Shown: positions 1 through 64,000 of the stretch, piece by piece
How positions within the stretch are numbered: position 1 is the first letter of the stretch
Layout: each line of letters begins with the position of its first letter
Virus record (IMG/VR): IMGVR_UViG_3300048833_000100
Coordinates: 9,896-73,895 of that record
Reading direction: 5' to 3' (one strand)
Length of the DNA: 64,000 nt
From: a virus
The notes under the pieces: generated by a model
Databases searched by the model: none
Told to the model about the DNA's origin: nothing
Seen by the model: the letters and a program-made list of their open reading frames with translations, nothing else
Translations under genes and position numbers: made by a program

Positions 1-2
1 CG

Positions 3-356
3 ACCGTCGGTGCCGCGATCCCGGCTCCCAAACCCATGGCTCGCCCCACGTCGGGCAACCCCTTCGGCAACATGAAGGCCCCGGCTCCCCAGGAACCGAT
101 CGCCAATATCTCGACCGGCGAGGAGCGTGTCCCCGTGATGGACACCGCACCGGATGCCGACCCGGAACCGGAAGTGGGCGAGCCCGTCAACTATGCTCAG
201 GATGACACGGCTGAAGAGCCCCAGACCTCCGAAGAGCCGCCGCTGGTGAAGAAGGCTGGCATCTTCTCGAAGGCCACGGCCAATGTTGACGAGGCGCCGG
301 AAGCGGTGTCCGATGATAAGCCCTCCCCGAAGTCGATCTTCTCGAAGACCGCCTGA
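3..356 (+). CDS. Acidic/Pro-rich hypothetical protein, 5'-truncated (end of replication module)
   Basis: Open frame from the window edge to TGA at 356; low-complexity acidic tail ending KSIFSKTA; followed by a terminator. Confidence 0.6.
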   Translation, partial: TVGAAIPAPKPMARPTSGNPFGNMKAPAPQEPIANISTGEERVPVMDTAPDADPEPEVGEPVNYAQDDTAEEPQTSEEPPLVKKAGIFSKATANVDEAPEAVSDDKPSPKSIFSKTA

Positions 357-378
357 TCCATCCGGCCTGATACGACCA

Positions 379-408
379 GAAAGCACCCTCCGGGGTGCTT
401 TCTCTTTT
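379..408 (+). terminator. Rho-independent terminator
   Basis: gaaagcacc-ctccgg-ggtgctttc hairpin followed by tctttt. Confidence 0.7.
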
Positions 409-427
409 CCCACTTCAGGAGGATCGG

Positions 428-619
428 ATGGCCATCATCCCCCGCACACCCTTCACCCCCGAGTCCATGGACGACCCGTTGACGCTCACTCAGCATCTCT
501 TCGGTGAGACCATGGCTTCGCTCGAGTCCATGCCCCAGAACCGCATGACGGCTCTCGCCAAGACCAAGCTCGAGGAAGGATACTTCTGGCTCCTCGCCGC
601 AGGAGCACAACCCGCATGA
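428..619 (+). CDS. Hypothetical protein
   Basis: SD aggagg before ATG 428; stop overlaps next start (ATGA). Confidence 0.65.
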   Translation: MAIIPRTPFTPESMDDPLTLTQHLFGETMASLESMPQNRMTALAKTKLEEGYFWLLAAGAQPA

Positions 620-783
620 TGAAGTTCATCTTCGGTCTCGGCTATGTCCTCGTCGTCATCGGCGTGATCGGCATTGCCCTCGGGACCACTGTGCTCTTGG
701 TGCAACAGCTTCTGCTGCTCGGTATCCTGCTTCTGGTCGGCGCTGCTGTCTGGAAGTTCTGGATCATGCCGGAAAAACCCTGA
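616..783 (+). CDS. Small two-TM membrane protein (55 aa)
   Basis: Read manually: MMKFIFGLGYVLVVIGVIGIALGTTVLLVQQLLLLGILLLVGAAVWKFWIMPEKP; SD aggag. Confidence 0.6.
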   Translation: MMKFIFGLGYVLVVIGVIGIALGTTVLLVQQLLLLGILLLVGAAVWKFWIMPEKP

Positions 784-795
784 CCCCAAATAGCA

Positions 796-834
796 GAAGC
801 CCCCCTGCCCGTGATTCAGGGGGGCTTCCGTTTT
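796..834 (+). terminator. Rho-independent terminator
   Basis: gaagccccctg...cagggggcttc hairpin followed by cgtttt. Confidence 0.6.
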
Positions 835-1012
835 GGCTCTCGGAGGTCTTTGGGAAAACTGGTTCGAGATCCTGGGAACACCATATCTAGTATCGACCGG
901 AGGTTTAACCCCAAATCTTTCAGACAACCGTCTGATGGGTTTTCACTTGCCTTTTGATAGGGCCAAACTAATTCTGGAAGTCTGATCAATTCAATCGAGT
1001 TCCGGTTGAACC

Positions 1013-1531
1013 ATGGGAGCCCAATCAGTGACTGCCCTGTCTATCCCCACATCCTTGCCTCCGGTCCTGCACCAGATCACCCTGAACACCGGGGAGATCC
1101 GGCACCGAGATCGGGCTGTCATCCCCGTGGATGTGTTACCGGGAGCCCTCGAAGCGATTGATCGCATGGTTCACAAGAACACCTGCATCCCCATGAACTT
1201 CGACGGTGAGTCCTGGCTTGTGGCCGGGCATGCAGAAGACCGCACCCTGACCATCACGCTCTGGCGTGGCACCTGGGACAAGCGGGTGCTCTTCCTATCG
1301 GCCGGCACAGCCCCGGATCTCGTCTCCGGCAAGGCTCTCTGGGCACGACTGCATGAGCACAGCTCCGACCCCATTCCTGACCCACCTCAGGACGTTCCCT
1401 GGATCGCCGAGCGGTTTGAACCCATCGGGTTACTGCTCCCCCAAACCACCATCTGGGCCATCGACTTCTCAGCCATGATCGGCTGGGCCTGGTTGGTCTA
1501 TCTCGCAGCATTGGAACTCCCGGTCCATTGA
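1013..1531 (+). CDS. Hypothetical protein (stand-alone, moron-like)
   Basis: 172-aa ORF after an AT-richer leader; converges on vRNAP. Confidence 0.6.
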   Translation: MGAQSVTALSIPTSLPPVLHQITLNTGEIRHRDRAVIPVDVLPGALEAIDRMVHKNTCIPMNFDGESWLVAGHAEDRTLTITLWRGTWDKRVLFLSAGTAPDLVSGKALWARLHEHSSDPIPDPPQDVPWIAERFEPIGLLLPQTTIWAIDFSAMIGWAWLVYLAALELPVH

Positions 1532-1556
1532 CCGGGAGTTTCCTTTTTGCCCTACC

Positions 1557-4500
1557 CTAGTCGAAGATTGCAGCGACCGGGTGGTTGAACGGGGCATCGA
1601 AGCCCATGGCCGGGCCGAACGAATAGGGCAGCCGTCCATCGAGAGTCGAGCCAAGGAAAGACCCATCCCAGGTGGTGGAAATCCCCGAGGCCGGGCCAAC
1701 ACCCCCCATCATGAACAGCGAGGTGAGCGGCCGGTCCCGCAGGGTCCGGGCCGCGATCTTCATGATCCTGAGCTTGTAGCTCCAGAACCACTGCAGACCC
1801 ATGGTCTCCCGGAAATCCCGTCCCCGGCCCGGCAGACGGTTATACTGCACGAACTCTTCCCGGATCTGGTCGAGAGCATCCTCAGGCTTCATGCCCTTCT
1901 TCTTGGTCAGGTGATCATAGAGCACCGCCTTGGCCACGAAGTCTCCATACTGAACCATCCGGTTCAACCCCTGGAACAGGGCCGAGTCCTTGGTGATCAG
2001 CAGGTTCTTGGCCGTGCCTTGAGCCCAGTCCGGCATCCGGTTTGCGACCCGCTCCAGATACTCCCCCCACTTGCCTTCCCGGATGGCCACATCGGCTTCA
2101 GTCAGGCTTTCGGAGATCGTCGAGAACTCACCGCTCTCGATCAGGGGTGCCACAGAGAGCTTGGCATTGGCTCGATCCAGAACTGCGATCCGTGCCTGCA
2201 GGGCATCCCGACGGGTCGGGTTATTGATCACAGCCGCCATCTCGATCTGCAACCGCTGGATCTCTTCCCGGTTCTTCACATAGGTCGAGATCTCCGAGAA
2301 CTTGTCCCGCATCCCGGTCGCAATGGCGATCGGGCTCACACCCACCATCGAGAGGTGGTAGATGTTGGACAAGATGTTCTGGTAGCCCACCACGATCGAG
2401 CGGACGATGATCGTGGTCTTGGCGAAGGATACCACGGACTCGACCGTATTCTCGAAGGTCTTGAGCTTGCGGAAGGCATGCACCCCAAGAAGACGTTCAG
2501 CCGTCTTCTGGATATTCTGCTGGGTTTTTTCATTCCAGCGGGAGATCCCGGTCCAGGCATCCGTCGTCGAGGCACGTCGGAAACCAATCGCATCCTCGAC
2601 CTGATCCCGTTTCACCCACAGCTCGTCTTTACCGAAGACCTCATGGGCGTGCTGCTTCATCTTCCAGCCCATGGTTCCCCAGGCATCCCGAACCACAGGA
2701 TCCTTTTGGTTCGGGTCCGCGACGTTGATGAACTCGGAGACATCGCCCTTGGCTCGAGCTGCATCATAGGTCTCTTTCAGCACCTCGAGCAGCGCGACGT
2801 TGTTGGCATCCGCCACATTCTCTTCGACGATCCGACCCATCCACACCCCGAGCATCCGTCCGAGGTGATCATCCATCGGCATGGCTTCGGTATGGGCAGG
2901 ATCCATGGGGCGCTGGTGCCCGGCGATCTTGCCCTCCTTGTCGAAGATCGGCAGCAGGTAGTCTCCGGCAGGCAGGTTGTCGAGAGACCCTGGACGTGCC
3001 CGGCCGACCGAGAGCGCAATATCGGCGCTGTCATAGTCGGCAATCAGGCCAGCCGTCTGACCCGGCAGACGCTGGCCGGTATGGGCATCCACACCCATCC
3101 AAGTCTCGTGAACCGTCTGAGCCACCCCCTGACGGAAGGCAGTCTTGCCTGCCACCGTGGAGCGATAGTAGCCCCGCTTCGGCTGACGACCTTCGTTCTT
3201 GTCTCCGACATAATCCCCGACACGGGTGAACCCCCGCTTCAGGAGATTTGCTTGTTGGTCATCCTCGAAGACCATCAAGGCGGCACCTTCCTGCATCAGC
3301 CGTGGGATATACCCCTTCAGACCGTTGTTCTGCGCCACCTGGTTCAGAGCCCCGTCCCTGGTGATCCGCTTCATCTCCAGGGTTCGGGTGCCATTCAGGA
3401 AGCCGGTCAGGGTCTGCATCCCATCAGCCTCGTCCTTGGCCAGATCAGCCAGGGCCTTCTGCGTATCGGCATCGAGCTCGGCAAAGGCATAGAGGCTGGT
3501 CAGCTGGTCAATGGCAGTCACCAGATCTTCCGAGACGGGAGCCACACCCTTGGGTTTGTTCTCCCCGAACAGATGCGCGATGGCATGGGCGTTGGGCAGC
3601 AGGTTCTGCGAGGTCACCTTGCCAGACACCATATAGACGGCCAGTGCCTTGGCCTTGGCGATCTGCCGGGCCGATACAGCACCCCCCAGACCCATGACGG
3701 CTTCTTCGGCATCCGCGATCTTCTGATCCAAAGAACCCAGGTTCCGAAGCAGATCCAACGTCTCGGCATGACCAAGTGCCAGGAGATCCGTGCGAGCCAG
3801 TCCCTTGTGCAGCTGGCTCCACTCCGCACTCGTCAGCGGCCGGGAAAACTTCTTGGCGAGGTTCACCGGAACCCCCTCCCGGAAGTCTTGGCGCAGGGCG
3901 TCAATCTTCGACTTGGCCTTGTTGATCAGACGCAGCAGCCCGATGTTGTCCTTGGTCTGTCCACGGAGATCCGACAGGATCGACCGCAGCTCGTGTTTCC
4001 CTTCGATCCGGTTCAGGAAATAGGTGGCATTGTCCATGTTTTCCTCGGTGCGATCCGGGGATCCCAGAGAGGTCACCAGAGAGGTGACATAGGCCGCCTG
4101 CCCCAGGACGGAGCCTTTGCGCTGCTTGGCCGCATTGACCAGCTTGATCGTTGCCTTGGTCGACTTGTCCTCAACCTGTGATGCCAGCCAGCTGTTGGCC
4201 TGTTCGATCTTCTCGTTCATGGTCTCCAGCCCGGCCATCAGCCGGCGCTTGCCCTGCACCGTGGTCAGAGTCAGGGCGAGCTTCTCCATCTCCTGCCGCA
4301 GGTTGGGCTCCATCTTGCGCGGGTGGATCGACAGACGGGTGATCAGGTTCACCAGAGTGGAACCAATCGACCGGAGGAAATCATCCACCGAGTCCCACTT
4401 CAGATCGGCGATCTTGGGAGCCTCGATCTTCTCCAGCACTTCCCGGAACCCGTCATTGGTCAGGGCCAGGGCTGTGAACACCGCCAGCTGGTCATTCCGG

Positions 4501-7500
4501 TTCGGGGTCTGTTTCTTGATCCCGTCTGCCCCGGCAAGGTGATCCCACATCGCCTCGGCCAGGGATGCACTCACCCCAGGCAGCTTGGTGAAGTCCTGGG
4601 GGGTCACCACCCGCAGCACATGGTCGAAGGCTTCCTGCAGATGCCGATGGATCGGCTTGTCCGCTCGCATGCCTGCCTGCACCGACGCATAGACAGCCTC
4701 GAAGGCCCGTGCCTCCCGAGCGGTCACATTGAAGCCTGCAGCCGCTGCCCGTTCCCGAGCCTTACCAGCCGTGCTCAGACTGTCTGCAACGGCCGTCTGT
4801 GCCTTGGTGGCAGCCTCTGCTTCCGTGATCTTCCCCGCGGCCAGCAGATCATTGACATTGCCCATGCGCTCCAGCCAGAGCCGCATACGACCAAGGAACA
4901 TCTCCTCGACCTCCTGCAGCCTGTCCGAAGCAGGGAAGCTCTGGTCCAGCACCTGATTGACCTGTGCATCTGCACGGGCCACCTCGACAGCTTTTGAGGG
5001 CGCCACCAGCAGGGTTGCGTTGAACTGCAGGTTCGACAGCAACGTGTTGCCGGGGTGGAACCCCACCAGCTTCTTGAAGGCATTGATTGCTCGAGCCACC
5101 CAGGAGATCAGGGGACGGTAGGTCTTGGTCGCCTCGAGCTTCTCCGAGAGCTTCTGGTTCGACAGTGCATAGGAGATCAGCTCGGAGATCTGGGCAGCCG
5201 GATTGCCTTTCTGGGCATGCAGCACCGCATGCAGCTGAGACATGGCGCCTGCACTGGCCCCTTCCGGGACCATCTTCAGGATGTCATCCCGCAGGGCTTC
5301 CAGCTCCTTGACGGCATGGCGGACATGCTCCGGCACCGATCTGGGATCGTCGTAGAAATCGACCAGCCGCTTCATCGTGTGGATGTGGAGCATCTCGTGG
5401 ATCAGAACTTCCGGGGCTGCATGAGCCACGAAGACAACCTGCTTGCCGGCCGAGCTCTGCCCATACTGGATCTGCCCATTGGACTGGTTCAGCCCCTTGG
5501 TCAGTTCCGGGTAGAGGGTATTCCGCACCTGCTCCAGCGCCTTGTTGGAGCCGAAGTAGTAGACCACGTCTTCCGACAGGGGAGCTACTTTCCGCATCCC
5601 CTGGATGGCCCGCAGCTGCTCTTCCGTGGTGTCGGTATCCGCCGTCAGGAGCTGCATCACTGCAGAGCCCTTGATCGAGACCACCCCCGGATGCCCATCA
5701 ACCTCCGTGCCCAATTCAGACACCTTGGCCCGGAACTCGGCACTGGGCTTCTGGGCATAGTCCTTCCGAGAGGCCCCGTCCTTGGCAGCCCTTGCCTGTG
5801 CCTGAAGAGCAGAGAGCTCTTCCCGGTAAAGCTGGTTCAGCTGGCTCGTGATCTCGTCATAGGCGATCGGGGAACCACCCGCCACCACAGTCCCTGGGGA
5901 GACGAAAGGTGCCTGTGCCGACGCCATGTGATCGGTCGAGGTTGCCATCCGTGCCATGGCCCGTTTCCGGGCCGTGCTTTGCATGGCCATCTCATCAAGC
6001 TCCCGCTGCATGTTCACGATGTCTGCGTGCTGCAGGGGCCGGTTACCAACCGTCTTGCGGAAATCCCGCATCGTCTTGTTCAAGGCGTCCTTGGTGTCTT
6101 TGCTCAGATTGGCAAAATCCTGATAGGTCAGGTTCTGGGTCATCTGCCGGAACCCGTCTGCAATCGCCTGATAGGGATTGCCCTCGATCCAGCCATTGTA
6201 GACTTGCTCGTTGATCTGTCGGGATGCCCCTTCGATCTTGTCGGCCGCCAGCTCCACCCCGTCAAAGACCGGGAGAGACATATCGAAATCCCCATTCCCA
6301 TCATGATAGATGTTCAGGATCATCCGACCATCGCCGGTCCCGATCGTCAGGAAGGCACTGACCTTCACCGAAGCATCGGCCGGGGTGACCAGCGTGGCAC
6401 GGGTCTCCATATTCCCGCTGAAGCTGCCACCCACCTTGTAGTCATGGCTTTGATCCCGATCGGGAGCCGCGATCTGGAAGCTCTGTGCATCGGTCCCATA
6501 GATCGGAGCGATCTTCATGCTCTCGGCATAGATGTCCCGCATCCGCTCTTCCGACAACAGACGACGGCCAGGCTTTGGGGTCCATTCCCCGGTGGCACCA
6601 TTGGAGCCTTTCCGTTTGGCTTCCAGTTCCGCTTCAGCCTTCTGGGCTGCATCCTCTTCAGCCTGTGCCTCTTTCAGCTTCCGCAGGAACACATCCCGGA
6701 AGATCAGGGCCTGGACCTGAGATGCCCGTTGTGTGGTTCGCATATGGCTCCCGAGACCCCCCGTGGTCTCGTCGATCGCATCAAACATCGGCTGAGCAAA
6801 ATGGATCTCGATGTTCTTGGCCAGGGTATCGAACATGCGCCCAGACACCGTGGACTCGACCGGGTTGCTAAACCAGTCGTGCATCTCACGACGGGACAGA
6901 CCCATGACTGCCATGAGGTCTTGAACCATCTGATACTCATTGGCCTTCAGGGCATCGAAGTTCCGGTAACCATTTCCTTGCCGAGAGATCTCCGTGAGCA
7001 TCTTGGAGAGCTGTTTCGTCACCACCCCCGCGATTTTATTGGACACGCCATTGACGCCGGAACCATAGAGGAACACGGTCAGTGGGTTCTTCACCGTGTT
7101 GCGGCCGATCCCCACACCCTCCAGCCGACCATCCTCCCCATGCTCCAGTTCGATCTGCAGGAACGCGGGGTCGTTGAACTTCTCAAGGACCCGCAGCACT
7201 GAATGAAGCCGTTCCTGAGAGAAGCCTTCTGGCACATCATCAACCTGCCCATGCACAAGATCGTGCATGCGGGCCTCGAGCCGGTGGGCCGCCATATGAT
7301 AGAGGTCGGTGCGGTTTTCTGCCCGCATCGCCACGAAGTTGTTCAGCGAGATCTCCACATCTGTGAAGAACAGCCCGCCTTTGGCAAACCGCTCGATCTG
7401 GGCTGCATCAAACTCACCCAGGCCCATGTGAACCATGGCATTGATGGGACCGTCTGTCTTGCCATCCGCCTCCAAGGCCAGTGCCGTCTCGAAGGCATTG

Positions 7501-10500
7501 CGGTTGCCCACGACATCCGCCACCTCGACCTGAGCTGCCACCATCAGGGCATGGATCTGTTTGGGGGTCAGTGGCCCGAGTTTTTTGGCAGCCACAGTCT
7601 CCATGAAGTCATTCACGTCGAAGGAGTCTTCGACAATGCCTTCTGCCAGCAGATCAATCAGGGGGGCATATTTGCCCGTCACCAGATCCTGGGCACTCTC
7701 GATCGAATCCTGCACCGATTTCTGTTCGACCTTGACGCCAAGGGACTGGGCAATGGCCAACCAGAGAGCTTCCTCGTGTTTGGCGTTGTCGAGATCCAAT
7801 GTCGAATGGGTTGAGGAGATCATCTCGCGGGCAATCTTGGAGCCCTGTGGGGTCACTGGCCCGGATTGCTGGAGACGCCCCACCGCAGAGACAGCCCACT
7901 CGAAGAAGATCGGCATGTCCCAGATACCATCCTGGGTCTCCGCCACCTGACTGACTTCGTCGATGTAGCCCTGCACCGCGGCCAGATCATGCTCGATCGT
8001 ATTGTTCTTCCCATCAATCGCATCGAGGTGATCGACGTTATAGGTCTTCCGGTCCGCCTCGGAGATCTCCTGGAATCCCAGGAGCGTCTTCACATTCTCA
8101 TCCCCAAGGGCCTGGAAGAAATTGACCATCGGTTTCACCAACCGATTGGGGGTCTCCTGCAGACGCTTCACAACCTTGCGCTCCTGCCTGGACAGCTCCG
8201 CCAGTCGGTTGCCCAGCTGGGTCCGAGCCACTGTCTTCAGTGGCTTGCCGATCAGGCGATCCTTCACACGACCTTGGGTGAGGATATTGGTGAAAGGGGA
8301 CCGCATCTTGACCAGAACCTCGAAGTCCCGATCCAGCAACTGATCGACATGGGGCTCCAGCATGATGAAGTCCCGTGTCACATCCCCGACGGTGACATGC
8401 ACCTTCCGCCAACCAATCCGGCCACGCCCCTCCTCCGGCTTGCCAGCTTTGGTATCCATGAGCAATTCAAGCGACGTGGCTGCCAGAGAACGGAACATCC
8501 CCTGCGTCTGCCGGATCGTCTTCTCATCTCGAGGAGACACATCCAGAAGGACCATCATCTTGTTGGCGATCTGCTCCACAGCTGATTGCTGCGGATGGCC
8601 ATAACGCACTGCCTTTGTCACATTGCCTGGCAGGGACGTGCCTCGAGGCAGTCCCAGGATCTTGGCCATGGCTTCCTCGTCCCGTGGACGCTGCGGCCCA
8701 GTGCTGGCCAGCAGCCATTCATAGACGGCAGCGAAGGCTGCGAACTTCACCTGCTCCGGGAACTCCCGGACCGAGCCTTCTTTCAGGAGGTTCAGGGGGA
8801 GACCGTCACTGGTATTGAGCCATGCGCTGATGGCCTCGCCTTGCAGGTTCCACCCTTTGATGAACTCCTGGGCTGCATTGTCCAGCTCGGCCGAGAACTC
8901 GGTGAAGTTCATCTCCATCACGTTGTCGATGGCATCCCGTTGCTCTTCGGTCACGTCCTCGGACGATCGCACATAGTCCTCAAAGAACTTGTGGGCATCC
9001 TCGATGCCCGGCAACAGGGAGCCGTGCTTCCTTGGCTTGAAGGCATCGAGGAAGACATTGACGCCCTTCATGGGGATCACGAGGATATTTTTCAGGCTCT
9101 CGAACCACCGAACGACGGGGGCATCCTCTACCGGAGCAGCTTCACTGGAGATCTCTTCGATGTCCTGATCGACCGCGGTCTCGGTGGTTTCCTCCTGCTC
9201 TGACCGAGCAGCATCGGCCTCAGCTTCCAGGAACTCCTGACGCTCTGCCTGTGCGATGGCCTCGTCCCCAAAAACCAGGGGAGTGCCGGCAGCTTCAGAC
9301 ACGATGGCGTCGATCAAACCCTGCTGCTCAAAATACCCGGAGCTGTCATCGACTGGGAGAACCCACGCCAGATCGGGATGCTCCCGTGCCGGGATATTAT
9401 CGAGATCGGTGTAGCCGGTTTTGCGGAACAGGCCGGGCGTTGTTCTGGGGGTCACCCCATTATGGCGAAGCTCTCGTGCCACTGGGCCATGCGGAGCAAT
9501 GCCCCCGATGCGAGCCATGTAAGCCGTGAATGGTCGCTTCTGCACCTTTGGCTCACGAGCCGCAGCTGCCTTGGCTCTACGCTCGGCCGCCAGACGCTTC
9601 TTCTCCGCAGCCCGCACTGCCTTCTTCTCTTCCCGTTCCTTGGCCTTGGCTGCCTTTGCTGCAGCCTTCTCCGCAGCCTTGGCCTCAGCCTCTTCTTTGG
9701 TGGTCTTGGCCTGTGCTGCCCGCTCTGCCTTGCGCTCTGCGACCTTCCGGTTCACGGCATCAATCAGCGGATCCATCATCGGATCAGCCTTGGGCTCGAC
9801 AGGCTCTTGTGCCTTGGGGGCATCAGGAACCGGCTTGGCCAGATCCCCTCGCAGCGTGAGCTTCTTGTGCATGTTGGGGACCGAGACAGCTTTCATCTCG
9901 GTCAGTCCATGGGTCTGGATCAGCTGCTTCAGGAGGTCCGCTGCCGCTGTCGCGTCCGCATGGACCTCCTGAGCCAGAGCCACTGAGTTGGGGTTGGTCA
10001 GATCGACCCAGACACCATCCTTGGCTTCCTTGGCATAGAAGCCATAGACCCCCTTGGCGACGAAGGGGACCTTGTGAGACTTGCCCTTGCCGACGGCAGC
10101 CGACTCGTTGAAGGCCTTCATCTTGTTCGACTGGCTCAAGGCGAAGTTCCTGAGATCGGTCAGAGCCCGCATGGCCACATCCCGGTGACCAACCCGCATG
10201 GCGTCATTCACCCGCTTGTAGTGGCCGGACAGGGACAGGGAGGTAACCTCTTCCCCGTTGCGGACGGTATCCATGCCGGTATGGAAGATCTCCTTCCGAA
10301 CCTCATCCTTGGTCTTGGGAGGTTGGGTTCCAGGCTGGGACCAGATCTTGGCCTTCTGGGCATCGAGCTTCTCGAGGGTGGCAAAGATCTTGGCCGCCGC
10401 ACTGAGGTGTTTCCGACGCTCGGCCGTTACGGGGCTCTGCCCCTCCACCGGGCCGAGCTGGTTCAGGACCGTGTCATAGGTTTCCTTGGACAGCAGGGCC

Positions 10501-12638
10501 GGATTGGCCTGAGCCACATAGTCCAGGATCTTGAGGTAGGACTCACGCGTCTTGGGATCGAGATCCGGCTTGGCCAGTTCCGAAGCCGGAACCATTTGAC
10601 CCAGGATCTCCGGGGTCACTTCGGAGAGGATCTTGTTGGCCTCATTCACCAGCTTCGATTGCTCGAATGTCGCCAGATGTTTGGTCAGGGTCTTGTGGCT
10701 CTGGACCCGTGTGTCATTGGCCGGCAGTTTCGCCACGGCTTCCCGGACACGGGTGCTGTCACCCCGCTTCATCGAGTCAATCCCATCCAGCACATCCAGC
10801 GCCGAATAGATCCTGGTTGCCTCATCCGGGCTCGCCATGGCTCGGGCAGCTTCTTCAACCACCATCGTCCGGGGGATGCTGGCCTTGGGATCGGCTTCAT
10901 ACATCGCCTTCACGGACGGGTAATTCGCCGCCACGTTTGCGATCTCATCTTCGTCGAAGACCAGGCCCCGCCGCAGATCATCCTCTGCGGGATCAGAGGC
11001 TGGAAGGGAAACCCCACCTTCCGGGGCCTGGTCCTCTACCACTTCCGCCGACGGGGACGGCAGAGCGGATGCTTGTTGTTCAGCCTTCAGGGCTACCATA
11101 GCTGCCCCGGCAGAGGCCAGTTCAGCTGCAGCCTCTACCCGTGCCTTGGTGCCGGTCACGCTCTCGGCATCGAGCTTGGCTTCATTGCGGGCATCGAGCT
11201 TGGTGCCTGCTGCTCCAAGGGCCGTGGAAGCCCCGCTGAGGACCGCATTGCCGACGGCGCTGGCCGATTGCCCAAGGATGTCTGCCGCGATCCCAGGAGC
11301 CTGCATGGAGCCAGCGGAGGCAATACCACCGAGAGCTCCTTGGGCACCTGCTTCTGCGACACCTTCTTCCAAGGCCTGATCAAACCCGACATCCCGCTTG
11401 GCGATGTTACCGACCACCGCCGAGTTCATCTCCTGCAGGGTCTCTTCCACAGTCTCCCTGGTGATGTCTTGCACCCCGGCCCGGATTGCATTGTTCGGGG
11501 CAATGCGGAACGGATTGGCTGCAAAGGGTGCGGCAATCTTACCTGCCAACAGAGCGCCCGGAGCTGCCAGCGGAGCAGCCACAATCCCGGCATCCGTGGC
11601 AATCTGGAGCTGTGCCTCCCGATGGCTCATGTTCTGGGCCCGGAGTGCCTGATACTCCTCGCTCTCCCACATCTCCTCTTCGGAGAGGTTCATGATCTCG
11701 TTCTGGACCTGGCTTACGGCACCACCCGTCTCCGTTGCACCAATGGCGACGGGAGCCAGTTTCAGGGCAGTCTGCTCGAGCAGCTTCTTCCCGGCTTCCG
11801 TGCCCAGATGCTCAACAGCTGCAGCACGGGTCATGCCGCCTGCCGTCAGCATGCGGAGGGTGTTGGCCTTGGCCAGAACCTTGATCCCGAGCGTAGTGGG
11901 AAGTAGCGAACCAATCCCCTCGGGGACAAGGGAGCCTGCCATGATCGGATCATCGGCATAGTTGGCGATCGTCTCGCCGAAGCCTTCGACAAACTTGGTA
12001 GCCCCAGGAGACAAGAGACCATCCCACTCCCCGGCTGCCTCAGCTGCCAGAGCTTCCTGATACCGGGCTTCCCGATCTTCCTTATCGAGAGACGCCTCGA
12101 TCTGGTGCTGTGCCCGGCGATCCTGCATCAGCTGGGACTGCTGACCTTCGAGCCATCCAGACAGATCCTGTGTGGCCTCCGAGACCACTGGGGACATCGT
12201 GGTTCCGAGCACTGCATCGACGCCAGCCGTGCCAAGTGCCGCAACCCCACCAACGACATTGGCTGCCATCTTGCCGGTGTCGATCAGGGAGTCACCGGCC
12301 ACCTGATCCCAATCCCGTTCAGACTCTTTCAGGACCTCGACACCACGACGGGCATCCAGGTAGTTGCCACGACCGAGCCAGGCGTCTTTTCCGTAGACCC
12401 GCAGCAGCTCATCCGGCTGCATGGTCTTCAGATCCTGTAGGCTCTGATCATCTGCCAGACGGTTGCCTTGAAGGTCTGCCGTGGCAATACGCTGCTGCTC
12501 CTGCGGCGTCCCGAACATGGCTTTCTTCTGGATCGCAGTTGCTTCCAGCTGGGCCTTCTTCTCAGCCACTGCCGGGCTGTCAGTCGGCGCTGCAGGCGTC
12601 GGTGCCCAGTTGAGATTGAACGAGAGCTTTTCGGCCAT
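1557..12638 (-). CDS. Virion-encapsidated RNA polymerase (N4 gp50-like vRNAP)
   Basis: About 3700 aa; catalytic motifs ALEADGKTDGPINAM, RNTVKNPLTVFLYGSG, GTGDGRMI and LPVFDG; no Cys noticed on reading, as in N4 vRNAP; start could be 12686, 12653 or 12638. Confidence 0.97.
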   Translation of the reverse strand: MAEKLSFNLNWAPTPAAPTDSPAVAEKKAQLEATAIQKKAMFGTPQEQQRIATADLQGNRLADDQSLQDLKTMQPDELLRVYGKDAWLGRGNYLDARRGVEVLKESERDWDQVAGDSLIDTGKMAANVVGGVAALGTAGVDAVLGTTMSPVVSEATQDLSGWLEGQQSQLMQDRRAQHQIEASLDKEDREARYQEALAAEAAGEWDGLLSPGATKFVEGFGETIANYADDPIMAGSLVPEGIGSLLPTTLGIKVLAKANTLRMLTAGGMTRAAAVEHLGTEAGKKLLEQTALKLAPVAIGATETGGAVSQVQNEIMNLSEEEMWESEEYQALRAQNMSHREAQLQIATDAGIVAAPLAAPGALLAGKIAAPFAANPFRIAPNNAIRAGVQDITRETVEETLQEMNSAVVGNIAKRDVGFDQALEEGVAEAGAQGALGGIASAGSMQAPGIAADILGQSASAVGNAVLSGASTALGAAGTKLDARNEAKLDAESVTGTKARVEAAAELASAGAAMVALKAEQQASALPSPSAEVVEDQAPEGGVSLPASDPAEDDLRRGLVFDEDEIANVAANYPSVKAMYEADPKASIPRTMVVEEAARAMASPDEATRIYSALDVLDGIDSMKRGDSTRVREAVAKLPANDTRVQSHKTLTKHLATFEQSKLVNEANKILSEVTPEILGQMVPASELAKPDLDPKTRESYLKILDYVAQANPALLSKETYDTVLNQLGPVEGQSPVTAERRKHLSAAAKIFATLEKLDAQKAKIWSQPGTQPPKTKDEVRKEIFHTGMDTVRNGEEVTSLSLSGHYKRVNDAMRVGHRDVAMRALTDLRNFALSQSNKMKAFNESAAVGKGKSHKVPFVAKGVYGFYAKEAKDGVWVDLTNPNSVALAQEVHADATAAADLLKQLIQTHGLTEMKAVSVPNMHKKLTLRGDLAKPVPDAPKAQEPVEPKADPMMDPLIDAVNRKVAERKAERAAQAKTTKEEAEAKAAEKAAAKAAKAKEREEKKAVRAAEKKRLAAERRAKAAAAREPKVQKRPFTAYMARIGGIAPHGPVARELRHNGVTPRTTPGLFRKTGYTDLDNIPAREHPDLAWVLPVDDSSGYFEQQGLIDAIVSEAAGTPLVFGDEAIAQAERQEFLEAEADAARSEQEETTETAVDQDIEEISSEAAPVEDAPVVRWFESLKNILVIPMKGVNVFLDAFKPRKHGSLLPGIEDAHKFFEDYVRSSEDVTEEQRDAIDNVMEMNFTEFSAELDNAAQEFIKGWNLQGEAISAWLNTSDGLPLNLLKEGSVREFPEQVKFAAFAAVYEWLLASTGPQRPRDEEAMAKILGLPRGTSLPGNVTKAVRYGHPQQSAVEQIANKMMVLLDVSPRDEKTIRQTQGMFRSLAATSLELLMDTKAGKPEEGRGRIGWRKVHVTVGDVTRDFIMLEPHVDQLLDRDFEVLVKMRSPFTNILTQGRVKDRLIGKPLKTVARTQLGNRLAELSRQERKVVKRLQETPNRLVKPMVNFFQALGDENVKTLLGFQEISEADRKTYNVDHLDAIDGKNNTIEHDLAAVQGYIDEVSQVAETQDGIWDMPIFFEWAVSAVGRLQQSGPVTPQGSKIAREMISSTHSTLDLDNAKHEEALWLAIAQSLGVKVEQKSVQDSIESAQDLVTGKYAPLIDLLAEGIVEDSFDVNDFMETVAAKKLGPLTPKQIHALMVAAQVEVADVVGNRNAFETALALEADGKTDGPINAMVHMGLGEFDAAQIERFAKGGLFFTDVEISLNNFVAMRAENRTDLYHMAAHRLEARMHDLVHGQVDDVPEGFSQERLHSVLRVLEKFNDPAFLQIELEHGEDGRLEGVGIGRNTVKNPLTVFLYGSGVNGVSNKIAGVVTKQLSKMLTEISRQGNGYRNFDALKANEYQMVQDLMAVMGLSRREMHDWFSNPVESTVSGRMFDTLAKNIEIHFAQPMFDAIDETTGGLGSHMRTTQRASQVQALIFRDVFLRKLKEAQAEEDAAQKAEAELEAKRKGSNGATGEWTPKPGRRLLSEERMRDIYAESMKIAPIYGTDAQSFQIAAPDRDQSHDYKVGGSFSGNMETRATLVTPADASVKVSAFLTIGTGDGRMILNIYHDGNGDFDMSLPVFDGVELAADKIEGASRQINEQVYNGWIEGNPYQAIADGFRQMTQNLTYQDFANLSKDTKDALNKTMRDFRKTVGNRPLQHADIVNMQRELDEMAMQSTARKRAMARMATSTDHMASAQAPFVSPGTVVAGGSPIAYDEITSQLNQLYREELSALQAQARAAKDGASRKDYAQKPSAEFRAKVSELGTEVDGHPGVVSIKGSAVMQLLTADTDTTEEQLRAIQGMRKVAPLSEDVVYYFGSNKALEQVRNTLYPELTKGLNQSNGQIQYGQSSAGKQVVFVAHAAPEVLIHEMLHIHTMKRLVDFYDDPRSVPEHVRHAVKELEALRDDILKMVPEGASAGAMSQLHAVLHAQKGNPAAQISELISYALSNQKLSEKLEATKTYRPLISWVARAINAFKKLVGFHPGNTLLSNLQFNATLLVAPSKAVEVARADAQVNQVLDQSFPASDRLQEVEEMFLGRMRLWLERMGNVNDLLAAGKITEAEAATKAQTAVADSLSTAGKARERAAAAGFNVTAREARAFEAVYASVQAGMRADKPIHRHLQEAFDHVLRVVTPQDFTKLPGVSASLAEAMWDHLAGADGIKKQTPNRNDQLAVFTALALTNDGFREVLEKIEAPKIADLKWDSVDDFLRSIGSTLVNLITRLSIHPRKMEPNLRQEMEKLALTLTTVQGKRRLMAGLETMNEKIEQANSWLASQVEDKSTKATIKLVNAAKQRKGSVLGQAAYVTSLVTSLGSPDRTEENMDNATYFLNRIEGKHELRSILSDLRGQTKDNIGLLRLINKAKSKIDALRQDFREGVPVNLAKKFSRPLTSAEWSQLHKGLARTDLLALGHAETLDLLRNLGSLDQKIADAEEAVMGLGGAVSARQIAKAKALAVYMVSGKVTSQNLLPNAHAIAHLFGENKPKGVAPVSEDLVTAIDQLTSLYAFAELDADTQKALADLAKDEADGMQTLTGFLNGTRTLEMKRITRDGALNQVAQNNGLKGYIPRLMQEGAALMVFEDDQQANLLKRGFTRVGDYVGDKNEGRQPKRGYYRSTVAGKTAFRQGVAQTVHETWMGVDAHTGQRLPGQTAGLIADYDSADIALSVGRARPGSLDNLPAGDYLLPIFDKEGKIAGHQRPMDPAHTEAMPMDDHLGRMLGVWMGRIVEENVADANNVALLEVLKETYDAARAKGDVSEFINVADPNQKDPVVRDAWGTMGWKMKQHAHEVFGKDELWVKRDQVEDAIGFRRASTTDAWTGISRWNEKTQQNIQKTAERLLGVHAFRKLKTFENTVESVVSFAKTTIIVRSIVVGYQNILSNIYHLSMVGVSPIAIATGMRDKFSEISTYVKNREEIQRLQIEMAAVINNPTRRDALQARIAVLDRANAKLSVAPLIESGEFSTISESLTEADVAIREGKWGEYLERVANRMPDWAQGTAKNLLITKDSALFQGLNRMVQYGDFVAKAVLYDHLTKKKGMKPEDALDQIREEFVQYNRLPGRGRDFRETMGLQWFWSYKLRIMKIAARTLRDRPLTSLFMMGGVGPASGISTTWDGSFLGSTLDGRLPYSFGPAMGFDAPFNHPVAAIFD

Positions 12639-12661
12639 GGGCACTGGATCCATCAATGAGA

Positions 12662-12687
12662 AATGGCGGGGAGTGATCCCCGCCATT
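12662..12687 (-). terminator. Hairpin/terminator upstream of vRNAP
   Basis: aatggcgggga-gtga-tccccgccatt perfect 11-bp stem. Confidence 0.5.
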
Positions 12688-12733
12688 ATTAGACACTGAA
12701 TTGGTCGGCGTCTATGGTGTGGTGTGGTGTGAT

Positions 12734-14803
12734 TTACATATCCTGCAACAGCTTCTCAGCCTTACGAACCCGTCGCTTCTGATCGGCCGTTAGTGGGCCG
12801 GACTTGGAGTTCATCTTCTCCAGGAACGCCTCCAGCCGCCGCACAGCCGCAGCCTTGGCAATCGGGTGTTCCGTTTCCCCAGAGATGAAGTCGGCGGCAT
12901 AGGCCAGTTCCGTGGGGTCCTCGAGCGCATCCGGGTCATCAGCCCCAAGGAGAGAAACCATATCCTCGGCAGCCGTGCCCTCCGGTTGGGTGGCCTTGAT
13001 CTGCTCGGAGATCTGGTTCACCGCAGCGGCTTTTTGCTGATCCACCACTGCGCTAGGATTGGGCATGGGTGCCGCTGCCCGGTCCAGAGCAGAGGTGCCA
13101 TTCACAAACCCGTTCTGGACGAGGGTCGAGCCTGCATTACGCATGGACCGCCCTGCCCCCATCAGAGTAGCACCGGCCTCAGGAGAGACCACGGAGACCG
13201 GGTATCCCAGTGCCGTGAGGCCCGCACCTGCGCCCCAAGCAGCTCCGCCTGTAAGGCGCCCCACATTCCGGTCAAGGACACGGGCCTGTCCCGTGGAGAC
13301 GGCATTGGCAAAGTCCCCCACACCGGCCTGCACTGCTTGCGCCTGTTCCAGATCATTGGTGGGTGCTGGAGGTGTATCCGGGGTTTCACCGCTGGCTGTC
13401 GGATCTCCTTGGGCACCTTCCGCCTTCGCTGCCGCTTCGGCTAGGGCAGCCTCAGCGGGGGTGCGACCAGTAGGCTGGTCACCTTTGGGAGAACCTTGAA
13501 GGGCAGAGTCCACGATGGTTTGAGCCGCTGCCGCCTTTTCTTCTGGAGGCATGTTCGCGTAGCCGGACAGCTCCAGGATCTCATCAATGGTCTTCTGGAT
13601 GGCTTCCGGGGAGGATCTCCGATAGATCTGAGCCCGAAGGGTATTGTCGAGCTTGGTCAGCTCGGCCCGCTCGTTCTTGATCCGGGTATCCTCCCGCTTG
13701 TATTCGTTGATCTTGTCGTCCAGACGCATGTTGTCGTCCGGCATATCCAGCCCACCAAGGATCTTCCTGATTTCAGCCACAGCCGGGATCTGCCCATCGT
13801 TGTTGAAATTGAGGAAGTCGATCCCGGTATTGGTCAGGGTATCCTGGATGACCGCAGCAATGATCTTCGGGTTGACCCCTTTGAACTCGCTTGTCAGATC
13901 GTTGTAGAGACCACGCAGTTCCCCCCGGCTCCGGGAAAACTTGCCCTCCTCATCCGAAGTCTCATCCGCCCCGAGCTCGGAGATCACAGTCTGCAGGGGA
14001 TCCGCAGACTGCCCAAACCGGGACTCCCCGAGCTCGTAATAATAGAGCTCCTTGTTGAGACCCCGTTCCCGTGCCAAAGCACGCTCCTGATTGTCGAGGG
14101 TCTCTGTCTTTGAGAGGATGATGCTCTCGATATCTTGGGGAGCTGCCTTCACCTGTTCATGGTCTGAGAGCGTGACATCCCCCACTGCCCAGTTCTTCGG
14201 GTCGACCGAACCAATGGCCTTCAGGAGGGCTTCCTCTTCCTTGGGGGCAAACTTGTTCTGGATGATCCACTCCGATGCAAGTTCAGGGGTGATGAGGTCA
14301 GGGTCATCGGCCAACTTGTTGGCCTGCTCAAAGGCCCATTCCGCCCGCTGCCGATCTTCCTCGCTCCGGGCATAGACCTCGTCTGCCCGACCCTCACCAA
14401 TCTTCTGCCGCCCGAAGTCATGTTCATTCTTGCCGAGATTGAACCGAGCCTGAGCATCCGAGGTGTCATTGGCCCGGCTGGTCTCCAGAGAGGAGCGATA
14501 CCCATAGGCCTTGTCCAGAGCCCCGGCAGTCGCCTCTCCGGGAGCGATCCCGAGAGCACCCAGACCTTGGGTTGCCAGGGCCTGGTCCAGCGTGCCAACC
14601 CCGCGGTGCCGCAGAAGGTTGTCGGCAACCTTGGCGTCGATGAGCAGATCGGCCTTGGCCTTCTTCTCCTCACCTGCCTCGCCGAAGACATCCCCGAGAC
14701 CTTCCATGGCCTTGGCAAAGCCATCGCTTGCCTTGGCCTTGAGATAGGCAGCACTTTGGAAGTCGGGGCCGGAGACCTGTTGCCAGGTGATACGATTAGC
14801 CAT
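12734..14803 (-). CDS. Virion/ejection protein (N4 gp51-like)
   Basis: N-terminal RITWQQVSGPDF resembles the N4 gp51 family; synteny immediately upstream of vRNAP. Confidence 0.75.
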   Translation of the reverse strand: MANRITWQQVSGPDFQSAAYLKAKASDGFAKAMEGLGDVFGEAGEEKKAKADLLIDAKVADNLLRHRGVGTLDQALATQGLGALGIAPGEATAGALDKAYGYRSSLETSRANDTSDAQARFNLGKNEHDFGRQKIGEGRADEVYARSEEDRQRAEWAFEQANKLADDPDLITPELASEWIIQNKFAPKEEEALLKAIGSVDPKNWAVGDVTLSDHEQVKAAPQDIESIILSKTETLDNQERALARERGLNKELYYYELGESRFGQSADPLQTVISELGADETSDEEGKFSRSRGELRGLYNDLTSEFKGVNPKIIAAVIQDTLTNTGIDFLNFNNDGQIPAVAEIRKILGGLDMPDDNMRLDDKINEYKREDTRIKNERAELTKLDNTLRAQIYRRSSPEAIQKTIDEILELSGYANMPPEEKAAAAQTIVDSALQGSPKGDQPTGRTPAEAALAEAAAKAEGAQGDPTASGETPDTPPAPTNDLEQAQAVQAGVGDFANAVSTGQARVLDRNVGRLTGGAAWGAGAGLTALGYPVSVVSPEAGATLMGAGRSMRNAGSTLVQNGFVNGTSALDRAAAPMPNPSAVVDQQKAAAVNQISEQIKATQPEGTAAEDMVSLLGADDPDALEDPTELAYAADFISGETEHPIAKAAAVRRLEAFLEKMNSKSGPLTADQKRRVRKAEKLLQDM

Positions 14804-14811
14804 GGTTCACC

Positions 14812-15378
14812 TCAGATCTTGTTTTTTTCGACATAGCGGTTGGCCCAGCCTCTGCCGCGACCTTCCTGCGATGCCCGACCGTCCGCCCGTTCCTGCAGAG
14901 CCGTGTTGTAGCTTGCAATCTGGTTGGCGTAGTTGTCGGCATAGGTCTGCTTCTGGAAGTCGAACATCTCATTTGCCAGCTTGTTCTGCTGGACCGCGCC
15001 CCAGATCGAGCCAATGGTTCCGATCCCCTTGGAGATCATCTCGAGCCCGTCGAGGTTGAAACCCTTCTCCTTATCCCAGAGCAGGCCCTTAAACCCATCC
15101 CACAGGGACAGATCTTTGGCTGTGGCGTCATCTGCTGCCGGAGCCACAGGCGCCGGAACCGCAGCTGCACTGGTCGTCGGCGCCGTCGGAGCGGCACCGG
15201 GAGCCTGATACTGGAAGGGGGTGATCTGGTAGCCAGCCGGTGCAGCATTGGGGGCTGCCACACCGAGCGGTGCGGGGGCGGTGGAGGTCCAGGAGCGCAG
15301 CTGGTCGGAGGTAGGCATCCCGGTAAAGCCCAAGGGCGACGGGGCCTGAGATGTGGGATAGGTATACGGGTAGGTCAT
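14812..15378 (-). CDS. Virion structural/ejection protein (N4 gp52-like)
   Basis: C-terminal FDFQKQTYADNYANQIASYNTALQERADGR; synteny. Confidence 0.75.
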   Translation of the reverse strand: MTYPYTYPTSQAPSPLGFTGMPTSDQLRSWTSTAPAPLGVAAPNAAPAGYQITPFQYQAPGAAPTAPTTSAAAVPAPVAPAADDATAKDLSLWDGFKGLLWDKEKGFNLDGLEMISKGIGTIGSIWGAVQQNKLANEMFDFQKQTYADNYANQIASYNTALQERADGRASQEGRGRGWANRYVEKNKI

Positions 15379-15406
15379 GGGCAAGACTCCACTGAATTGT
15401 TCGGGA

Positions 15407-17695
15407 TCAGGTCAAGCCGGGAAGTTCGAGCGAGATTGCAACGAAGTCCGTCACCATGGCTCTGGACAGTTCCGCGAGCTCACTGCCCGTCAGGAGGGTC
15501 CGACCCAGAAAACTTGCGCTGCGTTCCCCGAATTGTTCGGTGGCATCTGAAAACATCATAGGGTCAACGACGACATTCGTCATGCCCAGATTTTCATTCC
15601 AGAGCTTCTCCAGCTCCTTGGTCTTTTCGGCATAGTCCTCACCGAGGTTCTGCATGTCCTGCATGATGTCTGCCGTATCGGCAGCGATCCAACGACTATA
15701 GGCATCCCCCACAGCATCGGTGAGTTTGGTCAGGTTCTCAGGACGGAACAGCACGTTCCAATCCACGTTGAAGCTGCCGGTGGTCACCAGGGACTTCCCG
15801 ACCTGCAGGGCCACCATGGAGACAATGGTTCCCAGGATGGCTCCCCACTTCTCGCCCAGAACCAATACCGAGATCTTGGAGAGGATCGTGGTCAGGATCA
15901 CGGAGGCGATCCCATTGGCCACAGCTCCAACCATGGCGGCTGTTGCGGCCGAGGCCCCGAGAGCCGCTCCTACAGCTGCGTTGGTTCCGAGGATCCCACT
16001 GACCGTCGCAAGCCCTGCCCCGGCAGAGATGACCGAGATGGCGATCGAGACTGCGAACATCACGATCTTGAAGAAGCCCCTCTGATACCACTTCTGCTTC
16101 ACCTGCTTGTAGCTGTTGATGACCAGATAGGTGGAGACCCCGGCCAGCTCTGCACCTTTCAGAGCTCCGACCTTCCGCAGAGTCGGGTAGTGCAGCGGGA
16201 TCAGGAAGCCGGACTCATCCTCTTCCTCAAGCACATCCTCAGCATAGATCCTCACGCTCTTATCACCGTAGACGAAGTTCTGGTGCATGAGCCCGGTCAC
16301 TACGATCTTGCTGTAACGCCGCTTGGAGTGCTGTCGAAGGATGGCAAACCGGGACCAGGTCTGCTTCACATGCTGGAGGTAGTCATAATAATCCATGCCC
16401 AGATCCCATGCGGTCACCGGAGCCATGGGAACGATCAGGTATTCCCCGAGCTTCAGCAGGGGCCGGGTTTGGTTCGCATCGAAACGGGCAGCATTGCCGA
16501 CGTGTTGCGTCTCCTCGATCCCTGTCCAGGAGATGATGAAATCGAACTGCGGCAGACCCGGCATCCGAATATGGATCTCGTTTCGATCAGGCACGTCGTT
16601 GAAGACGGCCTCCAGCGCAGGGGCGATCTTGTTCCAGCTTGGGTTGGTCGGCGAACCATCCCCATCATTGGCCCGCTTCCAGCGCCGCCAGGCTGCACTG
16701 GTCACCCGCTTGTTCCGGGCATCTGCCACGAAGTCATCGAGGGTCGTGTTGGAGACCTGAAGATTAATCAGGCTCCTGAAGAACTCATAGAGGTAGGTCT
16801 GCGACGGGGTGTCGGCTGCGTTGAGCGTGACCGCGGGAAGCAGGAACATATGGTCCATGTCCCCGAGTTGCTCGTGATCCTCGAGCTGTGGGATCAGCTT
16901 CGAGAGCCTTGCCCCGGTCAGCTTCCAATAGGCCTCTTCGGCTGCATCCTGCAGGGAGCCACCGATCTCAGTGACGAACTGGTTCTCGATCCTGATCGGG
17001 ATGGCTGGGAAGAACTCCGCCAGATCCGAGGCCACTGGGCGCAGGGCATCGAAGGTCGCGTTGCCAGAGCCCATGCGGTAGGTGAAGAGCTGTGTGTCTC
17101 CGGCGATCCACTGCCTGCGGGCATTTCGGGTCAGGACCTGATAGCTCACATAGAGGAGCTTTCGGTTGTCCCGGTAACTGCCCCAGAGGAGATCCGCCGC
17201 AGCGGGCACCGTATAGGTGGTCGCGCCTCGAGTGATCTCCATCCGGGCTGTGGCCATGTTCAGCTCGGCTGTCCATTCCTCCTCATCCCAGGTTGGGTGG
17301 TTCCTGGAGACCCAGTGCTCGGCCCAGTAATCGACATCGGCGTCATCCACCCGTGCCGAACCAATGATGATCTTCTGGTTCTCTCCCAGACCGAGGACTG
17401 TCCGCATGGCGGCCGTGAGGCCCTTGCCACGAACAGAGATCGCGGCCCCAATGGTTCCCGTCGGCATGCCCAGATCGTAACCCGTCCGAGCCCAGCGGAA
17501 GAACATCTGGTTCCGCATGGCCGTCGAGCTGCGGAGGAAGTTCTGGAGATGGTCTCCCAGACCCTTGGAGCTGTTCGAGAGGTTCGATGACAGGACGAGC
17601 GAAGGCAGCAGCTTGGGACGATTTTTCGGCTCCCCGGCCATATTCCAGACCGCGGAGCTGACATAGGTTTTCGTCTTGCTGCTGAACAGGCCCAT
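15407..17695 (-). CDS. Structural protein (N4 gp53-like)
   Basis: MGLFSSKTKTYVSSAVWNMAG start; KQKWYQRGFFK followed by TM segments; synteny. Confidence 0.85.
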   Translation of the reverse strand: MGLFSSKTKTYVSSAVWNMAGEPKNRPKLLPSLVLSSNLSNSSKGLGDHLQNFLRSSTAMRNQMFFRWARTGYDLGMPTGTIGAAISVRGKGLTAAMRTVLGLGENQKIIIGSARVDDADVDYWAEHWVSRNHPTWDEEEWTAELNMATARMEITRGATTYTVPAAADLLWGSYRDNRKLLYVSYQVLTRNARRQWIAGDTQLFTYRMGSGNATFDALRPVASDLAEFFPAIPIRIENQFVTEIGGSLQDAAEEAYWKLTGARLSKLIPQLEDHEQLGDMDHMFLLPAVTLNAADTPSQTYLYEFFRSLINLQVSNTTLDDFVADARNKRVTSAAWRRWKRANDGDGSPTNPSWNKIAPALEAVFNDVPDRNEIHIRMPGLPQFDFIISWTGIEETQHVGNAARFDANQTRPLLKLGEYLIVPMAPVTAWDLGMDYYDYLQHVKQTWSRFAILRQHSKRRYSKIVVTGLMHQNFVYGDKSVRIYAEDVLEEEDESGFLIPLHYPTLRKVGALKGAELAGVSTYLVINSYKQVKQKWYQRGFFKIVMFAVSIAISVISAGAGLATVSGILGTNAAVGAALGASAATAAMVGAVANGIASVILTTILSKISVLVLGEKWGAILGTIVSMVALQVGKSLVTTGSFNVDWNVLFRPENLTKLTDAVGDAYSRWIAADTADIMQDMQNLGEDYAEKTKELEKLWNENLGMTNVVVDPMMFSDATEQFGERSASFLGRTLLTGSELAELSRAMVTDFVAISLELPGLT

Positions 17696-18795
17696 CAGTT
17701 CAACTGAAGGCGGGTGCGGATGCGGTTGACCACCGTGGTGATCTCCGGGTTGTCCAGGCCGCCAGGGGTGGCCACACCCTCGTTCATCGTCTTGCTGGTG
17801 GTCCAGGCGTTCATCATCACCTGCAGAACCTTGGTCTCGGCATCCCGCTTGTAGGAAGCGATCTGCTCGTCATAGAGCTCCATCTGCTTGCCGACCGAGC
17901 CAGTCACCGTGGCACCACCGCGGCGGGTGTTCAGGGTCTTCGAGCGATGACCTTCGGTCTGCTCTTTCAGGTTCTCGAGCTGCTCCGGCAGCAGGAACTG
18001 GTTGTTGTATTCCTTGCCTACCGTGTCGGCCGTGAAGCCTGCCACCTGTGCCGGGTAGAAGTCGGAGAGTTGATACCCAAGGATGGCCACTTCGCCGTCC
18101 AGCTTCTGCTTCTGGGCCGGGTCGATATTGGCCAGCTGATAGAGGATTTGGTCACGTTGAGCGGTCTTCACATCCGTCCCACGCTGCAGGTCGATCAGCT
18201 GGGCGGGCAGCAGGTAGGTGACCTCGTAGGCCGCCTTCTCGACCTGACGCTTGGCGAGGTTCCAGTTGGCATCCTCGGTCGCCAGACGCAGCTTGGTCAG
18301 CGAGTATTCAGCACCCGCCGTCTTGGCCTGGAACTGGGCAATGGCGAGACGGGCCTTGGATTCCTCGGCCTGGATGCGGGCCTGGACCAGAGCCACGGCT
18401 GCAGCATCGGCCTGACGCTGGGCTGCGACTGCCTGCCAGCGAGCGGTGTCCCTGGAGAGGAGATACTGGACTGCCGAACCAAGAGCAGCGGAGGTGAGTT
18501 GGATATAGGCCTCGGCATATTGGGCGCCGGTCAGGCGGCCCTTCTCGAACTCGACCTTGACGTGCTCCGAGATGGAAACCATCAGAGCATCAAACATTCC
18601 CGAGCCGCCAACTCTGCGGGAGGTGAGATCTCCCTCAGTCAGGGAGGGGACATCGACGATCGAGCTGTCAGGGATCTGGAACTCGGGGTCGTTGAAATCG
18701 ACCGCAGGGAGGGTGAGATCCTGATCCGCTGTCAGGAGGGTATAGAGCTCCCCGGCAAGGGCGCCGGCTTCGGTAGAGGTAGGTGTCGTCGGCAT
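17695..18795 (-). CDS. Structural protein (N4 gp54-like)
   Basis: GGSGMFDALM...EFEKGRLTGAQYAEAY and GSVGKQMELYDEQIASYKRDAE motifs. Confidence 0.85.
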   Translation of the reverse strand: MPTTPTSTEAGALAGELYTLLTADQDLTLPAVDFNDPEFQIPDSSIVDVPSLTEGDLTSRRVGGSGMFDALMVSISEHVKVEFEKGRLTGAQYAEAYIQLTSAALGSAVQYLLSRDTARWQAVAAQRQADAAAVALVQARIQAEESKARLAIAQFQAKTAGAEYSLTKLRLATEDANWNLAKRQVEKAAYEVTYLLPAQLIDLQRGTDVKTAQRDQILYQLANIDPAQKQKLDGEVAILGYQLSDFYPAQVAGFTADTVGKEYNNQFLLPEQLENLKEQTEGHRSKTLNTRRGGATVTGSVGKQMELYDEQIASYKRDAETKVLQVMMNAWTTSKTMNEGVATPGGLDNPEITTVVNRIRTRLQLN

Positions 18796-18824
18796 GGGAT
18801 TTCCTTGTCGGAGAGCTCAGTGGT

Positions 18825-19445
18825 TCAGGCGCCGCGGGTCTTCAGGGCATAGCCCTCGAGTTCCCAGATCCTGTTGAAGGCGTTGTCGAAGGCCACTTTG
18901 CGGCCCATCTCTTCGTTGAAGTTGGTCGGATCAATCACGTTGGAATAGCCGACTACCTGCGAACCATTGGTCAGTCGCAGCACACAGACGGTCAGGGTGC
19001 CGTCGGGCAGATAGGTCTCGCTTTCCACCAGAGCCTTGAGGTGCTCCGGGGTCAGCCGGGTAGGCCCCTTCTCCACCGGCAGCACGTTCAGAGCCGTGCG
19101 AACCGCTGTGGTGAAGAGGGCATCCTTGATCCGCTGTTCGGGCGGCAGCTGGTTGTAGGGAACCATGCAGGGATGCTGCTTGAGGTCCGGGTCCTTGACC
19201 GGGCCATAGACCCACCCATCCGCTTCCTTGAAGGCCAGCCAGCCCTCATGGCTCTGCTCGGGCGTATGGTTCGGATTGGCTGCCAGAGCCTCGACACCAG
19301 CGATGGCCGAGTTCTTCTGCCAGTCCGGTGCCTCATCCCAGGGCAGGTGACTGTAATCGCCGATCCCCCGGCAATAGGCCCGGTTGATCTCATGGGCCAG
19401 AACGGCGGCTGCCAGGATGAACTTGCGTGCGATGGGACCGCTCAT
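18825..19445 (-). CDS. RyR-domain protein fused to an N4 gp49/Sf6 gp66-family domain
   Basis: SHEGWLAFKEADGWVYGPVKD...HPCMVPYNQLP (RyR repeat) plus LTVCVLRLTNG..VVGYS...NFNEEMGRKVAFDNAFNRIWELEGY. Confidence 0.75.
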   Translation of the reverse strand: MSGPIARKFILAAAVLAHEINRAYCRGIGDYSHLPWDEAPDWQKNSAIAGVEALAANPNHTPEQSHEGWLAFKEADGWVYGPVKDPDLKQHPCMVPYNQLPPEQRIKDALFTTAVRTALNVLPVEKGPTRLTPEHLKALVESETYLPDGTLTVCVLRLTNGSQVVGYSNVIDPTNFNEEMGRKVAFDNAFNRIWELEGYALKTRGA

Positions 19446-20089
19446 TCAGCTTGCCCCGCAGCAGCAGCCTGCTGGAGCGCCAGACGCTTCAGCTCGGTCT
19501 CGGTCAGTTGAGGCAGAACCTCGATGGCAAACTCGTTGACCCAACGGGTCTCCAGGCTGATGTTGGCCGGGTTCTTCGGGTCCACCTTCGACTTCTTCTG
19601 AAGGAAGCGACGCTCCTTCATCATCTCGTAGATGCAGACCGGCACATGGTAGCCCTCGTCAGTCATCTCACCGAAGGGGACATATTTCGTCACGATCCCG
19701 AGATACTTGTTCGAGAAAGTGAAGAACTCGCCGGGGATGTCCCGCTTGTCCGGGTTCAGGTTCGTCACCCGGATGCGGATAAGGCGCATGTTCTCTTCGA
19801 GGAGCTTCTTGCGGCGCTGTGCCTTCAGGTAACCGGGCGAGTGGTTCACGACCGGAGCCACGGCCTCTGCAGGGGCCTCGTCCGGCGTCGGGGGGACATC
19901 ATTCAGATGATCATTGATCTTCTTGCGAAGGGTCTCGAGGCCAATCTTCGGGGAGATCTGCAGGCCCATGGAGCGGGCACGTTCCTTCAGCAGGGTGAGC
20001 TCGTCGGGGCCAGTCCCCTCATCTTCGCCCACGTCGGCGTTGATGTCGCTTTCATCAACCTGGCTGGTCATGTCGGTCACGTCGTTCAT
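19442..20089 (-). CDS. N4 gp55-like protein
   Basis: DELTLLKERARSMGL and LIRIRVTNLNPDKRDIPGEFFT motifs; follows capsid gene. Confidence 0.85.
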   Translation of the reverse strand: MNDVTDMTSQVDESDINADVGEDEGTGPDELTLLKERARSMGLQISPKIGLETLRKKINDHLNDVPPTPDEAPAEAVAPVVNHSPGYLKAQRRKKLLEENMRLIRIRVTNLNPDKRDIPGEFFTFSNKYLGIVTKYVPFGEMTDEGYHVPVCIYEMMKERRFLQKKSKVDPKNPANISLETRWVNEFAIEVLPQLTETELKRLALQQAAAAGQAE

Positions 20090-20124
20090 TTGGCGTTCCT
20101 TCGAGGTGTGGTTTGGTGTGGTGT

Positions 20125-20152
20125 GAATAGGCCGGGGGATCCCGGCCTATTC
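20125..20152 (-). terminator. Hairpin after major capsid gene
   Basis: gaataggccggg-ggat-cccggcctattc perfect 12-bp stem. Confidence 0.6.
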
Positions 20153-20165
20153 CTCAGTCCCTGGA

Positions 20166-21617
20166 TCAGATCCGGGCGACGGTCTTGATCACGGCCAGAC
20201 GTTCCGGGCGCAGGATCATGGTGCCATACCACCACTTGATCGAGCTGAAGCCCGTCTCACCGAAGGGGTCGGTGCGATCGGCAGTGCTCTCGCCCGGCAT
20301 CTTGGTGATGATCTTGAACTTCATCATCTTGCCGCCGGTCTGGAAACCGATCGTGGTGAACGAGCCTTCGCCGATGCAGAGCATCGGGAACACGTCGTAG
20401 CGACCGCCCGTGGCCATGTAGCCGGGGTTGGTCTGCTCCAGAGCACCAGCGCCTGCCCAGTGCAGCATCTCGGGAACCACGACGAAACGGAAGTGGCCCA
20501 CCGAGCCGATCTCGCCGTTCAGGGTCGTGCCGCCCGCAGCATACTTGTGGACCGGGACAAAGGCCGGGTTGTTGAACTGGTCAACCATGCCCTCGACGGT
20601 GGCCTGCAGTTCCGAGCCGATGTAGATCACACGACCATGCGCGATGGTCTTCGTGTCGATCATCCGCGAGCCGGTGATGGCCGTGGTCCGGGTCGGGGTG
20701 CGGTTGTCATTGAGGATGCGGTGCAGACGCGACAGATCCTCATAGACGACTTCCGACGGCTCGGCTGCTTCATCGGCGCCCGTGATGCCAGCCACCGTGG
20801 TCGCATCGCCTGCGAAGACGACGACACCGGCACCAGACAGCAGGTCTTTCTGCAGCACGGCTTCGGTCAGCTGGTTCGCGCCAGTGATCATCTCGCGGCT
20901 CGTGTGAGCGTAAAGTTCCTCGTCCGAGTCGAAGTCCAGGGACTCCTGGGTGAACTCGCGGAAGAAACCCAGCTTGTGGATCGAGCCTTCGATCTGCAGA
21001 CGGGTGAAGCCGACACGGTTGTAGCGGCCGCCGTTCTCACCGATCATCGGCAGCTTGCCGTCGATCGTGCCGATGTCCTTCGAGGAACCATAGAGGTTGC
21101 CCGAACCGGGGGTTGCCACGGCACCGACGCCGAGAGCCACGACAGCGTTCTTCTCTGCAACCGAGGCATAGCGAGCGATCAGCGGGCCAGTCAGGGTGAT
21201 GGTGGCACGGCCAGCACCAGCCGAGTCATCCGCACCAGCAACAGCGACAACGGTGTCACCGATGTTGGCGTTGATCGCCGCGACGGCAGCAGCCTTGGCA
21301 CCGTTGGCGACGTTCAGCACCGAGCGCGGGAAGGAGACGAACCAGTCCGTGGTCAGGATGGTGGCGCCAGCTGCGTCAATGCCCTGGTCGTTGATGTTGC
21401 GAGCATCCAGCAGCGGCAGGTAGTGATGCAGCTTGATCTTCTTGCCGTAGTGCTTCGGCATCGAGGTCACTTCGGCCAGCTGGGAGAAATACATCTCTTT
21501 CGCCGCTTCGATGAGAGCCTTCCGTTGCCAGAAGAACTCGTTCATCTGCTTGTTGCCGGTGTTGCCTTCGATCGAGGCGGGAGTGCCGCCTGCGGGGTTG
21601 TTGTAGCGTTGGACCAT
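20166..21617 (-). CDS. Major capsid protein (N4 gp56-like)
   Basis: [41 protein letters not shown] and [16 protein letters not shown] motifs. Confidence 0.97.
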
Positions 21618-21633
21618 TTAAGGCCTCCTTGCG

Positions 21634-22827
21634 TCAGAACTTCGTGGGGATCGCCATGATCTGCTCATCAGTCATGGCAAATGGGTCGATCGCCGGTTTT
21701 GGCGTCGCCTTGGTCGTGCTGCCCGGAGCCGGAGAAATGGCTCGGGCTTGATCCCTCGTAGCAGTCGGCGCACGCGGACGGGCAGGACGGGTCTCCACAG
21801 GCTGAGGCTGCAACGCTGCCGGTCCGGGTGTCGGCGCTGCAGGCACCGATCCGGCTGGCAGTAGTTTGCCCGCATGGAAGAGCTCATCTCCAACCGTCTT
21901 GTAGGCTTGGATGAACGGGGTAGAACCGAACTGGCCCAGGATCTTCCGGCGCTCGATTTCAGCGGTGATCGTGGCATAGATGCCATTGGATCTCTGCTGG
22001 TCGATGACCTTCAGGATATTGGGATCGGCATAGGCGGCCTCTTTACTGACCGGGTCCCAGGTCTTGTGAACCATGGCGACAGTGGCCTTGCCCTCGTCGG
22101 ACAGATACAGGTCGTCAATGACTTCCTGCCACTGCATCTCATGGTCTGTGACCTTGTGGTTGCCCGGCTTGTAATCAGGCTCGGCGGTGGCATCGAGATC
22201 CATCGGATCGACTTTGCCATCGTGGAGCAGCTTCTGGATCGCCTTGGGATCTTTCTTCTCGAGGTCGATCAGAAAGCTGATCTTGTCTTCCTGCAGGAGC
22301 CCGTTGGTCTCGAGCATCCGCAGCATCTTCAGGTGAGGCTTCAGGCCCTGCATCTTCTTGGTGTAATTGGCCCCAAGCTGCGCCAGCTGGATCACCTCTT
22401 CCGGTGAACTGGGCGTGAACTCCCGACCATTGGCCCGGAAGGGCGCCATGATCTTCTTGTAGGCCTCTTCATAATTGACAGCCTCAGGCGCACCCGCGGT
22501 CACAGGGGCCTGAGGCTGAACAGCTGCCGTCGTGGCGGGAGGAGGAACCCCATCGGCAACTGCTTTGGATTGGGCATCCGGCTGGGCTACGGGAGGGGTA
22601 TCTCCCAGCTCATCATCCGGCACATCCTCCTCGGCCCCCTGCCCGACCGGCTGGTCGCCGGTCTCTGCAGGGGCCTCGGTTTGCCCACCATCATCAACGA
22701 CCTCGCCAGTCTCGACGAGGTCTTCTTCAGGCTCGGTGACAGCACCCTGATCCGGTGCTGCGGCCGGAGCCTCCATCATGTTCATGATGTCCTCGTCGGA
22801 CATCGAGGCGAGGTCGATGCCACTCAT
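21634..22827 (-). CDS. N4 gp57-like protein (often annotated tape measure/scaffold)
   Basis: APFRANGREF...QLGANYTKKMQ; SMSDEDI and AMTDEQI end motifs. Confidence 0.85.
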   Translation of the reverse strand: MSGIDLASMSDEDIMNMMEAPAAAPDQGAVTEPEEDLVETGEVVDDGGQTEAPAETGDQPVGQGAEEDVPDDELGDTPPVAQPDAQSKAVADGVPPPATTAAVQPQAPVTAGAPEAVNYEEAYKKIMAPFRANGREFTPSSPEEVIQLAQLGANYTKKMQGLKPHLKMLRMLETNGLLQEDKISFLIDLEKKDPKAIQKLLHDGKVDPMDLDATAEPDYKPGNHKVTDHEMQWQEVIDDLYLSDEGKATVAMVHKTWDPVSKEAAYADPNILKVIDQQRSNGIYATITAEIERRKILGQFGSTPFIQAYKTVGDELFHAGKLLPAGSVPAAPTPGPAALQPQPVETRPARPRAPTATRDQARAISPAPGSTTKATPKPAIDPFAMTDEQIMAIPTKF

Positions 22828-23159
22828 TCTGCAGCGGCCTCCGCCAGGAGTTCGTCACGGGCTTCATCGAGCGTCTTCAGCTCTTCTTCCATCAGGGCGC
22901 CCTGCTGCTCGATGCGGCGGAAGAACTGCTGGAGCTTCGAGATCATGTCGAGTTCCGAGATGATCTCGGCGCGGTGCTGCACGAGACCCGGCTCGGCGAT
23001 GATCGAAGTCAGACGCTGCGGCTCTTCCTTGAACAGGTGCTCCAGGATCAGGGCCTTGAACTCACGGTTGGTTGCGAGCTTCTCGAGGGCCTGCTTCCGC
23101 TTCACCATGGCCTTGGCGTCTTCAATGCGGATCTCGACTTCTTGCAGTTCGGGGTTCAT
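22824..23159 (-). CDS. N4 gp58-like protein
   Basis: Coiled-coil 111 aa, ALEKLATNREFKALI; lies between portal and gp57. Confidence 0.8.
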   Translation of the reverse strand: MNPELQEVEIRIEDAKAMVKRKQALEKLATNREFKALILEHLFKEEPQRLTSIIAEPGLVQHRAEIISELDMISKLQQFFRRIEQQGALMEEELKTLDEARDELLAEAAAE

Positions 23160-23220
23160 TTTTTGCTCCTGGGGTGGTTCGGTGTGGTGTGGTGTGGCAA
23201 TCTTATGTGGTTTTTGCGCA

Positions 23221-25455
23221 TCACGTCAACATCTCACCAGCTGCCCTGACTTTCAGGGCCTGTCCGAGATCCACGGCTTGCGTGTCCTTGTCCCGTGGCT
23301 CGAGCATCCGCTTGGTGATCTCGAGCATCTGGTTCGCCTTGGCCTGCTGACCGAGCTTGTCCATCTCGCGGGCATGTGTGGTGCCGGTTTCCTGCTCGAT
23401 GAAGTCGAGATCCTTCATGTCCGCATCCGAGCCAAGGGCTCGAGCTCGTGCCATGGTCTCCTGGATCTTGGCCTGTGCCAGAGCAGCGTTCGACTGTGCC
23501 AGTGCAGCTCGTGCCCGCTCCTCGGCGATCTCCGCCTCGATCTTGGCCACCTCCAGCTCCTTCAGCTTCTGAGCCACTGGATCCGGCTGCGGCTTGAAGT
23601 TCTCGATCGCGTGGGCCAGTTCCGGCATCCGCTTCAGACGAGCGATCTCGGAGAGGATCTTCTGGGTCATCTCGAAGGGCAGCGTCTGGCCAAGGGTCTG
23701 GAGCATGAAGCCCAGATCCTGCGCCTTGGCTTCGTCCACCTCGGCCGTCGAGATGTCGACCTCGATGTTGTGCTCACCGCGGAGATCCTGCGGGTTCACC
23801 CGGATGGCCACCTCATTGGTGATCTGGGTGATCTCTTCGTCGGTCATGAAGAGCTGGTTCATGGTGATCAGCTTGCGGCCGATCTCCTCCATCCCTTGAG
23901 CCAACCGCCGCAGGATCGACATCTCCCGCTTGGAGGCTGCATCCAGAAGCCCTCGGATCCCGGCAGCCACCTCACCATAGGCCTCGCCCGAGAGCCCGCC
24001 AGAGAAGGCCTTGACCCCGGTCAGGGCTTCGGCTTCCTGGTTCTGGAGCTGCAGCATGGCCATGGCCGAGCCAGGGATCTCGGGATACTTGTGCTGGTGG
24101 ATGCCGAGGTCCGGCCCGACATTCGGGTTGAACTCGTAATCCTGCCCGGAGTCATACCGCCGACGGTTCACCGTATCGAGCATGCCACGGGCAAAGCCGG
24201 TCTGACCGTTGGCACTCTTACCAAGCAGGTCGATCATCCCACGGGTCAATGCCCCCAGGATGGCCTGATTGTCTTCCAGAAGCTCGGCATCCGGCTCCCC
24301 GGCTACCGACTTGCGGATCGGCATATAGGGCACCACCACCAGCGGGATCTTCTTGTCGGGATAGGGGTTCTCCTCCATCCGAACCATGACATCCCCGACC
24401 CATGTGGCCACGATCGGGACCAACGTGTCGTTGCCGTGGATGTCGTAGAAGCCCCAGTATTCATAGGCCACGACCACCTTGCGGAGATCGTCCTTGAACT
24501 GATGGCTCGCGTTGATGATCGAGGTGGCGTGATCAGCATTGAACAACGGTGCCGCATTGGCCCAGTTCACCTGATCCAGGTTCTTGTATCGCCCATCCTT
24601 CAGCATCTTGGCCTTCGAGGTCTCGAAGCTCACGACGGCGAAGTTGGCGCGGTCCAGATCCCCGTTGCAGTTCGGGTCGATGTAGACATTCTCGAAGTCG
24701 ATGATGTCGAGGGTCGGGTGGTTGCGGATGACCTCCTCTTCCTCAACGATCGTCGTGCCGTTCTGCTGGGCAAAGAAGGGAGCCCCCATCTCCTGGGAAT
24801 AGTAGGCCGCCTCCTGCATCTCCGGCGCCAGATCCTCGAACCCCTGCGGGTTCTGGGTGATCATGGCGATAGCTTGCTCGAGCATCTGCAGGGTCTGCTG
24901 ATCCATCGGATCAACTGGGAAGAAGGCGTAGGTCGGAACCTCCTTCTGAACCATGCGACTGTCTCGCAGCCAGCCCGGACGCACAACCACAGTGCCTTCA
25001 TCGACCGCGGTGCGGACAAACTCGTCGACGAACTTCACCCGGTTGAGCTTGGTCCGCATCTGATGGTTCACTACCATCTCATCCTGCCGGGCGATCTTCG
25101 CATCCTCGAAGGTCTTGGGCGTGGCGTTGAACAGCTTCTCCGACGACAGGAACGGTTCCGACAGCGGGGCATAGCGCCACTCGTTCTGTCGACGGACCAG
25201 CTTCGGCTCGATCGTCGAGCGGTTCGGTTTGAGCTTATCCTTGGCTTTTCGCTTCGCTTCTCGGAGCTCCAGCCACCGCTTGATCTTGATGACCTGGGCA
25301 TCATGTGCCGGTTTGGCCATCTCCAGATCCTCTTTCAGGGTCTGGACCGAGGGCTCGTTCTTCCAGTCGGTCAGCTTCCCAGGACCCTGGATCTCTTTCA
25401 GGTCATCCTCCTGATCGAGCAGTTCTTCGTCCGAGAGCTCATGGTTCGGGAGCAT
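23221..25455 (-). CDS. Portal protein (N4 gp59-like)
   Basis: LTDWKNEPS, PKLVRRQNEWRYAPLSEPFLS and EAEALTGVKAFSGG motifs. Confidence 0.96.
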   Translation of the reverse strand: MLPNHELSDEELLDQEDDLKEIQGPGKLTDWKNEPSVQTLKEDLEMAKPAHDAQVIKIKRWLELREAKRKAKDKLKPNRSTIEPKLVRRQNEWRYAPLSEPFLSSEKLFNATPKTFEDAKIARQDEMVVNHQMRTKLNRVKFVDEFVRTAVDEGTVVVRPGWLRDSRMVQKEVPTYAFFPVDPMDQQTLQMLEQAIAMITQNPQGFEDLAPEMQEAAYYSQEMGAPFFAQQNGTTIVEEEEVIRNHPTLDIIDFENVYIDPNCNGDLDRANFAVVSFETSKAKMLKDGRYKNLDQVNWANAAPLFNADHATSIINASHQFKDDLRKVVVAYEYWGFYDIHGNDTLVPIVATWVGDVMVRMEENPYPDKKIPLVVVPYMPIRKSVAGEPDAELLEDNQAILGALTRGMIDLLGKSANGQTGFARGMLDTVNRRRYDSGQDYEFNPNVGPDLGIHQHKYPEIPGSAMAMLQLQNQEAEALTGVKAFSGGLSGEAYGEVAAGIRGLLDAASKREMSILRRLAQGMEEIGRKLITMNQLFMTDEEITQITNEVAIRVNPQDLRGEHNIEVDISTAEVDEAKAQDLGFMLQTLGQTLPFEMTQKILSEIARLKRMPELAHAIENFKPQPDPVAQKLKELEVAKIEAEIAEERARAALAQSNAALAQAKIQETMARARALGSDADMKDLDFIEQETGTTHAREMDKLGQQAKANQMLEITKRMLEPRDKDTQAVDLGQALKVRAAGEMLT

Positions 25456-25457
25456 GT

Positions 25458-26150
25458 TCAACCTCTGCTGTGTGTGGTGCCATAGGCACTGAGGGAGGTG
25501 CCGTAGGCATCTGCCGGATTGTGGGCTCCACCGGAGCGGATGAATTTGGAGAGACCCCCGAAGCCTCCGAGGTGAGCCATGGCTCGCATCCCGTCCCAGG
25601 TAACAGGGGTGCCATTGATGGTCTGGCCCACATAGCGGTCATAGCCCGCCTTGCGGATCCGGTTGTCGATGTCATTGAAGTGCCAGTTGGAGGCGGCGAT
25701 CTGAGCATTGCGATCGGCCCGGAACTGCTCGCGGGTCATCTCGGGGATGACACCTGCGGCCACAGCCTCGGCACGTCGGGCCTGAGAGAACTGTAGGATG
25801 CCGTCATGTCCGACACCGCCTGAGCCCTGCACATCGTTGTAGGCATCCCACCGACCACCGGACTCGGTGCCGATCAGGGACCGAGGCACGTTGTCGGCAA
25901 AGCCCATGGCTGCCCAGTTGTCATTGCCGGAGCCAGGAGGCAACGGTCCCATGCCTTGGGGAGCTGGACCTTGTCCGGTCCAGCTCAGATCCTTGGCGGC
26001 GACCGCATCACGACGCTCCCTTGCCCCCTCCCCGATACTACCAAGCTGAGCCCATGCCGATTGCAATAGGCCCTGAGATCGAGCCTGGGTTGCCTGGATC
26101 ATCGAGGTGATGTCAGGCAGTGGAGCCACTGGGGAAGGAAGGGGTGCCAT
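25458..26150 (-). CDS. Putative lysozyme-like/lytic transglycosylase virion protein
   Basis: LIGTESGG, GILQF and AMAHLGG motifs resemble a lysozyme-like fold. Confidence 0.6.
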   Translation of the reverse strand: MAPLPSPVAPLPDITSMIQATQARSQGLLQSAWAQLGSIGEGARERRDAVAAKDLSWTGQGPAPQGMGPLPPGSGNDNWAAMGFADNVPRSLIGTESGGRWDAYNDVQGSGGVGHDGILQFSQARRAEAVAAGVIPEMTREQFRADRNAQIAASNWHFNDIDNRIRKAGYDRYVGQTINGTPVTWDGMRAMAHLGGFGGLSKFIRSGGAHNPADAYGTSLSAYGTTHSRG

Positions 26151-26167
26151 GATGTGGTCTCCTTGGC

Positions 26168-26398
26168 TTAGGTCAGGCCGCCACGTTTCTTGGCCCAGAA
26201 CCGCCAGCCGATCCCGGTTGCGACAGAGGCGGTGCCACTGAGGGCCATCGTCAGTCCCACGGCGGCGGCGTTGGCGACCTCCTGGACATCAATGCAGAAC
26301 TGGGTTTCGGCTCGTGCAGTCAGGATGCCTGCGGTGACGAGGGCGGAGCCTGCCAGAAGCAGGATGTAGCGGATGATGAGAGCAATGGCGCCTTGCAT
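26168..26398 (-). CDS. Putative holin/membrane protein
   Basis: Two TM segments, basic C-terminus KKRGGLT, adjacent to endolysin. Confidence 0.65.
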   Translation of the reverse strand: MQGAIALIIRYILLLAGSALVTAGILTARAETQFCIDVQEVANAAAVGLTMALSGTASVATGIGWRFWAKKRGGLT

Positions 26399-26419
26399 GG
26401 GCGATCCTTTCGGTTGGGG

Positions 26420-27115
26420 TTAGAAGGAGACTTCAGGCGCTGCGACCAGAGAGGCCTGCAGCGATGCACGGGTCTTGGGTCCGATCACACCATCCGCCAC
26501 GAGGCCCTTGGCCCGCTGGTAGGGAACGACATAGCCGTAGCCGAGATAGCGCAGAGCCAGCTGATCCCAGCGAGCCAGCCGGTCAGCCAGACCGTTGGTG
26601 CCGCCGTTGATCCGCTTGGAGAGGCCCACCAAGTCGCCCTTGTCGGCGAACTTGTTCAGGCCATTGGTCGACCAGAACCACATCACCGAGAGCCCTTCCC
26701 AGGGATCCGTATTGATGAGGTCCGGGTTTGATCGGAAGTCAGGAACTGCCAGACCGATCACCCCGGCGAGATCCTCACACCAGTCCTGATACCGGGCGAT
26801 GTTGTAGCCGCCCGTGACCTGGAGAGGTCCCCTGCCCCGGTTCTTGTAACCGTCGCCATCCACCATCTTGGTGTTGCCGAGATCGGTGCGGGTGTCATAC
26901 CGCTTCTGTGCCGGGGTCGGTCCCCAGATCTCCTGGTCATATTTGAAGTCGAGGGACTCATGCCCAACCTGAGCCAGCATCGGCACCAGACGGTGCGGCC
27001 GAGTCAGTCCGACGGTCTCTCCAAGCAGCTGCAGCCCCTTGTGAAGAGAGGCGGCATTGCTGCGGTTCTTGGCGCGGGTGAGCTCTACAAGAGCATCGAG
27101 GGTCAGTTCACCCAT
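26420..27115 (-). CDS. Endolysin, GH19 domain plus C-terminal peptidoglycan-binding domain
   Basis: LAQVGHES, RGRGPLQVTG..N and SKRINGGTNGLADR; YQRAKGLVADGVIGPKT. Confidence 0.92.
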   Translation of the reverse strand: MGELTLDALVELTRAKNRSNAASLHKGLQLLGETVGLTRPHRLVPMLAQVGHESLDFKYDQEIWGPTPAQKRYDTRTDLGNTKMVDGDGYKNRGRGPLQVTGGYNIARYQDWCEDLAGVIGLAVPDFRSNPDLINTDPWEGLSVMWFWSTNGLNKFADKGDLVGLSKRINGGTNGLADRLARWDQLALRYLGYGYVVPYQRAKGLVADGVIGPKTRASLQASLVAAPEVSF

Positions 27116-27169
27116 ATCATGTCTCCAATGGTTCGGCTGGATTAAACCACATCATACCACACCACACCA

Positions 27170-27763
27170 TCATTTAGGAGGGTCCAACTGGAAGAAGACG
27201 GTATCGGTCTCCTCGAAGGCGTCGATGTAGGCGCCACCGGGTCCGAAGGGGCAGGAGAACTTCAGAGACAAGGCGACCCCTGCCCGGCCGGGCAGCAGGG
27301 TCGCCGGGGGAGTCAGGGTGAGATTCACCCGCTCGGGATTTTCGGAGAGCTGCTTGATGGCCGGCAGGGGTTCCCCTGCGAAGGCGATGTCTCGACCGTC
27401 AATGTAGATCGGCATGGCGGTGAGGAAATTGCAGAGCGTTCCCTTCCGGGTGCTTGAGATCACCATGGTCAGGTCGAGCTCTTCGCCCTTTCTCACTGGC
27501 TCGGTGACATAGCTGTGACCGGGGAGCATACGGATCAACCTATTCTCCCCGGTCACCTGGTTGAGCTGTTCCTGGAACTTCCGCAGGTCATCCCGTGTCG
27601 CCACGTTCAGATCGGCCTGCAGCTTGGCAATGAAATGGGGCCAGGCCAGCGTGAAGACAAACCCACCGACGATGCCAGAGATCGAGACGATCAGGGTGGA
27701 GAGGAAGATGGCATCCTTGACGACGGATGCGAACCGCTGAAAGCGGGAAACCGGATCGCTCAT
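27170..27763 (-). CDS. Membrane-anchored hypothetical protein
   Basis: N-terminal TM helix; lies in the lysis region. Confidence 0.7.
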   Translation of the reverse strand: MSDPVSRFQRFASVVKDAIFLSTLIVSISGIVGGFVFTLAWPHFIAKLQADLNVATRDDLRKFQEQLNQVTGENRLIRMLPGHSYVTEPVRKGEELDLTMVISSTRKGTLCNFLTAMPIYIDGRDIAFAGEPLPAIKQLSENPERVNLTLTPPATLLPGRAGVALSLKFSCPFGPGGAYIDAFEETDTVFFQLDPPK

Positions 27764-27866
27764 GGCGCACTCCAGAAAGGGTTGGGGGGAGCCGGAGCGT
27801 TCAGCGCACAGAGGTGGTGAGGTCTTCCTATTCCCAGCATAGGCGAGTTTCCCGCATCACACCAGA

Positions 27867-28499
27867 TCACATCAAAGCAAGCGCATCGAGAGCCGTCTGC
27901 AGATGAGACTGTGCATCCTCGGTATCGGCAGCCGCCACGATCAGCTGGATGGTGCTCTGCCGGATCTTCTCGATCGCGGCCGCCACGGGGCGCCAGAGAG
28001 CCGCCATGTTGATCCATAGCTGCGCCAGCTCATAGGCCGTTGGCGCCGTGATCCCGACCTCCTCCACCAGGAATGGATAATCGGTCAGGGTTTCCGGCAG
28101 ACTTGCCAGATAGCTGATCGCCTCAGCTTCCTTGGCCATGTAGATCATGTCCTGGCCGGGCAGCACTGTGATATATTTGCCACGAACCATCGCCACAGCC
28201 GAGTTCAGCTGGGCAACCGCCTGAGCCTTTGCCTCCGGCAGGCTCAGGCTGGGCAACAGCACAGAGGTTGTCAGCACGTCGACGGGTCCAAAGATCCCAT
28301 CCACCATCCCATAGATCACACCGTCCTCGAGCAGCCCTACCGGGACCGGCAGCTGCTCGAGATCTTTCGGGATGGACCCATCCTGTTGAAACCAGAGCAT
28401 CCCCTCCGGGATCAGCTCAGGCAGCAGGGAGCTGTCATTGGCTCCCATGCTCTGGATCTCGCCTGTGGGAGAAAGAGTGACATATTTCACATTCGGCAT
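27867..28499 (-). CDS. Tail fibre-associated/chaperone-like protein
   Basis: RGKYITVLPGQDMIYMAKEAEA...YPFLVEEVGITAPT; directly downstream of tail fibre. Confidence 0.65.
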   Translation of the reverse strand: MPNVKYVTLSPTGEIQSMGANDSSLLPELIPEGMLWFQQDGSIPKDLEQLPVPVGLLEDGVIYGMVDGIFGPVDVLTTSVLLPSLSLPEAKAQAVAQLNSAVAMVRGKYITVLPGQDMIYMAKEAEAISYLASLPETLTDYPFLVEEVGITAPTAYELAQLWINMAALWRPVAAAIEKIRQSTIQLIVAAADTEDAQSHLQTALDALALM

Positions 28500-28506
28500 G
28501 GGTATC

Positions 28507-31500
28507 TCATTTGAAGGTGTTGAGGGCGCCGATGAACCGCTTGCTCAATGTGGTGATAACGCTCGTTTGATCCTGTGTAACAATCCGCAAACGATAGGTG
28601 GTGTTGCCACTCGTCGTCCGCGTATCGACGCCAAAGATGTCCACCTTCCCCGACGAGGCCGAGAAGATGGCTACCGATGCCACAACCTCACCGTTGGTCA
28701 CGTCATAAATCTGGATGTAGGCAGGTTCGTTGTCGCCGTTAGCTGGGAAGTTATAGGTCACACTTCCGTGGATGACTGCAGGCTGGTTTCGCGCCCGACT
28801 GAGAACAAGGGTTTCCAAAGTAACAGTCGTATTCCCACCAGCAGTGACCGATCCATTGGTGAAGGAGTAGTCGAACTTGGTCACCGAGTCGTCGGCGATC
28901 TTGATCGTATTCACGGAAAGGTTGGCGATCTTGGCGTTGTTGATGATCGCGTTCCTGATCTGGGCAGATCCGGTGATGAGTTCTCCGGTCGTCACCTTGT
29001 CCGCGGTGATGGCATTGGCAGCAATCACATCGGTCGTGATCCCCTCTGGGGTGATCAGCGTCGAGCCAGCCCGCTTCTTGATGACCTCGATGTTGGTCAT
29101 GTAGGCAGTGCCGGCACCCCCACCGATCCTCCCCGCAGTAACTCGCATAAACTCGGTGCCAGCGGGTGCAACTATCGGCCCAGCATCGGTTGCGGTGTAA
29201 CCGCGAGAAACCTGCTTCCAATTGATGCTGTTGTAATTGCTTTCGTTCAAAATGAGTGGAGAACCAATTTGAGCACCAGCTTTATCGTAAAACCAGAACG
29301 TGAGGCGGCATGTGGCATCTCTTGAAGCACCTGCCGTTGCCATATCAAACTTGGCTGCAAACTGTTCACCACCAGTAACAGTGGCATTGTAGACGCACCT
29401 GGCAGACTTCCCATCTGCAGAATATGCAAATTTCAGTATATGCTTGGTCGGGGAGTTGGTCCCTGCCGTAGTCCCCTCATCCGCAGCGACCACCAAGGAA
29501 GCTGTGTCTGCAATGGCATCCCACCCCCGGAGATCCCCGAAGATGAAGGAGCCGTTGGGCACCAGGTTGCCACTGAGGTCGGTCACCACCAGCTGCTGCA
29601 TGGCCACCGAGCCATCGAGCAAGATGTTTCTTGCCGCGATCCGGGCCACCGATGCCGTGCCGGCCGAACCATCTGCCGCGATCAGCTCGAGGAGGGAGAC
29701 CTCACCCCCGGCCTGAGCCTTGATGAGATACCCGGCTGAAGCTCCTTCTTGTAGACTGGAAATGGCTGTCCGGTGCTCGATGATCCCCGCCTCGACATAG
29801 GTCACCGGGTAGATCTGGATCCGGTGGATCGTGATGTCCTTGACCGCCATGCCGCCGAACTGGGAGGCATTGTGGTTGGCCATGACGAAGATCTCACACG
29901 AGGTCACGGCGGATAGATCCACCCCGTCCGGGATGCGGAACTCACCCGTCGCCAGCATCATCTCGCCCAGGATGACCGGCTGTGGCAGCATATCCGTGAA
30001 GGGGATGGCCACCCGGTTGTCTGCGCCGGGGGTGTTGAAGTCAAAGAGGATCCCCGCCCCGGACAGGCTGCCACTGGTCAGGGTAAACTCGACCTCGACC
30101 TTGAAGGCGGTGGACTTCTTCTGCCCGCGCCAGAAGGTGGTCATCGTGGTGCCAGCTTGAACTCCGGCACTTACCCCCGACGAAGCCAAGTTCCAACGGA
30201 ACTCGGTCCCAGTGGAGTAGACCGAGTTCGGCTGCCGCGTTGGACCCGTGTTCCAGTTTGCCCAGTTAGCCGGACAGAACTGATTGGAAAGGCACCCACT
30301 CCCTTGTGAGGTCACCCGAACGGCAAGGTCCGATGCCAGGGTAGCTGCAACTTGGGCACCTTCAGCGCCTTCCTGAGCCGAGACCGCGGCTTCCTGGGCA
30401 AGGACGGCAAGGGCCACCTGATCTCCAGCGTCACTGGCTGCTTGGGCAGCCAACACCCTCTCATCATAGGCCTGGCTCGCAGATCCCGCCGCAGTCTCCT
30501 GTGCGGTGACCGCTTGGTCTCGAGCGGAGACTGCATTTGTCCTGGCCGTTTCTGCCAACAAACGATCGGCCTGAGCTGCCGAGGCATAGGACTCCGCCGC
30601 GGTCACATAGCCTGCCACCTCGACGACCTGCTCGGCCACGGCACCAGCATAGGCTTCAGCATCGCTCTTGGCCTCAGCCGCCAGTCGCCACGCCCTCCGA
30701 CTGAGGGAGATCTCCTGCACATCGAACCATGTGACCCGGAGATGGCTACCATCCGCCAGCTGACGGAAGTGCGGGAAGATGAACTGGGAGGCTTCTGACC
30801 CAGTGAGCAGGATCACATTCGGGAGATCGGTCACCTGATCTGGATCGGCCGTCAGATACCAGACCACCGTGACTTCTTCACCCACACCCTCGTTGCTGCT
30901 CTCCCAAACCTGGATGTCGGCGAGGGGAGCGATCCGGGTTGTGGCATTGTCCCAGGTCGTGGCTCCTGCCCAGAGGCAGGCCGGTGTGGTGGTGCCATGA
31001 GCCAGCACCCGGATCCGGGCCGAGACCTGGTAGAGCTTGTCGGGCTCGAAAGCCATTGGGTAGGCGGGACCTACTGCCGTGGAGACCGAACCATCCAGGT
31101 CGAGCGCATCCCCGAACACGGGGTCATTGGTGAGGAACCGTTCCTCTGGGACCGGGAGCTTCGGGAAGAAGGTCGTGCTGTCCGGCTCGGTGGTCCAGCT
31201 CGAGGCTGGCAACCTCAGGGTCGATCGCTGCCGCGGCTTGATGGCTTCGGTGAGCCGAGCTTCCCGGAGGTCCAGCGCCTCCATAAGGGAGTCCGTCTCC
31301 ATCCCGGCAAGCACCGTGGCCAGGGTGGTATTTCCCTGGATCGCAGCCAAGGCTGCGTTGTTGATTTGGGTCTGTTGGTTTGGCAGCTCCACATCCAGGA
31401 TCTGGCTGGCCACCGACTGGACATCATTCAGTTCCAGCCCGAGCTCTGCCGCCACCTGCTGGGCTGCAGCTGCCGCACTGGTCGCTTGTGCGACCGCGGC

Positions 31501-31842
31501 GGCAACCTCTGCACTCACCCCCGTCATGACCCCGGTGGCAATCCCGGTCGTCATGTCATCCGACCAGCCGGCAAAGATACCGGGGATCTGATCCAACACA
31601 TACTGGATCCGGGCATCAGTGTAGACCCGAGCCGCAAGGGTCGCTGCATAGATCGAGCTGATCGCCGAGTTCGCCGTGCCCTGCGCTGCGTCAGCATCAT
31701 CCTGGGCCGCGTCGATACGGGCATTGTGGTTCAGGGCAACATCCTGGACCGTCTGCTCAAGCGAGGCGATGTCGGTTTCGATGCCGGGGAGAACCACCAG
31801 CTCGAGGTTCTCTGCCCAGGAGGCGATGTCTTCGATCGGCAT
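28507..31842 (-). CDS. Tail fibre/host-specificity protein
   Basis: 1111 aa; Ala-rich coiled coils, NLVPNGSF carbohydrate-binding-like module, ITADKVTTGELITGSAQIRNAIINNAKI repeat. Confidence 0.8.
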   Translation of the reverse strand: MPIEDIASWAENLELVVLPGIETDIASLEQTVQDVALNHNARIDAAQDDADAAQGTANSAISSIYAATLAARVYTDARIQYVLDQIPGIFAGWSDDMTTGIATGVMTGVSAEVAAAVAQATSAAAAAQQVAAELGLELNDVQSVASQILDVELPNQQTQINNAALAAIQGNTTLATVLAGMETDSLMEALDLREARLTEAIKPRQRSTLRLPASSWTTEPDSTTFFPKLPVPEERFLTNDPVFGDALDLDGSVSTAVGPAYPMAFEPDKLYQVSARIRVLAHGTTTPACLWAGATTWDNATTRIAPLADIQVWESSNEGVGEEVTVVWYLTADPDQVTDLPNVILLTGSEASQFIFPHFRQLADGSHLRVTWFDVQEISLSRRAWRLAAEAKSDAEAYAGAVAEQVVEVAGYVTAAESYASAAQADRLLAETARTNAVSARDQAVTAQETAAGSASQAYDERVLAAQAASDAGDQVALAVLAQEAAVSAQEGAEGAQVAATLASDLAVRVTSQGSGCLSNQFCPANWANWNTGPTRQPNSVYSTGTEFRWNLASSGVSAGVQAGTTMTTFWRGQKKSTAFKVEVEFTLTSGSLSGAGILFDFNTPGADNRVAIPFTDMLPQPVILGEMMLATGEFRIPDGVDLSAVTSCEIFVMANHNASQFGGMAVKDITIHRIQIYPVTYVEAGIIEHRTAISSLQEGASAGYLIKAQAGGEVSLLELIAADGSAGTASVARIAARNILLDGSVAMQQLVVTDLSGNLVPNGSFIFGDLRGWDAIADTASLVVAADEGTTAGTNSPTKHILKFAYSADGKSARCVYNATVTGGEQFAAKFDMATAGASRDATCRLTFWFYDKAGAQIGSPLILNESNYNSINWKQVSRGYTATDAGPIVAPAGTEFMRVTAGRIGGGAGTAYMTNIEVIKKRAGSTLITPEGITTDVIAANAITADKVTTGELITGSAQIRNAIINNAKIANLSVNTIKIADDSVTKFDYSFTNGSVTAGGNTTVTLETLVLSRARNQPAVIHGSVTYNFPANGDNEPAYIQIYDVTNGEVVASVAIFSASSGKVDIFGVDTRTTSGNTTYRLRIVTQDQTSVITTLSKRFIGALNTFK

Positions 31843-32504
31843 CAGATGAACCCTTTGTCCCGCAGTCGATCAAAGCCGGAGGTCGTATCGTCCTGCGCGA
31901 GATCGCCCTCTTCGGCGACGGCACAGAGCGCCTCGTAGCGGTTCATCAGCTGGACGCTCTTAGCCACATGGGCATCCCCGGCCATGCCGGAGAAGATCCC
32001 GGCCGCCACTCGGACCTGGAGAGCCTCCTCCAGTGCAGGCAAGATGCGGACCTGTGCTTCCAGATCAATGGGGTCCGGCAGCGCCGGATGCCCGGCCTGA
32101 TATTCGATCGTGTAGCGTTCCCCGGCGACCGCACTCTCGAAGAGGATCTCGTCATGGGACAGGATCTGGATGGTTCCATCCAAGTGGTCGTGCCGGTTGA
32201 TGCCGAAGGGCTGGGCCTCATTGGCCGGGGTCAGGGGATTGTCTTCCCGACCGACGGAGAGGATCTTCACCAGATCCGGGATCAACGTGCTCAGGTCATA
32301 GGACTTTTGGGTGCCGACGATCGTCAGAGTATAGAACCCTCTCCGCAGGATGAAGCGGGCATGCAGGGCTTTCAGCGCCAGCTCGATATGGGACTGGACC
32401 TTGCCCTGTTGATCCTCGGCGATGGACCCTGCCCCCTCCATTCCGATCGAAAGGGCAGACAGCTCCCCGTAGCTCAGGCGTTTGAACAGCTCTTGCAGTT
32501 CCAT
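31842..32504 (-). CDS. Adaptor/structural protein (N4 gp67-like)
   Basis: LFKRLSYGELS...LKALHARF; C-terminal RLRDKGFI. Confidence 0.85.
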   Translation of the reverse strand: MELQELFKRLSYGELSALSIGMEGAGSIAEDQQGKVQSHIELALKALHARFILRRGFYTLTIVGTQKSYDLSTLIPDLVKILSVGREDNPLTPANEAQPFGINRHDHLDGTIQILSHDEILFESAVAGERYTIEYQAGHPALPDPIDLEAQVRILPALEEALQVRVAAGIFSGMAGDAHVAKSVQLMNRYEALCAVAEEGDLAQDDTTSGFDRLRDKGFI

Positions 32505-32551
32505 GGTTCAGCAATCCCTTCGATAAACCACACCACACCACACCGGGCGGG

Positions 32552-34213
32552 CTAGACGATGTAGGAGGAGAGGGTGGATTGGCCGTGATCTTCCGGTTCA
32601 TCCAGCCCCCAGATACCGTCTTCGTTCTGGGATTGCGGAGCGTCCTCGGAGGGCTTCCAGGGTTTAAGATACATCAGCATGGAGACGGTGTCGATGAAGT
32701 CATCATGCTTCGACTTGAGACCGGAGACCGTGGCCAGTTGGATCTCTTGCAGCAACTCACCCAGAACGATGGAGTTCTTCATCTCCTCGGGCAGATAGAT
32801 CTTGCCCGCCTTGAACAGAGGCACCACGAGGTTGAAGCGGGCGAGCTTGTCACCCTCGGGCTGGATGCCCGGCTGCCCGTTCTTGCCCAGGGCAAAGGTG
32901 AACCATTGGTTCCGGGTGATCATCTCATTGGTGAGCCATTGGATGAAGGCCCCCTGTTGCCCGGCGATCTCGATGCCCACCGCCTGCGGCCGATACTCGG
33001 CCACGAGGCGGAAGAGGTCATTGATTGCATGATCCATGGTCTGCTTCTTGCAGACCCCATCCACCCAGAACCAATCCCCATTGGCGTTGTAGGCCCAGAC
33101 CGAAATGACCGAGTAGTCGTTCGACTGCTTGGCCTTCGTGGCAAAGTCGGTGGTGATGTAGAAGTTGAACTTGCCCCGGTTCTGCAGCACAGCCTGCCGA
33201 CTGAACCAACGGATCTCGGTATCCTGGACCAGGCGTTCTTCGGAAGATGTGATCCGCAACATGAGCTCCTGCATGAAGGCGTTGACGGTCCCCTCCAGCA
33301 CCGCCTTCTCATAGGCGGCCTTGACCATGGAGTAGGGGAAGCGATCTTCCCAGGCTCCCCGGAACTCGGCCTTGGAGCAGGGGAAGCGTTCGCAGACAGG
33401 CCAGACGTTGACGTGCCAGGCCCCGGATTCCACCGCCTCATAGAGCACATCGCCCTTGTTAAAGGGGGTGCCGTTCCAGAGGGTCTTGCGCTTGGTCGGG
33501 TGGAGGGCGAAGTCCACGCCCTTGGTCACCGTGTCCTTGATCGAGGCCATGGCGGTTCTGGACTTGGCATCGTCATCCGAGACGAGGTCGTCGAGAACGC
33601 AGAGGGTGGGGCGCTTCCCGAAGACCTTGGAACCACGGATCCCGGACTTGGCGCCATACATCTTGATGCCCAGGCGGTTGCCGTCCTTGGACTTGAACTC
33701 AATGTAGTTCTCGGTGAACTTGGCTTCCGGCAACCATTCCTTCAGGAACTCGGAGTTGTGGTATCGGAACTCGATGTTCTGCCGGAAGTTCTTCACCCCG
33801 TTGTCCATCGAGTCGGAGACATAGAGCATCCCCTGGACCCGACCGAAGCCCTCGATCTCCCCGAAGACCCCGAGGTAGAGAGCCAGGTATTCCCCCATCA
33901 GGGTGGTCTTGGCGGCGCCCCGGAAGCATAGGTTGGCGATGTTCTGCTTCTTGCCCGCGATCTGGTCCAGCATGGCCAGGTGAACCACGGGCGTCAGGTT
34001 CTCTTCACCCTCTTCTCCGTTCACCAGCTTGATGAAGTTCAGGAAGTTCAGGGCGAAGACACTCGGCATGTAATGGCCCGAGTTCAACGAGCCATAGTCC
34101 ACCTGATTGAGCCAGTCGTCGACCGACTGTCGCACGAGGCCACGGTTCGCCAGCATGGCGGCGATGTCGACCTGATCTGGATCAGACGACGGCAGGGCCT
34201 CTTGAACCATCAA
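32552..34213 (-). CDS. terL: Terminase large subunit (N4 gp68-like)
   Basis: FRGAAKTT Walker A, VLDDLVSD Walker B, FYITTDFAT and SKHDDFIDTVSML nuclease motifs. Confidence 0.97.
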   Translation of the reverse strand: MMVQEALPSSDPDQVDIAAMLANRGLVRQSVDDWLNQVDYGSLNSGHYMPSVFALNFLNFIKLVNGEEGEENLTPVVHLAMLDQIAGKKQNIANLCFRGAAKTTLMGEYLALYLGVFGEIEGFGRVQGMLYVSDSMDNGVKNFRQNIEFRYHNSEFLKEWLPEAKFTENYIEFKSKDGNRLGIKMYGAKSGIRGSKVFGKRPTLCVLDDLVSDDDAKSRTAMASIKDTVTKGVDFALHPTKRKTLWNGTPFNKGDVLYEAVESGAWHVNVWPVCERFPCSKAEFRGAWEDRFPYSMVKAAYEKAVLEGTVNAFMQELMLRITSSEERLVQDTEIRWFSRQAVLQNRGKFNFYITTDFATKAKQSNDYSVISVWAYNANGDWFWVDGVCKKQTMDHAINDLFRLVAEYRPQAVGIEIAGQQGAFIQWLTNEMITRNQWFTFALGKNGQPGIQPEGDKLARFNLVVPLFKAGKIYLPEEMKNSIVLGELLQEIQLATVSGLKSKHDDFIDTVSMLMYLKPWKPSEDAPQSQNEDGIWGLDEPEDHGQSTLSSYIV

Positions 34214-34461
34214 TTCAACAAACCCTTCGGGGCTTCTTCCAGGGGCTCGGCTCCGGTCACGATGTTCGGATCATCCAGCAGGATCTGGAGCTTGGCCGCC
34301 TCGAGGAGGTAAAGGGCATCGGCACTGTTGTGACTGGAGACGACCGAGATCTCCCCATCCTTCTTCCGGCCGACCAGCACAGCCATGGCATCAAAGCAGC
34401 CGGTCTTCAGCCCTTCCTTGACCATCTGCCGCGGGGTGGGTGCCTTGCTCTTCTTGCCCAT
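34210..34461 (-). CDS. Hypothetical protein
   Basis: 83 aa, coupled to neighbouring genes. Confidence 0.65.
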   Translation of the reverse strand: MGKKSKAPTPRQMVKEGLKTGCFDAMAVLVGRKKDGEISVVSSHNSADALYLLEAAKLQILLDDPNIVTGAEPLEEAPKGLLN

Positions 34462-34464
34462 GGT

Positions 34465-34851
34465 TCAGGCTCCCGGCTGGAGGCCGGTCGCACATTCACC
34501 CGCGAGGGCGGCATATCCGGCGAGGTCGACATAGTCATCGAGGTGGGCTTGTCCCTGCATGCCGCGGGCCAGCTTCAGGGAGATCATGAAGCGCCAGCCC
34601 TCGAGCTCGGTCAGGTTCTGTCCGGTCATGGCGTTGAAGATCGCCACCGTCCGAGCCATGGACCGCTCCCCACCTTCGGCGTCGCGGGTCACTGCCCGAT
34701 CACGGAGAGCCTGAGCTGCGTCCTCGAGGAGCTTGGGAGCCACCCCGACCGAGGGGGTGGGTTTGTTCAGGGACTTGAGGATTTCCTGGAGCTTGTCCAG
34801 GCCCTCTTGGGGATTTGGTTGGGCGAGAACGTAGTGGGGGTGTTGGTTCAT
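34465..34851 (-). CDS. DUF6378-like phage protein
   Basis: GERSMARTVAIFNAMTG..GWRFMISLKLAR...DDYVDLAGYAALAGE. Confidence 0.75.
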   Translation of the reverse strand: MNQHPHYVLAQPNPQEGLDKLQEILKSLNKPTPSVGVAPKLLEDAAQALRDRAVTRDAEGGERSMARTVAIFNAMTGQNLTELEGWRFMISLKLARGMQGQAHLDDYVDLAGYAALAGECATGLQPGA

Positions 34852-34906
34852 CTTGGGCTCCTTCTGGTTGCCCGGATATTTGCACACCACACCACACCAA
34901 AGCAAG

Positions 34907-35608
34907 CTAGACCACGTCAGGCGCCTTCGGGGTCACGTCCCGCATTGAGCCAGGGATCGGCTGATGGGCCACATCCTTGGTTGCCACCCCGGCTTCGATG
35001 GCAGCAATCTGGACCTGAGCCAACGAGGCCATCATGTCCTTCAGGGCATCGAGCCCCCGCCCGGTCTGCCCACCGAGGTCGATCTGAACCTTCTTGGTCT
35101 CCGGCACCTTGAGATGGGTGAGCAGTGAATTGGCGGCCTCGACCCGGACCTTGGCCGAGACATCCTCGTCATTCATGATCGAATACTGGACGTTGATCGC
35201 TTCCTGGTAGGCATGGGCATTGAGCACCCAGGTCGGGATCAGGCTCTGCTCCCGAACCTTGTTGACCAGCTGCCCCGAATTGTAGGCCGCCACATAGGAG
35301 CTGATCTCCTTCTCGGTCGCAGCCCGGTTGACCAGGATCTGATACCGATCGGGGAAGGTCTTCTTCCAGGCCGTCTGGTTCGAGCAACCCATCATCTTGT
35401 GGGAGACATAGGTCACGGCCGAGATGTAATCATCGAGCCGGAACCGACCCTCCTCCAGCACAGAACCAAAGCTGAGGAAGTTCTCCCGGAAGACCTTGGC
35501 CTCCTCGGGATCGGTGGCGATGGCATTGATCTGAGCCAACAGCTGAGGGGTGGCTGCAGTCTTGAAGGCCGCAGGCAGGGCCTCTCTCAACTCATCTTGA
35601 GTCAGCAT
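34907..35608 (-). CDS. N4 gp69-like protein (putative terminase small subunit)
   Basis: FRENFLSF..VLEEGRF, KTFPDRY and AANSLLTHLK motifs; upstream of terL. Confidence 0.85.
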   Translation of the reverse strand: MLTQDELREALPAAFKTAATPQLLAQINAIATDPEEAKVFRENFLSFGSVLEEGRFRLDDYISAVTYVSHKMMGCSNQTAWKKTFPDRYQILVNRAATEKEISSYVAAYNSGQLVNKVREQSLIPTWVLNAHAYQEAINVQYSIMNDEDVSAKVRVEAANSLLTHLKVPETKKVQIDLGGQTGRGLDALKDMMASLAQVQIAAIEAGVATKDVAHQPIPGSMRDVTPKAPDVV

Positions 35609-35710
35609 CTCTTCTTCTCTTCCAGAGGGGAGTATATCTCATAGATAGAAGATGACTCTTTAGGGTGTCAATAGGATAAACCATACCACACCATACCAGT
35701 AGATAGATCT

Positions 35711-35819
35711 CTCTCCTCTCTTCTTCATCTCAGATAGATCCTCCTTCCGCTGACGCTACAGTCGGATCTATCTGAGAGCAGAGTCTCTTAGATGAAGAGA
35801 ATCTTGAAGTAGAGGAGAA
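35711..35819. repeat. Large imperfect palindrome in the genome-end region
   Basis: tctcagatagatcc (35728-41) and ggatctatctgaga (35764-77), plus outer arms tcttcatct/agatgaaga and tctcctct/agaggaga. Confidence 0.7.
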
Positions 35820-35826
35820 CAGTTCA

Positions 35827-36111
35827 ATGGATCAGATGAAGTATCCAGTCCTTAAAGAGTGGATAGATGAGGTAAGACATTGGGAACAACCATCCAGAGG
35901 ATATGGCATTGGTTCTCTTACAGATGGAGTTCTTACAGACATCATCTTCATTGGAGAACACTGGGACTATCTGAAGCTGAAGGAAGAGAAGGGAACAGAC
36001 TGGTCCAGAGAAGATGTTGCCAAGCTGGCATGGAACAGCTGGATGGATCGTCAGTCTCCAGATGCAGAGTTCAAGCTCGGGTATCTGATTGGATACAGGT
36101 TCCTGGTTTAG
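35827..36111 (+). CDS. Hypothetical protein (lower GC)
   Basis: SD gaggag before ATG; 94 aa. Confidence 0.6.
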   Translation: MDQMKYPVLKEWIDEVRHWEQPSRGYGIGSLTDGVLTDIIFIGEHWDYLKLKEEKGTDWSREDVAKLAWNSWMDRQSPDAEFKLGYLIGYRFLV

Positions 36112-36245
36112 TCTCAGACAGTCGTGGTTTTGTGGTCATTCATGGGATCCGGCCGCAGTAGGGAAATCCTCATAGTTTACTCGGGTGGCAGTCTTATACA
36201 CTCTGGGGACACCATGGAGGAGCTCCCCCCCCCCCTGTAGGTATC

Positions 36246-36268
36246 CACGGCCTGTAGGCCGTGTTGGA
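36246..36268 (+). promoter_or_regulatory. vRNAP hairpin promoter P1
   Basis: cacggcc-tgta-ggccgtg then ttGG. Confidence 0.75.
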
Positions 36269-36296
36269 CTACCACGCTCACCTATGGAGGATCCCC

Positions 36297-36662
36297 ATGA
36301 GCATCATTCGCACCGCCTTCACCTCGGCTACCACTGGCGCACTGTCCACCGTCGCCGCTGCCGCCAACTCACTCACCTCCGCTGCTGAAGCAGTGGACAT
36401 CGGTGCCCAATCCCTCAAGCAGATCGCCAAGGTCGGTCTGCACAACGCCACCAACTGGGCCGAAGCCGCCGAAGAAGATACCGTCGAAGCCAAGGTCGAG
36501 CGCAAGCTCATCCGCCACGACGAACGTGTCGCCCGCATCGAGGCCATCGCTCTCTCTGCTGCCAAGCGTCAGGAGAAGCTCAATGCCAATCCCGAAGCCA
36601 AGGCCATCTTCAACGAGATGATGCGCTCCATCCAACCGTCACTCCGCGTCGCTGCCGAGTAA
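36297..36662 (+). CDS. First early protein (N4 gp1 position)
   Basis: SD ggagg; follows P1; helical Ala-rich sequence. Confidence 0.75.
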   Translation: MSIIRTAFTSATTGALSTVAAAANSLTSAAEAVDIGAQSLKQIAKVGLHNATNWAEAAEEDTVEAKVERKLIRHDERVARIEAIALSAAKRQEKLNANPEAKAIFNEMMRSIQPSLRVAAE

Positions 36663-36668
36663 CCCTAC

Positions 36669-36704
36669 AGCCACCCTGCACATCGCGGGGTGGCTACTTC
36701 ATTT
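36669..36704 (+). terminator. Terminator after first early gene
   Basis: agccaccc...gggtggct hairpin followed by acttcattt. Confidence 0.5.
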
Positions 36705-36870
36705 CAAGAGGACACCTAACCTAAACCCTACCGTCGCTGACACCGATCAGGATAGAGACCACACACCTCACCACACTCCATCAGCTCGTCATCCAGTGCC
36801 CATGTCCATCTTCCGGGTCACTCGACACCGGACAGAGGCTCATGCCTCTGTATGGCTCTCCTATGCGCCA

Positions 36871-36893
36871 TGCGGCCTGAGGGCCGCAATGGA
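36871..36893 (+). promoter_or_regulatory. vRNAP hairpin promoter P2
   Basis: tgcggcc-tgag-ggccgca then atGG. Confidence 0.7.
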
Positions 36894-36918
36894 TGCAACG
36901 CCAACATCGGAGCCCATC

Positions 36919-37122
36919 ATGCGGATCACCACCGACACCGAATACGAAGCTGCCGTTGCTCGCAAGAACGAGATCATCCGGCAACTCGACGAGTGCTACA
37001 GCACCGTCTTCGACATCCCACACAATCACCCTCTGGAGATCGAGCTGGACCGCATCTGTGCAGCTCTCAACCTCTACGAGGAGGCTGAGATCTACAACAG
37101 CCTCTGCCTCTGCAACTTCTGA
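36919..37122 (+). CDS. Early hypothetical protein
   Basis: SD ggag; MRITTDTEYEAAVARK. Confidence 0.65.
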   Translation: MRITTDTEYEAAVARKNEIIRQLDECYSTVFDIPHNHPLEIELDRICAALNLYEEAEIYNSLCLCNF

Positions 37123-37139
37123 ACCAAGGAGAACAAACC

Positions 37140-37520
37140 GTGACCAAACCTAAGGACACCCTCGCCAGCAAACTCGCCCAATTGATCTCGCCTCAGCTCT
37201 CAGCCGATCAGGAGGCATATGATGCCCAATGGGAGGCCGACATGGAGGCCGAATACCAGCGCATCCATCAGCTCGTCTATGGTCACCCAACCATGAGCCC
37301 GACTGAGCAAGGCATCGCCGAGCATCCCATCCTTGCCCGGTGCAGGCTCTTGATCCAGTCGATCGAGAACCAGATCCCAGACGAGTCCATGAGCTGGAAG
37401 GTGGAGCTCTTCTGCGACCACATCCGGTCCATCTTCACCGCACCACGACCCAATGCCACAAGTCCTCATCGGAACCATACCGAGGGCCTTGATGCCGTCG
37501 TCTTTCCCTATCGACCCTGA
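37140..37520 (+). CDS. Early hypothetical protein
   Basis: SD aaggag with GTG start. Confidence 0.7.
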   Translation: MTKPKDTLASKLAQLISPQLSADQEAYDAQWEADMEAEYQRIHQLVYGHPTMSPTEQGIAEHPILARCRLLIQSIENQIPDESMSWKVELFCDHIRSIFTAPRPNATSPHRNHTEGLDAVVFPYRP

Positions 37521-37536
37521 ACCAAGGAGCACACCA

Positions 37537-37881
37537 ATGACCATCCTGACCTACACCGACGAAGCTACCAAAGCTGTCATGACCTACGAACTGGATGACC
37601 TGCCTCAGGGTCACCAGTTCTTTCCCGGCATCCGGGTCAAGAGCCTCGTCATTAACGGGGTCTCTCACATCTTCTACGACCACGAATGGCCGGGGGAAAT
37701 GTCCCCTGAGTCCGTATTCGCGGAGCTCTCCACTGTGGTCCTGCACCACTACTTCGACTCGAACCACTATCAACCAACTCCAGAGGAGTTGGCTGAGTGG
37801 GAGATGCGTATGGAGGCCGAGCAGTCAGGCATTGAGGCTCTGGCCGATGACAACTCCCACGAGTCCTCCTCTCTCGCATGA
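37537..37881 (+). CDS. Early hypothetical protein
   Basis: SD aaggag; MTILTYTDEATK. Confidence 0.7.
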   Translation: MTILTYTDEATKAVMTYELDDLPQGHQFFPGIRVKSLVINGVSHIFYDHEWPGEMSPESVFAELSTVVLHHYFDSNHYQPTPEELAEWEMRMEAEQSGIEALADDNSHESSSLA

Positions 37882-37890
37882 CCAACACTG

Positions 37891-37914
37891 ACACGGCCTG
37901 TGGGCCGTGTTGGC
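37891..37914 (+). promoter_or_regulatory. vRNAP hairpin promoter P3
   Basis: acacggcc-tgtg-ggccgtgt then tGG. Confidence 0.75.
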
Positions 37915-37959
37915 ACATCGCCAGTCACACCACACCACACCAAACCATGGAGACTACCC

Positions 37960-38157
37960 ATGCCTTTCGTCCTTCCCTTCCTCGTCATGGTCCTTGTCGA
38001 TAAGGCCATCTACGAACAGCTGACCGCAGCCAGTGGCCCGCTCTGGCTGCTCTTCGGCTTCATGGTCACCATGACCGTTGCCGTCGGCATCGTCATGGTC
38101 TTCGCCTTCATCGACGCTTCGGTGGAGCGCAGCTTCTACCGTGGCCGGAGGTTCTGA
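37960..38157 (+). CDS. Small membrane protein
   Basis: Two hydrophobic segments; SD ggag. Confidence 0.65.
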   Translation: MPFVLPFLVMVLVDKAIYEQLTAASGPLWLLFGFMVTMTVAVGIVMVFAFIDASVERSFYRGRRF

Positions 38158-38160
38158 ACC

Positions 38161-38319
38161 ATGCGGATCCAGCTGCCTCTGCAAGACGAGCTTCGGATCT
38201 GTGAGGACAGCTTGGCTGTCGCACAGGAAGACCTTCCCGAAGATCTCGAAGATGAGATCGAAGCCCTGCTTGCAGGGCTCCCGACTCCCATCCCATTCGT
38301 GCCCTACAGGGCCTATTAA
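38161..38319 (+). CDS. Small acidic hypothetical protein (52 aa)
   Basis: Read manually: MRIQLPLQDELRICEDSLAVAQEDLPEDLEDEIEALLAGLPTPIPFVPYRAY. Confidence 0.5.
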   Translation: MRIQLPLQDELRICEDSLAVAQEDLPEDLEDEIEALLAGLPTPIPFVPYRAY

Positions 38320-38478
38320 CACAGGGCCGGCGACGGCCTTGTGCTTGCCACAATGTTGCCGCTTGTCTCTGTGGACACCATTGGATACTGGAACCGCGGT
38401 CAGCCCATTAGTGGGCACCGCAGGGTTGGGTTTTTGGGGTTTTCCCAGAGACAACCCAAGCACACAATTCAACCGTAA

Positions 38479-38502
38479 CTGCGGCCTGTGGGCCGCAGCG
38501 GA
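38479..38502 (+). promoter_or_regulatory. vRNAP hairpin promoter P4
   Basis: ctgcggcc-tgtg-ggccgcag then cGG. Confidence 0.75.
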
Positions 38503-38544
38503 TAGGAGCACGGTGCTCTGTCCGCAATCATGGAGACTACCCAA

Positions 38545-38967
38545 ATGGCACAATCCCTGCGCAACCAGAACTTCGCTGGCAACCGTTCCTCGAACCGTCC
38601 GTTCTCGCGGGACAACCGCGCCAACGACGACCGTGAGGAAGAGGCTCTGCCGCCGGCCGACTATTGGCTGAACGTGGGCTTCACCCAAGTCGATCCCGAG
38701 ACCGGTGAAGAGACCTTCGTCTCGCTGTCCCGCAAGGGCATCCCGTCGGATGCACTGAAGATCTCGTCGGGCAGCGGCCCGATGTCGAAGGCCAAGAACA
38801 AGGCCATCACGATGCTCGATGACCGCGCCATGGCGATGGAAGCGGGCGATGTCTGGACCACCCGCCTGCAGGTGCAGGTCCGTCGTGTGGGCACCACCAA
38901 TGGCGCCGCACCGCTCGAAGAGGACAACCCGTTCATCGACGCCATCCGCGCTCTCTTCGCCGACTGA
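38545..38967 (+). CDS. N4 gp2-like ssDNA-binding RNAP II co-activator
   Basis: YWLNVGF...FVSL..GIP.D and LQVQVRRV match the N4 gp2 pattern; upstream of RNAP1. Confidence 0.8.
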   Translation: MAQSLRNQNFAGNRSSNRPFSRDNRANDDREEEALPPADYWLNVGFTQVDPETGEETFVSLSRKGIPSDALKISSGSGPMSKAKNKAITMLDDRAMAMEAGDVWTTRLQVQVRRVGTTNGAAPLEEDNPFIDAIRALFAD

Positions 38968-38976
38968 TCCGGCACA

Positions 38977-39011
38977 GCCCTATCCCTTCGGGGGTAGGGC
39001 ATCCCTTTTTT
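38977..39011 (+). terminator. Rho-independent terminator
   Basis: gccctatccc-ttcg-ggggtagggc followed by atccctttttt. Confidence 0.8.
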
Positions 39012-39077
39012 CCATCCCCTTCCTGACCCGGCACTCGGGATAGTCATTCTACCCTCGATAGTCCGGTTGGCGTTGCT

Positions 39078-39099
39078 CCGGCCTGTGGGCCGGTTGGGT
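39078..39099 (+). promoter_or_regulatory. vRNAP hairpin promoter P5
   Basis: ccggcc-tgtg-ggccgg then ttgGG; upstream of RNAP1. Confidence 0.7.
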
Positions 39100-39240
39100 G
39101 GTTGGCGTGGCTCTGGCCATGTCTGTCACCTAAGGACGCCCTAAAGACGGTCCTCACTCATGACCCTCGACTGTCCTAAAGGACCAGACCTTGGAAAGAT
39201 CCAGGGTCTGTCCTGAACCATGCCCAGAAGGGAGAGACCC

Positions 39241-40134
39241 ATGAAAGACTTCGATCGGGACTACGATACCCTCGAGATTACCGACCTGTTGCCCGAGCTC
39301 GCAGAGCTCGAAGACATCAATACCGAGACCTCCACTCAGATCGAGCTGGAGAAGCTCCACTGCAAGTATCAGCAGATCCCGGCCATGCGGGAGGACTTCG
39401 CACGGGACCTCACCGGGACCATCGAGGCGACCGGACTGCCTATGGCTTTCTGCCTGCAGCTCCTCGTCCAGATGGCCCTACACCGCACCGCGGATGTTTC
39501 GACCATGGTCGGCATCCTGCGGCCGCACTTCGAGGACAAGGAGAAGCCGGCACAGGCCTGTGCCGATGCCATCTGGGAAGCCTGCGGCCACGACCTCCTC
39601 GACTATGACGACGAACGTCAGAAGCTCGTCATGGCCTATGATGTGGACGATGAGACCCATCGGATGATCGAGCAGTTCATGTATCCACTGCCCATGGTCG
39701 AACCTCCTGCAGAGGTGAAGACCAACCGGCACACCGGCTACAAGACCATCAAGGGCTCCATCATCCTCAAGCACAACCACATCGAGGAAGATGTCTGCCT
39801 CGACCACATCAACCGGATGAACGCCCAGGAACTCAGGCTGAACACCAAGATCGTCTCGATCATGCAGAACAGCTGGGCGAACCTGGACAAGCGCCAGGAG
39901 GACGAGACCGTGGTCGAGTTCCGGGCACGGCAGAAGGCCTTCAAGAAGTTCGACCGCACCTCACGGGATGTTATCGACCTCGTGTCGATGCAGTCCGAGA
40001 AGTTCTGGCTGACCCACAAATACGACAAGCGCGGGCGGACCTACGCCCAAGGCTACCACATCAACTACCAATCCGGTGACTGGCACAAAGCCATGATTGA
40101 GTTTTACCGGACAGAGCAGTTGAAAGAGGCATGA
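39241..40134 (+). CDS. RNA polymerase II subunit 1 (N4 gp15-like)
   Basis: YPLPMVEPP, DVCLDHINRMN and FWLTHKYDKRGRTYAQGYHIN motifs. Confidence 0.95.
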   Translation: MKDFDRDYDTLEITDLLPELAELEDINTETSTQIELEKLHCKYQQIPAMREDFARDLTGTIEATGLPMAFCLQLLVQMALHRTADVSTMVGILRPHFEDKEKPAQACADAIWEACGHDLLDYDDERQKLVMAYDVDDETHRMIEQFMYPLPMVEPPAEVKTNRHTGYKTIKGSIILKHNHIEEDVCLDHINRMNAQELRLNTKIVSIMQNSWANLDKRQEDETVVEFRARQKAFKKFDRTSRDVIDLVSMQSEKFWLTHKYDKRGRTYAQGYHINYQSGDWHKAMIEFYRTEQLKEA

Positions 40135-40800
40135 TACCCTGTTAGGGTAAATATACCCCTACAAGGAATCCAACATGAAGATCTGCAAAGACTGTGGTGA
40201 GTCCCTACCACTCACCGCATTTCGGCCCAAGCCGTCCAACAAGGATGGCTTGGAGCCACGCTGCAAAGCCTGTCGAAACATACGATACAACAAGGCAGAC
40301 CCACACAGGGTCTTCCGCAAAATCTACAACAGTCAGCTGCTCAATTCAGTAGGTCGGGGGCATCCGCCACCGGCATACACCTATGAAGAGCTCATTGCTT
40401 GGGCAGACCGACAGCCACAACTCTGGGAGCTTTGGCATGCCTATGTGGCATCAGGATACCAAAAGGAGTTGAAGCCGAGCTGCGATCGTCTGGACAACAA
40501 CCGCCCATACGAGCTCGACAACCTCGAGATCGTGACCTGGGAGGAAAACCGGGCAAGGGCAGCCAGGGACAAAGCAGCCAACACCCTACTGGTGAACCAC
40601 CGCCCAGTAGCCGCATACAATCTCGATGGCTCCAAACATAGAGAATACCCATCCATCACAGAAGCCATGAGAGAAGTCTCAGGGAATATGTGGGGCATCT
40701 CCTCTGTGGCCAATGGAGTGCCAGTCAGAGATGGGCGCGGCCACCTCTACACACCCAGAACCTATAAAGGATTCATTTGGAAATGGATCTGAACATCAAC
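40066..40800 (+). mobile_element. Homing endonuclease cassette carrying a replacement RNAP1 3' end
   Basis: 735-bp insert bounded by ACATCAAC direct repeats (40058-65 and 40793-800). Confidence 0.75.
40175..40792 (+). CDS. HNH-like homing endonuclease with Zn finger and NUMOD1-like domain
   Basis: CKDC...CKAC; PSCDRLDNNRPYELDNLEIVTWEEN; C-terminal EYPSITEAMRE...TYKGFIWKW. Confidence 0.85.
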   Translation: MKICKDCGESLPLTAFRPKPSNKDGLEPRCKACRNIRYNKADPHRVFRKIYNSQLLNSVGRGHPPPAYTYEELIAWADRQPQLWELWHAYVASGYQKELKPSCDRLDNNRPYELDNLEIVTWEENRARAARDKAANTLLVNHRPVAAYNLDGSKHREYPSITEAMREVSGNMWGISSVANGVPVRDGRGHLYTPRTYKGFIWKWI

Positions 40801-40869
40801 CCGCAGGGGAACGACTGGCAGAAGGCCATGATCGAGTTCTTCCATGCTGAACCTCTGAAGGAGATTTGA
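40793..40869 (+). pseudogene. Orphaned second copy of the RNAP1 3' end
   Basis: Encodes INPQGNDWQKAMIEFFHAEPLKEI*, co-linear with the expressed INYQSGDWHKAMIEFYRTEQLKEA*. Confidence 0.85.
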
Positions 40870-40872
40870 ACC

Positions 40873-41151
40873 ATGGGAGATCATGGAGACGACCTTTGGG
40901 ACATCGCTTTCGAGGATAACCTGGCACAGCATAACGATGTCTGGCCCGAGGACTATGTTCCCAAGACCTGGACCACCAACGAAGGCAGGATCCTGCTCCT
41001 CACGGAGATGACAACCAGCCACATCTTCAACTGCATCGAATGGCTCAAGAGACGGCCGTTCCCTGACAAGCCAAAGATCAAGCAGATGATCGCAGCCTTC
41101 GATGCGGAGCTGGAACGGCGCCAAACCGAAGCCCAATCACGGGAGGAGTGA
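40873..41151 (+). CDS. Hypothetical protein
   Basis: WTTNEGRILLLTEMTTSHIFNCI, a motif common in small phage proteins. Confidence 0.7.
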   Translation: MGDHGDDLWDIAFEDNLAQHNDVWPEDYVPKTWTTNEGRILLLTEMTTSHIFNCIEWLKRRPFPDKPKIKQMIAAFDAELERRQTEAQSREE

Positions 41152-41154
41152 ACC

Positions 41155-41472
41155 ATGGGGAAACGATCCGAGATGCTCCGGTTGGAGCTGAACCTGACTG
41201 CCCAGAAGCTGAAGGTGGCTGATGCCTCCAGGATGTCGACCTACTGGGCTACAACCAATCAGGTGGCCGACCTCCTGAAGCGCAACTTCACCGCCAGCGG
41301 TATGGTTCTCCACGTCACCGATCTGACCGGGAAAACCCTCATCAATCCCGTGATGATCTCCGACGGGCTCAGTGAGGCAACCCTGCGAGCCATCCATGCC
41401 GACATCGTCCGTAGCTACGACTTGGCGGCATCGTTCGGTCCCATCAAACCCCTCGATCCACCGAAGGAGTGA
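41155..41472 (+). CDS. Hypothetical protein conserved in N4-like phages
   Basis: ASGMVLHVTDLTGK..INPVMISDGLSEATLRAI..DIVRSY resembles the N4 gp14-type family. Confidence 0.7.
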   Translation: MGKRSEMLRLELNLTAQKLKVADASRMSTYWATTNQVADLLKRNFTASGMVLHVTDLTGKTLINPVMISDGLSEATLRAIHADIVRSYDLAASFGPIKPLDPPKE

Positions 41473-41475
41473 GCC

Positions 41476-41850
41476 ATGACACGAATCTCCAAATCCCACG
41501 CTGCTACAGCCCATGCTGTCTATGGGGGGATAAAGAAGCTCAATCTTTCGGATGAGAAGAAACGGATCTGGGCAGAGGCCTTTGACCGGATGATGAACCC
41601 GCCACCAGTGGAGGGGGAAATCATCGGCCGAAGCCCTGCGGAGATCTGGTTCAACGATGAGCTCGCCAAACCCGGCAGCTTCCACATCAAGAGCTTCGAC
41701 TTCGGGTCACCGCCCTGGTCTCAGGAGCGCATCACTCCGGTCGACACCACCCCTGACTGGAAACATCCCATCCCAACCAATCGGGCAGGGAATACCCCAT
41801 CTCTCGAGGCCCGCCTCAAGGCTCGAGCCAAGCGCAAGAAACGGAAGTGA
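41476..41850 (+). CDS. Hypothetical protein
   Basis: Operonic ORF with a basic C-terminus. Confidence 0.6.
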   Translation: MTRISKSHAATAHAVYGGIKKLNLSDEKKRIWAEAFDRMMNPPPVEGEIIGRSPAEIWFNDELAKPGSFHIKSFDFGSPPWSQERITPVDTTPDWKHPIPTNRAGNTPSLEARLKARAKRKKRK

Positions 41851-41854
41851 CATC

Positions 41855-42070
41855 ATGAGACTGGACACACCAGAACGGGCCAACCTGTTCGGATCGGCAC
41901 AACGGGCTCACAAACATCTCGGTGTGCTCTTCCAGAACCCGATGGAGCTGGACAAGGACATCATCCAGGAAGAGATCTCCATCGCGGAGAGCTACCGGGA
42001 TCAAGAGATGGCCCGCTACAACAACTACATCACCAAGCTCAACGAGCTCAAAGCTCGCATCAAGGATTGA
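41855..42070 (+). CDS. Hypothetical protein
   Basis: MRLDTPERANLF; operonic spacing. Confidence 0.6.
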   Translation: MRLDTPERANLFGSAQRAHKHLGVLFQNPMELDKDIIQEEISIAESYRDQEMARYNNYITKLNELKARIKD

Positions 42071-42074
42071 TCAC

Positions 42075-42254
42075 ATGATCGTCATCACCCTCGGCAATGG
42101 AGCCGAGTTCTACATCACCCAGGACAAGCGCATGGGCATCCGTCAGGTGACCAATGGCCAGATCACCAGTGATGTGGCTCTCGGCACTGCAACAGAGAAG
42201 CGGCTGGATACAATCCAACTGCACATGAACTCGCTCCGGCCTCATCTGGACTGA
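42075..42254 (+). CDS. Hypothetical protein
   Basis: SD aagga; MIVITLGNGAEF. Confidence 0.6.
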   Translation: MIVITLGNGAEFYITQDKRMGIRQVTNGQITSDVALGTATEKRLDTIQLHMNSLRPHLD

Positions 42255-42310
42255 GTTCTACCGAACCACAGCACAGCACACCAACTGCAGAACATACCAG
42301 GAGATACCCA

Positions 42311-43576
42311 ATGGCTTTCCAAGAGTTCACTCCGATCCAGTATCTGATGATCGACATCGCCAACAACGCTGGCCAAGACAAGGAAGACTGGGATCTCCGC
42401 CTGCAATGGTTCGAGATCCATGAGGCCCAGATCCGCGAGATCGCCGAGCTGGCCCAGACAGCGCCCAAATCCATCCCGAGCCACCCCCTGGTCAAATATG
42501 CCAAGGAGAACGGCGAGCCCTCGCTCTTCGTCGCAGGAATCCTCGCATGGGATGCTGCCCGTCAGGGCAAGGAGATCGGCTATCCAATCTCCCTCGATGC
42601 CACGGCCTCGGGTGCCCAGCTTCTGGCTCTCCTCGTGGAGTGCGAGAAATCGGCCCTGCTCTGCAACGTGATCGACTCGGGCAAGAGGGAGGACCTCTAC
42701 ACCAACGTCTATCACCTCATGCTGGGCCGCATGCCTGACCAGGCAATCTCGATCACCCGGCAGCAGGTCAAGGACGCTGTCATGCCCTCGTTCTATGGTT
42801 CACGGGAAGCCCCGATCCGCACCTTCGGAGAAGGGGAGCGGCTCCAGTGCTTCTACGATACCATGTCCCAGGACCTGCCTGGCCTCTGGGCTCTGAACAA
42901 CGCCCTGATCGAGCTCTGGAACCCCCGCACTCGAGCCCACAGCTGGGTGCTCCCCGACAACTTCCATGTCCGCACCAAGGTCATGGATGAGCGGGAAGAG
43001 CATGTCCAGTTCGCAGGCGCCCTGCATGTGGTGACCACCAAGGTGAACCGGCCGAAACCCTTCGGTCTGGACATCGCTGCCAACTCGATCCACTCGATCG
43101 ACGGCATGGTGGTCAGGGAGATGTCCCGTCGGTGCTCCTACAATCCCGACAAGATCGCAGCCCTGATCCGGCTGACCTCCGGTATCTCCCCGCACAGACC
43201 CAACCGCAACAGCCCGAACCACGACCTCGTGGAGACGCTGTGGCAGCACTATCTGGACTCTGGCTTCCTGTCGGCTCGTATCCTCGAGCTGCTGGATCCC
43301 CAGAACATCCACCTGGTCGATGCGGATGTCATCCGGGGCATGATCAAGACCCTGCCGGAGAAACCGTTCCCGATCCTCTCGGTCCACGACTGCTTCCGCT
43401 GCCACCCCAACTATGGCAACGACCTGCGCCGGCAATACAACCAGATCCTGCATGACATGGCTCAGTCCGATCTCCTGAGCTTCATCGTCAGCCAGATCTC
43501 GGGCACCCGCATGAAGGTCCATAAATACGGCAAGATCGCCGACCGGATCCTCGAGACGAACTACGCCCTCAGCTGA
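42311..43576 (+). CDS. RNA polymerase II subunit 2 (N4 gp16-like)
   Basis: ISLDATASGAQLL (motif A), RQQVKDAVMPSFYGS (B), ANSIHSIDG and SVHDCF (C). Confidence 0.96.
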   Translation: MAFQEFTPIQYLMIDIANNAGQDKEDWDLRLQWFEIHEAQIREIAELAQTAPKSIPSHPLVKYAKENGEPSLFVAGILAWDAARQGKEIGYPISLDATASGAQLLALLVECEKSALLCNVIDSGKREDLYTNVYHLMLGRMPDQAISITRQQVKDAVMPSFYGSREAPIRTFGEGERLQCFYDTMSQDLPGLWALNNALIELWNPRTRAHSWVLPDNFHVRTKVMDEREEHVQFAGALHVVTTKVNRPKPFGLDIAANSIHSIDGMVVREMSRRCSYNPDKIAALIRLTSGISPHRPNRNSPNHDLVETLWQHYLDSGFLSARILELLDPQNIHLVDADVIRGMIKTLPEKPFPILSVHDCFRCHPNYGNDLRRQYNQILHDMAQSDLLSFIVSQISGTRMKVHKYGKIADRILETNYALS

Positions 43577-43620
43577 TGCCTCGTTCCATCCCCATGTCCC
43601 TATAGGGATGGAACTACCTC

Positions 43621-43661
43621 GATGCCCCACCCGCTTCCGCGGTGTGGGGCATCTCTTTTTT
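43621..43661 (+). terminator. Rho-independent terminator
   Basis: gatgccccac...gtggggcatc followed by tctttttt. Confidence 0.8.
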
Positions 43662-43860
43662 CCCCCATATACCCACCAAGAAACAGCCTACTTCAGGACA
43701 GTCACGAAGACAGTCGCAGGTCCATCAATAGGGGCTACTGGAGGGAAGGACCTCATCCTATCGCCGATCCAGGAAGAGTCCAGAGCCAAACCACCAACCC
43801 GGTCAGGGTTGTTTTGTGGTTGTTGGCTCCAGCGACCAGCCCCGAACCATGGAGGTCACA

Positions 43861-44088
43861 ATGATCACCCACCTGCCGACCCGTCGCGTGACGGACCTGA
43901 AGATCCAGCACATCACGGCAGGACCCGGTGGTCCCGTGGTTGCCTCGAACCTCACCTACAAGATCGACGGGAAAAACAACTCAGCTCGGGTTCCCTGGGC
44001 TGCAGCCAGCCCGGCCGCCGAGATGCGCCGCATCGAGGAGGCATTGAAAAAACAGTCGGGGAGGGGTCCCAAAGACCCCGCGGCGTGA
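43861..44088 (+). CDS. Hypothetical protein
   Basis: SD ggagg. Confidence 0.55.
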   Translation: MITHLPTRRVTDLKIQHITAGPGGPVVASNLTYKIDGKNNSARVPWAAASPAAEMRRIEEALKKQSGRGPKDPAA

Positions 44089-44127
44089 TAATCATACCAC
44101 ATCACACCACACCGAGAGGATTGAGCC

Positions 44128-44520
44128 ATGGGCACTCCCAAGCTGAACACCGTCCCGAAAGACATGGTCGCCGAGGCCAAATGGATGAAGGAGAACTTCA
44201 CCTACAAGCCCGACGGCATGGCTGACGAATGGGACATCGGCAAGACCGTGGGAGACTGTGAGGACTATGTCCTGAAGCTGCTCCAGCGTCTCTGCGGGGG
44301 CAGCAAGTCCAAGGTGATCAAGATGCTCCTCAAGGGCAAGGCCCGGATCATCTACACCAAGACCAAAGGCGGCACCGGCCACGCCGTCCTCGAATACCAG
44401 GGCTTCTACATCTGCTCCCGCTATCAGACCTGGAGCAAGTGGCGGCCGGAATACACCGTTTTCAAACCCTACAACCGGACCATGCTTGCTCTCAAGCTGG
44501 CCCTCGGAAAGGTCATCTGA
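44128..44520 (+). CDS. Transglutaminase-like cysteine proteinase (BTLCP-like)
   Basis: DEW...GDCEDYVL and GHAVL catalytic motifs. Confidence 0.75.
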   Translation: MGTPKLNTVPKDMVAEAKWMKENFTYKPDGMADEWDIGKTVGDCEDYVLKLLQRLCGGSKSKVIKMLLKGKARIIYTKTKGGTGHAVLEYQGFYICSRYQTWSKWRPEYTVFKPYNRTMLALKLALGKVI

Positions 44521-44523
44521 ACC

Positions 44524-44643
44524 ATGGATACCCGTGACATCGACATCGTCCCCGCCACCGGCCTCGTGGCCATCATCGCCATCTGCTCTGCAGGTGGCGC
44601 CATCATCGGGCTCCTGACCGGCTTCTTCGTCTGGGCCTTCTGA
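44524..44643 (+). CDS. Small membrane peptide (39 aa)
   Basis: Read manually; hydrophobic; coupled via TGATG. Confidence 0.45.
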   Translation: MDTRDIDIVPATGLVAIIAICSAGGAIIGLLTGFFVWAF

Positions 44644-45059
44644 TGGCCGACGACATCCTGAAACGCAGCCGCAGGGTCTCCCTGACGGTGCAAGAGATCC
44701 TATTCCTCCAGGGGGCTCTTTCCATTGGCATCCAAGCCAATCAGTCCGAGAAGCTGCACGAGAAGCTCTCCCGCATAATGCGGGAAGAGTGTGATCCTGA
44801 ACGTCACCGCCTCGTTGAGGCCTACCGCAATGCGGTCGAGGCCAAGGACGGAGAGATCGAAGTCGACGCAGACGCTGAGGTCAGCCTGAGCGATGACGAC
44901 GGTGCCTATGTCCAGGTCTGGATGTGGGTCTCCAACTCACAGGCTGGCCTCATCACCGAGATCACCTGCATGTCCTGTGGCGACACCACCAACAGTGACG
45001 ACAGCCCGGACGGTGAACGCTGCCCGGACTGCTACAACCGAGAGGTCGACCACCCATGA
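44643..45059 (+). CDS. Hypothetical protein with C-terminal Zn ribbon
   Basis: GEIEVDADAEVSLSDDDGAYVQVWMWV; CMSC...CPDC. Confidence 0.7.
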   Translation: MADDILKRSRRVSLTVQEILFLQGALSIGIQANQSEKLHEKLSRIMREECDPERHRLVEAYRNAVEAKDGEIEVDADAEVSLSDDDGAYVQVWMWVSNSQAGLITEITCMSCGDTTNSDDSPDGERCPDCYNREVDHP

Positions 45060-45208
45060 CAGCCCAGACCCAATGGATCGTGGTCATCTTCCTCTTCACC
45101 CTTGGGTGGATGACCCACCACAATGCCCTCGAAGCCCACAGACACACCCACGAGCTCGCCTGCCACGTCGGTGCTGAAGAGCTCTGCAGCTGGCACAGAT
45201 CCAACTGA
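45056..45208 (+). CDS. Small hypothetical protein (50 aa)
   Basis: Read manually; SD gagg; ATGA overlap. Confidence 0.45.
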   Translation: MTAQTQWIVVIFLFTLGWMTHHNALEAHRHTHELACHVGAEELCSWHRSN

Positions 45209-45331
45209 GCCAGCTTCTCAAGATCCCCCTGCTGCAAACCTAGCCCGTGGGTGGCGGGCTGCGGCCTGAGTCACCGCAATCCATCCAGTGGCAGGGGGAC
45301 CCTGACCACGCAGCCCTGTGAGGAATGAACC

Positions 45332-46138
45332 ATGGCACTTAAGACCCTCCAAGACAAAGCTGAGGCACTGGCAGCCGAATACCTCGAGCGAGTGAGGATG
45401 CACGATGAGTTGACCGGCGCTTGTGCCGATCTGCGTCGTGAGCGGGCCAAGGACATTCGCGATTTACATGAGGCCACCGCCAACACCCTCACCGCTCTCC
45501 TTGCCCGCGCCGAAGCCGCAGAGGGTAAGATCGAAAATGCCGGGCAGGCGATGGCTGAAACACAACCGTCTTGGGAATACCGCTGTCACGCAATCACTGC
45601 GGCACTCGGCATGGATTTTGGTGGGCCAACCCCAGATGGCATACCTGAGGAACACACTTGGTATTCCCACAATCTGAAACGAGCCAATTCAGAGCGTGAT
45701 GCCGCCGTTTTGAAATCCCATCAATACAAGGCCGAACGAGACGCCGCGTTTGCCGAGGTCGCCCGCCTGTCCACCCCACCGGATGATGCGGAGGTGGCGG
45801 CACTGTCCGCATTTCACGATTGGTCCAATAACCATGCGGCGGACTGGAAGATGGGCGCGCTCAAAATGAACGGTAAGTTTAGCCGCTTCATGGACCCGGA
45901 CACTGATACTGCATGGATCGGCTTCAAAGCTGGCTTTCTCGTCGCCCTCGCCCGCCTGTCCCACGCCCTCGCGGCGGAGCGGAAGCTGGCGGATGATGCT
46001 GTGCATGAATTGAAGCACGCACGGGCCGTTCTCCGACATGAACAATACCTAGATGATCCGGGGCGTGAGGCCGTCATCGCCCGCCACGCGGCCCGCAGGA
46101 AGGAAGAAACCCTCGTCAAGCATGGGAGCAAGACATGA
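45332..46138 (+). CDS. Hypothetical mosaic coiled-coil protein
   Basis: 268 aa; ARAEAAE and AERDAA segments typical of temperate-phage accessory genes. Confidence 0.7.
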   Translation: MALKTLQDKAEALAAEYLERVRMHDELTGACADLRRERAKDIRDLHEATANTLTALLARAEAAEGKIENAGQAMAETQPSWEYRCHAITAALGMDFGGPTPDGIPEEHTWYSHNLKRANSERDAAVLKSHQYKAERDAAFAEVARLSTPPDDAEVAALSAFHDWSNNHAADWKMGALKMNGKFSRFMDPDTDTAWIGFKAGFLVALARLSHALAAERKLADDAVHELKHARAVLRHEQYLDDPGREAVIARHAARRKEETLVKHGSKT

Positions 46139-46530
46139 AGATCAAGCGATACCGTATGGTGAGAGACCCGTGGAACCACGCGCACATGACGGCGCGTGAT
46201 GACGGCGAATTTGTTCTGCACGAAGACCACCTCGCCCTTGTCGCAGCGGTAGAGCATGAACGTGATAACGCCCTTGGTATTGTGGCCTCTGCTTATGCGG
46301 CTGGATATACACAGGCGGAGTCTGGTCTCCCAAGCCACGCAAATCAACACACAGCAGCCCAAGCCGCCCTCACTGCGATTGAGCGGGCGGCTTATGAACG
46401 GGGCGTGCGGGATGCGGCAGAAAAGTGCGATGCCGTGCGCAACCACGAGGACACGACCGAAGATGAGTCTGTCGGCGCTCTGTGCTGTGCGTTAGAAATC
46501 CGCGCCCTACTCACGCAGGAGGGGCGGTGA
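46135..46530 (+). CDS. Hypothetical protein
   Basis: DDGEFVLHEDH and AYERGVRDAAE motifs. Confidence 0.7.
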   Translation: MKIKRYRMVRDPWNHAHMTARDDGEFVLHEDHLALVAAVEHERDNALGIVASAYAAGYTQAESGLPSHANQHTAAQAALTAIERAAYERGVRDAAEKCDAVRNHEDTTEDESVGALCCALEIRALLTQEGR

Positions 46531-46772
46531 TGGTCGGCGGATACATTTTGCAGGTCACTGAAATACGCCCCGGCGTTGCACAGATTTGGGTGCAAGGCAC
46601 CGGAAGCGAACAGCACGACGAATTGGCAGTCGATGTAAAGATCGCGCCAGTCATGCCAAAGCCCGGCGATAGCTGCTGGTGGCAAGGCCGCAAGTGCTAC
46701 TGCGCCAAGGACACAATCACTTTGGAGCGCGTCGGTTACAGCTATGACCCGCGCAAGCAGGAGGGGCGGTGA
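46530..46772 (+). CDS. Hypothetical protein
   Basis: MVGGYILQV...PGDSCWWQG; flanked by 19-bp direct repeats. Confidence 0.65.
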   Translation: MVGGYILQVTEIRPGVAQIWVQGTGSEQHDELAVDVKIAPVMPKPGDSCWWQGRKCYCAKDTITLERVGYSYDPRKQEGR

Positions 46773-47020
46773 TGGACAAGCCCAAGATCATCGAAACCCA
46801 CATCCGCAAATGCCGCGTGGTGATCGACAAGCGCACCTTGGAGCGCATCGTCAAGGAATGGGCGATGAAACAGGCCGGGTTCTATGAATATGCGACCGGC
46901 GCTGAAATCAGGTTCCCCGACGCGACAGAGGGAAGCCCACCTTACAAGGTCGGCACCTACTGCACGGTTGACCTGACCGAGGACCAGATGCTGATACCGA
47001 AGGAGGCCACCCATGACTGA
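46772..47020 (+). CDS. Hypothetical protein
   Basis: SD ggagg; coupled. Confidence 0.65.
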   Translation: MDKPKIIETHIRKCRVVIDKRTLERIVKEWAMKQAGFYEYATGAEIRFPDATEGSPPYKVGTYCTVDLTEDQMLIPKEATHD

Positions 47021-47366
47021 CCTGATCACCGAGAACGCCCGGCTGCGGGCGGCGCTGGAAGCTATCTACGAGATCACGGTTGAGCCAGCGGAAACGGACC
47101 ACAAGAACGTGCGAGGCTGGATTGAAGTAACTGCCCGCAACGCCCTTGCCACGCCCGCCCCTGACGCGGTGCAGGAGGCCGCGAGGGTGCCGGAAATCGC
47201 GGCGCTGATCGAGGCGGCGAAAGCCCTGCACCGTGACATGCTAGAGCGGGCGCAACTCAAGATCGACACGATCAGCGGTGATCAATACCGCATCGTCAAT
47301 TCGGGCCGCACCGCTTGGGCCGACTTCGACGCCGCCATTCGCGCCATCGCAGGAGACCGCACATGA
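47013..47366 (+). CDS. Hypothetical protein
   Basis: ENARLRAALE and VQEAARVPEIAALIEA motifs. Confidence 0.65.
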   Translation: MTDLITENARLRAALEAIYEITVEPAETDHKNVRGWIEVTARNALATPAPDAVQEAARVPEIAALIEAAKALHRDMLERAQLKIDTISGDQYRIVNSGRTAWADFDAAIRAIAGDRT

Positions 47367-47596
47367 GCAAATACTTCGCCAATATGAGGGGCCGCCAGCA
47401 CGAATGGCGGGTCGATGTCGCGGAGGCCTCAGTGGAGGACATGCGCGCTGACGGGATCGAGGTATTCGAGGCCGTCTACACCATCCCAGGATGGGTGGCC
47501 GACCTTGGCCTGACCCGCCCGTGGTGCATCATGCAGGATATCTGGGACGCGCCGACCCGCATCTGGAAACGGATTAAGCGAAAAAACCGCACATGA
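47363..47596 (+). CDS. Hypothetical protein
   Basis: SD aggag; flanked by 14-bp direct repeats. Confidence 0.6.
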   Translation: MSKYFANMRGRQHEWRVDVAEASVEDMRADGIEVFEAVYTIPGWVADLGLTRPWCIMQDIWDAPTRIWKRIKRKNRT

Positions 47597-47715
47597 GCAT
47601 CGCAGCACTGATCTGCCAACTGATCGGGCACAGGTTCAGCTACCAAGGCTATGACTACTTCGGCAAGGGAGGAAGTATGGTTTGCAACCGTTGCGCCAAG
47701 GAGAAAGGCCAATGA
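47593..47715 (+). CDS. Small Cys/His peptide (DUF1660-like, 40 aa)
   Basis: Read manually: MSIAALICQLIGHRF...CNRCAKEKGQ. Confidence 0.5.
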   Translation: MSIAALICQLIGHRFSYQGYDYFGKGGSMVCNRCAKEKGQ

Positions 47716-47906
47716 CCGCACCGGAACGCATTTGGGCGTGGGAGATTACAGAGCGCGGGATACCACAAGGAGCGGGCGGTTGGATCAGGCACAAGGCTTC
47801 GGGGGATCACGAATACATCCTCCACACCCGCGCCGCGCTGGCTGCATCGCCACTGGTGCAGGAGATCGTAGCGGAGGCGGTGAAGGCGGAACGATCCAAT
47901 GGCTAG
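47712..47906 (+). CDS. Hypothetical protein
   Basis: MTAPERIWAW...EYI motif. Confidence 0.6.
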   Translation: MTAPERIWAWEITERGIPQGAGGWIRHKASGDHEYILHTRAALAASPLVQEIVAEAVKAERSNG

Positions 47907-48020
47907 ACATCGGAAACGTGCCAAGGCAGGATCCCCTGGGGATTACTGGAAACATGACCGGAAGAAACGGAAGGCGCCATGGTGGCGCCGGCTGTTTGGT
48001 CTCAACTGAAAAGCTGAACC

Positions 48021-48338
48021 ATGGGAGAAAAAGTCGCTTTGCTCGTCGCACTGCTCATGTGCGGTGGGGTGGTGGCATGTGCCATCAAGTTCCCTCCACC
48101 GACTGCAGCCGAGCTGAAAGAACAGCGTGAGCTCGAGCTCCAGGAAAAGCTCCCTGCTGGCTGCAAGGTCACCGACCTTGGATCCTTCGCGGAGATCGAC
48201 CGCATGGTGGCCATCCAGTGCTCAGGCAGCACGGTGGTCACAACCCTACAGGTGGAGAAGCGTCTCCAGACCATGGGGAAAGTCACCCAAACGGTCACCG
48301 ACATTGACGGGACCGTCAACATCATCCCGGAGAACTGA
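48021..48338 (+). CDS. Exported or membrane-anchored hypothetical protein
   Basis: N-terminal hydrophobic segment; LPAGCKVTDLG. Confidence 0.65.
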   Translation: MGEKVALLVALLMCGGVVACAIKFPPPTAAELKEQRELELQEKLPAGCKVTDLGSFAEIDRMVAIQCSGSTVVTTLQVEKRLQTMGKVTQTVTDIDGTVNIIPEN

Positions 48339-48359
48339 GTCGAGACTGACCCCAAGGGG

Positions 48360-48650
48360 TCAGTCTGCAGCTCTCGGGATGCCTCGCCACACCCGCAGCT
48401 TGCCATCATAGACTGTCTGGGCCTGTGCCTCCGTGGCACCGGCCCTGACCCGAACACCCCACAGACCCGGAAACAGGGCATTGCTGGGGATCACCACCTC
48501 CACCACCCGGCTCTCCGGGATGGCGGAGATGGCCTCGATCGCCTCCGTGCCCTGGAAGACAAAGGCCTCCGACCACGTCAGGACCGGAGCATGTGCCGGA
48601 ACCGTCACCACGATGGTCGTCATCTCATCAGCATAGGTGTTCTCGGTCAT
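48360..48650 (-). CDS. Small beta-rich virion-associated protein (fibre module)
   Basis: Coupled to the fibre gene; TVYDGKLRV C-terminus. Confidence 0.6.
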   Translation of the reverse strand: MTENTYADEMTTIVVTVPAHAPVLTWSEAFVFQGTEAIEAISAIPESRVVEVVIPSNALFPGLWGVRVRAGATEAQAQTVYDGKLRVWRGIPRAAD

Positions 48651-50005
48651 ACCCAGACTCCTTGCACTGTATGCTGTCTCCAGCTTCCTTCAACCTGCCG
48701 CATGGCCCAAAACCCTTCTACGCTGTGTTCTGCCCAGAACCCAGTCACTTCGATTTGCTTGGATGTATCCCGCTGATCCGTGGCAATGCCGGAGATCGAG
48801 ATCGTCCCTTCGACAGTCCCGATCACCCGGATCCTGCCCAGGGCCTCCCCGGTAATTCCGATGGTTCCAGAGATTTCTCCAGACACCTCGGCCGCGGTCC
48901 CTGCACCGAAAGCCTCACCTGTGAGCCCGATCGAACCATTGACCGTTCCCAGGACCCGGACAGAGCCAAGCCCCGAGCCAGAGATCCCGATAGTTCCTGA
49001 TACTGTCCCAACATCCCGGACAGATCCTAGACCCGAACCAGTGATCCCAATGGTTCCAGATACCGTCCCGACATCACGCACAGAGCCTGTGGCAGAGCCA
49101 GTCAGGCCGATACTGCCAGACACCGAGCCAATGTCTCGCACGGTCCCCGCAGCAGAGCCGCTCAGACCAATTGTGCCGGCCACCGAACCAGACACCTTCG
49201 CAGACCCCGTGGCAGCCCCGGAGAGGCTGATGGTCCCTGTGACCGTCCCGATGCTCCGCACTGACCCGGAAGCCGCTCCCGTGAGCCCTATGGTTCCGGC
49301 CACGCTGCCTGTGCTGCGAACAGTCCCCGCCGCAGAGCCGGTGAGGGAGATGGTTCCCGAAACCGTGCCCTCGACCCCGGAGCTCTCTCCAGGCTCCATG
49401 TGGTAGCTGTCCGGGGTCACCCCACCAATCGCCGGATTGGCATTGAGATCCCGCATCCCCTCACTGCCATTGAAGAGATCGGCAAACATCGTTGCCGGAT
49501 CCATGGCAGTGTCATTCGACCACCAGTAACCTTGGGTCTCCCCAGGGATCACATAGGTGCCGGTGCGGTCCCCCATGAAATAGGCTTTGGCAAGGCTGAC
49601 ATCTGAGACAGCATCATCAGATGTCATCACCAGCACACCGTTGTGCCAAAGCTCTCCGTAGATCCCGCCGCCAAGTCCAGCAGCATTGAACCTTAGGACG
49701 AAGTTGTTGGTCCCGCCTGGGAAAGCCAGGTGGGCTGTGGGTCCGACAAAATCAAAGACTACCGGAGCCCAACCGGATGAGTAAAAACTGGCCGCGATGC
49801 TGCGACCAGACTCATCGTTGTGACCGTTGATGAAGACACTGGAGAACATATCCGTGTCGATCATCTTGGCCGTCGAGGGAGCATCCAGCTGCCCCGCTGC
49901 ATAGCGATAGGACCATGCAAAAGTGCAGGCCGCAAAACCCCAAGGCGGCCCATCCGGCACAGCCAGGATGGGCGCTACGGGAGAGAACCAAGACGCTGCA
50001 GGCAT
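48647..50005 (-). CDS. Repeat-containing fibre/decoration protein
   Basis: N-terminal beta/lectin-like domain, ten ~20-aa GTVSGTIGLTGSAxGSVRxx repeats, four V(E/T/Q)GxW repeats. Confidence 0.75.
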   Translation of the reverse strand: MPAASWFSPVAPILAVPDGPPWGFAACTFAWSYRYAAGQLDAPSTAKMIDTDMFSSVFINGHNDESGRSIAASFYSSGWAPVVFDFVGPTAHLAFPGGTNNFVLRFNAAGLGGGIYGELWHNGVLVMTSDDAVSDVSLAKAYFMGDRTGTYVIPGETQGYWWSNDTAMDPATMFADLFNGSEGMRDLNANPAIGGVTPDSYHMEPGESSGVEGTVSGTISLTGSAAGTVRSTGSVAGTIGLTGAASGSVRSIGTVTGTISLSGAATGSAKVSGSVAGTIGLSGSAAGTVRDIGSVSGSIGLTGSATGSVRDVGTVSGTIGITGSGLGSVRDVGTVSGTIGISGSGLGSVRVLGTVNGSIGLTGEAFGAGTAAEVSGEISGTIGITGEALGRIRVIGTVEGTISISGIATDQRDTSKQIEVTGFWAEHSVEGFWAMRQVEGSWRQHTVQGVWV

Positions 50006-50052
50006 GTGCTACCCCTGAGGTGATATGGGCCGGATCATCCGGCCCATTGGCT

Positions 50053-50460
50053 TCAGGCGTTGCCTGCGTTCAGGTTGAACGCCGTGATGTCCAGCACCAC
50101 ACCTGCAGCCAGAGCCACAGCACCAAGCTGCATGTCACCACCGGCACCCGTGAGACTCACCGTGCCCTGGCAGTGACAGGTCGTGCCCGTGCTGTCATAG
50201 ATCCTGAAGTGAGCGGCCGTGCCAGCAGCATCCGCTGCGGGATCCGTCCAGAGACCGGCCAGGGCCTTGGCACCGTTCGCTGCAGCTGCCATCCAGTCAG
50301 CGGGCAGGGCCAGCGTTGCCAGCACCGTCCCGGTATCAGCTGCGGCGCAGTTGGCGGGCACAGCACCCGTGCGGATCCGCATGATCGGGCTTGCCCCGAT
50401 TTCCGTCTCGGTGGCGTTCAGCCAGGCGTTACGCACCGGCACGGAGAATTGAAGAGCCAT
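50053..50460 (-). CDS. Putative virion fibre-base/decoration protein
   Basis: RNAWLNA...IRTGAVPANCAAADTGTVLATL...AAGTAAHFRIYDS; a pattern I recall from small phage structural proteins. Confidence 0.7.
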   Translation of the reverse strand: MALQFSVPVRNAWLNATETEIGASPIMRIRTGAVPANCAAADTGTVLATLALPADWMAAAANGAKALAGLWTDPAADAAGTAAHFRIYDSTGTTCHCQGTVSLTGAGGDMQLGAVALAAGVVLDITAFNLNAGNA

Positions 50461-50625
50461 TGGTCACCCCTTGAAGATGGAGGAGGTCGTCGACCTCCCA
50501 GTCAAATTATATCACTTTACACCAAACCACACCAAACCGAAATCCGTGGATCCCCCTGAACCATCTGGACAGGGGATCTGGTCCGTGGGTAAATCACACC
50601 ACACCAAACCGTCAGGACTTGAGCC

Positions 50626-50853
50626 ATGAAGGACACTGTCTCTGAAGCCCCGGTCACCCCGAGCCGGGGACACAACTCCCCCTACGATCGCGGCCGGGCC
50701 GACAGCTACTACAGCCGTCCTCCTGAACCCAACAAGCGCACAGGCCATCTGGGCGTCAATCGGATCACCGATCTGACCCCGGAGGAAACCCAGGAATACT
50801 ACGCCGGGTATGACTGGAATGAGCAATACGGCGAGAAAAAAGACTGGAGATAA
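50626..50853 (+). CDS. Hypothetical protein
   Basis: HNSPYDRGRADSYYSRP...YYAGYDWNEQYGEKKDW. Confidence 0.75.
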   Translation: MKDTVSEAPVTPSRGHNSPYDRGRADSYYSRPPEPNKRTGHLGVNRITDLTPEETQEYYAGYDWNEQYGEKKDWR

Positions 50854-50857
50854 CACC

Positions 50858-51211
50858 GTGAGAACCTATGCCGACCGTCAGAAAGACGTGGGGCAGGGCC
50901 GCTATGCCCTGTCTTCCGATACCCGTGACTTTGATCCGACCACTCTCGAGGGAGCCAAGGCGATCCTCTCTGTGGCCGGCGCCAAGAAGGCCGCCAAGTT
51001 CGCCCTGAATGACCTCTGGAAGCAGGCACAGGAGCCGGGGCAGGGCTACCTACCCACCGCCCGGATCAACGCTCCCTTGCGTGTCCTGCAGGCCCTGGAG
51101 ACCCTTGGCATGATCGAGAAAGCGCAGGATGATCGGGGCAGGGCTTTCCGATACCGGCTCTCCCCGACTGGCTTGCGCCAAGCCAAGAAGAAGGCGGGCC
51201 TCGTCGCATGA
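50858..51211 (+). CDS. Putative winged-helix DNA-binding protein
   Basis: LQALETLGMIEK...RYRLSPTG. Confidence 0.6.
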   Translation: MRTYADRQKDVGQGRYALSSDTRDFDPTTLEGAKAILSVAGAKKAAKFALNDLWKQAQEPGQGYLPTARINAPLRVLQALETLGMIEKAQDDRGRAFRYRLSPTGLRQAKKKAGLVA

Positions 51212-51777
51212 CAAGGAACCCCGTCAAATACAGGGACATCACCATTCGCGGTGTGACCTACCCCGACGCCTCCGCTGCCGCTGCGGCGATCGGGGTAACC
51301 CGATCCACCATCGGCCGAGCCATCCGCTTGGGCAAACTGGACACAGTCGGACTGGGGGTCGGATCCAACAATATCTGTCCTGTCGTCATCCGTGGGGTCT
51401 ACTACCCGACCCAGATGGCGGCAGCTGAAGCCCTCGGCGTCCGGGCGGATGTCGTCTGTAAGGCCCTGAACAGGGGAACCATCGACAACGTGGGCCTCGG
51501 CTCAGGGAACTGGCTCCGGGAAGTGGATGCTCCCCGAAACCCGATCACCCTGCTCGGGGTCACCTTCCCCTCCATGGCTGCTGCATCCCGGCTCCTGGGC
51601 TTCACGGACAAGCATGTCCATCGGGTTCTCAAATCCGGTGGCAAGAAGGCCAAAGCCCGCCTTATGGAGGCCGTCTGTGCCTACCGGGATGCCCAACATA
51701 TCGCCCGGATGGACGCTATGCGCGCCAGAGAAGGGCGGGCACAGGTCACCCACCACCGGATGTCCGAAGCCGCCTGA
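51208..51777 (+). CDS. NUMOD1-like tandem HTH-repeat protein
   Basis: Three repeats of ITIRGVTYP..xAAAxAxG. Confidence 0.7.
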   Translation: MTRNPVKYRDITIRGVTYPDASAAAAAIGVTRSTIGRAIRLGKLDTVGLGVGSNNICPVVIRGVYYPTQMAAAEALGVRADVVCKALNRGTIDNVGLGSGNWLREVDAPRNPITLLGVTFPSMAAASRLLGFTDKHVHRVLKSGGKKAKARLMEAVCAYRDAQHIARMDAMRAREGRAQVTHHRMSEAA

Positions 51778-51868
51778 ACCACCCCACCCGCGCATCCCAA
51801 CAGCACCACGATCGCCCTTGCGGTCGTGGTTTTTTGGGTTTGTGCCCTGATCAGATTTGGAGACTTCC

Positions 51869-52918
51869 ATGACCATGTTTACCATGACCCCGAAAGAGGT
51901 CAGGGCCGCCATCCTCGAGTGCTTCGAGGCCCGACTGGTGCCCTTCATCCAGTCGAGCCCCGGCATCGGCAAGAGCGCCATTGTGGCCTCGATCGCCAAG
52001 GAGTTCGATCTCGAGCTCATCGACCTTCGCCTGAGCCAGTGCGCCCCGGAAGACCTCATGGGTCTGCCCATGCGCTTGGGCGAGGGCACCGAGATGAAGG
52101 CTGCCTTTGCCCCCTTTGCCATGTTCCCCGTCGTCGGGGACAAGCTACCCAAGGGCAAGAACGGCTGGCTGCTCTTCCTCGACGAGTTCAACTCGGGAAC
52201 CAAGATGGTTCAGGCAGCTGCCTACAAGCTGGTGCTCGATCGCATGGTTGGCCAGTTCCGGCTGCATGACGATGTCTATGTCGTGGCGGCTGGTAACCTG
52301 GCCTCTGACCGCGCCATCGTGAACAGCCTCTCGACCGCCATGCAATCCCGCCTGGTTCACATCGAGATGGAGCTGCATCACGGTGAGTTCATGGACTTCG
52401 CCACGGCCGCACAATGGGATCCTCGCATCCTGGCCTTCTTGGAGTTCCAGCCGGGCAAGTTGCACAACTTCAAGCCCGACCACACCGATCGGACCTTTGC
52501 CTGCCCGCGGACCTGGGACTTCGTCAACCGGCTCATCAACGGCAAGCCCAAGATGAACAAGCCGCTGCTGGCGGGTGTCATTGGAGAAGGTGTAGCTGTC
52601 GAGTTCTGCACCTATGCTGAGATCTTCGCACAGCTGCCGAGCTACACCGTCATCTGCTCGGACCCCGACAACACTCCGATTCCGCGGGATCCGGGACCGC
52701 TCTATGCGACCATCACCATGATGGGCGACAAGTTCTCGCGGGCGACCTTCAAGGACGCAGCCAAATATGCAGACCGTCTGCCGCCCGAGTTCCAGGTGCT
52801 CTACCTGAAATCGGTAAAACGGCGGGAGCCCTCCTTCGTCCGGGACCAGGAGTTCGTCCGGCGCAGCAAGCGTCTGGTGACCTTCATGGCTGAAGATGAC
52901 ATGGCGATGGTCGCATGA
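51869..52918 (+). CDS. MoxR-like AAA ATPase (N4 gp24-like)
   Basis: SSPGIGKS, LLFLDEFN and FACPRTW motifs. Confidence 0.92.
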   Translation: MTMFTMTPKEVRAAILECFEARLVPFIQSSPGIGKSAIVASIAKEFDLELIDLRLSQCAPEDLMGLPMRLGEGTEMKAAFAPFAMFPVVGDKLPKGKNGWLLFLDEFNSGTKMVQAAAYKLVLDRMVGQFRLHDDVYVVAAGNLASDRAIVNSLSTAMQSRLVHIEMELHHGEFMDFATAAQWDPRILAFLEFQPGKLHNFKPDHTDRTFACPRTWDFVNRLINGKPKMNKPLLAGVIGEGVAVEFCTYAEIFAQLPSYTVICSDPDNTPIPRDPGPLYATITMMGDKFSRATFKDAAKYADRLPPEFQVLYLKSVKRREPSFVRDQEFVRRSKRLVTFMAEDDMAMVA

Positions 52919-53112
52919 CGAGCACACCCCAACCCACCACAGACCGGGTGAAGTTCGTCTGCCCGGTCTGCAAGTCTGACCGGATCCTACGGGATGCCTA
53001 TGCGTCGTGGAACCAGGACACCCAGGAATGGGAGCTCCACGATGTCTACGACTACACCACCTGCCAGGACTGTGATGCTGGCAGCAATCATCGGGACGAG
53101 ATCCCGATCTGA
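52915..53112 (+). CDS. Small Zn-ribbon protein
   Basis: CPVC...DAYASWN...CQDC. Confidence 0.7.
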   Translation: MTSTPQPTTDRVKFVCPVCKSDRILRDAYASWNQDTQEWELHDVYDYTTCQDCDAGSNHRDEIPI

Positions 53113-53394
53113 ACGAGATCCTTCCCCGATCAGGGGGAGGGGAGTCGGAAGGACCTCAACAGGGCTTCATACCTTCCGGCTCCACAGGTCCCGTCCCAGG
53201 GTGCTGACTTACCTGGGATGGGCTTGGTCGGCGGCATGCCCCCATGCCGTCGGCGTGGCTGTGTCAGCAGCTGCCAGGAGATGACCGCCTATCAAGCGGT
53301 GGCGTATGACAGGGAATGAAGGGATTAGCCCCACTGGCTCCAAGAGCTATCGCCCAGCCGAACATCAGGATGTGTCCTGAGCATCTCCTACCCC
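53113..53394 (+). ncRNA. Putative structured non-coding RNA
   Basis: Six or more contiguous hairpins with G-U pairs on the + strand; no convincing ORF. Confidence 0.4.
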
Positions 53395-53488
53395 GAGGGT
53401 GTGGCGGAATTGGTAGACGCGGCGCTTATAGGGGCTCCAGAACCCGAACGTGCCGGAATTGTGGGTTCGACTCCCACCACCCTCACCT
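53395..53488 (+). tRNA. tRNA-like element (Leu-type D/T arms, non-canonical anticodon arm)
   Basis: Acceptor GAGGGTG/CACCCTC; D arm GCG-GAATTGGTAGA-CGC; T arm GTGGG-TTCGACT-CCCAC; ends A-CCT; anticodon not assignable. Confidence 0.65.
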
Positions 53489-53541
53489 ACCACGCAGTTC
53501 CCGGTCTGCGTCATCAAAACCGGGACCCCATTCCCTGAACC

Positions 53542-54714
53542 ATGGAGCTCCCCATGCGAGACCTGTCTCAGGTCGTCGTGCCCGATCAGGCCACGCTCGA
53601 CACCCTGCTGTCCAAAGCCAAGCTCCAGTTCTTCGCAGCCAAGCGCAAGGGCGTCGGCTTCCTTGGCTCCCTGCTGTGTGATCACACATATATCTGGGAC
53701 GACTCCCCGAATTGTCCCACCGCCTGGTGCGATGGCAAGACCATCTGCTTCAACCCGCGGTTCTTTGTGAGCCTGGCTCAGGAGCAGCGTGTGACCCTCC
53801 TGGTCCATGAGCTCTGGCACACCGGCTATGACCACATGGACCGGATCGGCAACCGAGATCCCGAGACCTGGAACGAGGCTGCCGACTACGTCATCAACAA
53901 CCTGATGGACACCTGGGGCTACAACTTCACAGGCATGGACCCCCTGCTCGACCATCAATATGACAACATGACCACTGAACAGGTCTATGAGATCCTGATC
54001 AAGCAGCCCCGCAATCCCAACCGGGCGACAGACCCAAGTCCCCTTGGGAATGATGTCCGCCCATCCCCGTCCCGCGCTGACCAACAAGCCATCAAGGAGA
54101 AGATCGTCAAAGCTGCCCAGGCCTCGAAGATGGCCAAGGAAGCCGGGATCATCCCTGGCGAGACCAAGCAGCTGATCGAGGAGTTTCTCAACCCGATCCT
54201 GCCGTGGGAGATCCTGCTGGAGCGGTTCTACACCGAGCTCTCGAAGGACGACTACAGCTGGAAACGTCCCTCCCGGCGCTACGAGGATGAATACCTCCCG
54301 AGCCTCGATGGCGACAACAAGCTGGATCACCTGATCTACTACATCGACGTGTCGGGCTCGATCACCAATGCCCAGATGCTGCGGTTCCTCTCCGAGGTGA
54401 AACACATCCACACGAACCACACACCGAAGAAGATCACGGTGGTTGGTTTCGATACTCAGGTCCAGTTCGTCCACGAGTTCGAGGAGGGCGATCCCTTCGA
54501 GAAGATCGAGATCAAAGGACGGGGCGGCACCAATCTGAAGCCGGTCTACACCCATATCCGCAAGCACATGCCCACCGCGGCAGTCGTGTTCTCGGATCTG
54601 GAATGTCGGCCGATGTCGAAAGACCCCGGTGCCCCGATCCTCTGGGTCATCATGGACAATCCCTCGCCGGATGGACTGGCTCCCTTCGGCCAGCGCATCC
54701 ACATCAAGGCCTGA
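53542..54714 (+). CDS. Metallopeptidase plus VWA domain protein (N4 gp25-like)
   Basis: TAWCDG, HELWH, WNEAADYVIN, IDVSGSI and GRGGTN motifs. Confidence 0.92.
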   Translation: MELPMRDLSQVVVPDQATLDTLLSKAKLQFFAAKRKGVGFLGSLLCDHTYIWDDSPNCPTAWCDGKTICFNPRFFVSLAQEQRVTLLVHELWHTGYDHMDRIGNRDPETWNEAADYVINNLMDTWGYNFTGMDPLLDHQYDNMTTEQVYEILIKQPRNPNRATDPSPLGNDVRPSPSRADQQAIKEKIVKAAQASKMAKEAGIIPGETKQLIEEFLNPILPWEILLERFYTELSKDDYSWKRPSRRYEDEYLPSLDGDNKLDHLIYYIDVSGSITNAQMLRFLSEVKHIHTNHTPKKITVVGFDTQVQFVHEFEEGDPFEKIEIKGRGGTNLKPVYTHIRKHMPTAAVVFSDLECRPMSKDPGAPILWVIMDNPSPDGLAPFGQRIHIKA

Positions 54715-54717
54715 ACC

Positions 54718-54864
54718 ATGAGCTGCCTTGCAGACACAGGTTGGGAGCTCTTCCTCGAAGGGCTCCAGACCGCCAATCCCAAGAAGATGCAACTGGGCAT
54801 GCGAACCATGGCCCGACAGATCAAGGAGCAGCCTCGTGCAGTTCAAGAACCGCAAGGAGTATGA
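54718..54864 (+). CDS. Small hypothetical protein (48 aa)
   Basis: Read manually after TGAACC-ATG. Confidence 0.35.
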   Translation: MSCLADTGWELFLEGLQTANPKKMQLGMRTMARQIKEQPRAVQEPQGV

Positions 54865-55354
54865 GCCCACGCACATCAAGACCCTGGTCGAGATGTTGGA
54901 TGGGGACAAGGAAAAGGCCGCTTCCCTGATGGGCTGCCACTATGCCACCGTCGTCACCGCCATTCGGGAAGATGTGGCTACCCGTCGTCAGGAAATATCG
55001 GCACACAAGGCCATCATCCGCCTTGAGACCGAAGAGTCGATCAGGCGGCGGCAAGAGGCTGAGGCTGCCCAAGCCAAGCTCAACGAACTGCTACTACCAC
55101 CGCTGCCACAGCCACCCGTCCTGCCGCTGCTGGAGCCTCAGCAATCTGGGCACTATGACAGAAACCCGCCACTTCGTCGGCCGATCTTCATGAGGCCGGT
55201 CGAGGAAGCCCAGGTCGTTGAGGATGTCCCGGAACTGGGGCCGAGCCTTCCCCCAGACCACATGGTTCAGGTCCTGGTCTCGATCCCGGCCAACAAACTC
55301 CAGTCCTTCCACCGGGTCACAGCCCTCATGGGCGCCGAGGTGGCAGAACTCTGA
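54837..55354 (+). CDS. Putative HTH DNA-binding protein
   Basis: SD aaggag with GTG; DKEKAASLMGCHYATVVTAI HTH-like segment. Confidence 0.6.
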
Positions 55355-55429
55355 ATCCCTGACGATCCCTGTCAGGCTCCCGCAGTCGGAGGGTAACCCG
55401 GCATCAACCCCTTGCATGAAAGGAAGCAC

Positions 55430-55768
55430 ATGCTTCGCAAGACCCTGATGCTGGCCCTGTTGGGACCGGCCCTTCTCGTCATGGCTGCCTGCGCCCCTGG
55501 CCCCAATGCCGTGGCTCCCATCCCGATGCCAGTCAACACCTACATGGACATGAACTGTGTCCAGGCGAAGGCCGAGCACACCCGTGTGACCAATGAGGTC
55601 GCGGCCTTGTCCAAGAAGCAGAAGAACGCTGCCGTGGGCGATGCCATCGGCGTCTTCCTGATTGCGGTGCCCGTGTCCTCCCTGACCGGCAATGACGTGC
55701 AGGGAGATCTGGCTGTGTCCAAGGGCAAGCTGCTCGCAGCTGAAGCCCGCCTGAACTCCTGCCGCTGA
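55430..55768 (+). CDS. Lipoprotein
   Basis: Signal peptide with lipobox MAAC; YMDMNC...DAIGVFLIAVPVSSL...SKGK. Confidence 0.75.
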   Translation: MLRKTLMLALLGPALLVMAACAPGPNAVAPIPMPVNTYMDMNCVQAKAEHTRVTNEVAALSKKQKNAAVGDAIGVFLIAVPVSSLTGNDVQGDLAVSKGKLLAAEARLNSCR

Positions 55769-55834
55769 TCCAACCCTCAGCCGCCCCCGCTTGGCCTGCC
55801 GGCCTGCGGGGGCTTTCTGTCTCGGGATAGTCAG

Positions 55835-56014
55835 ATGAAGATCACCGAAGAATATTTCACCACAGCCGTCGGCCGAGAGCCTGTGATCGACGATCTGGCC
55901 CGCTGCAACTGCCCCAAGGCAGGAGAGCTTGGCCATTTCCAATGCGGCTGGAACCACCAGAAAAACCTGCCGGTCTTCATGGCTGGCCCGGAAAAGAAAG
56001 AACCCACCACATGA
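55835..56014 (+). CDS. Small Cys-rich phage protein (59 aa)
   Basis: Read manually: AVGREPVIDDLARCNCPKAGELGHFQCGW; ATGA overlap with dcd. Confidence 0.6.
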   Translation: MKITEEYFTTAVGREPVIDDLARCNCPKAGELGHFQCGWNHQKNLPVFMAGPEKKEPTT

Positions 56015-56595
56015 TCGTCAATGGCGCATCCCTGCTTGCAGCAGCCCCGATCAAGGACATGCTCACCACCAAGGAGCGGGCTCATGGTGTGAGCTACGGT
56101 CTGGCCGAGGCGGGCTATGACATCCGCATCAAGCAGGACATCACGTTCATTCCAGCGGGACATTACCAATACATCCCGGAGCAGGATCCAAACGTCCCCT
56201 ACGTCAGAATGACCCGGAAGCTGATAGGGTGGGATACCGTCTTCTCCTATGACCCCAGCCTTGGTCCTGTGCCCACTGAAGGGACTTCTGGCCGCTTCAC
56301 CATCGCTTCCGCAATCGAAGAGTTCCAGATGCCCCATGATCTCGTGGGCGTCGTTCACGACAAGAGCACCTGGGCACGGCGCGGTCTCTCGGTCTTCAAC
56401 ACCGTGATCGAGCCGGGCTGGAAGGGCTTCTTGACCCTTGAGCTGATCTACCACGGCAACGAGCCTCTGCATATCAAGGCGGGCTCCGGCATCGCACAGA
56501 TCCTGTTCTCACGCGTCGAGAACCCCGCCGCCTATGATGGCAAATACCAGAACCAGGCCGATCGGCCGGTGGCTGCCATCTACGAGAAGGGGTGA
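56011..56595 (+). CDS. dcd: dCTP deaminase (N4 gp26-like)
   Basis: SYGLAEAGYDIR, DKSTWARRG, NTVIEPGWKGFLTLE and YDGKYQNQ motifs. Confidence 0.93.
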   Translation: MIVNGASLLAAAPIKDMLTTKERAHGVSYGLAEAGYDIRIKQDITFIPAGHYQYIPEQDPNVPYVRMTRKLIGWDTVFSYDPSLGPVPTEGTSGRFTIASAIEEFQMPHDLVGVVHDKSTWARRGLSVFNTVIEPGWKGFLTLELIYHGNEPLHIKAGSGIAQILFSRVENPAAYDGKYQNQADRPVAAIYEKG

Positions 56596-56668
56596 GCCAA
56601 AGCCCAGCGGGCGGTGGCTCAAAACACCCGCAGCAGGGGGGATTTGTAGTCTGGATCCTGACCCTGCC

Positions 56669-57202
56669 TCACTCCCCGTCTTCATAGACCGCTGGCAAGT
56701 CGGGCAACATGCCCGGCAGGCTCGGTTGCGAGACGGGGGGTAACCCATCCCCAGAGGGCAGCTGTTGCTCGCCCTGAAGCATCTTCGGCACCTGCCGGAG
56801 CTTCTGCTCGACTTCGGGCAATGGCCTGGGCTGATCCGATCCTGCCAGTAGGATCGTGCCTCTGACCGTGGCATAGCGTAGACCGTCCCGGTTCTTGCGC
56901 CAGGCCACATGGCTGTTGATCGCATAGACATTGACCGTGCCGGAGCTGCCCACCTGCAGCACCTGAACCCAGTTGCCTTCCCGCAGAGTCTCCATGGCTC
57001 GGCGGATCGAGATCTTGCTCACTCCCATCAGCTCGGCCAGGGCATTGTGGGAAGCTGCAACATAATTATCCTTATCAGCCAGAACCACGAGCTGGTGCAT
57101 GAGGGCCGCTGCCATGGGCTTCTCCAGGGTCAGCTGCTTCCATGCCTCATGGGTAGACAGATCGGTCTGAACGAAACCCTGCAAGGGCGCCGGTGTCTTC
57201 AT
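56669..57202 (-). CDS. rep: Plasmid replication initiator, pBBR1 Rep/RepL family
   Basis: FVQT..STHEAW..L..EKP.AAALMHQLV, winged helix, GTVNVYAINSHVAW...RD.LR and GEQQLPSG...SQP.LPGM.PDLPA co-linear with pBBR1 Rep as recalled. Confidence 0.88.
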   Translation of the reverse strand: MKTPAPLQGFVQTDLSTHEAWKQLTLEKPMAAALMHQLVVLADKDNYVAASHNALAELMGVSKISIRRAMETLREGNWVQVLQVGSSGTVNVYAINSHVAWRKNRDGLRYATVRGTILLAGSDQPRPLPEVEQKLRQVPKMLQGEQQLPSGDGLPPVSQPSLPGMLPDLPAVYEDGE

Positions 57203-57560
57203 AGGTTCTCCAGATGAGCAGGGGTGTGTTCATCTCAGCCACGAATCGTATCTGGCAGCATGTCTTCCCGTATCTGACTGGTCAATCCACGACTCAGACC
57301 GTGCTCATCTGAATGAGCAGGGGGGTGCTCATCTAGGTGAGCAGACCCCCCTGCCCAAGCCCTTGATTCACAAGGCTCGAAATCTTGCCCTCTCTTATGA
57401 TCTACAGGACAGGGGACGGGTCGTGTCGTGTCGGGCGAAGCGGCTCCCCACAAAGCAAGCGCCGACCGATGCGATGCGGCCCAGCCCCTGCCTGTCTTGC
57501 GAAAACTTATCCACAGATCACAGCTCTGCCTCTGTTCTCCTTTCCAGGAGTCAAGGGAAA
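57203..57560. promoter_or_regulatory. Putative plasmid origin of replication (Rep-binding inverted repeats plus DnaA box)
   Basis: AGATGAGCA-N6-TGTTCATCT (57212-35), TGCTCAT-ctga-ATGAGCA (57302-19), TGCTCAT-ctag-GTGAGCA (57326-43), TTATCCACA (57507-15). Confidence 0.75.
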
Positions 57561-57613
57561 AGCCATAATGAAAGGAGGAGCATGGCATCCACTATCCGAA
57601 CCATAGAGGCACT

Positions 57614-57886
57614 ATGAGACCCTTTGAGAACAGCCGCTTGCTCCCAGAAGATGATCCAGACGAGATCTACTCCGCCCATGCTTCAGACAACTATCCCCGC
57701 ATCTCGCAGATCACTGTCGAGGTCTTGTTGGTGGGAATGTCCGAGCACATGCTTCGGATCAAGGCGGATGAAGATAGCCCTGCCCGGTGGGTCCACCGGC
57801 AGGGCATCAAGATCCTCTCCATGTCAGACCCGACAGCCACCCTCTCCATGACCGAAGCCAAGGCTATCGACTTGGGTCTGGTCTGA
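57614..57886 (+). CDS. Hypothetical protein
   Basis: SD gagg; WVHRQGI...LSMTEAKAIDLGLV. Confidence 0.65.
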   Translation: MRPFENSRLLPEDDPDEIYSAHASDNYPRISQITVEVLLVGMSEHMLRIKADEDSPARWVHRQGIKILSMSDPTATLSMTEAKAIDLGLV

Positions 57887-57890
57887 TGTT

Positions 57891-57910
57891 ACACCACACC
57901 AAACCACACC
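57891..57910 (+). repeat. (ACACC)x4 site downstream of par operon
   Basis: acacc acacc aaacc acacc. Confidence 0.75.
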
Positions 57911-57988
57911 GAATGTTCAGGCGGTGAGGTTGGAATGGGGTGGCCCGGAAGTTCTCGCGTTCCTTCGGGCCGGGCCACCCCAGGCGGG

Positions 57989-58336
57989 CTACTTGCGCGG
58001 GTGCTGCTCCCGCTCTCGCAGGTAGCTCGCCATCATCGCCTCGAGCATCTCGCCGTTGGTCAGCCGGGTGGCAATGCACAGCCTGCGGAAGCTCTCGTAG
58101 ACAGGTTCCTTCATGCGAAGAGACATCTGCACTGTCGGTTCCTTCTCCCGCCGTTCCCGACGGCTCCAGCTCTCCTGCTCCAGCTTCTCTTCTGCCTTGG
58201 CCGAGACCTTCTCCAGGACCTCGGGCGGCAGGAGATCGAGGCCGGGCTTCACGGGCTCGGAAACCATCCGCCGTGCCTTCTCTGCCTCAGCTGCCACGGC
58301 CGAGACAACATCCACAAACTCCATCTTATGCGCCAT
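57989..58336 (-). CDS. Partition adaptor, ribbon-helix-helix ParB/ParG-like
   Basis: Flexible N-terminus, C-terminal TVQMSLRM-KEPVYESFRRLC-TNGEMLEAMM RHH; overlaps parA stop. Confidence 0.75.
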   Translation of the reverse strand: MAHKMEFVDVVSAVAAEAEKARRMVSEPVKPGLDLLPPEVLEKVSAKAEEKLEQESWSRRERREKEPTVQMSLRMKEPVYESFRRLCIATRLTNGEMLEAMMASYLREREQHPRK

Positions 58337-59039
58337 GGTTCACCTCCTTCGCGCCCGGACGACTCCAACCCCGGATGTCGTCAATCCACCCCATCACACC
58401 CTTCAGCTCCTCGACGAAGAGCTCGGCATTGCCAATTGCCTTGGGAACCCCGGAGACCTCGTTCACGTCGAGATCGTAGAGGGAGCCGCCGTAGGCGCTC
58501 AGTGCCGCAAAGGCAGTCCGTTCAGAGAGCTCGGTGGTGAAAGCCCCGATCTTGTCGCGGATCTGGGTGTTCACCGACCGTTGCAGTCTCGACTTCACCG
58601 CGGCCTTGGTCCGGGTGAAGAGGATGCGGACGGGGATCTCCCGGTTCCGCTGCATGGCTTCCCGCTTCAATTGAACCAGGGTGTCCACGGCCTGCTTGGC
58701 TTCCTCGTGCTCGTCCCCCATGGGGATGATGACGAGATCGCTCTCCGACATGGCGATAGCCGTCAGGCTCCGCCCTGCCCCTTGGGTGTCGATAATCACA
58801 TAGTCCGAGGCAGCCTTGGCCCGGTCCAGCTCGCCGATGAAGCTCCGCTCACCCTTGGAGGCGATGACCTTCAGACGTGCATGGACCGGCGCCCGCTCGG
58901 ACCAGCTCACGAGGCTCTGGTTCGGGTCGGTGTCGATCATCGTCACCCGATGATGGCGCATCAGGATGGTGCCAAGGATGATCGCAGACGTGGTCTTTCC
59001 TACGCCGCCTTTCGACGACGCGAAGCAGATGACAGGCAT
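58326..59039 (-). CDS. parA: Type Ib ParA partition ATPase
   Basis: SSKGGVGKTT deviant Walker A, IDTDPNQSL, VIIDTQG and SDLVIIP; no N-terminal HTH. Confidence 0.92.
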   Translation of the reverse strand: MPVICFASSKGGVGKTTSAIILGTILMRHHRVTMIDTDPNQSLVSWSERAPVHARLKVIASKGERSFIGELDRAKAASDYVIIDTQGAGRSLTAIAMSESDLVIIPMGDEHEEAKQAVDTLVQLKREAMQRNREIPVRILFTRTKAAVKSRLQRSVNTQIRDKIGAFTTELSERTAFAALSAYGGSLYDLDVNEVSGVPKAIGNAELFVEELKGVMGWIDDIRGWSRPGAKEVNHGA

Positions 59040-59105
59040 CGGCAGTTCTCCAGTTTTCCCAAGACTGAGGCTGCTCCCGAATCTGGGACCTGTCCAGAGA
59101 AAAAT

Positions 59106-59158
59106 ACACCACACCGAACCAAATCACCATTTTTTCGCCCAAAACCCCACACCACACC
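59106..59158 (+). repeat. Two ACACC arrays in the divergent parA/helicase promoter region
   Basis: acacc acacc gaacc aaatc, then acccc acacc acacc. Confidence 0.75.
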
Positions 59159-59220
59159 ACCAGATGTTGGGTTTTTTGGTGGTTTCCGCCCCTGAAAATG
59201 AACTCCAACAGGATCCCTAC

Positions 59221-60606
59221 ATGAATACCGTGACACTGACCCAGGGGCAGAAAGACGCCGCAGACGCCTTCCTCGAGTTCCTCCTGACCGATGCGAAGAC
59301 CTTCGCCATCTCCGGCTCGGCCGGCACAGGCAAGACCTTCCTCATGACCTATCTCTCTGACCGGGTCATGAAGCTCTACGAGCAGGCCTGCAACCTCGTG
59401 GATGTCAAACCTGACCTGACCCAATGCGTCTTCACCGCCACGACCAACAAGGCGGCCGAGGTTCTTGAGCAGGGTCTGAAACGACAGGTCACCACAATCC
59501 ACAGCCTCCTCGGGCTGAAGGTCACCGAGAACTATCGCACCGGCAAGACCGAGATCCAGAAGACCCAGAACTGGCGGACCCGGTCTGGACATATCGTCTT
59601 CATCGACGAGTGCTCGATGATCGACAAGGTCCTCTATGCCATCATCATGGAGAGCTTCCCCAACTCGAAGATCGTCTTCGTCGGGGATGCGGCCCAGATG
59701 GCTCCGGTGGGCGAAAGCCAGTCGGTCCTCTATGACCACCTGGATCCGAACCACCACGTCACCCTGACCGAGCCTGTCCGCAATGCCGGGCAGCCTGCCC
59801 TGGTGGCGCTCTGCAGCCAGCTCCGTGAGACCGTCGAGACCGGCATCTTCAAGCCGATCAAGGAGGTTCCCGGAGCCATCGAATACCTGGATGCCGATGA
59901 CATGCAGGCCGGGCTTCGCCACTACTTCACCGATCTCGATCCCGCTTGTCGGGTGCTCTGCTACACCAACGAGCAGGTGCAATCCTACAACGAGTTCATC
60001 CGGGAAGAGGTGCGTCACCTGCCGGTCGAACCAACGGTCGGGGACATCATGGTGGTGGCTCAGGCCTTCTCCCGCGGCAACATGACGCTCTCGGTCGAAC
60101 GGGAGCTGCAGGTCTACGCTGTTGGTGAGGTCGAGGAGAACACCAAGTTCCAGGATTGGGGTGTCACCATCCCCTTCCGCAACCTGCGGGTTGGGGCTCC
60201 CGGCATGACCAATGTCAACCCGGACCTCCTCATGGAGATCCCGGTGGCGGTCTACCCTGAGCAGGTCACTCGTCTGGTCAAGGCCACCGCCAAGCAGAAG
60301 GACTGGTCCACCTACTTCGAGGCCAAGGGCGCCTTCGCAGACCTTCGGGATAAGTCAGCCTGCACGGTCTACAAGGCCCAGGGCTCGACCTATGACGCAG
60401 TCTTCGTCGACCTCACCAACATCGGCGCTTCCTACGATCCCGAGCAGGTGGCCCGGATGCTCTTCGTGGCCTGCTCGCGGGCACGGAGCAACGTCTATCT
60501 CTATGGCCAGCTCCCCGGCCGTTACAACGACTCGAGAGGCAAACCCCTATGGACACCCAAGGATTCATCCGAGAAGTCTTCGAAGCCATCTTTGGCAGCG
60601 AAATAG
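59221..60606 (+). CDS. SF1B Dda/RecD-like DNA helicase (N4 gp37-like)
   Basis: GSAGTGKT, TATTNKAA, IDECSM, GDAAQ and TVYKAQGSTYD motifs. Confidence 0.93.
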   Translation: MNTVTLTQGQKDAADAFLEFLLTDAKTFAISGSAGTGKTFLMTYLSDRVMKLYEQACNLVDVKPDLTQCVFTATTNKAAEVLEQGLKRQVTTIHSLLGLKVTENYRTGKTEIQKTQNWRTRSGHIVFIDECSMIDKVLYAIIMESFPNSKIVFVGDAAQMAPVGESQSVLYDHLDPNHHVTLTEPVRNAGQPALVALCSQLRETVETGIFKPIKEVPGAIEYLDADDMQAGLRHYFTDLDPACRVLCYTNEQVQSYNEFIREEVRHLPVEPTVGDIMVVAQAFSRGNMTLSVERELQVYAVGEVEENTKFQDWGVTIPFRNLRVGAPGMTNVNPDLLMEIPVAVYPEQVTRLVKATAKQKDWSTYFEAKGAFADLRDKSACTVYKAQGSTYDAVFVDLTNIGASYDPEQVARMLFVACSRARSNVYLYGQLPGRYNDSRGKPLWTPKDSSEKSSKPSLAAK

Positions 60607-61037
60607 AGCGTCTCAAGACCACGCTCAACGAGCTGATCACCCAGAATGGTCTGCGGGGCAACCCGTCCTATGGCTTCCTCTATGGGGGGGCCTTCCATAC
60701 CAACATGGATCCCAAGACCCTGGCCAAGTTCCCCAAGAAGATCCTGCACCCGGACCTCCGGGAGCAGGGCCAGATCTATGTCCAGGAAAAGGCGATCCTC
60801 GATCGTGGACTGGCAGAGGTGAGGCATGCGCTCACCGCCCTCCTGAAGCCCTGCAAGGACCTGCAGGACATTCGGGATCTGCTGACCAACACGGTCGTCT
60901 TCTTCCTGCCCAGTCTCCAGGGGATCCCCCGGACCCGAGATCCGGGCTGGGCTTTCGCAGGCAACACCATCGAGATGCACAACTTCCAGCACACCGTCGG
61001 GGTGCTGGAGGCCCATCTCGCCAACCGGCTCATCTGA
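60549..61037 (+). CDS. N4 gp38-like hypothetical protein
   Basis: GFLYGG and CKDLQDIRDLL motifs; lies between helicase and polymerase. Confidence 0.75.
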   Translation: MDTQGFIREVFEAIFGSEIERLKTTLNELITQNGLRGNPSYGFLYGGAFHTNMDPKTLAKFPKKILHPDLREQGQIYVQEKAILDRGLAEVRHALTALLKPCKDLQDIRDLLTNTVVFFLPSLQGIPRTRDPGWAFAGNTIEMHNFQHTVGVLEAHLANRLI

Positions 61038-61044
61038 GGCAGAC

Positions 61045-63090
61045 ATGAAATACCAGACCTTTTCCGACATGGCGACCGACCGCTTCGAGGTGGCCATCCT
61101 TGTCCCGAAGCTCTCGGCAAAGGACATGCGTCGGGAATACATCGAGGCTCAGACCCTCGATCCGACTGAGGTCATTGCCTATGAGCTGCTGCAGCAAGGC
61201 AAGAAGACCCCTGCCACCGTGCAGCGGGAATACCTCGACGAGCTGGTTCCCGTGCTTGGCGACCTTGGGGTGAAATACCTCATGGTCGGGGAGACCGAGT
61301 ATTTCAAGACCCTCTGCGGGGTCCGCAAGGCCGAAGCCTATCTAGGCTATGCGATCCCCAATGAGTGGCCGGAAAACATGGCAGGCCAGTTCATGGTCTT
61401 CTATGTGCCCAACTATCGGCAGGTGTTTCACAACCCGGCCCCCACCCGAGCCAAGATCACCCAGGCCTTTGATGCGCTCTGGAACCATCGGCAAGGGCAT
61501 TACCGAGATCCTGGCTGTGACATCATCTCCTTCGCAGCCTACCCCTCCACACCCACCGACATCGCGGCTTGGCTCGACAAGCTGATCAAGATGGATGTGG
61601 ACCTCACGGCCGACATCGAGACCTTCTCCCTGAAGCATCACTCGGCCGGCATCGGAACCATCGCCTTCGCCTGGAACAAGCACGAGGGCATCGCTTTCCC
61701 AGTGGACCTCTCGGAAAATCCAGAGGCTGTCCGGCGCTTGCTCGGCCGGTTCTTCCGGGAGTTCAAGCACAAGCTGATCTGGCACAACATCAGCTTCGAC
61801 GCCTATGTCCTGATCTACCAGCTCTTCATGGAACACATCTGCGATACCGCGGGTCTCCTCGATGGGCTGGAGGTCATGCTGAAGAACTGGGATGACACCA
61901 AGCTCATCACCTACCTGGCGACCAACTCCTGTGCTGGCAACGACCTTGGCCTCAAGGCTCAGTCCCAGGAGTTCTCCGGCAATTACGCGGTCGAGGAGAT
62001 CAAGGACATTCGGGCGATCCCGCTTCCTGAGCTGCTTCTCTACAACCTGGTCGATGCGCTCTCCACATGGTTCGTCCGGGAGAAGCACTGGGACACCATG
62101 GTGGCCGACAATCAGCTCGAGATCTACGAGACCCTGTTCAAGCCCGCCATCTGGGACATCATCCAGATGCAGCTGACAGGCCTTCCGATTGACCTCGAGC
62201 GGGTCAAGGAGGTGAAGGCAATCCTGGAGGTCGATCACGTCGCAGCCCTGCATCGCATCCAGAGCCACAAGCTCACCAAGACCCTCACCCACATGCTCAA
62301 CGATGAGGCTGAGGCGGCACGCTATGAGGACTGGCTCGACCGTAAGGCCTCCGGCATCAAGGTCCGACCCTATACCCCCAGCAAGGGAGATCTGGAGTTC
62401 AACCCGAACTCTCCGCAGCAGATGCAGCGCCTGCTCTATGAGCTGGCTGGCCTTCCCATCATTGAGAAGACAGCCACAGGTCAGGCTGCCACGGGCAAGG
62501 AGGTTCTCGAGAAGCTCCGGGCAGAGACCGAGGACCCCAAGCTCCTCGACCTCATTGACGCCTTCCTGGCCTATGCTGCCGTGGACAAGATCCTCACTGC
62601 CTTCATCCCAGCCATGGAAGGAGCGGTGCTTGGACCGGACGGCTGCCATTACCTCTTCGGGAACTTCAACCTGGGCGGCACGGTCTCCGGCCGACTGTCT
62701 AGCTCCAACCCGAACCTGCAGACGATCCCGGCAAACAGCAAGTATGCCAAGATCATCAAGTCCTGCTTTAAGGCTCCCAAGGGCTGGCTCCTTGTCGGAC
62801 TCGACTTCGCCTCCCTGGAAGACCGGATCTCGGCTCTGACCACCAAGGACCCCAACAAGCTGAAGGTCTATACCGACGGCTTCGACGGGCACAGCCTCAG
62901 GGCTCAGAGCTACTTCTCCGAGCAGATGCCTGACATCGAGCTGGCCCCGGAAGGTGCCCGCTGCTTTGAAGCCAAGATCGGGGACCGAACCATATGGTTC
63001 CACGAGCAGGAACAGGTCTCCTACCTCGGTCAGGACATGACCGGGCTGGAGCTGTGGGAGCGCCTCATGAACGTCAGGGTCGCGGCATAG
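61045..63090 (+). CDS. DNA polymerase family A, N-terminal part (exonuclease plus motif A)
   Basis: ADIETFSL, HNISFD, YNLVD, GTVSGRLSSSNPNLQ and GLDFASLEDRI; motifs B and C absent. Confidence 0.93.
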   Translation: MKYQTFSDMATDRFEVAILVPKLSAKDMRREYIEAQTLDPTEVIAYELLQQGKKTPATVQREYLDELVPVLGDLGVKYLMVGETEYFKTLCGVRKAEAYLGYAIPNEWPENMAGQFMVFYVPNYRQVFHNPAPTRAKITQAFDALWNHRQGHYRDPGCDIISFAAYPSTPTDIAAWLDKLIKMDVDLTADIETFSLKHHSAGIGTIAFAWNKHEGIAFPVDLSENPEAVRRLLGRFFREFKHKLIWHNISFDAYVLIYQLFMEHICDTAGLLDGLEVMLKNWDDTKLITYLATNSCAGNDLGLKAQSQEFSGNYAVEEIKDIRAIPLPELLLYNLVDALSTWFVREKHWDTMVADNQLEIYETLFKPAIWDIIQMQLTGLPIDLERVKEVKAILEVDHVAALHRIQSHKLTKTLTHMLNDEAEAARYEDWLDRKASGIKVRPYTPSKGDLEFNPNSPQQMQRLLYELAGLPIIEKTATGQAATGKEVLEKLRAETEDPKLLDLIDAFLAYAAVDKILTAFIPAMEGAVLGPDGCHYLFGNFNLGGTVSGRLSSSNPNLQTIPANSKYAKIIKSCFKAPKGWLLVGLDFASLEDRISALTTKDPNKLKVYTDGFDGHSLRAQSYFSEQMPDIELAPEGARCFEAKIGDRTIWFHEQEQVSYLGQDMTGLELWERLMNVRVAA

Positions 63091-63139
63091 CCGCGCCCCT
63101 TGAGATCCCCATCAGGTCACTAAATCAAAGGAGGGCGTT

Positions 63140-63364
63140 ATGCTCACATTCGATGTTTCCGTCTCCGGTGGACAGGTTGGCCGCCAATTGGCAGCTGATC
63201 CTGAAGAGCTCCGGTATGCCCTAGAAGCCATCATGGAAGAGGTTCCTGTTGTTGAGCTGGGAGAGGATCTAATCCGGCATCTCCACAGCTTCGGTCAGGC
63301 CCAGGAGCTCGCAGACTTCCTGCGGGCGCTGGCCGACCGGATCACGGCGGAATGGGACAAATGA
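63140..63364 (+). CDS. Hypothetical protein
   Basis: SD aggagg. Confidence 0.7.
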   Translation: MLTFDVSVSGGQVGRQLAADPEELRYALEAIMEEVPVVELGEDLIRHLHSFGQAQELADFLRALADRITAEWDK

Positions 63365-63651
63365 AGCTCTACACCGCCCACCTGCAGGCCCTCCAGGGCT
63401 TCTACGCCTCCAACGTCTATGTGCTGGCCCCGGACATCTTGCAAGCCGTTCAACGGGCATTGCAGGGGATCAAGAGCCACGTCGCCGAGCAGATACACGA
63501 CTACGGGGGCTTCTTCGTCCTGAACTGTTCGCAGCCGGATGAACCAGGCCATGCCGAAGAACTCGCCGACTTCTACCGTAGGGTGGAGATCGAGTTGCGG
63601 CGGAAACTCTACGAGATCCCCGAAGGGGTCATCGTCAAAGTGAGGAGCTGA
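63361..63651 (+). CDS. Hypothetical protein
   Basis: ATGA overlap with the upstream gene. Confidence 0.6.
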   Translation: MKLYTAHLQALQGFYASNVYVLAPDILQAVQRALQGIKSHVAEQIHDYGGFFVLNCSQPDEPGHAEELADFYRRVEIELRRKLYEIPEGVIVKVRS

Positions 63652-63654
63652 ATC

Positions 63655-63840
63655 ATGAAATCCCCAACCATCACTGAGATGCGGAAGGCTCTTGCTGACG
63701 ACATCTACGACAGCCTGACCAATGACCGCACCTATCGGTCCTGTGTGGCCGACCGCATCGTCAAGGATATGGATGATACTCAGGTCATCCAGGCCTACGA
63801 AGATGCCGAGTTGGGCAGCTCGGTAGATGATGAAGTCTGA
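63655..63840 (+). CDS. Hypothetical protein
   Basis: SD gaggag. Confidence 0.6.
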   Translation: MKSPTITEMRKALADDIYDSLTNDRTYRSCVADRIVKDMDDTQVIQAYEDAELGSSVDDEV

Positions 63841-64000
63841 ACCATGTTCCTACTCATTGCCTGGCTCCTCATCATGGTTTTCCACGCCATCAATTGGTAT
63901 TGCGGAGCGCCTGCCCGGTGGTCATCGGTCTTCTGGTTGTCAGTCGCTCTTCTGTCTGAACTCCTCGCCGATTACAGCGAGCTTCCAATATGATCACTCT

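Follow-up and report, generated by a model that had tools for sequence, protein, structure and literature searches.

Dispersed ACACC arrays in an N4-like phage genome as candidate sites of a type Ib ParA-ribbon-helix-helix partition system

Introduction

The KorB/IncC system of plasmid RK2 (IncP-1) comprises 12 OB operators, and its KorB, a ParB of the helix-turn-helix kind, recognizes a 13-bp palindrome. To our knowledge, the N4-like phages (Schitoviridae) are regarded as a strictly lytic family; likewise, we know of no repeat recognized by a ribbon-helix-helix (RHH) protein that is as short as 5 bp, since the unit of omega is 7 bp long and that of ParG consists of 4-bp boxes with 4-bp spacers. 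The RHH ParB of pSM19035 needs at least four contiguous repeats to activate ParA (PMC9499535), and in the ParF/ParG system of TP228, degenerate short boxes arrayed upstream of parA serve both autoregulation and partition (PMC3130281). In this work we describe dispersed (ACACC)n arrays in the genome of an uncultured N4-like phage that also carries a ParA-adaptor operon. The window analysed, a stretch of 64,000 nt, extends from base 9896 to base 73895 of one 73,895-bp record, and positions in it are preceded by w. Judging from the sequences, we give a probability of roughly 60% to the (ACACC)3-5 arrays being cognate sites, in double-stranded DNA, of the type Ib RHH adaptor that the phage itself encodes.

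Occurrence and placement of the arrays

The whole 73.9-kb genome holds 19 arrays, 16 of them within the window (Table 1) and three outside it, at genome positions 370, 4342 and 8421; they are fairly evenly spaced, about one per 4 kb, and 11 of the 19 consist of four units. Fifteen arrays had been listed in a sequence-only reading of this DNA, and all of their coordinates and strands were verified against the sequence. A motif scan for enrichment gave, for ACACCACACCACACC with up to two mismatches, 28 overlapping matches in the window versus 0.19 expected from dinucleotide-preserving shuffles (mean 0.19, maximum 3). With a weight matrix of the unit applied to 20-nt windows, 17 sites exceed the null maximum, i.e., the top score of 20 Markov-shuffled genomes (20.1), which the w42263 array barely clears with 20.9. 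The degenerate copies mentioned in the same reading are present at w36763 (three units) and w27859, but they are weak, and the latter scores below the null maximum; the w59144 array, with three units, also belongs to a weaker class.

According to our gene calls, all 19 arrays lie in the non-coding 9.2% of the genome, in agreement with the claim that they are only intergenic, and in the late minus-strand block each gap of at least 45 nt has an array or a degenerate copy. The neighbouring genes that had been named (vRNAP, gp55, gp58, gp67, RNAP2, helicase and parA) were upheld; the arrays at w27144, w32525 and w34884, however, are antisense to the adjoining genes, and the supposed endolysin gene is only weakly GH19-like, under the Pfam cut-off. 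The start of parA was corrected from w59114 to w59039, the N-termini of its homologues being MPVI(T/C)FASSKGG, and therefore the arrays at w59106-25 and w59144-58 both fall between genes. The distance from the array upstream of parA to the divergent gene on the helicase side is just as short.

Table 1. Genes of the par operon and arrays found in the window, with weight-matrix scores
Feature	Position (strand)	Location	Orientation to genes	Score	Remarks
parA	58326..59039 (-)				237 aa; small Walker-type ATPase (KGGVGKT), without N-terminal DNA-binding domain
Adaptor gene	57989..58336 (-)				115 aa; flexible N-terminal part, then RHH domain (predicted)
Array	12716..12735 (-)	upstream of vRNAP	sense to vRNAP	31.5	AAATC ACACC ACACC ACACC; adjoins promoter-like TAGACG-18-AATAAT
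Array	20105..20124 (-)	major head protein gene/gp55 gap	sense	34.3	GC-rich hairpin immediately before
Array	23171..23195 (-)	portal/gp58 gap	sense		TTGACG-18-TAAGAT just upstream; counterpart array in G001, G002 (flipped), G003, G007 and L001, weaker in G006
Array, five units	27144..27168 (+)	54-bp gap upstream of GH19-like gene	antisense to flanking genes	30.0	
Degenerate array, weak	27859..27878 (+)	103-bp gap		17.6	ACACC AGATC ACATC AAAGC
Array	32525..32544 (+)	47-bp terminase/gp67 gap	antisense to both	34.3	
Array	34884..34903 (+)	55-bp gap after 233-aa gene	antisense		G002 counterpart sense
Array	35678..35697 (+)	divergent gap, late/early block junction		28.7	
Degenerate array, three units	36763..36777 (+)	early region			
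Array	37927..37946 (+)	about 20 nt 3' of GC hairpin cacggcc...ggccgtg		34.3	ATG 13 nt on
Array, weak	42263..42282 (+)	upstream of RNAP2		20.9	GAACC ACAGC ACAGC ACACC
Array	44094..44113 (+)	after hairpin			14 nt ahead of 130-aa gene
Array	50519..50538 (+)	first of two in divergent gap w50461-50625		33.0	
Array	50591..50610 (+)	second in gap w50461-50625		30.2	ATG w50626 15 nt on
Array	57891..57910 (+)	convergent gap, 78 nt past adaptor stop		34.3	no gene downstream in its own sense; layout identical in G002; retained unchanged in L215 (rep/par-deleted variant)
Array	59106..59125 (+)	parA/helicase divergent gap			ends 67 nt upstream of parA ATG; in parA sense, 10 nt, then TGGACA (-35-like hexamer)
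Array	59144..59158 (+)	second in parA/helicase divergent gap			helicase ATG w59221 62 nt on

The ParA-adaptor operon

ParA has the sequence SSKGGVGKTT at residues 8-17 and matches VirC1, AAA_31 and CbiA in Pfam. The adaptor gene is directly downstream, with an 11-nt overlap, and this gene order is common to the genomes G002, G006, G007 and G016 and to the par loci from IMG/VR and metagenomes that were examined. The adaptor showed no match in Pfam and PHROG. Its earlier labelling as an RHH protein was borne out at the level of predicted topology: the AF2 monomer (pLDDT 68) has an extended segment at residues 66-76, with the strand TVQMSLRM, followed by helices at 77-90 and 94-111, and Foldseek retrieved mostly RHH proteins (CopG, Arc, PutA, ParD, ParG, McdB) with a target TM-score of up to 0.89 and with E-values of at least 0.4 because the domain is short. 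The DNA-facing positions of this strand, Q70, S72 and R74, show no variation among the clade members found. By sequence and model, ParA and the 115-residue adaptor are a type Ib partition operon, in which the fold of the adaptor and its binding to the repeats are predicted. A helix-turn-helix protein of the ParB, SopB or KorB kind was also considered as the centromere binder and was ruled out, the adaptor being a 115-residue RHH protein.

Distribution among related phages and plasmids

ParA, the adaptor and dispersed arrays occur together in the five par-bearing, near-complete genomes (G000, G002, G006, G007 and G016), which have 8 to 19 array sites at a matrix score of at least 17. It had been proposed to check whether relatives without par also lack the motif, and arrays in par-less lytic relatives had been named beforehand as the refuting case; these were searched for and none was found, given that all eight complete N4-like genomes without this ParA family (G004, G005, G011-G015 and G017:C39) have no array or a single chance match. 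Arrays were also absent from approximately 60 terminase-anchored loci of at most 66% identity. On these sequences, the arrays are confined to the N4-like clade with the ParA-adaptor operon; this co-occurrence is nested in one clade, and hence could go back to just one evolutionary event.

The best array of each par locus was defined as the 20-mer that scores highest in the 250 nt preceding parA; 13 of the 14 distinct N4-like par loci have it at -79 to -108, about 60-110 nt upstream of the gene. Each of these 20-mers belongs to the highest-ranking 5e-5 to 4.5e-4 of the windows of its locus, and in several loci a (T/G)(T/G)GACA hexamer follows within some 5-10 nt of the array. In addition to the intergenic arrays, the coding linkers of the vRNAP and gp57 genes contain in-frame arrays in G001, G002, G003, G006, G007 and G016.

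A simple repeat with a variable number of units could also be a functionless microsatellite-like expansion in slack DNA. We consider this highly improbable, since the arrays persist at matching gaps despite proteins that are just 40-60% identical and a GC content that varies from 46 to 63%, the in-frame copies of high-GC genomes use ACA and CCA codons, and sister lineages have no arrays.

Across the wider ParA family, as far as the sequences compared tell, differing adaptor strands accompany differing repeats: Q-S-R goes with ACACC arrays, Q-T-R (L188 and plasmid pMARC5) with ACATC repeats, Q-S-K with CATGGCA/TAGGCA, Q-N-K with GGTAC, and Q-H-K with CCGGTAA. Inside the clade, strand residues and unit are both constant, and thus the two do not covary internally. 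Of the named relatives found, pMARC5 of Paracoccus marcusii (NC_019367.1) is the closest, with a ParA that is 45% identical; it has a downstream adaptor with the strand SQFTIRA (Q-T-R), and its parA promoter carries ACATCACATC between TTGACA and TATATT. This is the single tandem ACAYC-ACAYC in 36 kb of pMARC5, whereas the repeats are dispersed in the phage clade. The restriction of the plasmid repeat to the parA promoter indicates that the genome-wide spread is the phage clade's own development.

Orientation of the arrays and relation to promoters

Of 47 unambiguous arrays, 39 are sense to the neighbouring genes and eight are antisense. In sense strands ACACC as such outnumbers GGTGT by a factor of 1.6 to 2, which explains the 39:8 bias only in part, and such a bias is not predicted for a site that works purely as double-stranded DNA. 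This bias would be expected if the arrays acted in RNA, as G-free unstructured 5' leaders before the Shine-Dalgarno sequence (a ribosome standby site, a translation enhancer or a site for an RNA-binding protein); their association with par would then be coincidental. Most arrays end 11-30 nt ahead of a start codon with the Shine-Dalgarno sequence in between, which fits a leader element too, and they precede early, middle and late genes, so that they are not bound to one promoter class. Nevertheless, this explanation seems unlikely to us: the eight antisense arrays are kept as well as the sense ones; the orientation is flipped between relatives at three matching sites, i.e., the portal/gp58 gap and the gap after the 233-aa gene (G000 versus G002) and the parA/helicase gap (G000 versus G016 and L211); and the convergent gaps beside par hold arrays, in G000 (w57891) and G002 (15534), that have no downstream gene. 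It also leaves unexplained the restriction to the par clade and the fixed array at parA, present in either orientation. Together, the flips and the arrays in convergent gaps and coding linkers speak for a site in double-stranded DNA rather than for a leader in RNA or a promoter.

A second possibility is that the arrays serve as promoter or initiation elements and are recognized by a transcription factor of the phage that has no relation to par; the heterodimeric RNAP II together with its single-strand-binding partner would be a candidate, as would some other clade-specific DNA-binding protein, and parA would simply be among its targets. The sense-strand bias agrees with this idea, and several arrays (genome 4342, w20105, w44094 and G003 13734) come straight after a terminator-like hairpin, leaving no space for a separate promoter before the Shine-Dalgarno sequence; furthermore, beyond par the clade has two small specific genes, for a RuvC-like protein of 168 residues and an unknown protein of 167 residues. 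On the other hand, the promoters of single-subunit, T7-like polymerases are not made of degenerate units in variable number, as the arrays are, and genes of the early, middle and late blocks are all preceded by arrays, which moreover exist as antisense, convergent-gap and intragenic copies. Relatives differ in where an array stands with respect to the same -10 element: the vRNAP array precedes the -35 in G000 but follows the same AATAAT by about 45 nt in G003. Moreover, pMARC5 lacks a phage polymerase, yet has the ACAYC repeats in its parA promoter together with a Q-T-R adaptor. We regard a par-unrelated factor as rather improbable. Promoter-like hexamers adjoin the arrays at w12716, w23176 and parA, as well as arrays in L004 and G003; however, sigma-70-like promoters near the arrays are not enriched and overall occur at chance level, and an operator role is therefore putative.

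Other roles at the DNA level include a site for a host nucleoid protein or response regulator, a priming or recombination signal, or non-B DNA. The 5-bp units produce a 10-bp direct-repeat period, the GGTGT strand, with four GG runs in (GGTGT)4, is a candidate two-tetrad G-quadruplex, and the even spread of the arrays would suit such roles. Their strand pattern, in contrast, shows no switch at the Rep/ori region and fits no single polarity point, and sites of host factors should not follow phage par genes across hosts and over the GC range of these phages; thus, roles of this kind appear quite unlikely.

Proposed role of the arrays

The proposal in the sequence-only reading that the RHH protein binds the arrays gains support from the co-occurrence with par, the fixed array upstream of parA, the RHH topology and the invariant strand, and the binding itself stays a prediction. 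If the arrays are sites of the adaptor, its dimers would bind each of them cooperatively, probably with two 5-bp units to a dimer; for steric reasons a dimer on every single unit is unlikely, and so a 10-bp register must be assumed. On the array of the parA promoter, the adaptor would exert autoregulation and, together with ParA, form the partition complex, while the remaining arrays, approximately 17 at one per 4 kb, would turn the whole phage genome into a multi-site substrate. The likely outcome would be a distributed centromere, and where an array covers a promoter or transcript start it may double as an operator or roadblock and dampen phage genes during plasmid carriage. One small partition protein could in this way both partition the phage DNA and control a large number of its genes.

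More tentatively, it is possible, although we lean against it, that the N4-like clade persists as low-copy plasmids by means of a Rep/ParA/RHH module, with no CI-type repressor; the adaptor would coat some 20 arrays, including the in-frame ones of vRNAP and gp57, segregate the genome, silence the middle and late operons, and perhaps block the genomes of superinfecting phages.

Comparison with known partition systems

The delta/omega system of pSM19035 also pairs a small Walker ParA with an RHH adaptor. Its parS sites are short non-palindromic repeats in contiguous arrays that function in either orientation, overlap promoters and serve as centromere and operator, as predicted here; there are several arrays per replicon (six parS sites), and the working minimum of four repeats (PMC9499535) coincides with the commonest array size of the phage. 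The differences are the unit, of 7 bp (WATCACW) in the plasmid and 5 bp (ACACC) here, the number of sites, six at three promoters versus about 19 over 74 kb, and the replicon, which here is an N4-like virulent-type phage. The adaptor gave no significant sequence match to omega, its best match among solved structures being McdB (E = 0.0014). ParF/ParG of TP228 (parH and the OF operator) is likewise type Ib, with an RHH adaptor that has a flexible N-terminal tail, and ParG is among the Foldseek matches of the phage adaptor; however, the ParG boxes are of 4 bp, separated by 4-bp AT-rich spacers at one locus, in contrast with the contiguous 5-mers spread over the phage genome.

KorB of RK2 resembles the arrangement predicted here in that one partition protein occupies about a dozen replicon-wide sites and is also a global repressor, but it is a helix-turn-helix ParB on a palindrome and not an RHH protein on direct repeats, so that the phage system is outside the KorB family. 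Phage N15 is kept as a plasmid, a state that is putative for the phage described here, and its several centromere sites are distributed over phage genes; these are four palindromic sites bound by the helix-turn-helix SopB (type Ia), whereas the present phage has direct repeats, in about 19 arrays, together with a type Ib RHH adaptor. The likeness to the dispersed sites of N15 and KorB would be one of mode of working, not of family.

Distribution of the arrays and genomic background

The virus record, a single record of 73,895 bp with 60% G+C, of which the window covers bases 9896-73895, is the genome of an N4-like podophage that encodes a 3,693-aa virion RNA polymerase (vRNAP), both RNAP II subunits, an N4-type SSB, the portal, the major head protein and the terminase. 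Megablast with 24.5 kb of this genome gave no DNA-level match among GenBank phages, and the nearest cultured phages are distant (approx. 42% identity in gp57). Relatives (G, genomes, with G000 for the present phage; L, shorter loci or contigs) were collected with four probes, i.e., gp57, terminase, ParA and helicase; the ParA relatives in IMG/VR were recovered by an alignment-based scan, a single-protein scan having returned none.

All the (ACACC)n arrays listed by the sequence-only reading were found at the coordinates and on the strands that it had assigned to them, and the enrichment of the motif was confirmed, with 28 overlapping matches to three ACACC units (up to two mismatches) versus 0.19 expected from dinucleotide shuffles. 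The pattern read backwards is not a valid control for these arrays, since reversal of (ACACC)n only shifts the phase of the repeat. When in-phase matches are merged, the whole genome contains 19 arrays of 3–5 units (eleven of four units, four of five and four of three), three of which are outside the window, at genome positions 370, 4342 and 8421. Units follow the consensus A-(C>A>T)-A-(C>T)-C, and 58% of them are ACACC. The proposed intergenic placement also held: according to our own gene calls, 19/19 arrays fall within the 9.2% of the genome that is non-coding, including the two arrays at w59106-58, which are intergenic given that the start of parA, as established from its homologues, is w59039. 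In the late block an array or its degenerate version is present in each gap of at least 45 nt, together with the Shine-Dalgarno sequence and little else. ACACC is read on the plus strand in 16 arrays and on the minus strand in three; the arrays at w27144, w32525 and w34884 are antisense to the adjoining genes.

Two other regions of the window deserve a comment. Between gp58 and the major head protein is the gene of a 397-aa product, the N-terminus of which is long, acidic and of low complexity; it matches phrog_2120, whose database name, 'tail length tape measure protein', seems doubtful for a podophage. Within the rightward middle region there is a leftward cassette of three genes, one of whose products matches phrog_3758, a virion structural protein. 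Two arrays are located in the divergent gap that heads this cassette.

Coordinates of the features (w, window coordinates; other positions are those of the genome or contig named)
Feature	Genome or contig	Position
parA	G000	w58326-59039(-)
Adaptor gene	G000	w57989-58336(-)
gggaaaac(n)ggag stretch	G000	w59040-59105
177-aa winged-helix protein	G000	w56669-57202
Rep_3 (WH1+WH2) plasmid initiator	L071 (G002)	14414-15304
Matching Rep_3 genes	G006, G007	
AATAATggcggg element and GC hairpin	G000	w12685-12714
AATAATggcggg element and GC hairpin	G003	~21290
397-aa product (phrog_2120)	G000	w21634-22827
Leftward three-gene cassette	G000	w48360-50460
In-frame array, gp57	G001	34229
In-frame array, gp57	G003	11399
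In-frame array, gp57	G006	30170
In-frame arrays, gp57	L002-L004	
In-frame array, vRNAP	G002	37623
In-frame array, vRNAP	G016	29591
In-frame array, vRNAP	G001	45192
In-frame array, vRNAP	G006	41839
In-frame array, vRNAP	G007	16992
First deletion	L215	w58127-59153
Second deletion	L215	w56678-57845

The partition operon

The product of parA is a 237-aa Walker ATPase with matches to the Pfam families VirC1, AAA_31 and CbiA, and its gene overlaps that of the adaptor, a protein of 115 aa with zero matches in Pfam and PHROG. The homologues of the adaptor have in common the C-terminal block xTVQMSxRMxxxxYxxFRxLCxxxRRTNGEM, and its AlphaFold2 model shows an extended segment (residues 66–76) followed by two helices. 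Foldseek matches of this model are mostly ribbon-helix-helix (RHH) proteins (CopG, Arc, PutA, ParD, ParG and McdB), with target TM-scores up to 0.89, although the short length of the domain makes the E-values weak. When solved structures were searched with a profile, McdB was retrieved (E = 0.0014). The layout of parA and the adaptor gene is that of a type Ib partition system, which belongs to the ParA/RHH group and lies outside the HTH ParB families. Directly before the start of parA, the stretch gggaaaac(n)ggag is kept in G000, G002, G006, G007 and several IMG/VR loci, and it is conserved far above the remainder of the parA gap.

N4-like phages are textbook virulent phages, and among the papers searched none was found that deals with par genes or with carriage as a plasmid in Schitoviridae. 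Relatives of the present phage have a Rep_3 initiator beside par; here the equivalent place is occupied by a different protein, of the winged-helix type, with only weak matches to replication initiators. The nearest plasmid ParAs are those of Rhodobacterales and other Alphaproteobacteria. Given the rep-type gene beside par and this affinity of ParA, carriage of the phage as a plasmid is plausible.

In contigs of two wastewater runs, w58126 is directly followed by w59154. The same junction is present in L215, an activated-sludge contig of 1,174 bp that is 96–99% identical to the window (compared over w56592-59701) and has a second deletion; together these deletions remove the Rep-like gene, the origin-like region, a 90-aa gene, parA and codons 1–70 of the adaptor. 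Therefore, a close relative without the rep/par module exists in nature. L215 retains the w57891 array unchanged, as well as an intact frame of 45 codons whose first codon is precisely that of Met71 in the RHH domain, although the retention of this part may be due to chance.

Run X9, from 2022 and filed under one organism name, contains pieces 85–99% like w44000-63999, and its longest record examined (72,618 nt) is about the size of the present phage genome; its source may be either a host that carries a relative or a preparation of phage.

Co-occurrence of par and the arrays

Arrays are confined to loci with a terminase at least approx. 67% identical to that of the present phage, and none occurs in the approx. 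60 terminase-anchored loci that are more distant. In this clade, ParA, the adaptor and dispersed arrays were found together in 5/5 near-complete genomes (G000, G002, G006, G007 and G016). Eight complete N4-like genomes outside the clade (G004, G005, G011-G015 and G017:C39) lack a ParA of the present family and, one chance match aside, also lack arrays; hence arrays in par-less lytic relatives, which the sequence-only reading regarded as evidence against a role of the adaptor, were sought in these genomes and none was found. The ParAs found in IMG/VR that are at least 52% identical are all in N4-like contigs, with the helicase gene on one side and dcd on the other. In G001 arrays are present and a ParA match is lacking, but this genome is an 81% fragment ending 4.8 kb past dcd and decides nothing. 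The co-occurrence is that of one clade and may stem from a single evolutionary event.

G016:C1 (74,951 bp), which has par and arrays, and G017:C39 (86,904 bp), which has neither and exceeds the usual length of N4-like genomes, were binned in MAGs named Luteolibacter and Gemmobacter, respectively, a binning that may be spurious.

Upstream of parA, the best 20-mer within 250 nt is the array in 13 of the 14 distinct N4-like par loci, with its far end at -79 to -108; among all windows of the respective locus, its score is within the top 5e-5 to 4.5e-4. In several loci a (T/G)(T/G)GACA hexamer in the sense of parA follows it within approx. 5–10 nt. This array is mostly antisense to parA and thus sense to the divergent gene on the helicase side, an orientation that alone could make it an element of the helicase; however, it is flipped in G016 and in L211. 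G000 and G002 have a further array in the convergent gap just past the adaptor gene, with no gene downstream.

Covariation of the adaptor and the repeat

Distant relatives of ParA keep the operon, and both the strand of the adaptor and the repeat upstream of parA differ among them.

Adaptor strands, their DNA-facing residues and the repeats upstream of parA
Strand	Residues	Repeat	Loci
xVQMSxRM	Q-S-R	ACACC arrays	N4-like clade
GQFT(V/I)RA	Q-T-R	ACATC(A)	L188, pMARC5
GQISIKA	Q-S-K	CATGGCA / TAGGCA	L200-L202
QQINIKT	Q-N-K	GGTAC	L192, L193
GQVHAKV	Q-H-K	CCGGTAA	L195-L197

A single tandem ACAYC-ACAYC is present in the 36 kb of the plasmid pMARC5, between the TTGACA and TATATT of the parA promoter; since pMARC5 carries no phage genes, the ACAYC repeat appears as a par operator that is independent of phage transcription. 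In the phage clade Q70, S72 and R74 are invariant and the unit stays ACACC in genomes of 46–63% GC, so that within the clade no covariation is seen, both being invariant. In the ACATC-rich loci L208-210 the adaptor is still Q-S-R.

Orientation and context of the arrays

The portal/gp58 array has the sense orientation in G000, G001, G003 and G007 and the antisense one in G002; after the 233-aa gene, G000 has an antisense array and G002 a sense array. The array at parA is likewise flipped (G016 and L211), and some arrays are located in convergent gaps. The present genome has none inside genes, whereas relatives have in-frame arrays in tolerant coding linkers: the copies in the acidic N-terminus of gp57 read (D/E)HTTPxQ, with ACA and CCA codons in high-GC genomes. 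These flips, convergent gaps and coding copies favour a reading of the arrays as double-stranded DNA sites. Arrays are also carried in relatives by the vRNAP gene, which at 11 kb is the longest gap-free stretch, and this suggests that what is selected is the density of arrays along the genome and not their position at a promoter. Upstream of vRNAP, a conserved AATAATggcggg element is followed by a GC hairpin; the array precedes the AATAATggcggg -35 in G000 and is approx. 45 nt past the element in G003. Sigma-70-type promoters at arrays were at chance level in two scans (6 versus 4.1 and 3 versus 5.3), so general support for operators at promoters is absent. Replication polarity marks (Chi- or KOPS-like) were rejected: there is no strand switch at the Rep/ori region and no single divergence point fits.

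Two points do not fit easily with DNA sites bound by the adaptor. In six genomes, 39/47 unambiguous arrays have the sense orientation relative to their genes. For intragenic copies no other orientation is possible, since in reverse they would encode Gly/Val/Trp/Cys runs, and sense strands in general have ACACC 1.6 to 2 times more often than GGTGT; this excess does not fully account for the bias of the intergenic arrays, where our guess is a secondary constraint on the mRNA, i.e., that the leader beside the Shine-Dalgarno sequence should be free of G and not consist of GGUGU. The second point is that the 5-bp unit is, to our knowledge, shorter than every known RHH repeat, and for this reason the reading has to assume that binding follows a 10-bp register.

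Proposed role and comparison with known systems

The link between the arrays and the adaptor is well supported by the genome comparison, and we predict, with a probability of roughly 0.6, that the adaptor binds the arrays. The dual role in segregation and silencing proposed by the sequence-only reading would be a reasonable extension of this link. Conservation of a plasmid partition operon throughout an N4-like clade would be out of the ordinary, and more so with about 20 adaptor sites spread over the genome. If true, this would be a new route of phage carriage, in which one RHH protein serves segregation and gene control and replaces repressor and integrase. The arrays would also represent a denser dispersal of type Ib centromere/operator repeats than any other known to us, and they would offer a direct handle on RHH partition complexes formed over many short arrays versus one long array. 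Should binding be limited to the arrays near par, the others would still be a feature of gene organisation in this phage clade that lacks an explanation.

The closest systems in the expected working are omega/parS of pSM19035, ParG/parH of TP228 (PMC3130281), KorB/OB of RK2 and the dispersed centromeres of N15. In pSM19035, six arrays of 7-bp repeats are located at promoters, and at least four contiguous repeats are required to activate ParA (PMC9499535). What is new here is the 5-bp unit, the approx. 19 dispersed sites, which in relatives include coding DNA, and the setting in an N4-like phage.

Follow-up and report, generated by a model that had tools for sequence, protein, structure and literature searches.

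Why does the gene for an RNA polymerase subunit end twice in this phage, with an endonuclease gene lodged between its two ends? In the window, the whole 64,000-nt stretch of viral DNA analysed here, the RNAP1 gene occupies 39220-40134 on the plus strand, the strand of all features described below, and ends in GYHIN-YQSGDWHKAMIEFYRTEQLKEA*. The protein matched phrog_2166 ('N4-like RNA polymerase') at 1.9e-87 in PHROG and the chain 'RNAP1' of PDB 6dt7 at 5.6e-70, and by these matches it is the homologue of N4 gp15, the small subunit of the heterodimeric T7-like RNA polymerase II. Its partner subunit RNAP2, the N4 gp16 homologue (phrog_2051, 3.3e-143; Pfam RNA_pol, 1.6e-15), lies outside the element at 42311-43576 and serves as context only. 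The RNAP1 body (39220-40057) was found to be native to the lineage by its phrog_2166 and 6dt7 matches, its GC3 and its 96-97% nucleotide identity to the contigs of relatives.

The body is followed by a 735-bp insert with a copy of an 8-bp sequence, ACATCAAC, at both edges (40058 and 40793). The left copy (40058-40065) is read in the codons cAC-ATC-AAC, and the insertion point lies past these His-Ile-Asn codons of RNAP1, right before a conserved Y/P-Q-G-N-D motif. Then come tail 1 (40066-40134, 22 codons and a stop), which is the present RNAP1 C-terminus in translation, a 40-nt spacer (40135-40174) with a hairpin and the ribosome-binding site AAGGA, and a gene for a 205-aa, I-HmuI-like protein of HNH type (40175-40792), assigned from PHROG and fold matches as a homing endonuclease. 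The source record's own gene call covers a 115-aa fragment of this protein only. The right copy of ACATCAAC (40793-40800) adjoins the nuclease stop codon TGA and leads into tail 2, IN-PQGNDWQKAMIEFFHAEPLKEI* (40801-40869, 22 codons and a stop), the displaced native end of RNAP1. Both tails run for 22 aa past Ile-Asn. The two copies of ACATCAAC are 735 nt, or 245 codons, apart, so that tail 2 stands in the RNAP1 frame yet is severed from RNAP1, and removal of the insert leaves a continuous gene. An 8-nt block in tail 1, GCCATGAT (40090-40097), is found again in tail 2 at 40825-40832, and AAGGAG in the last codons of tail 2 (40858-40863) is the Shine-Dalgarno sequence of the next gene (ATG at 40873). 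The initial annotation had described the RNAP1 end, the nuclease gene, the second in-register end, the equal tails and the repeat-bounded insert, and its observation of the locus was confirmed by position and spacing. We consider it likely that this N4-like (Schitoviridae) phage carries a 3'-end-replacing homing element at the locus.

This reading depends first on the relationship between the two tails. Counting Ile-Asn, 15 of 24 residues are identical, and the next best among about 128,000 six-frame windows reached 7 of 24; the peptide match is far beyond chance, and the similarity on which the initial annotation had built held up in alignment. At the nucleotide level 39 of 66 positions agree (59%; 41% differ), with a pN/pS of 0.25 and an NG pS of about 1, a value inflated by two-fold sites that we take as 'near saturation' only. 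When codons were read directly, 7 of the 11 shared residues with a choice of codon used different ones. The tails are thus far apart at synonymous sites, which argues against a recent local duplication. Composition separates them as well: GC3 is 84% in the RNAP1 body (238/282), 64% in tail 1 (14/22; binomial p 0.014 against the body) and 62% in the nuclease gene (127/205; Fisher p 2.5e-8 against the body), whereas tail 2, at 77% (17/22), does not differ from the body. The upstream tail and the nuclease gene are therefore AT-richer, as had been noted at the outset, and the downstream tail resembles the RNAP1 body.

Alignment with homologues identified the native end. All eight relatives at 88-96% identity end in FFH..PLKEI, a tail-2 type unlike tail 1, and a tail similar to tail 2 serves as the working tail of P0168; an insert-free contig described below carries the same type. 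The last nine residues of tail 1 (YRTEQLKEA), on the other hand, match P0002, whose RNAP1 is 82% identical. Tail 1 had been interpreted as the native tail recoded from PQGN to YQSG, and this part of the earlier reading did not survive: after Asn, RNAP1 homologues have Y in 96 of 120 cases and P in 16, making Y-Q-[GS] the family norm. Given this norm and the match to a natural tail in P0002, tail 1 is better read as an imported allele, and these comparisons show it to be foreign. It is 41% off the native tail in nucleotides, against about 4% between the RNAP1 body and its relatives, and the displaced former 3' end (40793-40869) directly adjoins the nuclease stop codon.

We found natural alleles that lack the insert. 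Contigs from three other metagenome studies (X2, X3 and X4) bridge it, each skipping 735 nt with the joint exactly within a shared 8-nt block. The X4 contig (record 17) joins 40057 to 40793, an empty site with tail 2 and 8 nt shared; tail 2 there continues the RNAP1 body, and 11 letters and a 3-nt gap differ over 162 nt including downstream DNA. The X2 and X3 contigs (records 10 and 14) join 40089 to 40825, and the product is a hybrid tail with no nuclease gene, its crossover point being GCCATGAT. The element is thus polymorphic for presence and absence, with empty alleles joined at its ends. The tail of P0169 reads YQSGDWHKAMIEF and then FHAEPLKEI. Relatives' contigs, about 4% different from the window in the RNAP1 body, show no difference from it in 40058-40089. 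Tails 1 and 2 each have a private part and the hybrid haplotype has none, which marks the hybrid as the recombinant; among hybrids only the pop-out order, a tail-1 start with a tail-2 end, was found. As to direction, the empty allele may be an ancestor or a revertant, and an old age of the hybrid is possible in principle. The initial annotation had suggested that recombination at the repeats might restore the original allele, and the two natural joint types fit this, although they do not prove loss as against a site never invaded. From the bridging contigs and the lack of a close homologue, we have indirect indications that the close relatives P0001, P0002 and P0165-P0170 are without the nuclease gene. 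In the probable source run, a 9,927-nt contig spans the region with no difference, and the insert-bearing form was the only one seen across the site; since contigs drop rare variants, this says nothing on excision in that sample.

The findings above were extended to other N4-like phages. In L010, L012, L016 and L020 a nuclease homologue is followed immediately by an intact RNAP1 tail, both tails are visible in L010 and L016, and the four tail pairs pooled gave a pN/pS of 0.18. In Gamaleyavirus, genomes with the nuclease gene were compared with PhAPEC7, which lacks the gene: the difference is about 16% in the 105 nt leading up to His-Ile-Asn and 35-45% in the tail, and blastn homology stops at RNAP1 nt 758 to restart at the end of the nuclease gene. 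The nuclease gene here travels together with a diverged tail of RNAP1. Among cultured relatives, which can be studied in E. coli, the gene is present in pSb-1, HK2 and G7C and absent from PhAPEC7 and Moo19. Between pSb-1 and G7C, RNAP1 is 94% identical and the nuclease 33%; between the window and L018 the figures are 25% and 46%; and one 75,642-nt contig combines a 72% nuclease homologue (P0123) with an RNAP1 that is 48% identical (P0028). Judged from sequence comparison, these discordances show that the nuclease gene is mobile relative to RNAP1. Single-protein scans of viral_contigs returned only pSb-1 and one partial match with the nuclease and no close relative with RNAP1, and a scan with the nuclease profile added one further locus. 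Candidate decayed tail remnants behind the nuclease of L014 (N-L-M-S-K-A) and L008 (..AACATCAAC..) were too weak to count. Collectively, the anatomy, the lack of an intron or intein, the insert-free alleles and the recurrence uphold the initial proposal of a splicing-free insertion into an essential gene by an element that brings its own C-terminus.

What kind of protein does the element encode? The nuclease matched phrog_1035 'endonuclease VII' at 1.1e-23, and the PHROG families that matched it are named endonuclease VII or HNH. In Pfam, searched to an E of 0.1, it drew only NUMOD1 (E 0.01; 16.5 bits, under the 22.8 cut-off) and no curated HNH profile (HNH, HNH_3 etc.), and a sequence-profile search of the PDB with the nuclease family found nothing. 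For the structural model (pLDDT 88), the best Foldseek match was I-HmuI (1u3e; E 2e-4, probability 1.0). VIA aligned residues 139-205 with the C-terminal DNA-binding domain of I-HmuI (Z 7.3, rmsd 2.2, 26% identity), residues 40-133 with PacI (Z 6.7) and residues 1-39 with Hpy99I (Z 5.8), matches that are middling, every Z lying below 8 in a range of 5.8-7.3. We predict an N-terminal CxxC..CxxC zinc ribbon, a central HNH-like domain and a C-terminal I-HmuI-like DNA-binding domain. Of the HNH/NUMOD1 label given initially, the HNH part rests on phrog_1035 and the I-HmuI and PacI folds, with no Pfam HNH match, and NUMOD1 is sub-threshold. There are 33 homologues at 50-74% identity, and the 32 invariant columns in the 34 sequences indicate that the family is under purifying selection. 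Its HNH-histidine segment, located by pattern, reads P-S-x-D-R-x-D..N..N, with D104-R105 in 34 of 34 members where, by the motif of I-HmuI, a catalytic Asp-His would be expected, and H63 is the sole invariant histidine. Because Pfam HNH is not matched and Asp-Arg stands at the expected histidine, activity is not readable from the sequence. Other ββα-Me nucleases, such as PacI, are also without the canonical histidine.

The invariant D104-R105 and the missing Pfam match are what one would expect if the cassette were a fossil whose protein no longer cuts DNA, being inert or having another job, with no homing today; in addition, 74% was the highest identity found for any homologue, so that no very recent spread is visible. 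Yet the arginine is present in every member, at the same site in very different phages, which makes it a family trait and not decay. Presence/absence polymorphism among relatives only about 4% apart also speaks against a fossil, and near-identical Gamaleyaviruses carry different nuclease lineages at one site, which points to ongoing turnover. We therefore regard a dead element as improbable.

A homing element explains tail 2 as a stranded remnant, but the tail might instead be kept for a role of its own, as a 28-codon mini-ORF or as a required leader and ribosome-binding site of the next gene. Its frame is intact to the homologous stop in five loci (window, L010, L012, L016 and L020), and in the window, L010 and L016 it has an ATG ahead of it in frame, which in the window arises from the Lys-Trp codons of the nuclease. 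The AAGGAG of the next gene lies within its last codons, and in L010 and L016 the ribosome-binding site is placed likewise (GAAGGAG and GAGGGAG ahead of the ATG). However, the in-frame ATG has no ribosome-binding site before it and is lacking in L012 and L020, the ribosome-binding site of the next gene constrains only about five codons, and L014, L008, L018 and Gamaleyavirus have either no remnant or doubtful decayed ones. Tail 2 is also near the working tail of the X4 relative, which fits recent displacement. A separate function for tail 2 is thus unlikely.

Could the nuclease gene simply be a free-standing endonuclease gene in the spacer after RNAP1, next to an unrelated tandem duplication of the tail by slippage or as an assembly artefact? 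Many N4-like phages (G7C, pSb-1, HK2 and pVco-5 among them) do have a free-standing HNH gene between RNAP1 and RNAP2, and the ACATCAAC 8-mer, of which the window holds three occurrences (the third at 39806) when about one per strand is expected, is not significant alone. Against this coincidence stand the nucleotide difference of 41% between the tails, with synonymous sites near saturation, and the 9,927-nt contig from the source run, which reproduces the region without a difference. Furthermore, the tail-nuclease-tail order was found again in unrelated contigs, the joints of the natural alleles fall exactly in the repeat blocks, and the tail-2 type is the working tail in P0168 and the X4 contig. 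We hold such a coincidence to be very unlikely.

The 40-nt spacer is the sole non-coding DNA of the insert. Its predicted hairpin has an MFE of -13.2 kcal/mol (z -2.2) and leaves AAGGA partly paired. Homologous hairpins precede the nuclease gene in L008, L010, L012, L016 and L018 (z -2.1 to -3.5); RNAalifold on five spacers gave a consensus of only 4 pairs, so that the hairpin is backed by single-sequence folds and not by covariation. It may have a role in the element. An identity with the early-promoter hairpins of the phage was rejected, since it is unlike the phage's own CGGCCTGTGGGCCG type. The last and weakest alternative, that the insert is removed as a group I or II intron or an intein and RNAP1 is made with tail 2, can draw on the continuous frame left by cutting out 40058-40792 or 40066-40800 and on the HNH genes that phage introns often house, but it is extremely improbable. 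Over 39000-44000, Rfam searches up to an E of 10 returned matches at chance level only and no Intron_gpI, group II or other intron family. The non-coding DNA amounts to 40 nt ahead of the ORF and 0 nt behind its stop codon (no room for an intron core, as first noted). Tail 1 has its own stop (40132-40134), and the nuclease is read in another frame from an ATG and ribosome-binding site of its own, which excludes an intein; Pfam found no Hint or intein family. Finally, there would be no point in conserving the tail 1 protein (pN/pS 0.25) if splicing removed it.

Based on these results, we propose how a 3'-end-replacing element could operate. The mobile unit would be the 735 bp that combine a replacement RNAP1 tail, the 40-nt spacer with hairpin and ribosome-binding site, and the HNH-type endonuclease gene. 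RNAP1 would be translated through the imported tail and stay whole, and the native tail would be stranded downstream, where it would go on supplying the ribosome-binding site for the gene behind it. When phages with and without the element infect one cell, the nuclease would cut or nick element-free RNAP1 alleles near the junction, and repair templated by the genome that bears the element would copy in tail 1 together with the nuclease gene, with the RNAP1 body as the left homology arm and the displaced tail as the right. A difference in sequence 3' of the junction is proposed to protect the element-bearing allele from cutting. The CARGG that lies directly 3' of this point is altered in the tails that the cassettes carry in the window, L010, L016 and Gamaleyavirus; the change is not universal, as L008, P0028 and P0089 keep Q-G. 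Immunity through a changed site is thus plausible, and the CARGG change is only a hint of allele-specific cutting by the predicted nuclease. Nuclease-free alleles would arise by recombination between the tails, or by repair that breaks off prematurely and anneals within the tail; joining in ACATCAAC would give the native tail and joining in GCCATGAT the hybrid.

The same process might have a bearing on the polymerase itself. It is conceivable, though doubtful, that the split of the N4-type RNA polymerase II into two subunits was the product of a tail-carrying endonuclease cassette, inserted at the Y/P-Q-G-N-D site of what was then a T7-like polymerase gene encoding a single chain; the upstream part would then have ended with the 22-codon tail and stop of the cassette, and the remainder would have been expressed as RNAP2. 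Three findings are consistent with this origin. The insertion site lies exactly one tail length ahead of the RNAP1/RNAP2 split; on the single-chain profile phrog_414, RNAP1 ends near 425 and RNAP2 resumes near 429; and in Gamaleyavirus the nuclease gene lies precisely between the RNAP1 and RNAP2 genes.

By the usual account, homing elements persist inside genes because they are spliced, either as introns or as inteins. The replacement of a gene end is a third strategy, which has been worked out only for the WHO elements of yeasts and noted in fungal mitochondria. The present locus shows it in a bacteriophage, with an unrelated HNH-type nuclease and with a conserved motif in an essential subunit of RNA polymerase as its target. 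As element-bearing, empty and hybrid alleles are available from independent samples, the homing cycle is directly testable, as is the arms race that may be taking place at the Gln-Gly codons. For annotation, gene ends stranded behind endonuclease genes should be regarded as footprints of such elements and not as assembly errors.

Among phages, intronless homing is known from free-standing endonucleases such as the Seg and Mob proteins of T4 and from mobE inside nrdA of Aeromonas phage Aeh1. Elements of the T4 Seg/Mob type spread when phages co-infect a cell, through double-strand-break repair that also converts flanking markers, and in mobE a hairpin masks the ribosome-binding site. The phage element resembles them in having a free-standing nuclease gene beside or inside an essential conserved gene. 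The Seg, Mob and mobE genes, however, either occupy intergenic positions or divide their host gene into two parts that both function, and to our knowledge they have not been described as carrying a duplicate replacement end of their target. In the literature outside subscription journals we found no published phage case of a nuclease that carries a replacement gene end, which does not prove that none exists. I-HmuI of Bacillus phage SPO1 (PDB 1u3e) shares the elongated modular build of the phage nuclease; it is encoded in an intron, whereas the family described here adds an N-terminal zinc ribbon closest to Hpy99I.

Closer parallels to the gene-end replacement come from fungi. As summarised in PMC4019555, mobile endonuclease ORFs of fungal mitochondria bring a C-terminus to atp6 of Allomyces macrogynus, rps3 of Ophiostoma and cox2 of Phlebia radiata; as in the phage, insertion is near the 3' end with an alternative C-terminal piece, and the original end is shifted downstream. 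These ORFs are organellar, encode LAGLIDADG or GIY-YIG enzymes and are often fused in frame or intron-associated; the phage nuclease gene is separate, in another frame and with its own ribosome-binding site.

The WHO elements of Torulaspora and Lachancea yeasts (Coughlan et al. 2020, eLife, PMC7282813; Osborne et al. 2026, bioRxiv 10.64898/2026.08.13.744650) share more. Both they and the phage element combine an endonuclease gene with an upstream 3' part of the host gene, which confers resistance in WHO; in both, the old 3' part is pushed downstream, where it is proposed to offer homology for repair, the host gene is essential and unspliced, and its 5' and 3' parts have discordant histories. 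The differences lie in scale, setting and enzyme. WHO elements reside in yeast chromosomes, replace half a gene and form clusters of up to nine, whereas the element here resides in a phage, replaces 22 codons and stands singly at its locus. Allele-specific cleavage has been shown for WHO6, and for the phage nuclease we infer cleavage. The WHO nuclease is an intein-derived, HO-related LAGLIDADG protein with a C-terminal zinc finger; the phage nuclease is HNH-like and I-HmuI-like, and its matches are I-HmuI, PacI and Hpy99I. In summary, the phage element works like a WHO element, yet it stands outside the WHO protein family.

The window, which covers most of a 73,895-bp metagenome virus record, was assigned to an N4-like phage (Schitoviridae) by gene content and similarity searches, and its G+C content is 60%. 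RNA polymerase II, a heterodimeric T7-like enzyme, is required for N4 middle transcription; its small subunit, RNAP1, is encoded at 39220-40134 (phrog_2166, 1.9e-87; N4 'RNAP1' chain of the solved structure 6dt7, 5.6e-70) and its large subunit, RNAP2, at 42311-43576. We found that RNAP1 ends in GYHIN followed by a 22-residue tail (tail 1; stop codon 40132-40134), and that a 40-nt non-coding spacer separates this stop from a 205-codon nuclease ORF (40175-40792) ending in TGA. Directly 3' of this TGA lie ACATCAAC and a second 22-codon RNAP1 end (tail 2), which finishes at 40869. Since the two copies of ACATCAAC are 735 nt (245 codons) apart, tail 2 stands in the RNAP1 frame, confirming the in-register tail-nuclease-tail layout and the 735-bp insert between direct repeats described in the initial annotation. 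The 8-mer by itself carries little weight, as the window contains three copies. Tails 1 and 2 share 15 of 24 residues, Ile-Asn included, and the best other match to the tail among about 128,000 six-frame windows reached 7 of 24. The reported compositional difference also held: the RNAP1 body has a GC3 of 84%, against 64% for tail 1 (p 0.014) and 62% for the nuclease gene (p 2.5e-8), whereas tail 2, at 77%, does not differ from the RNAP1 body.

The origin of tail 1 was examined by comparison with homologues. Between the two tails, 27 of the 66 coding nt are different, with synonymous sites near saturation and a pN/pS of 0.25. Tail 1 had been read as a recoded site (PQGN to YQSG). However, the residue after His-x-x in the RNAP1 family is Y in 96 of 120 proteins and P in 16, followed by Q-G (105), Q-S (11) or Q-A (2), so that neither tail is odd. 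All eight other members of the RNAP1 90% cluster end in FFH..PLKEI, like tail 2; the end YRTEQLKEA belongs, within this cluster, to the window only, and matches that of the more distant homologue P0002 (..YRTEQLNES; 82% identical). One member, P0168, is tail-2-like from start to end (YQGNDWQKAMIEFFHTVPLKEI), and in seven, P0163 (a 167-aa fragment) included, the tail is a hybrid joining a tail-1 start (YQ[SA]GDWHKAM.EF) to a tail-2 end. Judged by these alignments, tail 1 is an imported allele rather than a local copy. An intron or intein was ruled out, as intron families gave no match in 39000-44000 (E up to 10), the insert's non-coding DNA comprises 40 nt 5' and 0 nt 3' of the nuclease ORF, tail 1 terminates at a stop codon of its own, and the nuclease gene starts from a separate AAGGA and ATG in another frame; this supports the splicing-free insertion first suggested. 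The RNAP1 insert is probably a tail-replacing homing element, a reading that stands from the initial annotation with two corrections: tail 1 was imported and not recoded, and immunity through the changed site is putative.

Natural insert-free alleles were found in Logan contigs from three further runs, each of a different study (X2, X3 and X4), compared over 39300-41400. A 617-nt X4 contig matches 39602-40057 and then 40793-40954, skipping 735 nt with 8 nt shared; from this joint, it is an empty site with tail 2 as the working tail, either never invaded or reverted. The X3 (1,438 nt) and X2 (197 nt) contigs reach 40089 and continue from 40825, again with 735 nt skipped and 8 nt shared (GCCATGAT); both have the hybrid tail and lack the nuclease gene, and the X3 contig agrees with the contig of P0169 in length, source and tail. 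The X3 contig and the window disagree at 31 of 790 nt before the joint, none of them within 40058-40089, and at 1 of 54 nt after it. Because the hybrid is the sole tail haplotype of the three without a private half, it is the recombinant. It would have arisen by pop-out between tandem tails, or by repair annealing early in the tail, and the single order found (tail-1 start, tail-2 end) is as expected for both.

Signals flanking the nuclease gene were also considered. The spacer forms a hairpin (z -2.2) in which part of the gene's AAGGA is paired, and five other loci have homologous hairpins ahead of the nuclease gene (z -2.1 to -3.5); covariation support for the spacer hairpin is weak. The free-standing endonuclease gene mobE of Aeromonas phage Aeh1 is a model for a hairpin holding down translation, and by this likeness the spacer hairpin may curb nuclease translation. 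Early-region hairpins (core CGGCCTG[TA]GGGCCG, at 36246, 36871, 37891, 38479 and 39078) are unlike it. At the other side, the final codons of tail 2 hold the AAGGAG that serves the following gene (start codon at 40873, ATG), as they do at loci L010 and L016, which accounts for the need to retain the end of the old tail. That gene, a 92-codon ORF (40873-41151) whose sole match is phrog_16964, of unknown function, shows a gene-sized presence/absence difference: the contig of the X3 relative runs from 40878 straight to 41161, skipping 282 nt, and since the ORFs at 40873 and 41155 both start with ATGGGA, the joint falls in the shared start.

The nuclease, called as a 115-aa fragment (P0140) in the source record, had been labelled HNH/NUMOD1. 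Pfam returned only NUMOD1, below threshold, and PHROGs returned phrog_1035 'endonuclease VII' (1e-23). Protein searches (E up to 1e-8) gave 42 homologues, the closest 74% identical. When 33 of these (50-74% identity) were aligned with the window protein, 32 columns were invariant, among them an N-terminal CxxC..CxxC and the segment P-S-x-D-R-x-D..N..N. The best Foldseek match of an AlphaFold model (pLDDT 88) was I-HmuI (E 2e-4, prob 1.0); residues 139-205 resemble the I-HmuI DNA-binding domain (Z 7.3), 40-133 the HNH restriction enzyme PacI (Z 6.7) and 1-39 the zinc-ribbon part of Hpy99I (Z 5.8). By predicted fold, therefore, the nuclease is HNH-type, I-HmuI-like and modular. All 34 aligned proteins have Asp-Arg at the HNH-like segment, where HNH_3-type enzymes carry Asp-His, and H63 is the only invariant histidine. 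The invariant Arg at the expected HNH His position is a caveat for the predicted activity, and a family-wide trait.

Scans with the nuclease alignment found 3 viral and 12 metagenome loci. L010 (tails STQATGFKKAMIEF.. and TTQGTGFKKASIEF..) and L016 show RNAP1 with its tail, a spacer, the nuclease gene and a second intact RNAP1 tail directly 3' of the nuclease stop; L012 and L020 have the intact tail after the nuclease gene, the upstream side lying beyond the contig end. In all these cases, tail 2 starts 1-2 codons 5' of a [YPT]-Q-G motif, and four tail pairs pooled gave a pN/pS of 0.18. The Gamaleyavirus loci (pSb-1, HK2, G7C, L011 and L013) have the nuclease gene between RNAP1 and RNAP2, and no clear tail remnant follows it. 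Compared with Escherichia phage PhAPEC7, which is without the gene, these carriers show 81-86% nt identity over the 105 nt before His-Ile-Asn and 55-68% in the tail, and blastn homology stops at RNAP1 nt 758 and restarts where the nuclease gene ends, so that here too the gene travels with a private tail. At the nuclease position of pSb-1, HK2 and G7C, PhAPEC7 (L022) has a 53-codon ORF (gp17, 2588-2749) with no similarity to the nuclease; the same 57-nt leader precedes RNAP2 in PhAPEC7 and the nuclease-bearing phages.

The RNAP1 homologue P0064 (359 aa, 70,487-nt contig) reads in frame beyond the usual stop into an endonuclease-VII-type HNH motif (..HLHHDHNTG..CN..), a different nuclease at the same gene end. 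In Vibrio phage pVco-5 (L003, 3132-5228), RNAP2 is annotated as 3132-3581 plus 4440-5228 around an 'endonuclease' at 3723-4271; this second nuclease of the polymerase either splits RNAP2 or lies within an intron. At L017 (998-2700), an AAA ATPase gene (phrog_1297) and a phrog_1314 gene flank a nuclease of the window's family (44% identical). The ATPase's final four codons and stop (YLHD*) are repeated at the nuclease 3' end with synonymous changes only, which resembles a tail duplication on a miniature scale, at a different target.

Discordant identities indicate that the nuclease gene is mobile relative to RNAP1: RNAP1 and nuclease are 94% and 33% identical between pSb-1 and G7C, 96% and 76% between pSb-1 and L011, and 25% and 46% between the window and L018, and one 75,642-nt contig pairs a 72% nuclease homologue (P0123) with an RNAP1 only 48% identical. 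CARGG, a Gln-Gly-coding motif just 3' of the junction, is lost in cassette-borne tails (CAATCC in the window and L016, CAGGCA in L010, GCAGGT in Gamaleyavirus) and kept in displaced or empty tails, with locus L008 and homologues P0028 and P0089 as exceptions; the changed segment is also present in the hybrid nuclease-free alleles. This pattern hints that CARGG loss may bear on nuclease target and immunity.

The main value of the system lies in a natural three-state allele series and cultured relatives that make tests easy. Our literature searches found no account of a tail-replacing arrangement in phages. In the model for yeast WHO elements, the unit joins a nuclease gene to a resistant 3' part upstream of it, and homology comes from the fragment downstream (Coughlan et al. 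2020, PMC7282813; Osborne et al. 2026, bioRxiv 10.64898/2026.08.13.744650). The phage element has the same anatomy and proposed repair steps as WHO elements and as the fungal mitochondrial cases summarised in PMC4019555. It differs from WHO elements in nuclease family, host and size of the replaced part, and these differences place it outside the WHO family.

Follow-up and report, generated by a model that had tools for sequence, protein, structure and literature searches.

A plasmid-type replication and partition cassette in an N4-like phage genome and its uncultured relatives

Gene content of the dcd-helicase interval

The stretch of DNA analyzed here (the window) comprises 64,000 nucleotides of a viral genome of 73,895 bp, which CheckV classes as 100% complete. 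A 2.6-kb interval extending from the dCTP deaminase gene (dcd) to a Dda-type helicase gene holds, on the strand opposite to both flanks, a plasmid-type rep gene, an origin-like region and a parA-RHH operon. This cassette sits inside the replication gene block (dcd, helicase, polymerase, primase), in place of rIIA/rIIB, and is transcribed against the direction of the phage's middle genes. Rep, the origin-like region, the DnaA box and the parA-RHH operon were each found at the position given in the initial annotation of this DNA. The features of the locus, in window coordinates, are as follows.

55942..56595, + strand: dCTP deaminase (dcd), left flank, phage gene (phrog_1663, 6.9e-55; Pfam DCD, 1.9e-17)
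56669..57202, - strand: Rep, RepL-type (HTH_36-like) plasmid replication initiator, 177 aa (homology to plasmid rep genes)
57214..57235: further copy of the Rep-site repeat, immediately before the start of rep (family D5, matching 57313-57334 at 91%)
57302-57319 and 57326-57343: two perfect palindromes, TGCTCA-N6-TGAGCA, 24 bp apart (motif count)
57346..57404, - strand: RepL-type origin core, TAGATCATAAGAGAGG, spacer, then G6 tract (alignment A4)
57507..57515, + strand: perfect DnaA box, unique in the 64-kb window
57614..57886, + strand: ORF of 90 aa between origin and par operon (GC3 0.74, as in coding regions)
57890..57913, - strand: (GGTGT)n array past the 3' end of the RHH gene, possible centromere or operator (repeat search)
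57936..57982: perfect 13-bp inverted repeat (I22) just past the RHH stop, resembling a terminator hairpin but lacking a T run
57989..58336, - strand: RHH-type protein, 115 aa (start overlaps the parA stop by 11 nt)
58326..59039, - strand: ParA, small Walker-type partition ATPase, 237 aa (Pfam VirC1, AAA_31, CbiA)
59105..59160, - strand: (GGTGT)n arrays between the divergent parA and helicase genes, 66-120 nt upstream of the start of parA (repeat search)
~59221..60606, + strand: Dda-like helicase, right flank, phage gene (phrog_325, 8.9e-109)

The genome belongs to the Schitoviridae (N4-like phages). It encodes a 3709-aa virion RNA polymerase (vRNAP; 1887 bits to phrog_2206 over 3709 aa), RNAP1, RNAP2, portal, major head protein, TerL, primase and SSB, with other N4-type PHROG matches (phrog_2166, phrog_2051, phrog_1216, phrog_1357, and phrog_2135), and its right-flank helicase is 44% identical to Schitoviridae helicases. 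The absence of an integrase, initially claimed for the window, holds for the whole 73,895-bp genome, in which neither a tyrosine nor a serine recombinase was found. The initial claim that all core virion and lytic genes look intact needs one correction, as two separate ORFs (window positions 61045-63090 and genome positions 1008-1808) make up the DNA polymerase. Virion and replication genes are combined on one molecule with plasmid rep and par genes, one of the features by which phage-plasmids are recognized. The 90-aa ORF has no match in Pfam, PHROG or NCBIfam.

A chimeric assembly at the module edges, named at the outset as a finding that could overturn the interpretation, was checked against contigs of three other runs from other studies. 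These contigs bridge the edges at ~98, 97, and 90% identity, spanning one or both edges or covering both flanks together with the module, which speaks clearly against a chimera: the module is no assembly artefact. A contig from run X2 is ~97.7% identical in DNA over the module region, Rep on a 2,027-nt contig (apparently from X2) is 99% identical in protein, and both GC and GC3 of the module match the phage.

A RepL-type initiator and its origin

Across 92-98% of its length, Rep matches the rep of 241 plasmids at 45-51% identity, and its best plasmid matches are mostly small (5-10 kb) and alphaproteobacterial, including pLA6_12 (48.3% identity to its RepL over 95% of the query, E=8e-46), whose RepL alone is enough for plasmid replication (PMC6789725). 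The motifs initially quoted for Rep (HEAW, GTVNVYAINSHVAW, and GEQQLPSGDGLPPVSQPSLPGMLPDLPA) are present and conserved family-wide in alignment A1, which has 47 invariant columns, among them the C-terminal tail GEQQLPSGDGLPP..P.LPGM.PDLPA. Collectively, the alignments support Rep as a member of the alphaproteobacterial RepL-type (HTH_36) plasmid replicases. The initial assignment to the pBBR1/RepL family is right in the sense of replicases such as that of pLA6_12, but not in the sense of Pfam RepL (PF05732, Firmicute plasmid replication protein), which scores 11.3 bits (E=0.25) on Rep, under the cutoff of 20.3; some Rep homologues in a large protein database carry PF05732. The plasmid matches listed for Rep included no pBBR1 record. 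Pfam HTH_36 reaches 21 bits, under its cutoff of 25. An AF2 model of Rep (mean pLDDT 64) has a winged helix at residues 15-95 and a disordered tail, and PDB sequence searches and Foldseek on this model of modest quality returned generic winged-helix regulators only. No Rep homologue was found in 50,697 phage records, and a Rep scan of IMG/VR and JGI metagenome contigs gave no match. The closest Rep relatives are P0002 (91% identity), P0003 and P0004 (65%), and P0023 (49%), the last encoded on a contig of 75.8 kb.

The origin-like region carries a non-coding signature that the phage shares with six plasmids of five genera, namely TAGATCATxAGAxxG, a spacer, a G tract and a Rep-specific palindrome. 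Within it, TAGAT.AT.AGA and GGGGGG are invariant in 7/7 sequences and every family member has a private palindrome at the same position (alignment A4), which supports a cis-acting origin kept at the nucleotide level. The inverted repeats reported initially correspond to the palindromes at 57302-57343, whose motif occurs twice in 64 kb versus 0.21 expected; these are probable Rep binding sites. The repeat at 57214..57235 is a probable autoregulatory operator, and pLA6_12 has a partial repeat at the same place, as do the plasmids of the pAES7 group according to PMC3832669. The DnaA box, TTATCCACA, was likewise found at 57507-57515, 313 nt upstream of the rep start, a consensus box at this distance being a difference from the RepL-type plasmids; because at least one copy also appears in 17/100 shuffles, the box is weak as lone evidence.

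The ParA-RHH operon and its repeats

The parA-RHH operon reported initially was recovered as an intact parA gene translationally coupled to an intact, overlapping gene for an RHH-type protein. The true start of parA is the ATG at 59039, giving a product of 237 aa instead of the 262-aa ORF. This product scores above Pfam cutoffs for VirC1 (66.7 bits), AAA_31 (58 bits), and CbiA (48 bits), and matches phrog_164 (8.6e-28) as well as NF041546 (ParA_partition; 1.6e-29, 103 bits, under the cutoff of 180). A Walker A motif, KGGVGKTT, and no N-terminal DNA-binding domain place it with type Ib ParA proteins.

The pairing of ParA with an RHH protein is well known from textbooks, and the 115-aa protein is the probable centromere-binding partner of ParA. 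Its C-terminal 40 residues are 52-67% identical among the phage relatives described below, with a predicted pattern that suggests a beta-strand followed by two helices. A profile built from these relatives matches McdB (6noy, E=0.0013) and, weakly, Arc (0.69); the window's protein matches the Arc-like phrog_582 weakly (0.042), and Pfam RHH_10 was found in one relative's RHH at only 0.024. The hairpin at 57936..57982 was not picked out by a terminator scan, and a scan of the module, itself uninformative, gave no sigma-70-like promoter before rep or parA and no canonical terminator.

The (GGTGT)n arrays occur at ~20 intergenic sites, ~17 of them other than the par-flanking ones. They are clade-specific, closely precede many genes in either orientation, and are also found ~85 nt upstream of parA in most of the relatives. 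As the arrays are not specific to par, a centromere role for them is uncertain.

Distribution in an uncultured N4-like clade

A single-sequence ParA scan of IMG/VR gave no match. An alignment-based ParA scan of IMG/VR recovered a clade of N4-like contigs. In more than 12 of these uncultured contigs ParA-RHH is 52-62% identical and syntenic, a conservation that is new. In addition, ParA homologues are encoded on at least 12 contigs of 69.6-75.3 kb. Helicases of the clade contigs are only 45-58% identical to each other, and a par operon that is syntenic despite this indicates a cassette kept throughout deep divergence. The window's ParA is nearer to this phage clade (53-62% identity) than to any plasmid (at most 50%). 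All clade members are metagenome or virome sequences; one relative of 66.6 kb has the vRNAP, one relative is classed with direct terminal repeats, and no integrase was found in three near-complete relatives. More than 400 cultured Schitoviridae were searched with the window's Rep, the Rep_3 initiator of the clade and ParA, and no N4-like record among them gave a match.

Most clade relatives carry a Rep_3 initiator, scoring above Pfam cutoffs, at the locus that Rep occupies in the window (contigs with this cassette include L012/L028, L017, and L025), and in the three relatives where repeats were found, Rep_3 is followed by iterons, 4-5 copies of 21-22 bp. Similarly to the window, the Rep_3 contigs have the order VWA, dcd, Rep, small ORF, RHH-ParA (opposite strand), helicase and polymerase, together with (GGTGT)n arrays. 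They differ in the initiator family, in having iterons instead of palindromes, and in the strand of the Rep gene; GC also differs, ~47% in L012 (the only relative profiled) versus 60% in the window's phage. In addition, two contigs (L027 and L033) have ParA, a Rep_3 or RepL-like Rep and other phage-like genes by PHROG, with the N4 helicase absent.

An earlier reading of the module as a one-off acquisition gives way before these comparisons, by which the par operon is ancestral to the deep N4-like clade and only Rep and the origin were exchanged in the window's lineage. That lineage has swapped in a RepL-type replicon, with loss of Rep_3 and the iterons. If plasmid function is under selection, initiators would be expected to change while par is retained, as in this clade.

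Comparison with plasmids and known phage-plasmids

The replicon most resembles those of pLA6_12 (7,053 bp; Marinibacterium, Roseovarius, and Celeribacter), pAES7/pMARC3/pMOS2 and pYAN-1, which share with it, in addition to the 45-51% full-length identity of Rep, the proline-rich C-terminal motif and an origin layout of TAGATCATxAGA box, G tract, Rep-specific palindrome and partial site at the rep start. Whereas these plasmids are 5-10 kb long and mostly mobilizable, the phage replicon lies in a 74-kb virion-forming genome, and its AT-rich spacer is less AT-rich than theirs. It also adjoins a par operon of different ancestry, unlike pLA6_12, which is without parAB (PMC6789725).

The par operon has its plasmid counterparts in the parA-RHH-iteron-Rep_3 plasmids of Rhodobacterales, 30-45 kb in size (for example Thioclava sp. 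GXIMD4216 p5, Pukyongiella, Paracoccus sanguinis, and Acuticoccus). Their ParA is 46-50% identical to the window's, with overlapping genes in the same order and a common RHH motif, RW.SRE...S(L/I)(R/K)...FR..C..RRT.G(E/D)MLE. The Rep_3 of the phage relatives is 59-66% identical to that of the Rhodobacterales plasmids, with a common iteron core, GTGAGGT(A/T)TCTGGGG; upstream of parA, however, the phage clade has (GGTGT)n and the Thioclava plasmid GCATGGCATG-type repeats. On the 45-kb Thioclava p5, which comes from a pure culture, parA-RHH-iteron-DnaA box-rep3 is the only recognizable replication module annotated. The host of the window's phage is probably an alphaproteobacterium.

Among phages, P1, N15, and SSU5 are phage-plasmids and RedRock is an extrachromosomal mycobacteriophage with parABS. 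The window's phage is like them in having a full virion gene set with plasmid replication and partition genes and no integrase. Phages of these types have known repressors and demonstrated plasmid prophages, and to our knowledge none is N4-like or has a virion RNA polymerase. The window's ParA is only 27-30% identical to those of RedRock-type phages.

Probable role of the cassette

We consider it somewhat probable that the 2.6-kb dcd-helicase interval works as the phage's own cassette for plasmid maintenance, a reading based on the homology of Rep and origin to validated replicons, the intact ParA-RHH, the conservation in the clade and the exchange of replicons at one locus. The phages of this clade can probably persist in cells as plasmids. 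What the initial annotation proposed thus stands as regards a real, intact replicon and par cassette in a bona fide integrase-free N4-like genome, while the temperate plasmid lifestyle is one that we infer.

In such maintenance, the RepL-type initiator would bind the palindromes in the adjacent origin and, with host DnaA at the DnaA box, bring in the host replisome. Theta replication would then run on a circularized phage genome; circularization is assumed, N4-type genomes being linear molecules that carry terminal repeats. ParA and its RHH partner would segregate the copies, with the par-flanking (GGTGT)n arrays as a candidate centromere. The cassette lies on the strand opposite to the middle genes, with upstream regions of its own, which could allow its expression by host RNA polymerase while the vRNAP-dependent lytic cascade is silent. 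The phage would then persist outside the chromosome, either as a phage-plasmid or in a stable carrier state.

Alternatively, the cassette may serve the lytic cycle only, with Rep and origin giving phage DNA synthesis an origin-specific start by means of host proteins, ParA-RHH positioning or separating replicating genomes or foci during the long N4-type latent period, and no heritable carriage. This is unlikely in our judgment, though credible: the cassette lies within the replication gene block in place of rIIA/rIIB, and conservation over deep divergence suits an essential lytic role equally well. Moreover, a Pfam search of 20 early-region ORFs, which small or novel repressors would escape, gave no repressor, antirepressor or other lysis-lysogeny switch, and the circular replicon in a bacterial isolate that was initially envisaged did not emerge. 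No clade member was found in PLSDB by a portal search, none in 401 sampled alphaproteobacterial genomes by a vRNAP search, and none in GTDB species representatives among the matches listed for the helicase alignment, a weak result in view of the generic P-loop pattern behind these matches (best 29% identical). Run X20 carries an organism label and was considered as an isolate, yet its three million contigs look like a community, and it was rejected. Against a purely lytic role, polymerase, helicase, primase and SSB are all phage-encoded here, and the cultured Schitoviridae have the same replication enzymes, yet lack matches to Rep, Rep_3 or ParA. The cassette as a unit is homologous to the replicon of ordinary low-copy plasmids, its genes run against the middle-gene direction, and the known task of partition ATPases paired with RHH proteins is segregation when cells divide.

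A further proposal, that the proteins form no replicon and act mainly as regulators through the dispersed (GGTGT)n arrays, or as weapons through incompatibility with resident plasmids of the same type, seems to us improbable. RHH proteins are classical repressors, Rep resembles a generic winged-helix regulator in Pfam and Foldseek, and the clade-specific arrays, upstream of many genes in both orientations, always occur before parA; the source sample and X2 also contain a related par region on another replicon at ~ten-fold higher depth. A pure regulator, however, would have no need of an origin, and the phage has kept a complete, family-specific one, with non-coding invariant blocks and a DnaA box, beside rep, just as relatives have kept iteron arrays beside Rep_3. 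We know of no regulatory use for ParA, an ATPase, on its own.

A last reading makes the module either a newly arrived passenger, derived from a small plasmid that recombined with the phage, or an assembly chimera, functionless for the phage. It would fit the module's opposite strand, the small plasmids that are the nearest database relatives of Rep and the lack of Rep homologues in deposited phages, but is largely refuted, and hardly to be entertained, given edges bridged at 90-98% by three other studies' runs, phage-like GC and GC3, a par operon inherited vertically in the clade, intact and coupled genes, and a Rep 99% conserved in protein on the 2,027-nt contig (apparently from X2), with ~97.7% DNA identity of the X2 contig over this region.

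Returning to plasmid maintenance, a broader and rather doubtful extension is that the uncultured N4-like clade consists of true phage-plasmids that lack a classical repressor and are silenced by N4 transcription logic, with the RHH protein doubling as a global repressor and replicons swapped to suit hosts. Early genes would need injected vRNAP, and a genome that misses or outlives this pulse would be transcriptionally quiet and maintained by the host-transcribed Rep-ori-ParA-RHH cassette. The RHH protein might then act at the ~20 intergenic arrays, like omega of pSM19035, and swaps from Rep_3 to RepL-type initiators would match new hosts.

Wider significance and an N4-like plasmid

N4-like phages are, by textbook account, strictly lytic and are treated as such in phage therapy and ecological models. 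Integrase-bearing N4-like genomes have been reported (PMC10654107), and in the searchable literature we found no report of a plasmid replicon in the family. If the maintenance reading is true, an exchangeable Rep-ori and ParA-RHH cassette across the clade would add a new virus type to the phage-plasmids and point to a way of persisting without a repressor. The exchange of replicons at one fixed site shows that phages swap origins with small plasmids resident in their hosts.

A separate case, which we count in favor of plasmid maintenance, is pRBH2-3 (NZ_CP110465.1, 75,126 bp), deposited as a closed circular plasmid of cultured Acinetobacter baumannii RBH2, for which no literature report was found. 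It is N4-like (vRNAP 2603 bits, portal 47% identical) and, similarly to the window, its parA is accompanied by a small RHH-like gene and an HTH_36 winged-helix gene, all oriented opposite to their neighbors. It differs in a ParA that is only 28% identical, a serine resolvase and a gammaproteobacterial host, and represents an unrelated N4-like lineage.

The cassette between dcd and the helicase

The initial annotation had placed a Rep, an origin-like region and a parA-RHH operon between dcd and the helicase, on the strand opposite their neighbors; all of these elements are present, and we both confirm and extend that observation.

Layout of the cassette and its flanks (window coordinates)
55942-56595, plus strand: dcd, left flank
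56669-57202, minus strand: Rep, 177 aa
between rep and par, plus strand: ORF of 90 aa with no assigned function
57989-58336, minus strand: RHH-like gene, 115 aa
58326-59039, minus strand: ParA, 237 aa, with its real start at the ATG at 59039
about 59221-60606, plus strand: Dda-like helicase, right flank

ParA carries a KGGVGKTT Walker A motif and scores above threshold with Pfam VirC1, AAA_31 and CbiA, while its match to NCBIfam ParA_partition (1.6e-29, 103 bits) falls under the model cutoff of 180. The parA gene and the 115-aa gene overlap, stop to start, and the C-terminus of the 115-aa product looks, judged by sequence, like a ribbon-helix-helix; a profile built from its homologs in related phages matches the ParA partner McdB (6noy, E=0.0013) and, weakly, Arc.

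The phage genome and its assembly

The source record, of which the window covers bases 9896-73895, is a single 73,895-bp virus sequence with no terminal repeat and a CheckV completeness of 100%. It encodes a virion RNA polymerase (vRNAP) of 3709 aa (phrog_2206 at 1887 bits), both N4-type RNAP II subunits, and an N4-type portal, major head protein, TerL, ATPase, VWA protein, DNA polymerase, primase, Sak4-like protein and SSB, a gene content that marks it as a genuine N4-like phage. Helicase matches among deposited phages all come from Schitoviridae and reach no more than 44% identity, which indicates that no close relative of this phage is in culture. The DNA polymerase is encoded in two pieces: window 61045-62940 (ORF 61045-63090) aligns with residues 1-634 of the OLIVR1 polymerase, and positions 1008-1808 of the whole record with residues 617-866, with approximately 2 kb of small ORFs between the halves in a stretch that spans the contig ends. 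In the N4-like phages OLIVR1 and RHph_X3_15, which we compared, rIIA and rIIB occupy the dcd-helicase interval, and no homolog of either gene was found anywhere in the genome of this phage. At window 53395-53487, between a 65-aa ORF and the VWA gene, ARAGORN also predicted a tRNA-like gene whose anticodon has four bases (atag).

To check for a chimeric assembly, Logan contigs were mapped onto window 50000-64000, and the module proved not to be chimeric, its edges being bridged by contigs of the probable source run and of other runs. Contigs of the probable source run, from a sediment sample, cross both the dcd/rep and the parA/helicase edges with zero differences, and contigs from two further studies, run X2 (fish gut, about 98% identity) and run X4 (about 97% identity), extend from the par operon into the helicase. 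A relative in run X20, about 90% identical, likewise has dcd, rep, origin and parA, and a 2,027-nt contig, apparently from X2, carries Rep at 99% protein identity. Module and phage agree in GC and GC3. One X4 contig runs past the window end (63997) into base 1 of the record with about 11 extra letters between, and this end-to-start join suggests that the record is a closed or circularly permuted assembly.

In runs X1 and X2, extra contigs at ~90-105x (the phage is at ~10x) match only parts of the RHH-ParA region (window 57939-59339) and then diverge, for example at 58008, where both runs have the same loose end. These partial matches at high depth point to a related par operon on another, more abundant replicon in the X1 and X2 samples.

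Rep and its origin

The assignment of Rep to the RepL family, made in the initial annotation, holds in part: plasmid rep genes match it over nearly its full length, including that of pLA6_12, a 7,053-bp alphaproteobacterial plasmid whose RepL is sufficient on its own for replication (PMC6789725), but the Pfam RepL score is below cutoff (11.3 bits vs. 20.3), as is that of the winged-helix models. By tblastn, the rep genes of 241 plasmid records match this Rep at 45-51% identity across 92-98% of its length, with the best matches mostly on small plasmids (5-10 kb) of Paracoccus, Sphingobium, roseobacters, Bartonella and Komagataeibacter; no homolog was found among 50,697 phage records. The matches include Sphingobium and Paracoccus plasmids of the kind placed by Maj et al. 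(PMC3832669) in the HTH_36 Rep group (pAES7, pMARC3, pMOS2); that study cloned the REP modules of the group to test host range. In the AlphaFold model of Rep, residues 15-95 form a winged helix and the tail beyond them is disordered, and the C-terminal motif GEQQLPSGDGLPPVSQPSLPGMEPDLPA is common to the whole Rep family. This proline-rich tail motif (residues about 145-177; window 56669-56760) is nearly invariant across the plasmid family and resembles a peptide that docks onto a host replication protein.

Between rep and par lie two perfect TGCTCA-N6-TGAGCA palindromes, the only two in 64 kb, and a perfect DnaA box (57507-57515); a related copy of the palindrome adjoins the rep start. When the DNA upstream of rep was aligned between the phage and six plasmids from five genera, the same order emerged: an invariant TAGAT.AT.AGA, a spacer, an invariant G6 tract and a replicon-specific palindrome (for example, TGCTCAcctagaTGAGCA in the phage and GGTCACAGCTGTGACC in pLA6_12). 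As in the phage, a partial copy of the site lies at the rep start in pLA6_12 and, according to Maj et al. (PMC3832669), in pAES7. These shared blocks, together with the partial site, indicate that the phage retains not just a related gene but the complete cis-acting origin of the RepL-type plasmid family.

An ancestral par operon with an exchanged replicon

Relatives were sought in IMG/VR by helicase first and by ParA alignment second, and they share the gene order VWA, dcd, (thyX), Rep, small ORF, RHH-ParA (opposite strand), helicase, o162, polymerase. Their ParA proteins are 52-62% identical to that of the window, and the RHH C-termini, compared over 38-51 aligned residues, about 52-67%. Compared with each other, the clade members have helicases of only 45-58% identity, which places the phage in the window as one of several deep branches. 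One 66.6-kb member has the vRNAP; in the three near-complete members no integrase was found, and one of the three has direct terminal repeats. In a large protein database, ParA homologs with 54-60% identity occur on at least 12 contigs of 69.6-75.3 kb, the size of an N4 genome. No ParA of a deposited phage exceeds 36% identity. Our main new result is that the par operon, judged from these sequence comparisons, is ancestral to this N4-like clade.

In the relative L012, the ORF at 5188-7155 is longer than its counterparts, and a homologous ORF in L033, an 83.4-kb contig, scores as a thymidylate synthase (phrog_85). Its large insert has weak, sub-threshold matches to intein-splicing and HNH endonuclease domains, and the ORF is possibly an intein-interrupted thyX-like gene.

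Most relatives in which this part was captured encode as initiator a 288-aa Rep_3 on the plus strand (Rep3_N 35.7 bits, Rep3_C 61 bits, both above cutoff; 57-68% identity to the Rep_3 of L012), and in three of the four relatives examined for repeats, classical iterons (four or five direct repeats of 21-22 bp) come after rep_3. The clade Rep_3 has no match in deposited phages and is 59-66% identical to the initiators of 16-45 kb plasmids from cultured Rhodobacterales and other Alphaproteobacteria. One of these, p5 of Thioclava sp. GXIMD4216, has as its sole recognizable replication module a parA, an overlapping RHH gene, five iterons, a DnaA box and rep_3, and its iterons have the same GTGAGGT(A/T)TCTGGGG core as those of the clade. 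This shared parA-RHH-iteron-rep_3 module argues for homology of the whole clade cassette with a functioning plasmid replicon. The comparison indicates that the lineage of the window kept par, and that its Rep_3 and iterons were replaced by the RepL-type replicon of small alphaproteobacterial plasmids.

Pentamer arrays around the par operon

Arrays of the pentamer GGTGT flank the par operon (57890-57913 and 59105-59160) and recur elsewhere in the genome at about 17 intergenic sites (about 20 in total).

Positions of (GGTGT)n arrays
Window: 12714, 20113, 23179, 27158, 32534, 34888, 37931, 42272, 44103, 50523, 50595, 57890, 59105, 59148
Whole record: 374, 4346, 8420

In the window we counted 12 copies of a 13-mer form of the motif, where 0.19 would be expected. 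Arrays of either orientation usually occupy the gap that separates a terminator hairpin from the following ribosome-binding site. Every clade locus that we examined has the motif, at a density of 1-4 copies per 10 kb, and most have it about 85 nt upstream of parA; two other N4-like loci and the related plasmids lack it. Candidate roles for the motif are a distributed centromere, an RHH operator and a promoter element specific to the clade.

Plasmid lifestyle

In the searchable literature, integrase-bearing N4-like genomes are described, and no plasmid replicon in the N4-like family. The initial annotation had proposed a temperate episome, and we lean modestly toward the module being a functional maintenance cassette that allows extrachromosomal persistence; for the phage in the window itself, we infer that circularization, host-driven replication and silencing of the lytic program would accompany it. 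A purely lytic role for the cassette appears rather unlikely. Among 20 early ORFs no repressor-like or antirepressor-like domain was found, and no clade members were found in PLSDB, among the listed matches to GTDB representatives or in 401 sampled Alphaproteobacteria.

The closest approach to direct evidence for a plasmid state comes from another N4-like lineage, pRBH2-3 (PLSDB NZ_CP110465.1) of the cultured clinical Acinetobacter baumannii RBH2, for which we found no paper. This closed circular 75,126-bp N4-like genome (vRNAP 2603 bits) carries at 4215-10997, on the strand opposite most neighbors, a parA, a small RHH-like gene, an HTH_36 winged-helix gene and a serine resolvase. Two further viral contigs, each without an N4-type helicase, combine a ParA with an initiator, namely the 45.8-kb IMG/VR contig L027 (ParA 48%, Rep_3 61%) and L033 (ParA 36%, RepL-like Rep 33%), and may represent further phage-plasmid types.
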